From positions 1-34,288 of the IMG/VR virus record IMGVR_UViG_3300014656_001808: a DNA stretch of 34,288 nucleotides; one strand, written 5' to 3'. Made by a program: the position numbers and the translations under genes. Origin of the DNA: a virus (lineage: Duplodnaviria > Caudoviricetes). The first letter of the stretch is position 1; each line of letters starts with the position of its first letter. Positions 1 through 34,288 of this stretch are shown here, piece after piece. Below the pieces are notes generated by a model. The model was not told where the DNA came from, did not search any database, and saw only the letters and a list, made by a program, of their open reading frames with translations.

Positions 1-87
1 GCCGAACCGCCGCCGCCGGCAACGCCGTCTGGGCATGGCAGTCTCGTGCACTGACGCGCTTTCTGCGCGCCGAGAAGCGGCGACCGC

Positions 88-189
88 ATGATCCCCTACC
101 GCCCCACCCGCGCGCACTGGTCGGCGCTGGCCCTCGCCGGCGCCGGCCTGGTCCTGGTGGCCATCCTACACGCCCTCACCGGAGCCTGA
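88..189 (+). CDS. Small single-TM hypothetical protein (33 aa)
   Basis: Read by hand: MIPYRPTRAHWSALALAGAGLVLVAILHALTGA*. ATGA overlap with an upstream open frame; stop lies immediately before the recombinase ATG at 191. Confidence 0.5.
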   Translation: MIPYRPTRAHWSALALAGAGLVLVAILHALTGA

Positions 190-190
190 C

Positions 191-916
191 ATGTTCACCA
201 AATCCCGCGCAATAATCTATGCCCGCTACAGCCCGCGCCCCCAGCAGGCCGCGGACAACTGCGAATCCGCCAACATTCAGATAGGCAAATGCACCGGATA
301 CGCTGATATGCGCAACTTTGCACTTGCCGCCGAACCATTCATCGACAAGCTCACCAGCGGCTCTACCCCACTCGCCAAACGACCGGCCGGCAAGAAACTC
401 GTCGCCGCCTTGAACAAACGCACCCCGATCGCCCACCACGTCATCATAACCAAACTCGACCGAGGATTCCGCAACGTCTCCGACTGCCTCGATCAGATTA
501 CCACCTGGGATCAACGCGGCATCACCCTGCACATCATCGACCTGGGCGGCGCCACGATCGACACCGCTTCCGCCACCGGCCGGCTGTTTCTGACCCTGCT
601 CGCCGCGATGGCCGCCTGGGAACGCGGCATTATTAGCGAACGCACATCCGACGCCATGCGCCACAGCCAGGCCAACGGCCGGCGAATGTCCGACCAAACC
701 CCCTATGGCTGGAAACGCGATCCACGCAACCCCGCCCTGCTGACCGAGATCCCCCGCGAGCAAGCCGGGATAGTCGCCATCGTCGAGCTACACGCAGCCG
801 GCTACGGCCTACGCGAGATCGGCCGCGAGCTGATGCGTCGTGGCCGCCGCTGCCGCGGACGCGAGTGGCGACACAGCACCATCAAGCGCATTCTCCGCCG
901 CGCAGGCTGCCCGTGA
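191..916 (+). CDS. Serine recombinase (resolvase/invertase catalytic domain plus short C-terminal DNA-binding region)
   Basis: IIYARYS catalytic-Ser motif, ITKLDRGFR, IDTASATGRLFLTLLAAMAAWERGIISERT helix E, TPYGW and W.HSTIKRIL; GGAG SD upstream. Confidence 0.92.
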   Translation: MFTKSRAIIYARYSPRPQQAADNCESANIQIGKCTGYADMRNFALAAEPFIDKLTSGSTPLAKRPAGKKLVAALNKRTPIAHHVIITKLDRGFRNVSDCLDQITTWDQRGITLHIIDLGGATIDTASATGRLFLTLLAAMAAWERGIISERTSDAMRHSQANGRRMSDQTPYGWKRDPRNPALLTEIPREQAGIVAIVELHAAGYGLREIGRELMRRGRRCRGREWRHSTIKRILRRAGCP

Positions 917-1349
917 CGCCCGCCGGCGGATCCGCCAGGTGCAACCCGAGATCAACCGCACACTCAGCGACCAGCCGCGGATTACAATCGTGGCCATGCT
1001 CGATCACCCACCGCGCCGCCTCGCTTACCCGCCACCCGCTGAGCATCATAAAGTGCCGATCCAGCACGTTCCGCACGGCCTGACGCTGCACATCCCGCCA
1101 CTCGCGTTGACGCTCAGCAAACGGCCGGCCCTGACCGGTGTAGAATTGCAGCAGGCCCAGCCGGCGGAGTCGCTGACACGTCTTCGCAATCTGCCCTGCC
1201 ACCAGCCGGATCCCGGTCGCCAGAAAGATCACGTCGATCAGATCGTCATAAGCCACTCCAGCAGCCCACAGCGCCTTATCACGCTCGCACAGCCACCCCT
1301 CAATCACGTTCTGCTGTGTCACCTTCAGCCGGTTTCTGGTCGGTTTCAT
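882..1349 (-). CDS. Hypothetical protein
   Basis: 155-aa ORF directly downstream of, and overlapping, the initiator gene on the same strand; fills the gap to the convergent recombinase; protein-like composition. Confidence 0.55.
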   Translation of the reverse strand: MKPTRNRLKVTQQNVIEGWLCERDKALWAAGVAYDDLIDVIFLATGIRLVAGQIAKTCQRLRRLGLLQFYTGQGRPFAERQREWRDVQRQAVRNVLDRHFMMLSGWRVSEAARWVIEHGHDCNPRLVAECAVDLGLHLADPPAGVTGSLRGGECA

Positions 1350-2370
1350 GGATCAAACTCGCATGAGAGCCAATCTTATCCAGCCACCAGGCCGGCCAGC
1401 CTTCCGCTGGACCGCCCGGCAACTTCATAATGATCTTCCACTCGCGGAACAGCTCCGCCTGCGCCAACGGCAACAACCGCTGCCGCTGCCGCTCGGTCAT
1501 ATCCAGCGCCACCTTCCGCCGCGCCGCCATGACCGGATCGCCGTCGATGTACTGCGTCTGCATCATCGTCGCCGCCTTGCGCGCCATGCCACCTTTGAAG
1601 CCGCGTAGTTCCTTCGGCGCCGTGTACGCCCGCTCCGAACCCACCGACCGCAGCGCCGAGCGCACGTATCCGCCGACCAGCTTCTGCCGCAACCGGCGCG
1701 ACGACTTCGAGGCATACCCCCACTCTAAGCGCTCCATCACCACCTTAACGCCGTAATACTCAACGGTCGCCTTTGCTCCCTGCTGACCATCGGTTGCCCA
1801 CCCCTCAGCGATCAGCAAACCGGCAACTAGATTAATCAAGGCGTCATCAATAACCGACTCAGTTTCGGTCGGCGCGATGGGGTACCTCGTATGCATATTT
1901 ATATCTCTATCTCTATGCTCTATGCGGTAAACCGGGGATAGAGTTTCATAGAATGCAGACCTTAATGGTGGAAGCAAGTCGGCCACGTATTCAGCGTACT
2001 CCTGTGCTATCATAGACTTAAGCGCACAATTCGGGAGCGCATTTAGCGCTCTTCCACACATAATGGCATCATTAATTTTTACGATTGGCTGCCAAGTGCG
2101 CAATTTCGGCGCCCACATTAGTGCGCCTTTTGCATCCACCCTAACTAAAGGCGAAGATCCGTCCGAAAGTTCTTCGAGTGCTTCTTCCGCCTGTTTGACT
2201 TCCCAATTCAGTTCCGCCGCCAGCCCTTCGACGGTCGTGCGCAAACTACCTACAATTGTAGTATGATAATGAGTTGCGACGAAGAAGAAGGCCAGCTTGG
2301 CGTATGTCGAGGCGTCCTTGAATTGCGGGTCATCCCACAGATTTGTCTGGATTTTTCGCCAGTCAGCCAC
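1300..2370 (-). CDS. Putative phage replication initiator (replisome-organiser-like N-terminal winged helix)
   Basis: N-terminus WRKIQTNLWDDPQF..S..AKL.F..V.T..H....G.....E.LA.EL matches the pattern of phage initiator N-domains as I recall it; GTG start with GGAG SD; lies next to dnaB. Confidence 0.7.
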   Translation of the reverse strand: MADWRKIQTNLWDDPQFKDASTYAKLAFFFVATHYHTTIVGSLRTTVEGLAAELNWEVKQAEEALEELSDGSSPLVRVDAKGALMWAPKLRTWQPIVKINDAIMCGRALNALPNCALKSMIAQEYAEYVADLLPPLRSAFYETLSPVYRIEHRDRDINMHTRYPIAPTETESVIDDALINLVAGLLIAEGWATDGQQGAKATVEYYGVKVVMERLEWGYASKSSRRLRQKLVGGYVRSALRSVGSERAYTAPKELRGFKGGMARKAATMMQTQYIDGDPVMAARRKVALDMTERQRQRLLPLAQAELFREWKIIMKLPGGPAEGWPAWWLDKIGSHASLIHETDQKPAEGDTAERD

Positions 2371-2409
2371 ACCCTGACTCCGAATCAGCCCCGCTTATCT
2401 TTTCGGCAG

Positions 2410-2438
2410 ACATTACCATCGCCGCCAGCATAATGCAA
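2410..2438 (-). promoter_or_regulatory. Putative leftward sigma70 promoter
   Basis: On the - strand TTGCAT (2438-2433), 17 bp, TAATGT (2415-2410), upstream of the initiator gene. Confidence 0.45.
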
Positions 2439-2440
2439 TC

Positions 2441-2468
2441 TTGACAGGCTACCATTCTAGGTTATATT
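2441..2468 (+). promoter_or_regulatory. Putative rightward sigma70 promoter of the early operon
   Basis: TTGACA (2441-2446), 16 bp, TATATT (2463-2468) in an AT-rich intergenic region. Confidence 0.7.
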
Positions 2469-2492
2469 TCATCAAGTTAGGTAAAGGTAGCC

Positions 2493-2750
2493 ATGGTTTT
2501 ACGCGATCATCAGCAAGTACCACCGTACACGCAGTACACGACTGCCCAGGTGGCCGTTCTGCTCAACATTAACCGGCAGAACGTAATAAAGAAATGCGCC
2601 TCCGGTGCGATCAAGGCCCGCCAGGACAACAAGGCCGGATTCTGGCGGATCTCCGCCGAAGCCCTTCGCGATTATTTGGGCGTGTCGCCCGCCACCCCGC
2701 TACCCACCCCCGATTCCCTCGACCCACAGGAGCCCGCCGATGATCAATGA
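2493..2750 (+). CDS. Helix-turn-helix DNA-binding protein (excisionase/HTH_17-like)
   Basis: YTTAQVAVLLNINRQNVIKKCASGAIKA...G.WRISAEALRDYL is a typical MerR/Xis-type HTH; AAAGG SD. Confidence 0.85.
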   Translation: MVLRDHQQVPPYTQYTTAQVAVLLNINRQNVIKKCASGAIKARQDNKAGFWRISAEALRDYLGVSPATPLPTPDSLDPQEPADDQ

Positions 2751-2940
2751 CCCGTTTTTCCCGGTCCCGCCCGGCGCCGAAGATCGCGGCATTGCCGCCG
2801 CCGACTTCGCCTTTCTGGTCCTCTTGGCCGCCGAGATAATTTCCGACCCTCAGCGCAAGCGCTCCACCGATGAGCACGTCCGCAACGCCAACACGCTAAC
2901 CCATAAATACTTTGAAGCTCTACGACTGGGAGTCTGTTAA
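2740..2940 (+). CDS. Hypothetical protein (66 aa, start MINDP)
   Basis: ATG at 2740 with CAGGAG SD; TAATG overlap with the dnaB start. The track start at 2605 is probably too long. Confidence 0.65.
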   Translation: MINDPFFPVPPGAEDRGIAAADFAFLVLLAAEIISDPQRKRSTDEHVRNANTLTHKYFEALRLGVC

Positions 2941-4355
2941 TGTCCCTGCACGACTTCCCCCTACCGCACAACGACGCCGCGGAGCGCTCCACGCTTGGCA
3001 GCATGCTCCGCGAAGCATATGCGATCGACATGGCCATTGCCACCTTCGCACCCTTCGGCGCCGAAGTGTTCGATGTCCCGGCGCACCAGAAAATCTACAA
3101 GGTCATCACCGAGTTACACGCGCGCGGCAAGCCAATTGACGGCGAGCTGATCCGCGAGCTGGCCACGAAACGCGGCACATGGGACGAGTTCGATGGCTAC
3201 AAGGGCTTAGCCGAGATGATCAACTCCGTAGCTTCGCCACTGCGCGTCGAATACTACGCAAGCATTGTTCGCGACAAGTACCTTTTGCGCAAAATCATGG
3301 GCACCCTGGACCTTTGCGGCCGGAAGATTCAAAAGCACGCCACCGCTGCCGAAGCCATCGAATTCATCCAAGGCGCCATCCTCGATCTCGACCGCCACCG
3401 CGAGATGCACAACGTCCAAACCGCCGGCGAGCTGGCCACCCAGGCTATCAAGTACCTGTCCGAACCCAAAGGCGATCTCCGCGGCCTGTACACGGGCTTC
3501 CCCCGCCTCGATCAATTCCTGGCCGGCCTGCAACCTGGCCAACTGCTCGTAATTGGCGCGCGCCCGGCTGTCGGCAAGACCGCCCTGGCCCTGAACATGG
3601 CCGCCCACATTGCCCTTCAGCGCCACCCGACGCTTTTCTTCTCACTGGAAATGGCCGCCGGCGAGCTGACCAACCGGCTCCTGGCATCCGGCTCACGTGT
3701 CCCTTCGCATAAGCTGCGCAAACGCCCAATTTGGGACCAGGACTTAAAAAAACTGGCTGGCGCCAAAGATGTACTGCTCGACTCGAAGCTGTACATCGAC
3801 GATTCCAGCACACATACGATCCACTCCTTGCGCTCGGTCGCCCGCGTCGTGCATAACCGCCACCGCATCGAATGCATTTTCGTCGATTACCTGCAATTGC
3901 TCCGCGATCCCGAGTCCGCCAGGCGCAGCCGGCAGGAAGAAGTTGCCCGGATCAGCGGCTCGCTCAAGGCCCTGGCCCGCGACCTGGAGATCCCGGTAGT
4001 GGTTGTCTGCCAGCTCAACCGCCAACCCGACATCCACCAGAAGAAACCGCGCATGAGCGACCTGCGTGAATCGGGCGCGATCGAGCAGGACGCCGACGTG
4101 GTCCTGCTACTGCATCGCGATTTATATGCCCGGGAGGTCAAGGCCGACGAGAATCCGGACCCGACCGAAGTATCCGACGCCGAGCTGATCATTGCCAAGC
4201 AGCGTAACGGGCCGGTCGGCGTAATCAAGCTGCACTGGCACGCGAAGTACACCCGTTTCGACGTTCCGGCCGACCAGACCGCCAAACTTCTGTACGGCGA
4301 CGAGAAGGCCGGCTACGACCCCGCCGACGACCTGCCCTACGACGTTGACGTATAA
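2940..4355 (+). CDS. dnaB: Replicative DNA helicase DnaB
   Basis: PH...AE...LG N-domain, Walker A GARPAVGKT, FSLEM, Walker B IFVDYLQLL, QLNR, DLRESGAIEQDAD, IAKQRNGP. Confidence 0.97.
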   Translation: MSLHDFPLPHNDAAERSTLGSMLREAYAIDMAIATFAPFGAEVFDVPAHQKIYKVITELHARGKPIDGELIRELATKRGTWDEFDGYKGLAEMINSVASPLRVEYYASIVRDKYLLRKIMGTLDLCGRKIQKHATAAEAIEFIQGAILDLDRHREMHNVQTAGELATQAIKYLSEPKGDLRGLYTGFPRLDQFLAGLQPGQLLVIGARPAVGKTALALNMAAHIALQRHPTLFFSLEMAAGELTNRLLASGSRVPSHKLRKRPIWDQDLKKLAGAKDVLLDSKLYIDDSSTHTIHSLRSVARVVHNRHRIECIFVDYLQLLRDPESARRSRQEEVARISGSLKALARDLEIPVVVVCQLNRQPDIHQKKPRMSDLRESGAIEQDADVVLLLHRDLYAREVKADENPDPTEVSDAELIIAKQRNGPVGVIKLHWHAKYTRFDVPADQTAKLLYGDEKAGYDPADDLPYDVDV

Positions 4356-4375
4356 CAGAAAAAGGAGTTCCACCA

Positions 4376-5032
4376 ATGACAAACAAACAGTACTCGCGCT
4401 GGAAGGACTTCGCGCTGCGCATGGCCCGGACGTGTTACCGCACGTCTCGTCGGCCGCCCGTGGATTGGATCGTGGCGCAAGTCGAAGGTATTTTTGAAAG
4501 GGTTGAGCAGGACGACATCTGCTGCATCCGCGACTGGGATCACTCCGACGATTACCCGCCTGGACACCCATACCACCGCCAGGCTGGCTACTGGTATTGT
4601 CGGCAAGACCCGGCCACTTGTACCTCTGGCGACGTGGCGCATGGCACACACTGTCGCGGCGGCTTGCATTACAGGTTCGCCAGTGCGCCGCTGGTTGGCG
4701 ACCTGGTGAATTCCATGCTGTCTTACGAGGAACCGGTGTTCTGCGACAAAGATGGCGAACCGCTGGATGATGATCGCGCGGACGTCGCCGGCGAGCAATG
4801 GGGCGAGCAATGGGGCGGGCCGGTGCTGTGCTGTATTCGCGCGGGACTGGACATGGCCAGTGCTCCCAGCGCGGGAGTGATCGGCTTCACGGCTGGCGAC
4901 ATCCGCGCGATGTACCCGGGCGGCGTGCCGGACTGGGTGTTCCCGCCCGGCGAGCGGCTGAGTTACTGGCCAGGCGGGGAGCCGGATGGATATTTCACCA
5001 AACTGCCGGACGCGGCCGTTGTCGTGCTATGA
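4376..5032 (+). CDS. Hypothetical phage protein (Cys/Trp-rich)
   Basis: Strong SD AAAAGGAG; 218 aa; ATGA overlap with the next gene. Confidence 0.8.
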   Translation: MTNKQYSRWKDFALRMARTCYRTSRRPPVDWIVAQVEGIFERVEQDDICCIRDWDHSDDYPPGHPYHRQAGYWYCRQDPATCTSGDVAHGTHCRGGLHYRFASAPLVGDLVNSMLSYEEPVFCDKDGEPLDDDRADVAGEQWGEQWGGPVLCCIRAGLDMASAPSAGVIGFTAGDIRAMYPGGVPDWVFPPGERLSYWPGGEPDGYFTKLPDAAVVVL

Positions 5033-5313
5033 GGACGCCCAGCCACGCCGCCACGCGCAACGTCAAGCACGCCCAGCGCCCCCTGACCGCGCGCGAGCAG
5101 GCCGTCAATCAACTTCCGGACGAAGCCCGCGCGATCTACTGGTGCCTGGCCCTGGCCGACCCCCCCGGCCTGACGATTCGCGGTCTGATGAACATGATGG
5201 ACACACGTTACCGGCGCGTGATCGAGCCTCACCTGGAAACCCTGTCAGCGGCCGGCCTGGTCCGCCCGACCATCAAGCATCACTGGCACGTAACCCCGGA
5301 GCAGCACGTATGA
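5029..5313 (+). CDS. Small winged-helix-like protein
   Basis: ATG at 5029 (ATGA overlap); AIYWCL...GLTIRGL......R..IEPHLETLSAAGLV resembles a wHTH. Confidence 0.6.
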   Translation: MRTPSHAATRNVKHAQRPLTAREQAVNQLPDEARAIYWCLALADPPGLTIRGLMNMMDTRYRRVIEPHLETLSAAGLVRPTIKHHWHVTPEQHV

Positions 5314-5576
5314 CAAGCATATTATATCGCCTCAAACTCGGACATGACTTCGCGGCAGATTGCGCCTTCGCGTTACGCGCGGCCCAGTACCCCAGGAAAC
5401 CCAAATTCCGCGCTGCTCGAATCATGCTACGTGCCTTCGTTATGCTGGCCATTGCTAAAAACATTTATCATGGTCGCCTTACCGGTCGCGAGATTGCCAA
5501 GCTGATCCTGGAAAAGTACCGCGCGCAATCCGTGAAACCCCATCAGGAGTTGACCGCCAATGCCCACCCTGGTTGA
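5310..5576 (+). CDS. Hypothetical protein
   Basis: ATG at 5310 with GGAG SD and ATGA overlap (MTSILYRLK...). Confidence 0.6.
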   Translation: MTSILYRLKLGHDFAADCAFALRAAQYPRKPKFRAARIMLRAFVMLAIAKNIYHGRLTGREIAKLILEKYRAQSVKPHQELTANAHPG

Positions 5577-5913
5577 ACGCCCGGACATGTTTGTGATCCT
5601 CGACGAGAACATGCGCCGGTCGATGGAGATCCCGGAAGGCCCGGCGTTACTCACCCTGGCATCGATCGGCCCACCGGTTCACGTGAACACGACCAGGCCC
5701 GTCCCGATCTTTTACCGCCTGGAGCGTCACGACCTCACCCGCCCGGTATTTTGTTGCCACCCCGACACCTGGCGCGACCACTACCTCGAACTCGAAGCCA
5801 TCATCAGAGAGAACCCCGCGCGCGAACCGCTCTTCTGCACGCCGGACAGCCAGAGCACTTTGCGCGGCACAGTCCGATACGTTAAACCAGACCAGGAGCC
5901 CCCCGATGATTAA
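5560..5913 (+). CDS. Hypothetical protein
   Basis: CAGGAG SD; coupled to its neighbours. Confidence 0.7.
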   Translation: MPTLVERPDMFVILDENMRRSMEIPEGPALLTLASIGPPVHVNTTRPVPIFYRLERHDLTRPVFCCHPDTWRDHYLELEAIIRENPAREPLFCTPDSQSTLRGTVRYVKPDQEPPDD

Positions 5914-6199
5914 CGACCACTGCCAGCTCCACCACCGCGTTTCGTGCCTGGTGTCCGAATCCATCCTGCGCGACGTCGTTGTCCGCCATTGTCGCATGTT
6001 AAAGTACGGTGACGTTGAGCGACGCCTGATCCCGCCCGACGCCCGCTTGATCGGCATACGGCCCGCGACCGAGACATATGGTTACATAGTTGATTTTGAA
6101 CACTCGGCATTCACACCCGTAAACGAGTACGATTGCATTCTTCTGCACATCATGGAGCTCATCCCGAAGAATGGCATCGTGAAGGAGCCCCCCCGATGA
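5906..6199 (+). CDS. Hypothetical protein
   Basis: CAGGAG SD; overlaps the upstream stop. Confidence 0.7.
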   Translation: MINDHCQLHHRVSCLVSESILRDVVVRHCRMLKYGDVERRLIPPDARLIGIRPATETYGYIVDFEHSAFTPVNEYDCILLHIMELIPKNGIVKEPPR

Positions 6200-6423
6200 A
6201 AAGTCAATCGATCGTGAATAACCCGCTCGCCGACCCGTTGCGCTGGTGCAAAAACTGCGGCTGGCTCCCCCGCCGCGCGTTCTTTTCGTTGCCGTATTCG
6301 CTCACCGCTGGCACTTTGGCCTTCGTTCTCCGCTGCCGCAAGTGCGAAGGTCGCCGCTTGCACGGCCGCGACCCCGTTGCCAGCACCGCTTCCCACGAAC
6401 CGATACCGAAAGGAGATACCTAA
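6196..6423 (+). CDS. Small zinc-finger protein
   Basis: ATG at 6196 with AAGGAG SD; CKNC...CRKC pairs. Confidence 0.65.
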   Translation: MKSQSIVNNPLADPLRWCKNCGWLPRRAFFSLPYSLTAGTLAFVLRCRKCEGRRLHGRDPVASTASHEPIPKGDT

Positions 6424-7136
6424 TGCCACCAGATTCCAGCGACATACAACGCGAAGAAGACAGTAAAAGCCTGGCCGCCAATCTATCCCAGGACTTGACC
6501 GCCCACATTGCCCTTCAGCGCCACCAGCATGAGCAGCTTCAGTCCCTCACCGACCAGCTCGAAGTCCTGCGCAAAGACAGCATAAAAGAATTCAACAAAT
6601 GCCGCAACGACCTGGCCAGCCACAACGAACGCATCACCAGGGTCGAAAAACCCCTTTCAATCTACGCCGACGACGTTTACACCGTCGCCCGCTACAAAAC
6701 CGACGTTCTTCCTCTCGACCAGCGCCTCAGCGCCCTCGAAACCCACTTCGCCCGCAATTTCCCACAAAGCATTATTCCCCTGGTCACCGCTGAGGAAAAA
6801 GACCAGCATTCCAGCGTTATGCTGGACTTATTAAAGTCTATCGCCTTCCACGAACGGATGCACATCGAGATAAGAAGCGCCCGCCAGAAGTACCCGCCCC
6901 TGGTCTCGATCCAGGAAGCCTACACCGTAATTCTGAAGCAGATTGACGATCTGCGCCGACAGGTATTCCAAAAGGGCCGGCGCGACGTTCCGGACATCCT
7001 GAAGCAACTGGTCCAGATCGCCACCATGTCGTGCCGCGCCGCCGAGGATCTACATTTAATGGACCCCGACAAAGCCCGGATCGCAGCCGCCCCCGACGGC
7101 GCCGCCGTACCTGTAAGCAGGATACCAAACCCATGA
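6423..7136 (+). CDS. Coiled-coil protein with C-terminal degenerate MazG-like (all-alpha NTP pyrophosphatase) domain
   Basis: ATG at 6423 with AAAGGAG SD; C-terminus EIRSARQKYP...S.QEAY.VI....DDL...V......LVQIATM..R..EDL follows the phage MazG-like pattern. Confidence 0.6.
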   Translation: MPPDSSDIQREEDSKSLAANLSQDLTAHIALQRHQHEQLQSLTDQLEVLRKDSIKEFNKCRNDLASHNERITRVEKPLSIYADDVYTVARYKTDVLPLDQRLSALETHFARNFPQSIIPLVTAEEKDQHSSVMLDLLKSIAFHERMHIEIRSARQKYPPLVSIQEAYTVILKQIDDLRRQVFQKGRRDVPDILKQLVQIATMSCRAAEDLHLMDPDKARIAAAPDGAAVPVSRIPNP

Positions 7137-7627
7137 ACAAAGAATTGAACTCGCCGATCCGGCTCAGCGCAGAGGACAATGCCGTTATCAACCGAATTAT
7201 TTCTCATCAGTTAGTGCATCTGCGCGGGATTCTGGCCAGCGTTGACGCCATTTGTGAATTCCTGGACGAATCAGATGTGCTACCCGACGACGAAGACAAC
7301 CCCGCGGTTTTTGAGCGGGCCACGATAACCGGCCGCATCGAACGCGCCATCCTTGATTGCCAGGATGGCGTTTATCTGGACTCAGATGGCAGATCAGTAC
7401 CTTACTGCCGCCTTTCAGAACCAGATGCAGCCACCATGCGCCAGCGCGAACTGGAAGTTTTAGCGGATCCAGATTTACAGGTGTATCTTGATCTTCTCGG
7501 TCGTACCTATGGCGGCGAATGGAAACCGCTCGTTGGCTGCGGACACGCTATAAAAACCGGCTTTTCCTTCAAAGGCATCGCCGTTTATTACGCTAAAGAC
7601 GGCCCCCCAACAGACGCCGCCAGGTAG
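7133..7627 (+). CDS. Hypothetical protein (lower GC, last early gene)
   Basis: ATG at 7133 with ATGA overlap and AGGA SD; 164 aa. Confidence 0.7.
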   Translation: MNKELNSPIRLSAEDNAVINRIISHQLVHLRGILASVDAICEFLDESDVLPDDEDNPAVFERATITGRIERAILDCQDGVYLDSDGRSVPYCRLSEPDAATMRQRELEVLADPDLQVYLDLLGRTYGGEWKPLVGCGHAIKTGFSFKGIAVYYAKDGPPTDAAR

Positions 7628-7670
7628 GACAAAGCTCCGCTTTTTAGCGAATCATGAATTTCTAAAATCG

Positions 7671-10600
7671 CTATTCATCCTTCGCCTCTCTCTCCTCATA
7701 CCTCCGCGTCAGCTCATCGAGCCGGTCGCGGAATTTCTTTTCCCCCTCGGCATTTCCCGCTTCTTTCGCCACCTTAATCTTCTTCGTCAGCGGCAAATAA
7801 ACTTGACCGTACCAATGGTTCAAGCGCCGGCGGCGAATGTCATCCCGCTCACTCAGTCGCTCCTTACCCAGCCGCCTCAACTTAAAGTGTTCACTGGTCA
7901 TCCGGCGCACTTTGGACGGCAGGCCCAACCGGAATCTTTCCCTCTCGGCGTCATCGCGCTCCAGTTCGGCCCATTCCATCTCGCTGCGACCCCGATCGGT
8001 GACGCGCAACAGCCGGCTCAACCAGGGCGCACCCTTAATCACCGTCTCGGCATACGATTCGTCGTCTTCCCCAAACGGCCCGCCTAACACCGGCTCCAGC
8101 AACGGATGCGCGATTTGCGACAACACGCCGAACTTATCGGCCGTCCAGCTCAGCATGCGCCTGGCCGAATCCCAGCCACCAACTTCATAATCCGCCTCCG
8201 GCACGATCGGCTCGCGAAAAAATGGATCAGTCGGATTGCTCCCCATCGCATACTGCGCCCACTTCGAGACAATCTCAAACGGCGGGCCTGTTGTACCCAG
8301 GAACTCGCCGACGGACTCAAACAGCATATCCTTAGCGGCGTTCTCAGCAGATCCGCGTGTCGTGTGCTTGCCGGCCAGTTCGGCCATCGCGTCCAGCCCC
8401 GCCGAAATAATGTTGCCCATGACTTTACCGGCGTCGTCCTGCGGCAATGTCAGTACGACCACCTTACCCTCATCGTCGCCCGGCCCTTTGATCGTTCCCA
8501 GAGGTATCGCGTCGTAATTATCACGGAAATATGAACTTATGGCCTCGTACATCGCCTGAATCGTCACACCGAACGCGCCCCACAAGGCCGCTTTCTTCAT
8601 CAGCGCCGGCAACAGCGTCCAGCGCACTCGATACCACCAGTAGGCCGCGGCCGTGTCCTTATTGAACGCGGCGTCTTTCTCCTGTTCCCAGCTATTCCAC
8701 TTCACCTTGGAATACATTTTTACCGTGTTGGTAATACTGGTCGCCAGCCCGTATTGCTTCCAATCCGGCGTACCGCCCTTCTTGCGCACGATCATGGCCC
8801 GCTCCTGGCCTGTGATCCCGCGCTTCCCGAGAATCCGGAAGACCGCGACCTTCATCGCCGCTTCCTGAATGATCCCCACGTCTTCCAGCCCTTCCAGCAG
8901 GCCACCCACATGGCGCATCACCCGGTTGCGCGTCTTCTCTTCGTCCATCAGTCCGTGCTGTTTGAGCATCTTCTCAAACAGCTCGGCTTCCGGTGTCGGA
9001 CTCTCGCTGGTCACGTCGATGTACGGTGTGCTGAGCGCCCGCTCGCGATACATCTGCTCGATTTCCGGATCATCCTGCCCCCACGCTCGGCGTATGGCCG
9101 CGCCCATCGCCTTGCCGTACTCTTTCACCACTTCGGCCGTGGTCACCTGCGGAAAATCGCTTATAGCTTGCGCCTTAGCCGCGTCTTTCGCCGTACCCTC
9201 GGCGACCAGTTTCCGCACCCGCCGAGCCCGCTGCCTGCTCATTTCGGCCTGAAGAAGCACCGCCGTCCGCTGTATGTCACGGCCGGGATTGTGTGCCTGG
9301 AACCCCGGCATCAGAGCGACCAGTAGCGGATGCCATATCTTGTATTCCCGACTGCCCAAAAACCGCCCGACATTGTCCAGCCAGCCGATGTTATGGGTCA
9401 TAAACTGCCGCGCGATCGGCACCGGCACGGACGCAACCTGCACCTGGCCATCGTTCATGCGATAGAGCCATTTGCGCCCGGGCGGCGGATTGCGTTTCAT
9501 CTGCCGCGCCCCGTAGGGCAGTTTTTCCACGGTCAGATCCTCTGGAAAGTCGTGTTTCAGCACTTCCCACAGCTTGTTTTTGGCCTTCTGAACCGTGATA
9601 TGCCGCGCTAGCGTCCAGAACTTCATTATCGTCCCGTGGAACGGGTTAAGATTTTCGCTCCACGTACCGACCTGCTTATAGATACCGGGTCCGACCGTCG
9701 CCTCGGTCATGTGCCGGAAGATAACGAACGCCGCGTAGGTGTCTTTGTGCGGCTCGATCTTCTCGGCGTGTGCCTTGGCGCCGTAAAAGCCCACGTCGCG
9801 CGCCTCGACGGTCATATCATAGGCGATGTCGTGAAACTTTCGCGCCAGCGCCTCCAGTTTGGCGTACTTCTCGTCCCCTAAATTTCGCCGCATGTATTCA
9901 AGCTGCTTTTGGGCTTCTTCCGGCACCCAGCCTTCCGGATTCGGCTTATCGGCCCGATCGTGAATCACCCGTTGCATTTGCAGGTAGTCGCCAATGTCGT
10001 AATCGCCCATCCCGGCCTCTTGCAGCGGCTTCTGGACGTAATTGCGCATGTCGCGCAGCAGATCGACTCCCCGCGCATTAGGGTCGAACATCTCGTCCAT
10101 CGCGTAATGCGCGTCACGCGCCCGCTGAAGTGCCGCCTCATCGGCCCCGCGCTTCTCCAGCCGCGGTTCTAGGTGCTTGGTAGGCGCGATCTTATTGACC
10201 ATGTATTGGCTGACGGTCTGTTCGGCCATCTCGCGCCAGCTCAGCCGCGCCGCCTGGATCATGGCCGCGTTGGCCCGCACCTTGTCCGTTCCGCGATCGT
10301 ACATCGCGTGCAGATTTTCCGCCCGTTGTGCCCCGAGCTGGTCGGCGTCGCCGTTCAGATTGATTTGCAGCTTGATATAGGCATCCAGCCACTCCGGCTT
10401 GCGGTTCAGGTACTCGCAGAACCCCCGGAAAAACATCGGCGCGCGCAATTCGAGTTCACCCGGCGTGTTCAGCATGACGCTCAGGGCTTGCGCGTACAAC
10501 TCGCGGCTGCTGTCGCGATATTTGCGATAGCTTCTGGACGCCCGCCGGCGATCCCACGGCGTCCACCACTGCGACAGATCGACCAGCTCGCGACGCAGAA

Positions 10601-13600
10601 CCTTCTCGTCGAGCAGTTGCCGTCGGCGGACTTCTTCCTCGATCAGTTCCCGCCAGCGCTTTCGCACTTCCTGGGCGTCCGGCGTGTGCTCCTCGATCTT
10701 CCGCATGACCTTCCGGCCGGTTGGTATTTCGCGCACGGCGGCGAACTCCTGAAGTTCTTCCGGCACCACGCCGCGTAACGCCTGCATGACAATGTCTTTC
10801 TTCTCGGCGGCGTTCAGCCGCTTGACATAATCCTCCAGTTTCTTGTTGATCTCCTGCCCGATGGTGTGGTTCCAGATGGCCTTGACATCCTCGGGCGTAA
10901 TCGGTGTGCTCTCGCGGATAACCTCATCGACCTCGATCTCGCCGCCGGTGGTCAGTTCCAGCTTAGCCTGGCGCCTGAGTTCTTTCTTCTCGGCTTCCGT
11001 CAATGGTCCGGGCGCCCCTGGAAACGGCGCCATGAACCGTTCCAGGTGTCCCCGCAAACTGGCGATCCGCCCGAGTATGTTACCACGCTTGAGTGTGCCT
11101 TCCGGGATATAGTCCGTCAGGTGTCCCACCTCATGCGCCAGCACCATTGCCAGCAGTTTCGGATCTTCAGCCGCGCGTGGATCGATCTCAATATCGCCAG
11201 CCTGCCACGGCACATCGGCCTCGATGGCCCGGAACTGACCGAGTCTGGAAGCCCGCAACCGTTTGATCCGCGGCGCCCGTCCGAGTAGCTCCTTGGCGAA
11301 TTGGTACAATTCGGGCATCGGCACGCCCTTGAGCGGCATGCGGTCGCCGATCTTACCTTCCGCCCTGGCTTCTTTTGGCGTCCAGTCGATCCGCACTTGC
11401 CCCTCGTCGGCCACCGCAAACGCCGTCCCCCCACCCCCACCTTTCCCCTTCTCGGTAGGACGAAGATTCTCTTCGTCCCCCTTCTCAACTTCCTCAGCCG
11501 CCTTCTCCTTCTCGACTGGCTCAACCAGCTCTTCTTTCGTCGGCACCGCCGCGTAAAACTGGTCGGCTTCGGTCAACCCCTTAATTGTCAGCCCATCGTC
11601 GCCCTTCAGCAGATCCACGTTGACCCGGATGGTATCCCCTTCCTTGGCCGTTTCGGGCACGGCGATCCCGATCGCTTCCGGCCGGCGGAAGATGTACGAC
11701 CCCCCATCTTGATAGTACAGCGCCTTTCTGGCATTCTCGCCACTGCCTTCCTCAAACACGGTGAACACCGGATCCAGCGCGAATTCCGGCACGGACGCGA
11801 TGAAATTTTTCAGTCTTTGCAGACTATCCCGCGCCGTGCTTAAATCATTTGCCTTCTGTCCGCGATACGCCTCTTCCCAAGGCACCACTTTCAATTCCCA
11901 TTTCGGTTCCGTCCGCTCCGCCGCCCGCTGCACCGCCCGCTTAGCCACCTGCTTCGACATTTTCGGCGGAACTTTTGGCGCCAGCGGCTTGAGTGGTTTT
12001 CTTTTCTTGTTTTCCTCCCGCTCGATCCACTCCCGCGCCTTTTCCGTAGGCGCATCCGGCGGCCCGGCTTCCTGCCTGCGCCGATACTGTTCACTCAGCC
12101 TCTCGTTCGCCACCTCCCTCAATGCATCCAGTCGGACCCGGTCCATGGCAGTCAGATGATCCGGCATGTCGGACATCTCTTCAGCCAGCTTTTCAAGTTC
12201 ATACCAGGGATATTCTCTGATAATTCCTCGGTACTCTTCCAGCGCTTCTTCTTCACCCGCCCGCTTCAACTCCAGCACTTCGCGTTCCAGATCGTCGATC
12301 TGCTCCCGTCGCTTATAATGTTCCCCCAGCATGGCATCATTGCGCTTACTTAACCGCTGAAACTTCGGATCGGCCAGTATGGCTTCGTGCTCCACTCTAC
12401 GCCGCGCGTTCGCCCGTTTGGCCATGACCCCCTTGCCCTTGCGCCCCACCGCTTGCTCGGCTTCGGCCGCCTTCTCCGCCACACCCTCGACCACCTTACG
12501 CTGCGTTTGCTGCAAAGCCTTATAGACCAGATCCCGCTTTTTCTGTGTGGCACGATCTTCAACTTCGATCTTCTCGATTTGCTTTTTCAGCCCCTTGATC
12601 TCCACCGCCTTCCGCTTGCCAGCTTCCGGCGGCGGCACTTCCCGCACATGCCCCCGCCGCCCTGTTTCGGTTCCTGGCTCACGCTTAACCTCCGGTTCCT
12701 TGGCCCCCATTTCCCCTGTACTGATTTCAGCCGACCCTAACCCCTCCCCCTCCCCTTTGCGTTCAACCTGCGCGATCTCTGGCGTTCCTTCCCCCGCCTC
12801 CGCCGCTCCTGGAGCCCCTGGCGCCGCTATCGCCTTGTTGCCTTGTTGCCTTGTTGCCTCGATGCCTTCTTCCTCTTTGCCTTCTCGACCTTTTTCAGTG
12901 TCCCGAACACGTAGGCCCGTTTCCGGTCCCCGGTCAACCCCTGCCGGTTGGCCCTTCTCACCAGTTGCTTGTGCAATTTCACCGGCATCCTCGACCTCCT
13001 TTTCCGCCGGCCGCTCCAGCGCCGCTTGCAGGAACCCCGCGAACCAGGCCCGTTCGTCGCTCGTCCATTTATCCGGACCACCCCGCGGCGCAATCTTACC
13101 AAACGGCCCCCTGGCCGATACCGATCCCGCATCCTCGAATTCCTTCACAATCGCCCTAGCCGCCCCCGGCTCGGCATCCGCGAACTTGTTCGCCCCCTCC
13201 TGCGTCATCAGATCCGTTTTCCGCCAGGCCGGACGAGGCTCCGCCTTGCCAGTCACCTTCCGCTTTGCTTCCGGTTTTTCCTTCCGCCAGGCCATCCGCT
13301 CCGCGATTTTCTTGTTAAGGTATTCCAGCCGCTTCGCATCGTTCGGATCCAGCTTCGACGTGCGTGTTAGTTGGTCCTGCATCTTGAACAGCAAATCATC
13401 CGTCGATTTCTCGACCACGTCCCTGAAAGTCTTGCCCTTCTTGGCTAACTCCTTCTGCCGAATCTCGACCAGCTCCACGATCGCCCGCGACGCCGGCTCA
13501 TCGGCCGCCTTGCCCTTATGCTTCGCGTGCAGGCCACTCAGCCCCTCTTCCGTCTGCTGCCAAACGAACCGTTGCAGCTCGGCATGCCGGGCCGCCACTT

Positions 13601-14681
13601 CTCGGCCCTGCCGCGCCACTTCCGCCTGGACCTGCCGCGCGTACCCGGTGATCTGATCGACTGATTTGGCCCCGCGGAATTTCTTCTCGTACTTCTTCCG
13701 CAGCCCCCGATAACCCGCGAACGTCGGCGGGATCAGCATCGACAGAATAGTTTCGGTCGTGTCCGCGCCTTCCACGTAAGCGATCCCACCGAACAGCCCC
13801 GACTCCACCGCCGTCCGGGCCCCCACCTCCGCCGCCCCCTTGGCCGGTATCGACCCGATCCCATGCAGCGTGGCCCCCATGACGAACCCGGCCCCTGGCT
13901 GACCGCCGTTGAACTGGTTCTCGATCTCGAAGGTCAGCGGCGTAGCCCAGCGCGCCGGCATCCTGGCCGGCAAGAGTTTCCGGAAGATCGCCAGTTGCAG
14001 GATGAACCCGGCCAGCCCGGTCCCGACATCGATCGTCTTTTCCATCACCCCTTCCGCTTCCGGCACTTCGATGTTGAGCGTCCCCCGCTCCGCCGCCAAC
14101 TCCGCCAGCGCCAGATCCTTGTGCGTCACTTCCGGCATCGGATACTTTTTTTGTATCCGCGGCCCCTCGAAGAGCAAATCCATGAACATTTCCGGATCGT
14201 AAACGTCCTTCCGCATCTTGCCGTAACGGTCGTACTTGACCACTTCATCGAACGCTTCCAGCCGTTTGCGGAAAACCTTCTGCCGCTCGACCCGGTCGGC
14301 CTCTTCGGCATAGTCTTCCGTCGCCACCGTACTGAACCGCAGCTTCTCCACCGGACTCATAATAATGTTTAATGTCTGCTTCCCCAACCGCATCAACGGC
14401 CCATCCCGCTCCGGCTCTTTTTGCGGGTAGGCCAAAGCTCCAGCTTTGTCAGCCGCCGCCGGCTCCCCGCGTACCATCTGTCGTTCCGGAGCCCCACCGG
14501 CCCAGATGATCGAGTCTCTCATTCGCTGATCCACGATCTGATCGATCCGTTCCAGCATATCCTGGCCGGGCGCCGTTTCTATCTCGGCTGGCTCAACCTG
14601 GCCGGCCAGTACCCGGTCCATCCGGCTCAGCAGATCCGGGTAGGGCGATGTTTCACTTCGTCCAGTCTGCAACGTACTCAT
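7671..14681 (-). CDS. Giant polyvalent/ejection protein with zincin-like metallopeptidase motif and LPD38-like C-terminus
   Basis: 2336 aa, last gene of the morphogenesis operon; LAHEVGH at 11121-11135 and a distal ELYAQ; C-terminal N.TDPFFREPIVP pattern resembles LPD38; long charged low-complexity linker. Confidence 0.75.
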   Translation of the reverse strand: MSTLQTGRSETSPYPDLLSRMDRVLAGQVEPAEIETAPGQDMLERIDQIVDQRMRDSIIWAGGAPERQMVRGEPAAADKAGALAYPQKEPERDGPLMRLGKQTLNIIMSPVEKLRFSTVATEDYAEEADRVERQKVFRKRLEAFDEVVKYDRYGKMRKDVYDPEMFMDLLFEGPRIQKKYPMPEVTHKDLALAELAAERGTLNIEVPEAEGVMEKTIDVGTGLAGFILQLAIFRKLLPARMPARWATPLTFEIENQFNGGQPGAGFVMGATLHGIGSIPAKGAAEVGARTAVESGLFGGIAYVEGADTTETILSMLIPPTFAGYRGLRKKYEKKFRGAKSVDQITGYARQVQAEVARQGREVAARHAELQRFVWQQTEEGLSGLHAKHKGKAADEPASRAIVELVEIRQKELAKKGKTFRDVVEKSTDDLLFKMQDQLTRTSKLDPNDAKRLEYLNKKIAERMAWRKEKPEAKRKVTGKAEPRPAWRKTDLMTQEGANKFADAEPGAARAIVKEFEDAGSVSARGPFGKIAPRGGPDKWTSDERAWFAGFLQAALERPAEKEVEDAGEIAQATGEKGQPAGVDRGPETGLRVRDTEKGREGKEEEGIEATRQQGNKAIAAPGAPGAAEAGEGTPEIAQVERKGEGEGLGSAEISTGEMGAKEPEVKREPGTETGRRGHVREVPPPEAGKRKAVEIKGLKKQIEKIEVEDRATQKKRDLVYKALQQTQRKVVEGVAEKAAEAEQAVGRKGKGVMAKRANARRRVEHEAILADPKFQRLSKRNDAMLGEHYKRREQIDDLEREVLELKRAGEEEALEEYRGIIREYPWYELEKLAEEMSDMPDHLTAMDRVRLDALREVANERLSEQYRRRQEAGPPDAPTEKAREWIEREENKKRKPLKPLAPKVPPKMSKQVAKRAVQRAAERTEPKWELKVVPWEEAYRGQKANDLSTARDSLQRLKNFIASVPEFALDPVFTVFEEGSGENARKALYYQDGGSYIFRRPEAIGIAVPETAKEGDTIRVNVDLLKGDDGLTIKGLTEADQFYAAVPTKEELVEPVEKEKAAEEVEKGDEENLRPTEKGKGGGGGTAFAVADEGQVRIDWTPKEARAEGKIGDRMPLKGVPMPELYQFAKELLGRAPRIKRLRASRLGQFRAIEADVPWQAGDIEIDPRAAEDPKLLAMVLAHEVGHLTDYIPEGTLKRGNILGRIASLRGHLERFMAPFPGAPGPLTEAEKKELRRQAKLELTTGGEIEVDEVIRESTPITPEDVKAIWNHTIGQEINKKLEDYVKRLNAAEKKDIVMQALRGVVPEELQEFAAVREIPTGRKVMRKIEEHTPDAQEVRKRWRELIEEEVRRRQLLDEKVLRRELVDLSQWWTPWDRRRASRSYRKYRDSSRELYAQALSVMLNTPGELELRAPMFFRGFCEYLNRKPEWLDAYIKLQINLNGDADQLGAQRAENLHAMYDRGTDKVRANAAMIQAARLSWREMAEQTVSQYMVNKIAPTKHLEPRLEKRGADEAALQRARDAHYAMDEMFDPNARGVDLLRDMRNYVQKPLQEAGMGDYDIGDYLQMQRVIHDRADKPNPEGWVPEEAQKQLEYMRRNLGDEKYAKLEALARKFHDIAYDMTVEARDVGFYGAKAHAEKIEPHKDTYAAFVIFRHMTEATVGPGIYKQVGTWSENLNPFHGTIMKFWTLARHITVQKAKNKLWEVLKHDFPEDLTVEKLPYGARQMKRNPPPGRKWLYRMNDGQVQVASVPVPIARQFMTHNIGWLDNVGRFLGSREYKIWHPLLVALMPGFQAHNPGRDIQRTAVLLQAEMSRQRARRVRKLVAEGTAKDAAKAQAISDFPQVTTAEVVKEYGKAMGAAIRRAWGQDDPEIEQMYRERALSTPYIDVTSESPTPEAELFEKMLKQHGLMDEEKTRNRVMRHVGGLLEGLEDVGIIQEAAMKVAVFRILGKRGITGQERAMIVRKKGGTPDWKQYGLATSITNTVKMYSKVKWNSWEQEKDAAFNKDTAAAYWWYRVRWTLLPALMKKAALWGAFGVTIQAMYEAISSYFRDNYDAIPLGTIKGPGDDEGKVVVLTLPQDDAGKVMGNIISAGLDAMAELAGKHTTRGSAENAAKDMLFESVGEFLGTTGPPFEIVSKWAQYAMGSNPTDPFFREPIVPEADYEVGGWDSARRMLSWTADKFGVLSQIAHPLLEPVLGGPFGEDDESYAETVIKGAPWLSRLLRVTDRGRSEMEWAELERDDAERERFRLGLPSKVRRMTSEHFKLRRLGKERLSERDDIRRRRLNHWYGQVYLPLTKKIKVAKEAGNAEGEKKFRDRLDELTRRYEEREAKDE
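12827..12988 (-). CDS. Nested 53-aa basic protein in the +1 frame of the giant gene
   Basis: Perfect AAGGAGG SD (13001-12995) 6 nt before the ATG; MPVKLHKQLVRRANRQGLTGDRKRAYVFGTLKKVEKAKRKK... Confidence 0.55.
   Translation of the reverse strand: MPVKLHKQLVRRANRQGLTGDRKRAYVFGTLKKVEKAKRKKASRQQGNKATRR
12832..12859. repeat. 8-bp tandem repeat (GCCTTGTT) x3.5
   Basis: Read directly at 12832-12859. Confidence 0.9.
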
Positions 14682-16219
14682 GGCGTCCCCCCACCCCCCA
14701 ATATAGCCCGTAGTTCCATCAGCTCTTCCATTTCGGCCTGTGTCAGCTTCTTCCCGCTCTCCGCCTTGACCAGCAACTCTTCCGCCCGCGCCGCCGCCGC
14801 GACCGCCGACGAAGCCGGCCGGCTGGTTGGTTGCGTTTCCGCCGCCGCTTCCGGCTTCAACAACGACTGTAGATCAAACGGCACTTCCTGGCCCGCCGCG
14901 ACATTCCTGGCCAGATCCGCAAGCAACTTCTGTCGCACCGCCGCCGCGCTTTTACCCATCATGCCCTTGACGCCCTGAAGTTTCTGCTCCATGCGCTCAA
15001 GTATTTCCTCATGCGTTCCCGGCTCAAGATCCTTACCCGACGCGGCCGCCGCCGCCGTCCGGTCCTTCAGGAGCTCGGCATGCGTGTCCGTGTACAGCTT
15101 AAAGTAGTCACCCTCATCGAGCCCGCCGGCCGCCCCGCCCTTCAACTTCTGCGCTTCGATATGATGCGGCGCGATATGCTCCAGCCCTTTATCGTCGTAG
15201 TACAAATCCATCCCCGGGTACTCCGCCCGCCGATGATACTTCGCCGGCTTCGTCCCGCCGCCCTGCCGCTCCTGATACTCCATCCAGCTCTGCAACGTGA
15301 CGCCTGCCGGCATGCCGGGCTTACCCGTTTTGGGATCGGTCACCATTGGCAAACCCGTCTGTTTGTCCATCCATACTTTCCCCGGCTCCTGCCCTTCCGG
15401 ATACGTCGGCGACTGGTTCTCGCGCAAGTTGATATGCCGGAGACTATTCGGCCCGTCCTTATAGAATGCAAAGCCGGTGCCCGGTACCTCAATGAAATCC
15501 CCGTTGGCCTTCAACTGCGCAAAGTGATCGACATTCCCCGGTTGCGGGATACTGCGATATTCAGCCAGTAATTGCTGCTGGACCTTATGGCGCCCCCGCA
15601 AGCCGACCTCTTTTTGCCAGGCGCCACCGCTCGCAATTACTCGATCGGCTTCCTGAAGCTGCTTGATCCGCATCCGCGTAGCCGGCTCGGCGTGCTCAAG
15701 CATCACTTCCGGCGGCCCCCACATCCCATCACCGCCACCACCGCCACCGCCGCCTGCTCGCCCCAGCGTCGCGCCGCCACCACCACCGCCCTGCAACTTG
15801 GCCCGGTTAACCCGGATCTCCTCGACCATCAAATCCTGGGCTAGTTCCTGGTCGCCGATGATCTTGTTTTGCTGCGCCTTCATGCCGGCGACGTGCTCGT
15901 ACATTGTCATGCCCGGCGGCCGGCTCTCGACAATCTGCTGCGTCCCCATGCCGTATTGCTTGAAGTTATACGCATCCAGCGCCCGCTGGTCCCCCTCGAT
16001 CGCCATCTGCTGCTGATGCGCCTGCTGATCCTCCATCAGCATCTTCTGCCACCCCATCTGGATACCTTGCTGCGTGGACCCCGCCCCCAATTGCAACATC
16101 TGGTTCCCCCGCGCGTATTCCTGGTCGCCGATCATTTTATCGGCGCCGCCCAGGCCACCGGCGTAGTCGAGCGCCGCCCGCATTATGGCCGGCGGTTCAT
16201 GCTGAAACGTGATCGGCAT
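14678..16219 (-). CDS. Putative internal virion / ejection protein
   Basis: Gln/Gly/Met-rich helical protein between two other ejection-type genes; ATGA coupling to the giant gene. Confidence 0.6.
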   Translation of the reverse strand: MPITFQHEPPAIMRAALDYAGGLGGADKMIGDQEYARGNQMLQLGAGSTQQGIQMGWQKMLMEDQQAHQQQMAIEGDQRALDAYNFKQYGMGTQQIVESRPPGMTMYEHVAGMKAQQNKIIGDQELAQDLMVEEIRVNRAKLQGGGGGGATLGRAGGGGGGGGDGMWGPPEVMLEHAEPATRMRIKQLQEADRVIASGGAWQKEVGLRGRHKVQQQLLAEYRSIPQPGNVDHFAQLKANGDFIEVPGTGFAFYKDGPNSLRHINLRENQSPTYPEGQEPGKVWMDKQTGLPMVTDPKTGKPGMPAGVTLQSWMEYQERQGGGTKPAKYHRRAEYPGMDLYYDDKGLEHIAPHHIEAQKLKGGAAGGLDEGDYFKLYTDTHAELLKDRTAAAAASGKDLEPGTHEEILERMEQKLQGVKGMMGKSAAAVRQKLLADLARNVAAGQEVPFDLQSLLKPEAAAETQPTSRPASSAVAAAARAEELLVKAESGKKLTQAEMEELMELRAILGGGGTP

Positions 16220-16222
16220 GTC

Positions 16223-18067
16223 TTATTCCTCCGCCGGCTCAGTACGACGAAGATTCTCTTCGTCGATAACGCCAAACATCGAATCAACCAGCACGCCACC
16301 CACCGCGTAAGGCCCACCGTCAACCAGCATCAGATCACCACACTCATCCGGCGCCGCAACTTTTAGATTCTCGAAGACCGTCACCGGACCACCGGCACCC
16401 TTTAGCACGTCACCCGGCCGCACCTCCACCGCCGGCCGCCCGCCGATGGTATGCGTTTCGGTCAGCGTCACGTCACCGTGCGAGGTCACCACCTTCACAA
16501 ACTTATTGCTATCCGGATGCGGCGGGCCGAGATCCTTGGCCACCACTGTATCAAAACCATTGGCACCCAATACCTGATCGCCAAGTTGCACATCTCGTAA
16601 TCGCCGCGTCCCCCGCGCCGTCACCACCGGCGCATCATCCGCCAAACAGACGAACATCTTGGCCGCCATCACCGGGAGTGCCGTGCCAAACAGCGATCCA
16701 ATACCCGCCGCCGTGCCAACCCCGGCCGCCGTTCCCGCCATCGTCCCACCCATGCCGGCAAGGAACGACTGCGAACTACTCGGCGCCGAGTCGCGGTACT
16801 CATCACCGGCCGATCCCACGCCCAGGTTGTACGACCGCTGCGCCGCCATCATCGGATCCGGATACTGGTTGTTGATTCCGCTCAGCACGTTGACCAGGTT
16901 CATCGCCAGGTCACCGCGCCAGCCGAGTTCGTCCTGCCAGCTCCGTTCGTCCGCCCCGATCATCTGGTCACTCAACAGCGCGTCGATGCTCCGCCGCGCC
17001 CCTTGCGACCGCTCCAGGGCACTCAGATAATCGCCCGAAAGCTGCGTCTGGTAGCCCAGTTCTTCGCGCCGCAAACCTTCCTTCAACCGCCCGACCGATT
17101 CCTGCTTCTGGCTTTCGACCCCGGCCGCCACGCCCGGCGCCATGGTCGAGCCCGACAGCCCCAGATCGACCAGCCGTTGCTGCTGCTGTGAATTCAGATT
17201 GTCGTAGTCCCGCCGAATATCCTTCTCGGCCTGCTCACCGAGCCCCTTGAGCTTTTCCATCGCGGCTTCGTAGCGCCCGGAGTAACCTTGCAGCGCCAGC
17301 GGCAGCGCTTCGTTGAGCGCCCCTTGCAACTCCTGCCGCTTGGCCATGTAAGCCGCTTCCTTCGCGGCGACGGCATTGATCTCGTCGGCCTCCGCCTTGG
17401 TCATATCCAGCGTACCGCCCGCCTCCGTCGCCTGCGCCTGCTGTTTGGGTGCATACTTCTCACCAAACGTATTCCACAGCCAGGCATCCCAGCCTTGTTC
17501 GTCCATGCCCGCCCTATGCAACCCGGTCCCGGCCAGTCCACCCGGCCCTTCCCAGGTGTTATAGCGCGCCTCCATCTCAGCTTTCTTGTGCTCCGGCAAC
17601 CAGCTCAGGTCGAACTTGCCACGCACTAACGGTTGCCCGCCACCCCCACCGCCCGCGCGCCGCGTCGGCTGCGCCACACCACCGCCGCCCGCCTGCTGAC
17701 CGCCCATCGGCCCCATCACGTTGATCGCCGGCGGAACCTGCCCATAGGCCGAGCGGTACACGTCTTGCGCCCCGGGCCCGCCCATCAGCGCCGCCGTGTC
17801 CACGTCCACGCCGGTCAACAGCCGGTTGGCCTGCCCCTGGCGCAAGCCCTGCGTCCGCGCCGGACCCTGCGCGAACATCTGCCCGCCGTAACCTTCCAGG
17901 TTGCCGAAGATCCCCCGGATCTCATCCAGGATGCGCTGATTGGCCGCGGTAGCTTCGTCGGTGGCATATTGCGTCCCCACGCCGCCGATCAGGTTCATAA
18001 TCAGCCGCTCGATTTCGGTGTTGGCGCCCCCACCCGCCAGCCTTAATGCTTTACCCAGAAAACCCAT
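16223..18067 (-). CDS. Putative DNA ejection/pilot protein with C-terminal Hint domain
   Basis: Gly/Ala/Gln-rich coiled body typical of podovirus ejection proteins; from Cys474 CLADDAPVVTARGTRRLRDVQLGDQVL...LTETH...VRPGD...GDLML..GGPYAVGGVLVDS matches Hint blocks A, B, F and G. Confidence 0.8.
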   Translation of the reverse strand: MGFLGKALRLAGGGANTEIERLIMNLIGGVGTQYATDEATAANQRILDEIRGIFGNLEGYGGQMFAQGPARTQGLRQGQANRLLTGVDVDTAALMGGPGAQDVYRSAYGQVPPAINVMGPMGGQQAGGGGVAQPTRRAGGGGGGQPLVRGKFDLSWLPEHKKAEMEARYNTWEGPGGLAGTGLHRAGMDEQGWDAWLWNTFGEKYAPKQQAQATEAGGTLDMTKAEADEINAVAAKEAAYMAKRQELQGALNEALPLALQGYSGRYEAAMEKLKGLGEQAEKDIRRDYDNLNSQQQQRLVDLGLSGSTMAPGVAAGVESQKQESVGRLKEGLRREELGYQTQLSGDYLSALERSQGARRSIDALLSDQMIGADERSWQDELGWRGDLAMNLVNVLSGINNQYPDPMMAAQRSYNLGVGSAGDEYRDSAPSSSQSFLAGMGGTMAGTAAGVGTAAGIGSLFGTALPVMAAKMFVCLADDAPVVTARGTRRLRDVQLGDQVLGANGFDTVVAKDLGPPHPDSNKFVKVVTSHGDVTLTETHTIGGRPAVEVRPGDVLKGAGGPVTVFENLKVAAPDECGDLMLVDGGPYAVGGVLVDSMFGVIDEENLRRTEPAEE

Positions 18068-18111
18068 GGCGACTCTCCACTTCTATGTGGGACCGGTTTT
18101 CAACCGGTCAA

Positions 18112-19035
18112 TCAGGTCAGCACAAACACCAGCATCACGGTCAGGTCTTCGGCGTCACCGTTCGACCCGGCCACCGTGCAGTTCACTTCCAGATCCTCAC
18201 CGTATTGAAGATCGTACTGCGCCGTATCGATCGCCACGGCCGACCCGTCAACCCACGTATCGGCCGCCCCGAGCTGGACCCCGTTCCCGCCGTCTTCGCT
18301 CGAAACCGCCACGGCGTTGACCTTGACGTTACATTTCGGCTGATTGGCCCCTGAATCCACCGATCCATGCAGCATATGGATCGACACCAGGTAAGCCGCC
18401 TTGCCGCCCCACTTCCGGGCGGAGTTGTTATCAGCGCTCAGCAGGTCAGCCGCCCCGTCGCCGTAGGTACTACCGATAAACAGAGTTTCCTGGTGGACCA
18501 TTTCCGGCGTGCCGACGTACAGCGCGGTCACGTCGCCGCTCAGGGACGCCCCGCGAATGTCGATCGACGTATTCGCCACCACCGCAGCCACGATCCCGTA
18601 GTAGTCCGTCCCGCCGATGGTGTACCTGACCGGCAGGCCCACGGCCATATCCGACGTATTTGACATGGCCAGCGTGTCGGTATCGGTCGGCGTATCGGTA
18701 TAGTACGCATCGAGCACCGTTTTCCAGCGCGTCACGGCCACGTTGTTGAGGGCTTCGCGGATCCCCTGTTCGGTGACCAGTTGCGTATCGACGCCTGGAT
18801 CGTTGACGACGGTATTGAGGGTCAGCCCGTCCTTGAGCGTGCGGGTAGCCGCGTCCCATTGCGGCACCGAGTTCAGCGTGGTCGCCGCCGGCCCCAGCGC
18901 CAGGCTGTTCAGACTGATGAAATTGGCCACGGTGACCTTTTTGGTCACACCCGTCACCTCGACCACTACCAGATCAGTCCCGGCGATGGCTCCGGTTTCG
19001 GCGTCCAGATCGGCAATAAGCACTTCAGCGGGCAT
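18112..19035 (-). CDS. Virion structural protein (tail fibre/spike accessory)
   Basis: Beta-rich V/T/D/G composition; N-terminal IADL..ETG.IAGTDLVVV....VTKKVTVAN fibre-type motif; position in the tail module. Confidence 0.6.
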   Translation of the reverse strand: MPAEVLIADLDAETGAIAGTDLVVVEVTGVTKKVTVANFISLNSLALGPAATTLNSVPQWDAATRTLKDGLTLNTVVNDPGVDTQLVTEQGIREALNNVAVTRWKTVLDAYYTDTPTDTDTLAMSNTSDMAVGLPVRYTIGGTDYYGIVAAVVANTSIDIRGASLSGDVTALYVGTPEMVHQETLFIGSTYGDGAADLLSADNNSARKWGGKAAYLVSIHMLHGSVDSGANQPKCNVKVNAVAVSSEDGGNGVQLGAADTWVDGSAVAIDTAQYDLQYGEDLEVNCTVAGSNGDAEDLTVMLVFVLT

Positions 19036-19526
19036 TACAAACCTCCTGCCACCAGGCGATCGTCGAGCCGTTTGGCATAGGCCCCGATGCTCACACAGAT
19101 GGCCCGGCTATCGTTCGCCAGGATATGACTGTCATCGTCGGCGTTCAGGGTGCAGATCGGCGCCAGCGATTGATTGTGCGTCACGATTTTGCGGCTGACC
19201 CACGCCCGCCAGGTAGCCACGTTCAGGTTGATCGTACTACCCTCGTCGTCGATTAGCACCTTTCCCATTGGCGTACCCAGCGCGCACTCCAGCGTCAGTG
19301 ATTCTTCGAGCGTTTGCAGCCGCGTTTCCATGTTGTCGAGCCACAGGCGGATGCGTTGCAGGGCTTGCCTGACCTCGTGGGCATACTCGGCGTTCGGATT
19401 GAATCCGCGCACGTAAACCGGTTCCGCCCGCCCCGCGTCGATTGTGACCGGCTCTTCCGCGACCAGCCCGGCCGGGAAGTACGCATTCGCGTAGCAGCCG
19501 CTATTAAAATACCTCTTCAAAAACAT
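19035..19526 (-). CDS. Virion-associated protein
   Basis: Start reassigned to ATG 19526 (TGATG coupling); MF..RYF....A..YFP N-terminus. Confidence 0.6.
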   Translation of the reverse strand: MFLKRYFNSGCYANAYFPAGLVAEEPVTIDAGRAEPVYVRGFNPNAEYAHEVRQALQRIRLWLDNMETRLQTLEESLTLECALGTPMGKVLIDDEGSTINLNVATWRAWVSRKIVTHNQSLAPICTLNADDDSHILANDSRAICVSIGAYAKRLDDRLVAGGL

Positions 19527-20395
19527 CAGCTCACATCCAACACGATCACTAACCGCTGCTCGTCGGCGTCCACGGTACACTGAATCCGGTTCTTCGTATC
19601 GTTCACGTCCCTTATGATCACTGAGTTGCCGGTAATGGTCAGTTTTCCAGCCAGCGCCGACAGCACGAGCCGAAGCGCCTGGCGTAACGTATAGCTGGTC
19701 TCGATCCCGTCCGCCCGGTCCAGGATCCCGTCCGCAATCTCGTTGACCGCGTCGGTATTAAGGCCGAGCGCTTTAACGATCACCCCGTCCGTCCCGGTAT
19801 CCAGCAGGATCGCATCGATCAGCAGATCCAGCCGGCCCCCGTCGATCAAGTCGGTCAAGGCGCCCATGCGCGCCGCCGTAACTTCGTTGGTATTCGCCAG
19901 CTTCGTATCCAGATCCAGCCCGCCGGCGTCACTCACCGGCAACCCGCCCGCCGCATCCGCCGCCGCCGCCGGCAACGCCGTACCGGCCAGGCCGCGCGTG
20001 GCGCTGTACGCCGAATCACACAGCAGATCGTTCAAACCGGCCGCCCGAAAGCCGATCGTCGGACCCCGCCACGGCAGCACGCCGGTACAGTAGCCCGTGA
20101 ACCAGCCGTAGCCTTCCGTATCGTTGTTGATCGACGCGCCGGCCGCCGCCGGGATCTCGATCTTGTAGATCCCGTCGCCGACGTGCGACCAGTCGTAATC
20201 ACCACCGGTAGTCGGCGTCACGGCGGTTTGCGTGATTACCCCGGCCGACGTTACGAAGTTCCAGACCAGGTCCATCCCCGCCTGGTTGTAGACGATGGCC
20301 GTTTCGCGCGTCTTGAAGTCCGTATCGTCCGTCAGCGGAAAGATGTTCACCGGGACCGTTACGGCCGCATCAACGTCCATCCGGATGTCAGGCAT
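19526..20395 (-). CDS. Tail-associated structural protein
   Basis: AAAGGAG SD; C-terminal TLRQALRL..SALAGK......IRD.ND.K.RI..TVD module that I recognise from phage tail proteins. Confidence 0.65.
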   Translation of the reverse strand: MPDIRMDVDAAVTVPVNIFPLTDDTDFKTRETAIVYNQAGMDLVWNFVTSAGVITQTAVTPTTGGDYDWSHVGDGIYKIEIPAAAGASINNDTEGYGWFTGYCTGVLPWRGPTIGFRAAGLNDLLCDSAYSATRGLAGTALPAAAADAAGGLPVSDAGGLDLDTKLANTNEVTAARMGALTDLIDGGRLDLLIDAILLDTGTDGVIVKALGLNTDAVNEIADGILDRADGIETSYTLRQALRLVLSALAGKLTITGNSVIIRDVNDTKNRIQCTVDADEQRLVIVLDVS

Positions 20396-20406
20396 ATCGG
20401 TCTCCT

Positions 20407-20940
20407 TTACTGCTGCTGGCCGCGGTGGTAATGCGCCGGCGGTGCGTAGTACACCCGCATTTCGTGGCTATCAACCAACGCGGCCCCGGCTCCCACGGCA
20501 TCCCACCGGGCTCGCACGGCGGCCCCGAATGTCGCCCCGCCCATGATCCAGGCGTACAAGTCGGTGGCCGCGTTGCCCCACAGATCGGCCGCCCCGCCAT
20601 ACGTTATGTCTTCCCAACTGCCGTTCGCCCAGGCGGTCCCGGACGCCTTGCTGTCGCCGCGCAGCGTGCCGTTGGTTTGCAGCTTGATCACCGAATCTTT
20701 GACGGAAGCGCCCGTTCCCTGATGGCGAATGCGCACCTCAATGCCCAGTATCGAGGCACCTGCCGGGATAAGACTTGTCCAACCGTAACCTTGCGAAATG
20801 AGATACGTTGTCGATGTGGCATCGACCACCGCTTCACAGCCGACGTCGTTCTTAACCTTGATTAGTGTGTGATCGTTCCAACTGTTCCCCGTCCCCACTG
20901 CCCCGCTGACTGCTGGTAATGTCCACGCCGTAACCGCCAT
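20407..20940 (-). CDS. Virion structural protein (beta-sandwich-like)
   Basis: IPAGASILGIEVRI and YGGAADLWG motifs; tail module. Confidence 0.6.
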   Translation of the reverse strand: MAVTAWTLPAVSGAVGTGNSWNDHTLIKVKNDVGCEAVVDATSTTYLISQGYGWTSLIPAGASILGIEVRIRHQGTGASVKDSVIKLQTNGTLRGDSKASGTAWANGSWEDITYGGAADLWGNAATDLYAWIMGGATFGAAVRARWDAVGAGAALVDSHEMRVYYAPPAHYHRGQQQ

Positions 20941-20953
20941 TTCACAGTACGCC

Positions 20954-23443
20954 CTAATCTATAAGTTGCACGTCCGCCCGGGTCACTTTCGCCAGGATCG
21001 CCTCGATCGCCCAGCGCTGCGTCGCGCCGCCGGACACCTTGATGACCGCGGCTCCACCGAAGCCCTGGATACTTTCAACGTTGTTCAGCCCGGCCGCCCA
21101 ATTCGTGCTTCCGGCCACGTTGCCGGAAGCGAACGCCGTATCCCCGTTCATGGCCGCCTCGACGGCCTCTTCCGCCGTCTCGGCCACGTGCACTTCCCAG
21201 TCCGCCGCCCCGCTGCCTTGCGGCAGCGCGGCCACGATCTCGTCCAGCATGCCGCCGTAGCCGTCCGGCCCCAGCGCGATCGGCCCGTACAGCACGTAAC
21301 TGTCGATGGCCGTATCGTCGTCGTTCTCGCACTCGTCCCGGAACATCCGTGTGTAACCGTCGCGGCAACCCAGCAGCACGCCGTTGTCAAACGCCGATTG
21401 CGACGTGTGCCGCATGATCGCGGTCGGCTCGTGGTCATCCGCCAGACTGACCGGCCAGAACCCGCGCGACGACCAATCGAACCACCAGTGTCGCCGCTTG
21501 CGCGGATCGCCGCCCGTCAGAAACAAATGTACGCCTTCCGCGAAGCTGTCGTAGCTCATCAGCACTTCGTACTGTTCGGGATCCACCCGCTTCAACTCAA
21601 GCGGCAAGGGCCGGTCGGACAAATTTTCCGGCGGACTGGACCCGTCAGCCGGGACCACGAACAGCCCGTCCTGTCCGAGAAACAGGATCAGGTTATTGGG
21701 CCCGTAGCACCACGCCCCCATCGAGACAATTCCATGATCGCGGCTGAAGTTATCCAAACTACCACCCAGCGCCGGATCACCGCGCAAGATCCACAGTTCG
21801 TCCGAGCAACCGAAGATCACAAAGTCATCCCCGAACGGCGCCACCGCCGTGATCGGTTTACCAAGTAGCCCGGCGTCGGCCACCGGCCCGCCGACCGCCC
21901 GTTGCGCGTCGTTTACGTCAGCGCCGATGTCCCAATCCCACGGATTGTTCTGCCGGCACATGTACCAGACGTGCTTACCCGCCAGGATGATGCGCGCCCG
22001 GTAAGTTGCGATCAGATTACAACCCACCGGCAGATTGCCCACCATAGGTATATTTAGTCGTTCGTACCAAGGCATCAGTAGGTCGGTCTTTGGATCATAA
22101 ACTTTTGGCCCGACCTCGATGCTGAACGTAACCGGCCCGGCGCTACTGTTGACTGGATAGAGTCTCAAATATCGCGGATCGGTTCCGAGCACACCGCCAA
22201 TTCCATAAGTCCCGGCGAGCGCGCCGCTGCTGGGTGTTTCCTTTGATACGGCCACCAGATCCACAAGTTGGTCGATTCCCACCGTGTTCCAATCATCCAC
22301 ACCATCGGCTTCCAGGAGCGTCCCGCCGGTTCCCTGCGAAATGTCCCCGGCGCCCCGCAATACCGGCGTGCCACAATCGGCAATGTACAAACTCTGGCCG
22401 TACTGGGTGGCGTGCATTAACCGATCGCTGGCTAACGTATAGTCACTTGCTACCAACGACAGGTTGCCGACTTCCTTCTCACGGAACAGCCGCCCATCGC
22501 CTGAGCACACGATAATGCTGGCTTGCTTTTCGACCGTTTCAGTCGAGTAGAACATCTGCCGGAACTGGCGGAAGAGCGCCACGTCTTCGTCATCGACCAC
22601 CACCGCGCCGAACCCCATCGTCTGCCAGCCGGTTTCCGGGTAGGTATAAGCCGGGCTCGCGGCCACAATGTTGATCAGCGTGACACCCCGAAAGTGCAGC
22701 GCAATAAGCACCGTGTTGGCTGTATTATAACCCACGTACAGACTCATCCAGCCGGCACACGGGTAGGTCGTACTTATTGCGCCCAGCTCGCCCGGCTGAC
22801 CAACATCGGTACTGTCTACATTCTTGGTCAAAGCGCCGACGTGGTCATACGTTTTTACGTTGGCATTGATATTGCCATCGGCCGCCATCTCGATTTCCGC
22901 CACGATCCCGCCGCCCGGATTACCTGTCGGATCGTAACCACCGTTCATCAGCCCGGCGTACAACCGATATTTGGCCCCGCGATAGGCCCCGTTGTACGGC
23001 GCGATGAACGCCTGGACATAGTACCGGCCCGATTCGACCTCCACGTTTTGCAGTGGTCCGACACAGCCGTCCAGGCGGGTGCCGTTGCTGTAGGCGATTC
23101 TGGCCCAGCCGTCACCGTTGAGCGTCGGGAAACTACCCATCCAGGTGGGAATGGCCCATTCACCGCTCAGGTCGCGGCCGGCGAAATCGTCTTCGTACAG
23201 GTCGAAATCGTCGTCACGCAGGTAATTGACTTCCGCCATCAGCCGCATGGCCGTGGCGCTGGCGTGTCCCCGATGTGGCTTCATCAGCCCCGGCCGCACC
23301 CCGCCGCGCGCCCGGCCCTCGATCGTTTCGATCGGGCGCATGTTAAGCGCATCGGGCGTGGTATAGGGCGGCTGCGACTGGTAGCCGCCGCCCCGATGCA
23401 ACCCGCCCAGCGGGAACTGCAATTTACGCGGACGATAAGCCAC
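20954..23443 (-). CDS. Tail nozzle / packaged-DNA stabilisation protein (P22 gp10 / T7 gp12-like beta-propeller)
   Basis: GTG at 23443 with GAAAGGTGAG SD; FPLGGL...QPPYTTPDALNMR...RGGVRPGL N-terminus; ~830 aa of beta-propeller-type repeats; downstream of the adaptor. Confidence 0.72.
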   Translation of the reverse strand: MAYRPRKLQFPLGGLHRGGGYQSQPPYTTPDALNMRPIETIEGRARGGVRPGLMKPHRGHASATAMRLMAEVNYLRDDDFDLYEDDFAGRDLSGEWAIPTWMGSFPTLNGDGWARIAYSNGTRLDGCVGPLQNVEVESGRYYVQAFIAPYNGAYRGAKYRLYAGLMNGGYDPTGNPGGGIVAEIEMAADGNINANVKTYDHVGALTKNVDSTDVGQPGELGAISTTYPCAGWMSLYVGYNTANTVLIALHFRGVTLINIVAASPAYTYPETGWQTMGFGAVVVDDEDVALFRQFRQMFYSTETVEKQASIIVCSGDGRLFREKEVGNLSLVASDYTLASDRLMHATQYGQSLYIADCGTPVLRGAGDISQGTGGTLLEADGVDDWNTVGIDQLVDLVAVSKETPSSGALAGTYGIGGVLGTDPRYLRLYPVNSSAGPVTFSIEVGPKVYDPKTDLLMPWYERLNIPMVGNLPVGCNLIATYRARIILAGKHVWYMCRQNNPWDWDIGADVNDAQRAVGGPVADAGLLGKPITAVAPFGDDFVIFGCSDELWILRGDPALGGSLDNFSRDHGIVSMGAWCYGPNNLILFLGQDGLFVVPADGSSPPENLSDRPLPLELKRVDPEQYEVLMSYDSFAEGVHLFLTGGDPRKRRHWWFDWSSRGFWPVSLADDHEPTAIMRHTSQSAFDNGVLLGCRDGYTRMFRDECENDDDTAIDSYVLYGPIALGPDGYGGMLDEIVAALPQGSGAADWEVHVAETAEEAVEAAMNGDTAFASGNVAGSTNWAAGLNNVESIQGFGGAAVIKVSGGATQRWAIEAILAKVTRADVQLID

Positions 23444-23458
23444 AAACTCACCTTTCAT

Positions 23459-23529
23459 GGGGAGCATCGGCGTCCCGCCGGTATTTCCCGCGGCTGCACC
23501 ATCTGCCCGGCGAGACGCCGACGCTCCCC
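23459..23529. repeat. REPIN-like inverted doublet of GGAG-REP units
   Basis: GGGGAGCATCGGCGTCCCGCCGG (23459-23481) and an inverted copy (23507-23529), 21/23 identical; each arm has its own CGGCG-TCY-CGCCG hairpin. Confidence 0.75.
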
Positions 23530-23542
23530 TCAATCCTCAATC

Positions 23543-24361
23543 CTAGCTGGTCAGCGTCTTCCGCGTGTACTCCAGCCAGACGCCGTAGATATACAGTTCG
23601 TCGGTGGTCATCTCGCCGTTGGTCGGGTCGAACACGAGGGTCAGCGCCGCCGGCGCCGCCGGCACATGGGTTGCCGCGATGGTCATGCTGTACTCGGTCA
23701 GCGTCACGCCGCCATCCACTTCATCGTCCGTACCGGCGCAGTCGGTGTCACCCTTATTGAAGTACGCCTCGTTGACGATCACCGGCGTGTCGGTCGCACC
23801 GGCCATATTGGCCAGGTAATGCACCACCACATCGGCCGAATCGTCCAGGTCTGGCGGCATCGGGATCGTGCAGCCCACGGCGGTCTGCGTGGCGTTGCCG
23901 TCCCACGCCAGGACGATTTCTTTGTTCGCAAGCTGCTGGAAGCCCGGCGTAGCGCCGCCGGCCGCATACTTCGTCAAGGCCGTGCCGTCTTCCAGCGTGA
24001 ACGATCCGAGCGGGATCGGTACAAACGCCTGCGCGCTCTGAATATGCTGGAACGCTTCCTGCAAGGCGCCCTCGATCGTGGTCGCCGTGATCAGGCTGCC
24101 GGCGTCGGCCAGCTCGGTCGGCGCCTGCGCCTCGAAATCGCACGACGCTCCGGTACCGACGTTCTGGTACCAGGCGTCTGCCCGACCGGAAGCATCCGTG
24201 TGGATAAACAAGCAGCCCTTGGCGTAGCCCGTACTGGCCAAGGTCGGCACGGTCGGTCCCCAGGCCAGCAGGTGCCCGGCCAGCGCCGCCTGATAGAGGA
24301 CCTTGCCACTGGCCTCCATCAGCGCCTCGTTCAATTGTTTGTATAAGTTGTGTTCCGACAT
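23543..24361 (-). CDS. Virion structural protein
   Basis: CAGGAG SD; A/T/G/D-rich beta protein within the structural operon. Confidence 0.65.
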   Translation of the reverse strand: MSEHNLYKQLNEALMEASGKVLYQAALAGHLLAWGPTVPTLASTGYAKGCLFIHTDASGRADAWYQNVGTGASCDFEAQAPTELADAGSLITATTIEGALQEAFQHIQSAQAFVPIPLGSFTLEDGTALTKYAAGGATPGFQQLANKEIVLAWDGNATQTAVGCTIPMPPDLDDSADVVVHYLANMAGATDTPVIVNEAYFNKGDTDCAGTDDEVDGGVTLTEYSMTIAATHVPAAPAALTLVFDPTNGEMTTDELYIYGVWLEYTRKTLTS

Positions 24362-24367
24362 CGTCTA

Positions 24368-24979
24368 TCACTCCTGAAAGTAAAGGTCCAGCCAGGCGAA
24401 ATCGATTTCTATCGTCGCGTCGCCCGGTATGCCATCCGTGAACTGCCACACGATCCCCGTATTGGCGTGTTGCCAGTTGGCGACGGTCAGCGCCGCGACC
24501 GCCGCGCCCCATTCGGCCGTGAGTGTGTTTTTCAGATCGCCGACCACGTAGAGTTGCAACCCCGTCCCCGCCAGTGTGCCAATATCCGCCTTGCGGTCGG
24601 TACCGATCTGAGCGCCGGCGTGATCCACGATTTGCAGCAGCTTACAAATCGGCGCGCCGGTCTGCGCGGCGAGCATATTGAAAACCACGCCCGTTATCGT
24701 AGCCGCCGCCGGGATGGCCGCGCGGCCCATCAGGGCGGCGGCGTAGAATACCTCGCTATCCGGCGCGGCCCCCGACAGCGTCACGCTGGCCTCACCGCTG
24801 CCGGATGATTCGATATGGCTGGTATCGGCCCACGGCACGTTGCCCGGCGCCTGACTGTTCTGATAATCCGGCGGCAAGCGCAGCACGCCGCGCACCAGCG
24901 CCGGATCGATCCCGCGGTAGAACAGCGGCATTCGTCGCCGTCCGGTCAACCGTCTGGCTGTAGGCCATATCACCGCCAT
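24368..24979 (-). CDS. Virion structural protein (related to 20407-20940)
   Basis: IPAAATITGVVF motif resembles IPAGASILGIEV; GAGG SD. Confidence 0.6.
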   Translation of the reverse strand: MAVIWPTARRLTGRRRMPLFYRGIDPALVRGVLRLPPDYQNSQAPGNVPWADTSHIESSGSGEASVTLSGAAPDSEVFYAAALMGRAAIPAAATITGVVFNMLAAQTGAPICKLLQIVDHAGAQIGTDRKADIGTLAGTGLQLYVVGDLKNTLTAEWGAAVAALTVANWQHANTGIVWQFTDGIPGDATIEIDFAWLDLYFQE

Positions 24980-24994
24980 TACCCTCTTCCGTTC

Positions 24995-25330
24995 TTAGAT
25001 CGCGCCGGCCCCGCCTTCATAGTTCCGCACCGTCTCGCACGGCATCAACTGGAACGAAGGCAAGGCGGTCGGCGATTCATAGTACAGCCTGGTAAACCCG
25101 GCCGGCAACACGATCGACTGATTGGCGTGCAGGATGATCTTGCCGGCTTCCGCCGTCTTGTCCGCCGTCGCCGCGCCGTCCGGGCTCAGCACGATAATAT
25201 CCGCGTCCGCCACGCCGCCCACGGTTTCGCCGTTGTGCGACACCGCGTAGGCCACGTGTTCCTCCAGGTCGATACTGGCCTGTGTGGTTGACGACGCCAG
25301 CACGTTACCGAATTTGCTTGCCGCTGCCAT
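24995..25330 (-). CDS. Small virion protein
   Basis: GGAG SD; 111 aa; in the structural operon. Confidence 0.65.
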   Translation of the reverse strand: MAAASKFGNVLASSTTQASIDLEEHVAYAVSHNGETVGGVADADIIVLSPDGAATADKTAEAGKIILHANQSIVLPAGFTRLYYESPTALPSFQLMPCETVRNYEGGAGAI

Positions 25331-25340
25331 AGTACAGCTC

Positions 25341-26339
25341 CTATTGCGTAACTCCGTTGACCACTACCGTCACCCGCCGCTCTTTTCGCGGGCTCCGCCG
25401 GCGCCGCGCTTCCGCGGCCAGGTTGCCGATAATCCGCGGCCCTTGCCGCAGGTCGTTATCGATCGCCGCCCGTAACCTTTGCTGCGCGTACCCGTTCTTT
25501 TCCCCGTACACCCCGAACCGGAACCGTTCCGCTTCCGCGTCGAGCACCGCCAGGAACGCCCCGGCGAACTGTGCCCCGCCGTAGGGATACTCTTCGTTCG
25601 TTTTTGCGATCTTGACCGGCTCCACCTTGTACATGAAGCTCAGCGTATAGACCTGGTCCGGTTTCGGCGCGAATTTCACACGCCGGATCTGGTCGGTATC
25701 GCTGTCGTGCGCCACCGATACGATCCCGAAGATTTTCGGCACGCCGAGTGTCCCGGCGTACTCGACCAGTTTTTGCCGCACGCGCGCCACGCCGACGTTC
25801 TCGATCGGGCTGTACCCCACGCTGGCCTGGTACTCGAACCGGTCCAGGATATGCCCGAAGTCAGCCGGCAGCTCGTAGTCTTCGTACCCGTAGATGGTGA
25901 ACGCATCCGCCACGTCATCATCGTCGCTATCGAGCGCGCTGCTCAGCGTGACCTGACTGGTACTGGTCACCGAAGCTATGGTGTACGTGTTCTCGGAATC
26001 CGTGAACTTGACCGTGGCCCCCACCATCGCCGTCGTGAATGGTGTATTGGTAGCATCTTTGAGCGTAGTCCCGGTAGTCCCGGCGGTAACTTCGGCCGTC
26101 GCCACCCCGGTTTCCAGCGTGGTCTCGACTTCCAGGAAGCTCCACTTGTGGCTGACCCGATCGGGCGGGATTGGTTCGGGGTAATACAACCGTCTTTCGG
26201 CGTTCTCGATCACTTCGTCAATGTCGAGCTTCTGACCGGCGGTATAGTCCGGGCTGCCCCCGTAGGTTTTGCGCCCGTACCCCAGCAGCCGCCCGGTCCG
26301 TTTAGCCGCGCTTGCGTGCTTCACCGCCAGATCAGCCAT
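25341..26339 (-). CDS. Head-tail adaptor (tail tubular protein A-like) with inserted beta module
   Basis: IN.A.R......H.WSFL, Y.LPADF, P..F, PKPDQVYTL...Y motifs of the adaptor family; follows the capsid genes. Confidence 0.75.
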   Translation of the reverse strand: MADLAVKHASAAKRTGRLLGYGRKTYGGSPDYTAGQKLDIDEVIENAERRLYYPEPIPPDRVSHKWSFLEVETTLETGVATAEVTAGTTGTTLKDATNTPFTTAMVGATVKFTDSENTYTIASVTSTSQVTLSSALDSDDDDVADAFTIYGYEDYELPADFGHILDRFEYQASVGYSPIENVGVARVRQKLVEYAGTLGVPKIFGIVSVAHDSDTDQIRRVKFAPKPDQVYTLSFMYKVEPVKIAKTNEEYPYGGAQFAGAFLAVLDAEAERFRFGVYGEKNGYAQQRLRAAIDNDLRQGPRIIGNLAAEARRRRSPRKERRVTVVVNGVTQ

Positions 26340-26357
26340 ACTTCACTCCAGCACTTG

Positions 26358-26636
26358 TCAGGGTGCTTCGTCCCTGATCTTCTCGATCTTCCCTTCCGCA
26401 TCCGGCGGCGTTTCGACGCCCACCAGATCCTTTTCCGGCATCCAGCCGGTCACGATCGTGACCAATTGATCTTTGTCCAATGGCCCGGCGTTAATTGCCC
26501 GGCTGCGCCGGGCCGCGTCTTCGATCCGGGCCAGCAACTTCGCCGGGATCTCAGCCCCGCCCAGCATGGTCCTGATCTGATTCCGCTGCACTTCCCCAAT
26601 CACCGACTCATAAAAAGGTTCAACCCGCGGTCCCAT
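26358..26636 (-). CDS. Hypothetical protein
   Basis: 92 aa with AAGGAG upstream; between the decoration and adaptor genes. Confidence 0.65.
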   Translation of the reverse strand: MGPRVEPFYESVIGEVQRNQIRTMLGGAEIPAKLLARIEDAARRSRAINAGPLDKDQLVTIVTGWMPEKDLVGVETPPDAEGKIEKIRDEAP

Positions 26637-26654
26637 TCATCTTCTCCTTCTTCA

Positions 26655-26724
26655 GTAGGACGAAGTTCCACTTCGTCAGTCCAGTAGTGCGATCAGTCCA
26701 GTAGTGCGAAGTTCCACTTCGCAC
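26655..26724 (+). repeat. Cluster of two GTAG-hairpin REP-like units with a 17-bp tandem duplication
   Basis: GTAG-GACGAAGT-TCC-ACTTCGTC and GTA-GTGCGAAGT-TCC-ACTTCGCAC; TCAGTCCAGTAGTGCGA twice (26676-26709). Confidence 0.85.
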
Positions 26725-26741
26725 GGCACCCCGACCCCCAA

Positions 26742-26767
26742 GCCGGCCGGGCCCATGCCCGACCGGC
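26742..26767 (-). terminator. GC-rich hairpin after the capsid/decoration genes (terminator or mRNA stabiliser)
   Basis: GCCGGTCGGGC-ATGG-GCCCGGCCGGC on the - strand (one G-U pair); weak U tract. Confidence 0.45.
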
Positions 26768-26791
26768 CGTGGGAGGGGAAAGAAGCCAAAT

Positions 26792-27844
26792 TTACGATTC
26801 GGCTGTACCGTGTGCGGTCAGCGCACGCCATTCCTGGCCGTACCAGATCAAATGCACATCGTCAGCCGCGCCATCCAACGTCAGAGTTCCCAGTGCTCCA
26901 CCAGCCATTGTGAAACCACTTGTTACCGTGATGACCCAATCGCTGGTACCCAGGGCCGCGATCAACTTGAAGCCCTTCTTCTGTCCGTTGATCACGCCGT
27001 CGGCCAGCGTGTCGGTCGCGTTACCGTTAGCCAGTGTCACACCGCCCAAAGCGTAAGTGTACCCGCCGACCATCGCCGCCGACGCCGCGTTGTCGTTCAG
27101 GTCGATAAACTGCTGCAAGCCCGACTCTTCGCCGTCTTCCAGCAGGCACAACACGGTCAACGGTCTCTTACCCAGGACGAAGTAACCAACCTCCATCGTA
27201 CCGCCATCGGAAGCGGCGGCGGTCAGCGTGATCTGCGTTTCGAGATCGACGCTGGCCACCACGTATTCACCCGCCGTACCGCTGTTGGTACCGTCGCTTT
27301 CAACCGTCTGGATAAATACGCGGTCACCGGCCACCACGCCGTTCGTGATGAACGTCGCCGAGCCGTCCGTCAGGATCAACCCGGTCGCGTCCAGGTACGC
27401 ATCGGCCGCCAGGCTCAACTCCAACACGCCACTACCTTCGGCGGCGGTTTTCAATGCCAGGGCCGTACCCCGACCACCAAAACCCTGCAACCCGAAGATA
27501 CCCGGCTGACCGGCCCCGACGCCGCAGGTCATACGTGTCACGCCAACCGTCGTGGCCACGCTGCACAGCACTTCGCAAATGCTGCCCGGCTCATAGATCC
27601 GGATGCGCTGGCCGCCACTGACCGCGTCGTATGCCTCGCACGTCACGCCGGCGAACCACATGTTGTTAGTTGTGGAAGGAAGTTCTACCCGCCGATCGCG
27701 CCGCTGATCCGCAACCGTCGCGGTCCCGTAGTCGCGGTCATAGCAGAGACCTTGACCCTTGAGCAACGCCACCGAACCGGTGAAGAACACTTCCTTGATA
27801 TACACCTGGCCCTGTTTGTCGTAGATCGGATTTCCGACTACCAT
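26792..27844 (-). CDS. Capsid decoration/cement-like protein
   Basis: Immediately downstream of the capsid gene; Gly/Ala/Thr-rich beta protein (G.GLCYD...FAGV....Y...G.Q.I.IYEPG). Confidence 0.65.
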   Translation of the reverse strand: MVVGNPIYDKQGQVYIKEVFFTGSVALLKGQGLCYDRDYGTATVADQRRDRRVELPSTTNNMWFAGVTCEAYDAVSGGQRIRIYEPGSICEVLCSVATTVGVTRMTCGVGAGQPGIFGLQGFGGRGTALALKTAAEGSGVLELSLAADAYLDATGLILTDGSATFITNGVVAGDRVFIQTVESDGTNSGTAGEYVVASVDLETQITLTAAASDGGTMEVGYFVLGKRPLTVLCLLEDGEESGLQQFIDLNDNAASAAMVGGYTYALGGVTLANGNATDTLADGVINGQKKGFKLIAALGTSDWVITVTSGFTMAGGALGTLTLDGAADDVHLIWYGQEWRALTAHGTAES

Positions 27845-27873
27845 TATCTCACCATTCCTTTCATCAGCTCCGA

Positions 27874-28926
27874 CTAGATCGCCGGGCCGATCAGAATGCC
27901 GTTCTGCCTTCGATCGCGACAGACCAGGTTGCCTTCCCCGTCGATAAACACTGCCAGCACCGTGTGCTTGTTAGCCACCGGTTGCGGCTTGCCTTCAACC
28001 AGGAACCCACCCGGCTTGACGCACCACTCGATCGTGGACCAATCGACCGCCACGATCTGCTGATTCGTCTTGGTGTCGAGTGCCGGCACCCAGCGAACCG
28101 GGTGCCGCTTGAAGATCACCTCATCGAAATACATACCCAGGTCCGGACCATGGTTGTCATTCTGCTGACGGGCCCGTTTCTCCGCCGCTTCCAGCGTGTA
28201 CTCGTCTGTGTAGTACACCTGCTGATCGCGGGCTTCGGTGTAGTTCTCCTGAGTCGGCCGCGGTGCGATGAAGTTAGTCTTCCGGTGCATCCGCGCCCAC
28301 TTCTTGATAAGGTCATCTTCCCCGAATGTCGTCCAGGAGTGGGTCCAATTCCGCCACTGCGCGTGCGTCAGTCCACCGGAAGGATTGGCGTGTCCGCTCG
28401 GCGTGATGCCGCCGAACTCGCCCGCACCGGTAGTTGCCGATGCGCCGGTGATTTTGCTCACGATCCAGTAGAAGATTCCAAACGGTGTCAACGTGTCAGT
28501 GTCGCCCGGCGGATCGGCCCAGAATTTCGCTTCCAGGTACTTGACCAGCGCCGCCTGGCCCTGCTCGCGCCGGATCTTGTACAGATCCAGAATGCGGACC
28601 GGGTCGGTGTTATGGTCAATCTCACCCTGGTCAAAGCTGAAATTCGCGGTAACCTTTTTCCACTGCACGACGACTTCGTGCAGACCGTCCACGACGGCCA
28701 GTACGTCATCGTCGTACATGGCGGTGGCCCGTGCCGAGCCGTTGTCTTCGCCCAGCACGTTCCGCCGAATATCCGTTCCGGGCAACTCTTTAGTCGCCTG
28801 CTCGGTCAGTATCTTGGGGGCCGCGTGGTACCGCTGAAGCGTGTACATCAAGGTGGTGTACTTCAGCCGGTCCAGCCCTTCCTGACTTGCCAGCAGGAGA
28901 TCAGCCAATTCCGCGATCGTAATCAC
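27874..28926 (-). CDS. Major capsid protein (HK97 fold)
   Basis: 350 aa directly after the scaffold; GAGG SD with GTG start; W.NW, F...P..WVP.LD, N..C.DRR.NG C-terminal pattern of a phage capsid family. Confidence 0.8.
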   Translation of the reverse strand: MITIAELADLLLASQEGLDRLKYTTLMYTLQRYHAAPKILTEQATKELPGTDIRRNVLGEDNGSARATAMYDDDVLAVVDGLHEVVVQWKKVTANFSFDQGEIDHNTDPVRILDLYKIRREQGQAALVKYLEAKFWADPPGDTDTLTPFGIFYWIVSKITGASATTGAGEFGGITPSGHANPSGGLTHAQWRNWTHSWTTFGEDDLIKKWARMHRKTNFIAPRPTQENYTEARDQQVYYTDEYTLEAAEKRARQQNDNHGPDLGMYFDEVIFKRHPVRWVPALDTKTNQQIVAVDWSTIEWCVKPGGFLVEGKPQPVANKHTVLAVFIDGEGNLVCRDRRQNGILIGPAI

Positions 28927-28965
28927 GAAAGAGCCTCACTTCCTGCGCTGTTTATAGGATGTCGG

Positions 28966-30081
28966 CTAACCGGATCCGCGATGCTTCGCCTGCGCCGCCG
29001 CGATCTTTTCGATCGCTTTGCGCTGCTTCTCGGCGGCCGTAGTGGCCCCCGGCTTGCGCGCCGTCGGCCTTGGCAGGCTATCTTCGTTGTATTCATCGAT
29101 TTCCCGGTTGGCCTGGTCCTTCACAAGCGCTATGGCGTGCTCGTAAAATCTGCCGTTAAGTGCTCTCCGGAAAACTTCATCTTCATCCGGCACCTGTCCG
29201 CCATTTTCGCGCATCATGCCATTGCTGATCGCGGCCATCGCCTGCCACAGGTCCGTATGCTTCTCGAATTCCGGATCGCTCTCCTGGAGTTTTCCGACGG
29301 GCTTATCGCCGAAAATCTCCTGCCAACCGGGACCCAGCTCCTTGATCCGCTTGTCATGCCGGCTCATAAACTGCCTGGCGTTATGATTGATCTGCTTTTG
29401 ACGGTCGGCCAGAAACACCTGCTCCATCTTGGCCACGCGCTGGTTCATCTCTTTGTAGATGCCCTTCACGGCGGCGGTCAGCGTTTCCTCGGCCACGTCC
29501 TCATCAATCTCACCCAGGTATTTCGGCATTTCCCCCGTTGGCGTGGGCTGGACCTCGACCGCGGGCTCCGTCGCGCCCGCGTCAACCCTGGCCGGCGGCT
29601 GCTCGGTTTTTAACGGAGCTGGCTGCCCCGCCGCCGCCGTCCATTCCATGCGATCCAGCAGGATCGGCAGTCTATCCGGTCCCGCCGCGGCGATCATCTC
29701 GTCGGTATATCCGAACTTCTTCGCCCGTTCCTTGAGCTGATCGCTGATCGCCGGCTTCTCCCGCGCTGCCTTTTCGGGCGTCGGTTCATCGCGGGCCGGA
29801 ATTTTCTCATCGGCCGCGGCATCCTTACCCTTTTCCGGCGCAGTATCTTGTTTGCCCTTCGCGGGCTTCTGTTCTTCAGGCTTCTCCCCCGCCTTTGCGG
29901 CAGGACGAAGTTTCACTTCGTCAGCGTGGCTCCCACCAGGCTCCACCGTTTCTTCGGCCGGCGGCAGCCGGCTCTCGTTAATTTGTGCCAATACGGCCTT
30001 GACCCCTTCGAGCGCCTTCGCACTCGGCGCGGGCACGGTCAAAACCGCCGTATCACCATTTTGCTCTTTGCCTTTACCCAT
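28966..30081 (-). CDS. Capsid scaffolding protein
   Basis: Start reassigned to ATG 30081 (GGAG SD); E/K/P/A-rich disordered N-half and helical C-half; directly upstream of the capsid gene. Confidence 0.7.
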   Translation of the reverse strand: MGKGKEQNGDTAVLTVPAPSAKALEGVKAVLAQINESRLPPAEETVEPGGSHADEVKLRPAAKAGEKPEEQKPAKGKQDTAPEKGKDAAADEKIPARDEPTPEKAAREKPAISDQLKERAKKFGYTDEMIAAAGPDRLPILLDRMEWTAAAGQPAPLKTEQPPARVDAGATEPAVEVQPTPTGEMPKYLGEIDEDVAEETLTAAVKGIYKEMNQRVAKMEQVFLADRQKQINHNARQFMSRHDKRIKELGPGWQEIFGDKPVGKLQESDPEFEKHTDLWQAMAAISNGMMRENGGQVPDEDEVFRRALNGRFYEHAIALVKDQANREIDEYNEDSLPRPTARKPGATTAAEKQRKAIEKIAAAQAKHRGSG

Positions 30082-30108
30082 CGGTTCACTCCGCCAACCC
30101 TGGTCAAC

Positions 30109-30142
30109 AAAAAAGGGCAAGCCGCGCTTTCGCGACTTGCCC
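30109..30142 (-). terminator. Intrinsic terminator-like hairpin upstream of the scaffold gene
   Basis: GGGCAAGTCGCG-AAAG-CGCGGCTTGCCC followed by TTTTTT on the - strand. Confidence 0.7.
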
Positions 30143-30227
30143 AACCAGGCCGCTTCGTGTGTGGGCCGAAGTATTTCGTTAAGCGACCTGGCCAAAGGCC
30201 GCCCGGCCCGCTATTCGTGGTCCGTCG

Positions 30228-31250
30228 CTACTCGCGACGGCCCGCCGCAGTCTCACCGGATGTCTCTTTAACGTCGCTCCAATAATTCCGCAAGGGGTAC
30301 CCCGGAATTTTATCCGCCACGGCGAACCCCGCCGCGTGTTTGTGACCGCCGCCGCCGTACATTTTGGCGATCTCGGAAACGTCCACGCTGCCCTTCCCCC
30401 GCAGTTGGTAGACGTACTTTCCATCCATAAACGACCAGCTCGCCACGAATCCATGCCACCCGGACACGCCCGAGAAACCTTCCCAGACTTTATCATCGAT
30501 CAACGGCCGTTCCGACTGCGCCTTGGCGTACAAGCGCACGATCATCCGGTCGCACACGTCGGAAGCCAGCATATAGGGCGCGTTGACGCACAGGCACTCG
30601 TCCGGCCCGATGGCGACCTTGTCCAGCTCGATCACTTCCGGATTCTTGATCAATTGGATCGCCGCCTTCTCCTGCCACCGCCGGATCGCGATACCTTCCT
30701 GGAACAGCGTATCCAGTGGCTCCACCCGCACCATTTCATCGAAGCCCGCAAAATCAAAGTCGTAGGCATACAGCGCCGCGCAAATTTCGCGCGTCTGATC
30801 CATCCGGAACCGCCACAGATCCCGATCCTCGATATGCCGCAGCAGTTGCGGCACGTCTTCGCCCGGGCAGAAGTATTTCCACGCCAGCACGGCCCCCGAC
30901 TGGTTCATATCGAAGATACAATCGTCCAACCCTTCCAACTCGCTGGCGGCCGACTGGTGATGGTCGATCACCACCACCTTCCTCATCTTGCGCCACTGCT
31001 CGATCTCTTTCCGCGGGATACTGTAGTCCACCAGGTAAACAGTAGCCCGCCCATCAGCCCGCAAAGACGGCACCTTCCCGTACCCCGCCGGCATGTATTC
31101 CGCCCGGTCCCCGAATTTCCGCCAGGCCGCGTAAGCCGCCCCGAACCCGTCCAGGCACCCGGCGTGATAGATCACCACCGGCCTGTCGCAATCCTCATCT
31201 TTTGTGGGACCGGTTTGCAACCGGTCATTCTGCTCTTCAACCATCGTCAA
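30228..31250 (-). CDS. DHH/DHHA1 family phosphoesterase
   Basis: IYH..C.DGFGAA, LVDYS, VIDHH, SGA.LAW, IEDRDLW, GGGGHKHAAGF; AAGGAAGG SD. Confidence 0.92.
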   Translation of the reverse strand: MTMVEEQNDRLQTGPTKDEDCDRPVVIYHAGCLDGFGAAYAAWRKFGDRAEYMPAGYGKVPSLRADGRATVYLVDYSIPRKEIEQWRKMRKVVVIDHHQSAASELEGLDDCIFDMNQSGAVLAWKYFCPGEDVPQLLRHIEDRDLWRFRMDQTREICAALYAYDFDFAGFDEMVRVEPLDTLFQEGIAIRRWQEKAAIQLIKNPEVIELDKVAIGPDECLCVNAPYMLASDVCDRMIVRLYAKAQSERPLIDDKVWEGFSGVSGWHGFVASWSFMDGKYVYQLRGKGSVDVSEIAKMYGGGGHKHAAGFAVADKIPGYPLRNYWSDVKETSGETAAGRRE

Positions 31251-31262
31251 CCTTCCTTTCTT

Positions 31263-31595
31263 CTACGGCCGATACTGTCGATAGCACGCATCCTTGTCGT
31301 ACAGCTTAAAAAACTTGCTCAATTGATTTTCGTGATGCTGATTCTCCACCCGCGCCCTCCCGGTAGCCGGATCGAAGTGCGTCGGGATCCCCGCGTCGGC
31401 CAGCATTTTCTCGTCAGCCCTGATATGTTCCGGATTCGTACCGGTCCCAAACGTATCCGACCAGCGCGGCCACGGATTCGCCGCCCGCGGCAATCGCCCG
31501 GCAGCGCTGGTTGACCCGCAATGTTCGCACACCCGCGCGCCATCCGCGCAAGCCGAATACATTTTGCAATGCCGACAAATGAACCCGCAGATCAT
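31263..31595 (-). CDS. Zinc-ribbon (FmdB-like) protein
   Basis: F.CRHC...CEHCG N-terminal ribbon, then WP..SD..G.NP..I; ATGA coupling. Confidence 0.7.
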   Translation of the reverse strand: MICGFICRHCKMYSACADGARVCEHCGSTSAAGRLPRAANPWPRWSDTFGTGTNPEHIRADEKMLADAGIPTHFDPATGRARVENQHHENQLSKFFKLYDKDACYRQYRP

Positions 31596-31921
31596 TTCTT
31601 CGCTTCCGCCGCCGCCCGTAGTCGTTCCAGCAAATCCGTCTGTTTTTCAACCATCGTGGTCATCCGGTTGACCGAATGATTCAACGCGCTAATGGCTTTG
31701 TCCAGGCCCGGCGGCCGGAACACCAGCGGCCGCCCGTCCGCGTCGCTTTGTTTGTGCAAGTCCGTCAATTGCTCGACCTGCGTGCCGATTTTACAGATTT
31801 TGACGTAACTATCCCCGTTGCTCCCCTTCTTCCGGTAACTCAGCACTTCCTTGATCAACAGCAGCGCGAAAATCCCCCCAACTCCGAGTTCGGTAGCTAT
31901 ATCTGGCAACTGCCCCAGCAT
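31592..31921 (-). CDS. Single-TM membrane protein, holin-like
   Basis: N-terminal TM ELGVGGIFALLLIKEVL followed by a basic patch and coiled coil. Confidence 0.5.
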   Translation of the reverse strand: MLGQLPDIATELGVGGIFALLLIKEVLSYRKKGSNGDSYVKICKIGTQVEQLTDLHKQSDADGRPLVFRPPGLDKAISALNHSVNRMTTMVEKQTDLLERLRAAAEAKK

Positions 31922-31931
31922 AGTTACCCCT

Positions 31932-33635
31932 TTAACCGGCTGCCGCCAGTGCTCCCGCGTTCTGCGCCTGCGCCATGGCCCCGGCCATGTTCGCTTCCTG
32001 GCCGGTTCGCGACGGCGCGGCCGTGTTCACCCGCTGATGCGTCCGCGTCGTATTAGCCGGCGCCGGCGCCGGCTCGTTCGCGCCCGTTGCAACCGGCTCC
32101 GTACTCACGATCACTTCGCTCAGTTCCGGCATGTCGTACATGCGCGCCAGCTTATCGATCAGCATGCCCATATCGAACGACTTGCCCTGCCGCATCATCT
32201 CCGGGTATAGCGGCTGGAGCTGCCCCAGCATGGCCATCAGGGCTTGCGCCCGTTCGCCCGGCGACCGGTACGACAGGGCGTAAGGCTCGATCTTGATCTC
32301 GTAGCTCAGCAGATCGCCCTTACGGTGCTCCGGCCCGAAGCGCACCGGCACGGTCAACCCGGGCACCCCCGGTATCTGCCGCTCGAACACGTGCGCCGTG
32401 ACCGGATCTTTCCAGATATAGTGCCCGATCGTCCGGGCACACCACTGCACGGCCCGCAAAACCCGCTCGGAAATATCCTGGATGAGCATCCCGGCGCGCT
32501 CATTTAAGATCCGCTCCTGCCCCAATGTCCCGGCCGATGGCGACAGGCCGCCCAGCATATCCAGGTTCCCGGCCGTCATAAAGAACCGGTCCACCAGGTG
32601 CATGCCGTAGTTGAACGTCCGCGCGTCCACCCCGCCCAGGCTGTAGCCCTTGAGCAATTCCGGCGACATGACCGGGATATAATCCCCGTCTTTGGAATGC
32701 AGGATCTTCTCGCCGTCTTCCCTGGCGTTCATCGGGCCGGCCAGGATATTCCGCTGCGCGTCGGCCTGGTCCTCCATTTTGCGGTACATATTGTTGGCCA
32801 TGCGATGCAACTCGCTCAGCATGGCCACGCTGGCCAACGGCATGATATTCCGCGGCACGTCGCCGAACCCCAGGAAGTAGTACGGCCCGCTGCGCGGGCC
32901 TTTGAACTTCCACGTCTTCAACGGCCTGGCAGCATCGTGGCCCCCGTCGATGATCATCGTCTGCGTGGCCGGCAGGTACGTTTCCCAAAGATCCACCATA
33001 TCCACCGGCCGGTCGTCCTGCCTGGCCCCCCTGGATGCGTCACCCGCCCGTTCCTCGCTATCGAAAGTGATTTTCTGCAATGCTTCGCGTGCCTCGGCAT
33101 CCCACTTCTCATTGCTCCTGGCTTCTTCGAGTGGCATCTGGAACCGGTGTCCGCGGTACTGCGTATCTTTCCATCTTTCCGCCTGCGTATCGTGGAACCA
33201 GTCGTCCAGGTCGATGCTATCTATATACGGTTGCCTGGCCTTGTAGCCTTCCTGCTTATCGATCGAGCCTTTCAGGATCCCGACCCCGAAGAACGCGCCC
33301 ATGACCGCTTCGCGGATGGTCTCCTGCAACTCCATTATGGCGATCCGCTGATTGATCGAATACTCGAAGTGTGTCGCCGTCGTGCGCAATTGCGGATAGT
33401 GCGTGCTCAGCATCACGCGCGGGTCTTTACCGACGATGTACCGGGCCCAGATTTGCACGGCCATCGTCAGCAGCGGCATCGGCACGGCATGTTCAGTCCC
33501 GCCGTCGCCGTAGTTCCCCCCGCAGTATTCTTTGATGGCGTACAGACGATTTGATCGGTTAGTGGCAAGTTGCTGAAATGAATTTTCCCGCGCGGCTGCC
33601 AGCCGGGCGAAGTCATCGGCATTGTTTGGGTCCAT
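31932..33635 (-). CDS. Portal protein
   Basis: 567 aa with GGAGG SD; GPY..LGF..VP....P, GNLD.LGG....A.TLGQE and a P22-type C-terminal region; upstream of scaffold and capsid. Confidence 0.85.
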   Translation of the reverse strand: MDPNNADDFARLAAARENSFQQLATNRSNRLYAIKEYCGGNYGDGGTEHAVPMPLLTMAVQIWARYIVGKDPRVMLSTHYPQLRTTATHFEYSINQRIAIMELQETIREAVMGAFFGVGILKGSIDKQEGYKARQPYIDSIDLDDWFHDTQAERWKDTQYRGHRFQMPLEEARSNEKWDAEAREALQKITFDSEERAGDASRGARQDDRPVDMVDLWETYLPATQTMIIDGGHDAARPLKTWKFKGPRSGPYYFLGFGDVPRNIMPLASVAMLSELHRMANNMYRKMEDQADAQRNILAGPMNAREDGEKILHSKDGDYIPVMSPELLKGYSLGGVDARTFNYGMHLVDRFFMTAGNLDMLGGLSPSAGTLGQERILNERAGMLIQDISERVLRAVQWCARTIGHYIWKDPVTAHVFERQIPGVPGLTVPVRFGPEHRKGDLLSYEIKIEPYALSYRSPGERAQALMAMLGQLQPLYPEMMRQGKSFDMGMLIDKLARMYDMPELSEVIVSTEPVATGANEPAPAPANTTRTHQRVNTAAPSRTGQEANMAGAMAQAQNAGALAAAG

Positions 33636-33773
33636 TGTTCCGGACCTCCAAACGCGCCGGCTGGCCAGCTTGCACCAACCAGCCGGCGCTACGAGGAGTT
33701 CACATCGTCCGGCAGACTATCCCCGCCACCGGCGTCCGTCAACCCTCAGGTAGCGCAAAGTTTCACTTCGCAC

Positions 33774-33815
33774 AAAAAACCGCCGGCCGACCCTGGCTGC
33801 ACAAGGCCGACCGGC
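33774..33815 (-). terminator. Intrinsic terminator-like hairpin upstream of the portal gene
   Basis: 14-bp RNA stem with G-U pairs (GCCGGTCGGCCTTG/CAGGGTCGGCCGGC) then GGTTTTTT. Confidence 0.65.
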
Positions 33816-33892
33816 TTTCAGAGAAGGTGTGCTTCACACCCGGCTTATCAAAAGCTGAGTTCCAAATCAAGCAGAACGAAGTTTCACTTCGT

Positions 33893-34237
33893 TCATTCCA
33901 CCCCCTCGCCTTCAGTGCCGATTTTCAGCTTATCCTCCTGGTAGATCGCGAGCAGCCTGGCCAGCGATTCCGTTTGTACGTATGGATTGCCGGCATTGGC
34001 GCTCAGCAGGATCAGAATTTCGCCATCGCTGCCAAATTTTACTTCATTGAACATACCCACGTTCAGCGGCAGTTTGAGATACCCCATTGCTTCCACGTCG
34101 GTCGCGGACAGGGCATCGACCACCATCTTCACCTGCTGGCGTTGCATCTCCATCTCTTCCGCCGTCAGGCCCTTGGAGCAACCCGACAGGAAGAGCAACC
34201 AGAGCAGCGCCAGCACCACACCAACCATTTTCCACAT
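33893..34237 (-). CDS. Lipoprotein
   Basis: MWK, hydrophobic core and lipobox LSGC; AAAGGAG SD. Confidence 0.8.
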   Translation of the reverse strand: MWKMVGVVLALLWLLFLSGCSKGLTAEEMEMQRQQVKMVVDALSATDVEAMGYLKLPLNVGMFNEVKFGSDGEILILLSANAGNPYVQTESLARLLAIYQEDKLKIGTEGEGVE

Positions 34238-34288
34238 AGCATTCTCCTTTCAAGCAGGACAAAGCTCCAGCTTTGTCAGTCAGTTAGA

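Follow-up and report, generated by a model that had tools for sequence, protein, structure and literature searches.

GTAG-type REP repeats of three families, nearly all on one strand, in a tailed phage of likely Planctomycete hosts

What are the short hairpins that recur in a single orientation across the late region of a tailed phage, and how did they get there? The question is raised by the Caudoviricetes record IMGVR_UViG_3300014656_001808, of which positions 1 to 34,288 were analysed (these 34,288 nt are called the window below). A sequence-only reading had listed 11 hairpins with a GYAG-type foot, all on the + strand, and had proposed that they are either host REPs colonising the phage or a signal of the phage itself.

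Sixteen REP copies of three families

Every one of the 11 hairpins was found where it had been reported, all on the + strand (Table 1, family 1). A weight matrix scored them at 30.5–37.6 bits, the best other site reaching 11.8 (+) and 8.2 (-), and with leave-one-out matrices members obtained 25.7–36.6 bits, non-members at most 12.7 and the - strand at most 9.5. The maximum score in 30 Markov simulations had a median of 11.2 and a top value of 24.9 bits. A pattern search that used no model, for G[TC]AG and a stem with 7 or 8 of its 8 pairs formed, gave seven hits on + and none on - (simulated means 0.3 and 0.1). As proposed, there is no family-1 copy left of 7624, nor in the 1148 additional bases of an overlapping record (L133). 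The reported covariation of the stem is real: pairing amounts to 84% in the 8-bp stem, and in 11 cells both sides are altered, which none of 500 shuffles equalled. Imperfect stems are found in 7624, with just five pairs, and in 14427, 14640 and 33750, with one mismatch each. The feet are GTAG in seven copies, GCAG in three and GTAC in one, and with a GTAG-type tetranucleotide 0–2 nt 5´ of a 6–13-bp stem with a short loop the elements have the build of GTAG-tagged REPs. Rfam at gathering thresholds returned no match.

The list was valid but incomplete, since a 12th family-1 copy and two further REP families had been overlooked. The 12th copy starts at 34284 with a TTAG foot, and its remainder is in the overlapping record L132. 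The total is thus 16 copies: 12 of family 1, two of family 2 and the family-3 pair, which sits immediately before the likely start of an 859-aa ORF. Families 1 and 2 share one orientation; family 3 does not, being an inverted pair and the only one of the three that forms a REPIN (two inverted REPs in one hairpin) in the window. Families 1 and 2 have no inverted partner there, but 26655/26701 and 34254/34284 are tandems and not solitary copies. At both 26655 and 26701, 23 nt are the same as in a host copy (L208), and the 29900 copy lies directly upstream of the major capsid gene. A stretch at 12833-12872 that matches other contigs proved to be a short tandem repeat and no REP. An intrinsic terminator test of 14300-34288, a range that does not include 7624 and 11455, gave 17 terminator-like sites, one of which coincides with a copy (33874-33894); shuffles gave 15.9. 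As a set, the copies in this range do not fit an intrinsic terminator, in which a U tract follows the hairpin.

Table 1. REP copies and selected genes of the phage.
Feature	Position	Strand	Context
Small serine recombinase, resolvase type	191..916	+	common to related prophage-like modules
DnaB helicase	2940..4355	+	closest organism-named homologs Planctomycetota/Phycisphaerae, taken as host evidence
Family-1 REP, decayed, 5-bp stem	7624..7643	+	TAG is stop codon of + ORF 7031-7627
2336-aa ORF with three in-frame REPs	7671..14681	-	homologs have ART-PolyVal, SNF2, RadC and similar domains
Family-1 REP	11455..11478	+	in frame, 2336-aa ORF, aa 1068-1076, poorly conserved linker
Possible decayed family-1 copy, uncounted	13228..13250	+	11.8 bits, chance range
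Family-1 REP, 4-nt loop type	14427..14450	+	in frame, 2336-aa ORF, aa 78-85
Family-1 REP	14640..14663	+	in frame, 2336-aa ORF, aa 7-14
Family-1 REP, GTAC foot	16242..16264	+	in frame, C-terminus of 614-aa ORF, aa 601-609
Family-2 REP, GTGG-GACCGGTT-loop-AACCGGTC	18087..18109	+	intergenic; absent from sequence-only list
Family-3 inverted REP pair, REPIN-like	23461..23527	23461-23482 +, 23506-23527 -	absent from sequence-only list
Family-1 tandem	26655..26724	+	full copies 26655, 26701; partial copy 26684; intergenic
Major capsid protein	27874..28926	-	weak PHROG match; 24-33% identity to homologs from Phycisphaerae-class genomes
Family-1 REP, GCAG foot	29900..29922	+	in frame, 409-aa ORF, aa 91-99 from TTG start
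Family-2 REP	31204..31226	+	5´ end of DHH phosphoesterase ORF; 23-nt identity with bacterial copy (L385)
Family-1 REP	33750..33773	+	intergenic
Family-1 REP	33871..33894	+	covers stop codon of 114-aa ORF 33893-34237
Family-1 REP 34254-34277, then first 5 bases of 12th copy	34254..34288	+	tandem

Occurrence in bacterial chromosomes and association with RAYT genes

The phage likely infects Planctomycete bacteria of the class Phycisphaerae, as suggested by its protein homologs, including TerL homologs in 10 of 401 genomes of this class. The family-1 motif was found at 97 genome loci, 55 in Planctomycetota, 25 in Hymenobacter, 6 in Chloroflexota and 11 elsewhere, and it is present in 9 of the 401 Phycisphaerae genomes. 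Five Planctomycetota genomes carry 5–16 exact copies each, on both strands (reversed-pattern control: 0); head-to-tail arrays and in-frame copies occur in host chromosomes too, and such genomes also have families 2 and 3 in abundance. The dispersed multi-copy occurrence that characterises GTAG-tagged REPs is seen in these bacterial chromosomes. Of the 11 phage copies, two have an exact counterpart in a host, and none is more than three mismatches away from a host copy. The proposal of host REPs colonising the phage, together with the REP architecture, is supported by the multi-copy presence of the motif in chromosomes, where its stem and loop vary as they do in the phage. Since identical variants already exist as host subtypes, the compensatory changes are no evidence of selection in the phage. 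What the sequence-only reading had named as evidence against a phage signal was found: the motif is repeated in bacterial chromosomes, and phage modules of distant kinship showed no copy of it. Scans of viral contigs found the motif in 6, 2, 1 and 4 stretches; outside this phage these are single matches (L001, L003, L004 and L246) and one other phage fragment, L248. The phage has about 200 exact copies per Mb versus 1–5 per Mb in the five Planctomycetota genomes. This high density relative to the genomes tested is not accounted for by a host origin of the REPs.

The search for RAYT genes next to the motif was successful for families 2 and 3, which flank predicted RAYT domains in L110 (98 bits) and L122 (91 bits), respectively (cut-off 80); such neighbours occur in Phycisphaerae/Planctomycetota genomes. 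It failed for family 1 itself, as none of 92 Y1_Tnp loci in 19 genomes gave a Planctomycete RAYT flanked by this family; in Hymenobacter (L392), a RAYT-like gene scoring 74 bits, below the cut-off of 80, is preceded by a family-1-type pair with a GTAA foot. As judged from domain matches, RAYT domains thus adjoin each hairpin type in bacteria, the family-1 type as a GTAA variant next to a sub-threshold RAYT-like gene. No RAYT is encoded in the window, as had been claimed: Y1_Tnp is absent from it and from its two overlapping records.

The literature on GTAG-tagged REPs and RAYTs (Di Nocera 2013, PMC3733652; Corneloup 2021, PMC8266576) describes the same arrangement of a GTAG/GYAG/GTRG foot abutting an 8-bp stem with a 3–4-nt loop. 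The phage copies resemble the perfect-stem group-3 REPs of these sources and share with the elements described there subfamilies with complementary changes, TAG-stop termini, tandem and inverted layouts and in-frame copies in PVC bacteria. The likeness of family 1 is one of architecture, and it may be one of the families GTAG-1 to GTAG-24. Unlike the known GTAG REPs, those described here reside in a phage, at about one per 2.4 kb, nearly all unpaired and on one strand. In Pseudomonas, according to PMC3390384, mobile elements map to REP deserts. The family-3 pair fits the REPINs of Bertels and Rainey (2011, PMC3116915), whereas copies of families 1 and 2 stand singly or in head-to-tail tandems. 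That paper treats REP singlets as decayed remnants, from which most singlets of the phage differ in their intact stems; it also reports an asymmetric excision and tandem REP arrays that point one way on one side of the chromosome and the other way on the other side. The Rickettsia palindromic elements, as cited in PMC3184786 and PMC3733652, are likewise palindromes in frame within protein genes, but the phage copies are only about 23 nt (8–9 codons) long, GTAG-tagged and in late genes.

Strand polarity and copies inside genes

All 12 unpaired sites are on the + strand (p=0.0005), so that the GTAG-type foot lies on the C-rich strand: judged by the skew at fourfold sites, + is C-rich in 21 of 22 phage genes, whichever way these are oriented. 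Well-studied REPs are for the most part inverted pairs, and in these any strand preference is masked. Family-1 clusters of host chromosomes lay on the C-rich strand at 27:3 and divided 18:12 by gene direction; pooled host clusters with |skew| of at least 0.15, a cut picked after the fact, gave 27:2, or 10:2 without genome G004. A replication on 40 fresh host regions with criteria fixed beforehand gave 8:5 at |z| of at least 3 (p=0.58, not significant) and 21:19 unthresholded, the bias holding in G004 and G240 and being absent in G441, G445 and G338. Family 2 divided 8:4 and a family-3-like set 12:4, the latter equal to its division by gene direction. Mixed (inverted) clusters (18 in the pooled count) and loci offering under 150 fourfold sites (L269, L279) were left out of the skew counts, as were loci with |z|<3 from the 27:3, 8:4, 8:5 and family-3-like counts, and the host genes were called with a crude script. 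The Hymenobacter family-1 copies were kept out because they are largely inverted pairs. Because every site of the phage lies in the late region, its replication strand and the template strand of its late genes are inseparable.

REPs had been characterised as mostly extragenic. This applies to the family-1 copies that are intergenic or at gene ends, but five of the 12 are in frame within minus-strand ORFs, three in the 2336-aa ORF and one each in the 614-aa and 409-aa ORFs; PMC3733652 describes intragenic GTAG repeats as a minority. The 2336-aa ORF has no Pfam, PHROG or NCBIfam match and, judged by its homologs, likely encodes a large polyvalent-type protein ejected from the virion. The REP-encoded peptides lie beyond or at the margin of the alignable regions. 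Opposite the 11455 peptide, the homolog P0006 has a 9-residue gap, which is only suggestive of an insertion, as other homologs align there without a gap. The five REP-encoded peptide words had no match in four supplements of PMC3733652; its figures and two further files may list family 1.

Origin of the repeats and of their polarity

The explanation that we favour, with a probability of roughly 60%, is that host REPs of three families were put in singly by RAYTs of the likely Phycisphaerae host and that the strand bias was likely set by replication. Following the chemistry described in the literature, a host RAYT would bind the folded REP on single-stranded DNA, nick it at C|T and rejoin it to a 3´-OH. 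If the replicon is always copied in the same direction, unpaired copies would be left on one strand, either because REPs are joined to nascent lagging-strand ends or because the partner on the exposed lagging template is removed. Selection would then spare copies that lie in gaps, at gene ends or, in frame, within variable linkers and no others, and the phage probably has no benefit from them. IS200/IS605 elements use related Y1 HUH chemistry, and their orientation tracks GC skew; they favour the lagging template (PMC3333891 and PMC3971601). The proposed replication-linked bias runs contrary to them in direction, since the recognised strand in the phage is C-rich, as reported for IS91, and the phage elements contain no transposase.

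With the same host origin, the polarity might also stem from transcription or target composition, that is, from a pyrimidine-rich C|T preference or from purging of GTAG on the mRNA strand (stop codon, R-loop nicking), which we regard as unlikely. The + strand has 1495 CT dinucleotides versus 993 and 7812 pyrimidine-rich 10-mers versus 1193, and the 5´ flanks of the phage REPs are pyrimidine at 95 of 120 positions, but host-like flank preference alone was rejected as the cause, since a matrix trained on host flanks predicts only 62% + (P(12 of 12)=0.003). The foot is on the late-gene template strand at every site, and every family-2 array of L248 is on the template strand at near-zero skew; yet host family-1 orientation did not track majority gene direction (18:12, then 4:9), and the TAG of GTAG eliminates just one of three frames. 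Domestication by the phage, the hairpins stabilising or processing late mRNAs or serving as host-RAYT nicking sites in replication or ejection, is quite unlikely. It would suit a density some 40-fold above the richest genomes tested, the confinement to the late region (the left 8.7 kb have no site, p about 0.04) and the mostly intact stems, but would require the use of three unrelated families that distant relatives of the phage lack, with 3 GCAG and 1 GTAC feet among 11 copies, TTAG in the 12th and a decayed copy at 7624. On the mRNA strand, several copies immediately precede a ribosome-binding site or lie at a stop codon, but closeness to gene ends is expected because gene gaps alone are free of selection, and other copies occupy variable linkers in frame or host-like tandem arrays.

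That each family had one founder and spread within the phage by slippage or gene conversion, preserving orientation, is very unlikely: the tandem 26655-26724 and the pair 34254/34284 resemble local amplification, but the dispersed copies have no common flanks and belong to several distinct host subtypes, two being identical to host copies, and family 2 independently has the same orientation. N4 hairpin promoters and mycobacteriophage stoperators also are many co-oriented short repeats, but they occur only in phages, where a phage protein reads them, unlike the present REPs, which are common to bacterial chromosomes and for which no reader gene was found. An N4-type promoter is a hairpin with a GNA loop and a C:G closing pair on the template strand, used by a phage-encoded virion RNA polymerase. 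Such promoters had been considered earlier and are extremely improbable here: the minus-strand loops are mostly GAA or GGA, but that is the non-template strand of the late genes and the C:G-closed template-strand form was not found; the motif occurs in bacterial chromosomes; none of the 38 window ORFs scanned matches an RNA polymerase, about 9 kb of a 47.9-kb record lying outside the sequence examined; and the very large ORF of the phage has, besides lacking database matches, homologs with polyvalent-protein domains.

The insertion of host REPs by host RAYTs could be taken further, although this is speculative and unlikely: REP-rich Planctomycete phages might be preferred RAYT substrates whose ssDNA intermediates gather REPs at a much higher rate than the chromosome and lose by nicking those on the exposed strand. 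The one-strand pattern would then be a trace left by conflict between RAYT and phage, and the phage would be a reservoir carrying REP families between lineages. The repeats are not a new phage signalling system. Their value is that REP content can indicate the host lineage of a phage and that late-gene proteins can include REP-encoded peptides. Together with the like tendency of strongly skewed host regions, this small replicon, in which a strong skew runs one way and all 12 unpaired sites share a strand, renders a fork-direction model directly testable, and the pattern would offer a handle on REP spread. No literature on REP-rich phage genomes or replichore-biased REP singlets was found in a search that most subscription journals lay outside.

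Searches of viral and metagenome sequences with the capsid protein and DnaB gave overlapping records of the same phage and one DnaB of 24% identity only. Related modules (14 regions of 7 genomes, 22–46% protein identity) lack the family set and contain two generic GT[AG]G hairpins; none of these 7 genomes has an exact family-1 match. The RNA run X12 covers portions of the repeat region and gives neither strand nor ends. Contigs from 8 of 17 runs, which cannot show absence, revealed no REP-skipping joint that would mark an empty site. One contig of depth 3 has five 1–2-base deletions at 26676-26695, and one joint links 14448 to 34256 with 11 other letters between; both most likely derive from repeat arrays of other organisms.

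REP families in the phage and in bacterial chromosomes

All 11 family-1 hairpins listed in the sequence-only reading were found in the window. Their scores are 30.5-37.6 bits, the next-best site reaching 11.8; they hold up under leave-one-out, and their single orientation stands, the minus strand carrying no counterpart. Five copies lie in frame within minus-strand ORFs. They use two different reading frames and map either to protein ends or to linkers of poor conservation. The contigs of 8 runs showed no empty-site allele. Sequence and distribution agree with those of GTAG-tagged REPs in the excerpted text of PMC3733652, bearing out the proposed REP identity, with RAYT cleavage putative; family 1 may already be catalogued in that work. 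The phage hairpins belong to a known type of element, and it is their setting that is unusual. As mobile elements of Pseudomonas map to REP deserts (PMC3390384, excerpt), a phage rich in REPs was not to be expected, and the literature searched gave no report of REP-rich phages or fork-biased REP singlets.

Searching 185,579 species genomes for the exact pattern gave 97 family-1 loci (Planctomycetota 55, Hymenobacter 25, Chloroflexota 6, others 11), so that one REP type, with its hairpin core, spans three phyla. In each of five Planctomycetota genomes, 5-16 exact copies are spread over both strands, and the reversed control pattern has 0 matches; the family is patchy, being present in 9 of 401 genomes in the class that includes G004, a genome whose record is titled Phycisphaerae. 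Seven window copies fit the exact pattern, about 200 per Mb versus 1-5 per Mb in these five genomes, and this higher density may mean that the true host is much richer in REPs than the genomes tested. Some chromosomal copies stand singly, while others run head to tail in arrays or form inverted pairs. Inverted pairs predominate for the same core in the Hymenobacter genomes G458-G462, and in G462 the foot is GTAA.

The stems covary as claimed, and this had been taken as a sign that the structure is conserved. Every loop type of the phage is, however, also found in these bacterial chromosomes, and each phage copy differs from some bacterial copy by 0-3 mismatches; the covariation therefore reflects host subfamilies and not selection in the phage. 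Nor is a single phage signal a good fit, as the presence of three unrelated host families within one 39-kb genome would be hard to explain. Family 2, to which contig joints gave the lead, has dozens of copies in the bacterial genomes G003 and G276, and family 3, which came to light when the window was compared with all the bacterial loci retrieved, is matched 129 times in G006. Related modules, distant relatives of the phage, occur in 7 genomes; these genomes contain no exact family-1 copy, and the 14 regions of the modules hold 2 generic GT[AG]G hairpins. The suggested N4-type promoter reading was not borne out. A terminator identity was rejected on a scan of 14300-34288, as was a REPIN identity for families 1 and 2, family 3 with its inverted pair being the exception.

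Strand polarity and compositional skew

The unpaired REP sites of the phage all lie on the + strand (12/12, tandems counted once, p=0.0005), which is the C-rich strand at fourfold-degenerate sites in 21 of 22 phage genes, including 6 of the 7 coded on +. Since GC skew is the usual proxy for fork direction (PMC3971601, excerpt), this composition speaks for replication that always runs the same way.

Host orientation was compared with local skew in 20-kb regions with a crude gene caller. REP copies of G004 follow the local skew at 15 of 16 loci, and unpaired family-1 host clusters favored the C-rich strand by 27:3 (G004 19:1, others 8:2), versus 18:12 for the majority gene direction. Family-2 clusters gave 8:4, and a family-3-like repeat 12:4, equal to its fit to gene direction. 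With the prediction fixed in advance, 40 fresh host regions did not confirm the skew rule overall (8:5 at absolute z>=3, 21:19 without threshold); it held in G004 and G240 and failed in G441, G445 and G338. Pooling 98 host regions in bins picked post hoc gave 27:2 at absolute skew >=0.15 (10:2 without G004), 9:6 at 0.07-0.15 and 13:20 below 0.07. The C-rich-strand bias is thus something that strongly skewed regions tend to show; it is clear in two genomes, and its generality is unproven. The phage belongs to the strong-skew class, and in its polarity replication and transcription are confounded. A 5'-flank preference trained on hosts predicts only 62% + for the phage.

A Mu-like head module of G004 (L231) and a second phage fragment (L248) carry co-oriented host REPs resembling those of the window phage. 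In L231, skew at fourfold sites is extreme (about -0.76), and the six REPs, which come from two families, all occupy the C-rich strand, which is the template strand; in L248, family-2 tandem arrays keep one orientation throughout.

RAYT association and a possible route of entry

As claimed, no RAYT is encoded in the window; it and the records overlapping it are without Y1_Tnp. RAYT domains are flanked by family 2 in the bacterial locus L110 and by family 3 in L122. The 92 Y1_Tnp loci examined, from 19 genomes, included no Planctomycete RAYT flanked by family 1; the closest REPtron-like case is a Hymenobacter pair (Table). In Planctomycete genomes, RAYT domains also lie in frame inside long ORFs (L012, L109, L110, L114, L122), every domain being bordered by a REP pair of its own, and G004 has two in one 2680-aa open frame.

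RAYTs use as substrate the REP folded within single-stranded DNA, whereas its reverse complement is inactive; they cleave at C|T, and the enzyme-DNA link is resolved by a 3'-OH ending in C (PMC3333891 and PMC8266576, excerpts). In a one-way replicon, unpaired copies might accordingly finish on the C-rich strand, either because the REP strand would be joined to nascent lagging-strand ends or because, of two paired copies, the one lying on the exposed lagging template would be cut out. Long prophage residence would let REPs accumulate. The direction is opposite to that of IS200/IS605 and the same as that reported for IS91 (PMC3971601, excerpt).

Phage genome and likely host

The 34,288 bases of the window form a linear virus record, which two overlapping, near-identical records extend to the left by 1,148 bases and to the right by 3,559. 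The best organism-named homologs of the phage DnaB are from Planctomycetota or Phycisphaerae. TerL homologs occur in 10 of the 401 genomes of the G004 class, in modules that have the capsid gene, the likely portal and further late genes in common with the phage. A host among Planctomycetota/Phycisphaerae is therefore likely on sequence grounds, and is graded no higher because the TerL survey covered this one class. The recombinase, and the position of related modules inside 84-169-kb contigs, suggest lysogeny.

Features of the phage and of compared loci
Feature	Position	Strand	Remarks
Small serine recombinase, DnaD-like ORF, DnaB	left 7.6 kb of window		
DnaD-like replication ORF	1300-2370	-	opposite strand to its + neighbours
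Minus-strand gene block	from 7,671	-	continues rightward
2336-aa ORF	first of block from 7,671	-	homologs with polyvalent-protein domains (cf. PMC5512222)
Further late genes, capsid gene, likely portal	rightward of 2336-aa ORF	-	
Terminase large subunit (TerL)	beyond window edge		
Twelfth family-1 copy	starts at 34,284		
Family 2	18,087; 31,204	+	
Family 3	23,461-23,527		inverted pair
Tandem repeat	12833-12872		8-nt unit, 3-4 copies, in frame in 2336-aa ORF
614-aa ORF, C-terminus	16226-16660	-	weak Hint (intein-like) match, E=0.006, below Pfam cut-off
Left extension of window	L133:17618-18765		contains a pentapeptide-repeat-like ORF
Mu-like head module (L231)	G004:C3:63174-83173		terminase, portal, protease, capsid
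Second phage fragment	L248:5055-7498		portal, capsid
GTAA-footed pair, Hymenobacter	L392:1115-1204		immediately upstream of RAYT-like gene (74 bits, below cut-off)
IleRS ORF containing RAYT	L012:717-4121	-	in-frame family-1 pair too

The last residues of the Hint match are encoded by the REP at 16242. Raw GC skew is slightly positive in the left extension and differs from the rest of the phage. Unrelated contigs from four runs contain matches to the short tandem repeat, which may therefore be another host-type interspersed repeat. Near-identical pieces of the phage (window 14300-34288 and 7000-18300) were present, with very few differences, in runs of several studies from 2016-2025; three runs may have yielded the window record, and most are labelled groundwater.

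What the first reader, a model, noticed from the sequence alone, without database searches (positions are those of the whole stretch)
12827..13001. Overprinted small basic gene nested in the +1 frame of the giant ejection gene
Seen: within the giant-protein linker (KEVEDAGE) the DNA reads AAGGAGG-TCGAGG-ATG, a perfect SD with 6-nt spacing, opening a 53-aa very basic ORF MPVKLHKQLVRRANRQGLTGDRKRAYVFGTLKKVEKAKRKKASRQQGNKATRR. From memory only, MPxKL..L...A...GL.G.R..AYV(Y/F)GTL.K resembles a stand-alone small phage protein. Inference: either a dual-coding region expressing a DNA-condensing/core-type peptide, or a captured gene that the polyvalent protein now reads through out of frame, suggesting one way these giant proteins grow.
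Basis: partly seen in the sequence, partly recalled or inferred. Interest (0 to 1): 0.7.

Follow-up and report, generated by a model that had tools for sequence, protein, structure and literature searches.

The report
Captured small gene inside giant gene
A 53-codon gene from a widespread, unnamed family of small basic phage proteins lies whole in a shifted reading frame inside a 7-kb phage gene; many unrelated phages show the same arrangement with signs of selection on both frames, so it is likely an old head-assembly gene captured into a giant virion gene and likely still expressed, though annotation misses it.

Summary
Confirmed, on the minus strand: a Shine-Dalgarno site (13001-12995), ATG 12988 and a 53-codon basic ORF in the +1 frame of a 2,336-codon polyvalent/ejection-type gene. 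The peptide belongs to a large unnamed phage family (42 representative hits; 435 viral-contig matches; no Pfam, PHROG, NCBIfam or PDB family). About 95% of members stand alone, mostly among head, packaging and lysis genes. 26 distinct members are nested, always in the +1 frame of a giant ORF. They match the stand-alone profile as well as stand-alone genes do, have stronger SD sites, and were the only copy in 27 of 27 genomes checked. Their wobble positions are remodelled to suit the host frame (harmless T 6.5% against 41%). So both frames are under selection. Capture of an existing gene fits better than de novo overprinting. Repeated capture is favoured but not proven (AU p 0.0002, 0.02, 0.06). 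Translation and function are untested; a nucleic-acid-binding head accessory is my best guess. This scan noted the same kind of nesting earlier on other DNA; my literature searches found no paper on it. It is a new variant of embedded genes such as lambda Rz1.

The parts
12995..13001 (-). Shine-Dalgarno site of the nested gene, 6 nt before the ATG
   Evidence: predicted open structure, rank 2 of 43 +1-frame ATGs in the giant gene
12827..12988 (-). Nested 53-codon gene for a basic helical-hairpin protein, +1 frame of the giant gene
12881..12988 (-). Conserved family core, codons 1-36 (M1, P2, L9, Y26, G29, T30 invariant in 135 rows; several of these were fixed by the search patterns)
12832..12883 (.). 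8-nt tandem repeat (6.6 copies, 77% matches) in the variable basic tail
7671..14681 (-). Host giant ORF, 2,336 aa, polyvalent/ejection type, last gene of the late block
   Evidence: 248 homologues of residues 1050-1500, some with LPD, RadC, ART or SLT Pfam domains; no Pfam, PHROG or NCBIfam hit of its own
12828..12989 (-). Host codons 565-618: hydrophilic Glu/Gly/Ala-rich linker coded by the same bases
13458..14126 (-). Host N-terminal module (residues 186-408), 44% identical to the host of locus L241, which also carries a nested copy downstream
10182..11534 (-). Host residues 1050-1500 with an HExxH motif (zincin-like metallopeptidase inferred)
   Evidence: sequence; homologues
13130..13132 (-). 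Upstream in-frame ATG of the +1 frame (101 aa); rejected as the start
7636..7651 (-). Terminator-like hairpin just after the giant gene (consensus match only; 7 found against 7.9 expected by chance)
27874..28926 (-). Podovirus-type major capsid gene of the same late block (context)
   Evidence: NF033394, 84.2 bits, cut-off 80

Best explanation
A pre-existing small late gene was likely captured whole into the +1 frame of a linker in a giant virion-protein gene and is likely still translated from its own ribosome-binding site, making a basic two-helix protein predicted to bind nucleic acid during head assembly or packaging. SHOWN: the peptide is a typical member of a large stand-alone family; the same nesting occurs in 26 distinct phage sequences, always in the same frame; both frames carry marks of selection; the nested copy is the only one found in each genome. 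INFERRED: ribosomes start internally on the late polycistronic mRNA while others read the giant frame through. The arrangement is easy to reach because Lys/Arg/Glu codons ending in a purine read, one base back, as Glu/Gly/Ala/Arg, which suits a disordered linker, whereas Leu-Lys and Leu-Glu pairs put stops in the third frame. Capture would come by recombination into the linker or by read-through fusion of genes flanking the small gene, probably more than once. GUESSED (about 45%): the protein is a packaged, DNA-neutralising head accessory. About 90% for live dual coding, about 70% for capture as the direction.
For: Family: 42 representative hits at E<=0.001, most aligned Met1 to Met1 (one repetitive 283-aa hit left out of alignment A2); 435 of 578 candidate stretches in viral contigs confirmed. 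Nesting: 2 of 57 and 5 of 103 distinct genes in searches not tuned to nesting; 18 of 52 viral and 10 of 15 genome loci with a pattern tuned to allow nesting; none inside a giant ORF in the other same-strand frame. Peptide-frame selection: profile built from stand-alone genes only, median 68.0 bits for 26 nested against 68.5 for 110 stand-alone, window 61.4; 0 of 5,000 host-synonymous shuffles reach the score in each of 23 nested genes; pairwise identity 0.57 in the peptide frame against 0.32 in the host frame; differences by host codon position 17/3/2 for L204-L256 and 10/9/4 for L213-L268; L236-L244 have 0 of 46 host-wobble differences in SD plus core against 14 of 90 upstream, p=0.003. Start signal: SD of 4+ contiguous bases in 22 of 26 nested, 68 of 109 stand-alone, 169 of 1,550 other +1 ATGs of the hosts; 5+ bases in 19 of 26, 27 of 109 and 34 of 1,550. 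Host-frame selection: synonymous T that would make a host stop, 0 of 122 against 200 of 579; harmless T 17 of 262 (6.5%) against a median 41% in the same genomes' host frames (p=3e-8), while stand-alone genes show 37.7% against 40%. Sole copy in 27 of 27 nested-host genomes, 8 of 8 virus records at least 90% complete, and 1 of 1 in the window. Capture: hosts share only patchy similarity and carry different polyvalent domains; of the 120 listed homologues of the window's giant only itself and P0031 carry the host-frame signature; each of four motif-defined subfamilies has nested and stand-alone members; L230 shows a 359-aa non-giant upstream ORF reading through the small gene and stopping two codons after it. 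Function: model with helices 3-16 and 20-52, pLDDT 91.5; of 143 stand-alone neighbours scanned, 47 had a named PHROG, and 24 of these were head/packaging/virion, 6 protease, 6 endolysin (my tally).
Against: No translation or virion evidence. The one RNA run (X10) has contigs elsewhere in the giant gene but none over the start, and contigs cannot show expression. Most nested cases came from a pattern fixing M1, P2, L5, L9 and the Tyr-x-Tyr-Gly-Thr motif, so decayed copies could not be found; A25 (12 of 23 against 93 of 108) and G17 (16 of 23 against 90 of 108) are less conserved in nested copies. The pair closest to the window (L003-L241) shows no codon-position pattern (12/14/10). Repeated origin is not secure: the full protein set does not reject one clade (p-AU 0.06), and the nested label is somewhat clustered (20 changes against 24.1, 5 of 500 shuffles; 18 against 21.4, 7 of 500). 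No close relative of the window's giant with an empty site was found. Neighbour counts have no background control, 96 of 143 neighbours had no named function, and 9 of the 47 named were DNA-metabolism genes. No structural or sequence match to a protein of known function.
Confidence: 0.7

Rival explanations
1. The family was born by overprinting in the +1 frame of an acidic linker, or was nested once long ago, and stand-alone copies are repeated escapes.
For: The +1 frame of such linkers is often open and basic (1,782 of 5,000 shuffles). The site is usually in the first half of the host, often after a hydrophobic segment (15 of 26 at my cut-off). The window and L241 share both the N-terminal module and the peptide subfamily. 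One clade is not rejected on the full protein set.
Against: Only about 4-5% of members are nested. All subfamilies include stand-alone members. The nearest neighbour of a nested peptide is a stand-alone one at least as often as a nested one. One clade is rejected on codon positions 1+2 (p 0.02) and on a reduced set (p 0.0002; its 17 stand-alone rows were picked as nearest neighbours). Stand-alone genes show no trace of the low-T wobble signature.
Confidence: 0.17
2. A captured relic: the gene was swallowed recently, is no longer expressed, and only serves as linker filler.
For: No expression data. Searches could only find intact copies. Genes with an open host-type frame exist by chance (9 of 98 stand-alone genes), so capture needs few changes.
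Against: Wobble positions are heavily remodelled for the host frame while peptide, start and SD stay as good as or better than in stand-alone genes. The nested copy is the only copy in 27 of 27 genomes. In L236-L244 the nested core and SD are invariant while upstream host wobble sites vary.
Confidence: 0.08
3. The gene is live but its product is not a head accessory: it binds the giant protein (chaperone or intragenic inhibitor, as Rz1 partners Rz) or is a late RNA- or ribosome-binding regulator.
For: Every long-ORF nesting but L230 is in a giant virion-type gene rather than in other long genes. The basic peptide and the acidic linker have complementary charge. Genes within genes that inhibit their host protein are described (Rpn, bioRxiv 10.1101/2023.05.02.539157; search listing only).
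Against: Hosts share no common domain. Stand-alone copies sit mostly beside portal, terminase, scaffold, capsid, protease and lysis genes; only 2 of 24 stand-alone loci of 8 kb or more hold a giant frame. Giant genes may simply be the ones with long tolerant linkers.
Confidence: 0.25
4. Chance ORF and chance GGAGG produced by Glu-Val-Glu-Asp codons of the linker.
For: An open basic +1 frame is common here, and 11% of other +1 ATGs have 4+ SD bases.
Against: Family score 7 standard deviations above the shuffles, 0 of 5,000; 25 further independent cases.
Confidence: 0.01

Closest known systems
Embedded spanin genes, lambda Rz1 in Rz (PMC6139136; passages read)
   Same: A small gene wholly inside a larger one in the +1 frame, on DNA shared with a flexible linker of the host protein, and often missed by annotation.
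   Different: No spanin features. The spanin pair is a fixed functional couple, and that survey found no family with both embedded and separated members and no frame bias. Here one family is mostly stand-alone, nests in many non-homologous hosts, and always in +1.
ShiLan out-of-frame HNH insertion in an actinophage methylase (PMC11855218; abstract and outline read)
   Same: A pre-existing gene inserted out of frame, with the host frame reading through it without stops as a tolerated loop.
   Different: ShiLan is a homing endonuclease. This peptide has no nuclease family hit and no evident means of moving itself; it looks like a late gene kept for the phage's benefit.
Out-of-frame remodelled genes of the E. 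coli pangenome (PMC8788219; abstract and outline read)
   Same: Part of one protein derives from the alternative frame of another gene; a section heading states such regions are short and disordered.
   Different: Here the donor gene stays intact with its own start signal, and the event recurs with one family across many phages.
Phage polyvalent proteins (Iyer et al. 2017, PMC5512222; passages and section 32 read)
   Same: The hosts: giant multidomain proteins encoded among virion genes, with MPTase, LPD, ART, PBECR, SLT, RadC or helicase domains.
   Different: The main text has 0 occurrences of 'overlap' or 'small protein', and its 2 of 'nested' concern a hairpin fold; its external supplement files were not seen.
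Small basic packaged phage proteins such as phiX174 J or T4 internal proteins (recalled, from no call)
   Same: Small, very basic, encoded with virion genes.
   Different: No sequence or fold relationship found; a working analogy only.

Membership tests
Unnamed small basic phage protein family (alignments A2, A5) | Significant full-length sequence match starting at Met1 | tested here: met
   (61.4 bits on a profile from stand-alone members only)
Embedded gene architecture (Rz1-like) | Whole ORF inside a larger same-strand gene in a shifted frame with its own start signal | tested here: met
Embedded gene architecture (Rz1-like) | Selection on both frames | tested here: met
   (family-wide; no close variants of the window itself)
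Embedded gene architecture (Rz1-like) | Both products are translated | not testable with these tools
   only contigs available
Two-component spanins | Embedded product is an outer-membrane lipoprotein, host an inner-membrane i-spanin in a lysis cassette | tested here: not met
   the peptide has no Cys and no hydrophobic signal stretch; the host is a 2,336-aa polyvalent-type protein
De novo overprinted gene | No homologues outside the overlap; narrower range than the host frame | tested here: not met
   about 95% of members are stand-alone; the host-frame stretch is not conserved among host homologues
ShiLan-type homing insertion | Hidden frame encodes an endonuclease | tested here: not met
   36-57-aa two-helix peptides without nuclease motifs; no such family hit
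ShiLan-type homing insertion | Filled and empty alleles among close relatives | tested here: inconclusive
   no close relative of the window's gene found; 118 of 120 listed distant homologues lack the signature
Phage polyvalent proteins (host) | Over 1,000 aa and encoded among virion genes | tested here: met
Phage polyvalent proteins (host) | Recognised polyvalent domains (MPTase, LPD and others) | tested here: inconclusive
   no Pfam hit in the window's protein; HExxH motif in the sequence; homologues and other hosts carry LPD, ART, RadC, SLT domains
Packaged DNA-binding core proteins | Present in virions and binds DNA | not testable with these tools
   no cultured carrier found
Packaged DNA-binding core proteins | Sequence or fold relationship to a solved example | tested here: inconclusive
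   (best Z 6.0, within the range of common helical arrangements)

The most novel reading that the evidence does not exclude
The disordered linkers of giant phage ejection/polyvalent genes are a recurrent landing site for small basic genes. One family has been captured out of frame many times independently, because lysine-rich codons read one base back give a glutamate-rich linker. Both frames then co-adapt, so these giant genes are compact operons with a hidden layer of late genes, and the nested genes mark old fusion or recombination joints between the N-terminal ejection module and the variable cargo.
Probability: 0.5. Interest if true: 0.75.

Novelty: new variant of a known kind. Interest (0 to 1): 0.62.

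Why it matters
It gives a natural, replicated system for an open question: how long same-strand overlaps arise. One gene family exists both free (about 95%) and nested (26 distinct cases in largely unrelated hosts), so the cost and the sequence changes of becoming dual-coded can be measured directly; the wobble remodelling is already visible. It shows a route to overlap other than de novo overprinting or homing. It also means gene callers miss a conserved late protein in these phages and that apparent motifs in polyvalent-protein linkers can be shadows of another frame. The family itself has hundreds of members and no Pfam, PHROG or NCBIfam model.

Tried and rejected
Family libraries: no PHROG, Pfam or NCBIfam family shared by the members (single weak hits only). 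Atlas: unnamed 42-46-aa clusters at 0.91-0.92, nearest named DUF6496 and DUF7218 at 0.76-0.79, leads only. Structure: no Foldseek match at E<=0.001 in PDB or BFVD (best BFVD row is an uncharacterised 53-aa phage protein, E 0.006); VIA best Z 6.0, unspecific; no PDB sequence hit below E 0.19. I considered a ribosomal bS21-like protein (recalled) and dropped it for lack of any hit. Homodimer prediction: no answer, score 0.01, no evidence either way. Cultured phages: no tblastn match with three members (the low-complexity filter may hide basic queries). L002 is a 17-residue chance-level match inside a 375-aa ORF, rejected. Reads: no variants or indels in the nested gene in 8 runs; many short matches at 12832-12875 come from the 8-nt repeat in other organisms. 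Relatives of the window's giant: only its own contig and L241's phage. The 13132 start was rejected. A recalled linker motif for another small-gene family matched none of the 120 giant homologues. No internal promoter-like site in the giant gene. A second nested family was sought in 46 giant frames: 138 candidate ORFs, only the present family clustered. Metagenome contigs were not scanned, so the count of nested cases is a lower bound. Literature: 8 searches found no paper on this family or its nesting; most subscription journals are not covered. Rows dropped: 20 of 163 neighbour genes (opposite strand or near-duplicates) were not scanned; L257 was not recognised by the script; rows with an indel were left out.

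Full report
Observation. The feature is on the minus strand. AAGGAGG (13001-12995), a 6-nt spacer, ATG (12988) and TAG (12829-12827) give the 53-aa peptide exactly as reported. It is in the +1 frame of a 2,336-codon ORF (14681-7671), at host codons 565-618. The window is a 34-kb linear virus record with a podovirus-type major capsid gene. The giant is the last gene of the minus-strand late block, followed by a terminator-like hairpin (such sites are as frequent in shuffles). An identical contig from another study covers 12748-13889.

The peptide is a real family member. A word-based search gave 1 hit among 1 candidate. The exhaustive search gave 42 representatives at E<=0.001, most aligned Met1 to Met1; one repetitive hit was dropped before aligning. 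With that alignment 435 of 578 candidate stretches in viral contigs were confirmed, and a pattern scan estimated about 820 stretches. No Pfam, PHROG or NCBIfam model covers the family. An open basic +1 frame is common in this linker (1,782 of 5,000 host-synonymous shuffles), but none of the shuffles reaches the family score (87.5 against -28.5 +/- 15.9).

Nesting recurs. In searches not tuned to nesting, 2 of 57 and 5 of 103 distinct genes lie inside a giant or open-ended frame. A pattern that allows nesting gave 18 of 52 viral loci in frames of 1,000 codons or more (including the window's own phage) and 10 of 15 loci in prokaryote genome bins (three or four on cut contigs). After removing near-duplicates there are 26 nested and 110 stand-alone genes. 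The small gene is always in the host's +1 frame. The hosts are polyvalent proteins with varied domains: 10 of 18 scanned have Pfam hits such as LPD14, LPD23, LPD38, ART-PolyVal, PBECR5, SLT, RadC, C39 peptidase or strawberry-notch helicase. They share only patchy similarity. A host-frame profile found one more case, P0031, among the 120 listed homologues of the window's giant and 14 proteins in the large database, several being the same loci.

Both frames are under selection. Nested peptides score like stand-alone ones on a profile built without them (medians 68.0 and 68.5 bits; window 61.4). At positions not fixed by the patterns they are mostly as conserved, with A25 and G17 somewhat less so. 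SD sites are stronger in nested genes than in stand-alone genes and far stronger than at other +1 ATGs (5+ bases: 19 of 26, 27 of 109, 34 of 1,550). This fits a gene that cannot use translational coupling, which many stand-alone copies appear to use through overlapping stop-start codons. In the host frame, synonymous T that would create a stop is absent (0 of 122 against 200 of 579). Harmless T is also depleted, to 6.5% against 41% in the same genomes' host frames, while stand-alone genes match their genomes (37.7% against 40%). The host-frame stretch is rich in Glu, Gly, Arg and Ala and nearly free of Cys, Trp and Phe. So the giant frame is read through and shaped as a hydrophilic linker while the small protein is kept. 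All 27 nested-host genomes checked hold exactly one family match, including 8 of 8 near-complete virus records. The limits: searches only find intact copies, no close variants of the window exist in the runs laid, and there is no direct evidence of translation.

Origin. Capture of an existing gene is favoured. Stand-alone members are about 95% of the family, every motif-defined subfamily has both kinds, the nearest neighbours of nested peptides are often stand-alone, and locus L230 shows an unrelated upstream ORF reading through the small gene. Repeated capture is likely but unproven. Monophyly of nested copies is rejected on a reduced set (p-AU 0.0002, biased by picking nearest stand-alone rows) and on codon positions 1+2 (0.02), but not on the full protein set (0.06). 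The alignments have only 38-72 columns, and the label is somewhat clustered in two of three full trees. The window and L241 share a 44%-identical N-terminal module and a peptide subfamily, which points to some inheritance of the nested state. The constant frame follows from the code (inference): purine-ending Lys, Arg and Glu codons read one base back give Glu, Gly, Ala and Arg, while Leu-Lys and Leu-Glu give stops in the third frame; among 103 genes the host-type frame is open in 14 and the other in 5.

Function. The model is a two-helix hairpin (pLDDT 91.5) with an invariant Tyr-x-aromatic-Gly-Thr motif and a variable basic tail. No solved relative was found. Of 143 stand-alone neighbours scanned, 47 have named PHROGs: 24 head, packaging or virion genes (portal, terminase, scaffold, capsid), 6 proteases, 6 endolysins, 9 DNA-metabolism genes and 2 lipoproteins (my tally; no background control). 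I therefore commit to a late, nucleic-acid-binding head or packaging accessory at about 45%, with a partner of the giant protein or an RNA-binding late regulator as rivals.

Relation to what is known. It works like an embedded gene of the Rz1 type (PMC6139136, passages read) but is not a spanin, and unlike spanin families it occurs both embedded and separate. Its origin resembles the ShiLan out-of-frame insertion (PMC11855218, abstract) without an endonuclease, and out-of-frame remodelling in E. coli (PMC8788219, abstract). The polyvalent-protein paper does not mention overlaps in its main text (PMC5512222; supplements not seen). Eight literature searches found no description of this family or arrangement. 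Other agents of this scan reported the same kind of nesting on other DNA; I had reached this reading before seeing those notes, and look-ups by sequence could not show whether they concern the same family.

Verdict. A real, conserved, recurrent gene-in-gene arrangement; new variant of a known kind; interest 0.62.

Noticed in passing
window 12832-12883: An 8-nt tandem repeat in the peptide's tail makes both frames spell the same seven residues. Gain or loss of one unit would shift both frames and could cut the giant at about 620 aa or fuse the peptide to the giant's C-terminal part. No indel was seen in 8 runs.
   Followed up: partly
L260 (host codon 995), L243 (649), L249 (780), L267 (882), L268 (674), L002 (1475): Further +1-frame ORFs of 33-102 codons with strong SD sites inside other giant genes, protein-like by eye, with no similarity to each other. 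Homologues not searched.
   Followed up: partly
window 12587-12682 (-): A second +1-frame candidate in the window's giant: GTG start, 5-base SD, 31 codons, basic. No similar ORF in other held giants.
   Followed up: partly
L230:7088-8167: A 359-aa non-giant ORF reads through a family gene and stops two codons after it: a possible intermediate of capture.
   Followed up: partly
   Followed up: partly
L236 and L244: Near-identical hosts up to and through the nested gene that diverge just downstream of it, as if the nested gene's end were a recombination joint.
   Followed up: no
window 30228-31250 (-): A DHH phosphoesterase gene within the head-gene block (PHROG 4771, E 8e-72).
   Followed up: no
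window 191-916 (+), 2940-4355 (+), 1300-2370 (-): Serine recombinase/integrase, DnaB-like helicase, and a weak DnaD-like loader hit in an opposite-strand ORF that overlaps two plus-strand ORFs.
   Followed up: no
window 16223-18067 (-): Weak Hint-module hit at residues 468-541 of the 614-aa protein (E 0.011, below the cut-off).
   Followed up: no
stand-alone loci such as L005, L025, L035, L037, L079, L101, L160 and L012, L042, L080, L105, L143: Recurrent neighbours of unknown function, PHROG 4689 (9 of 143) and PHROG 8198 (5 of 143), may be functional partners of the family.
   Followed up: no
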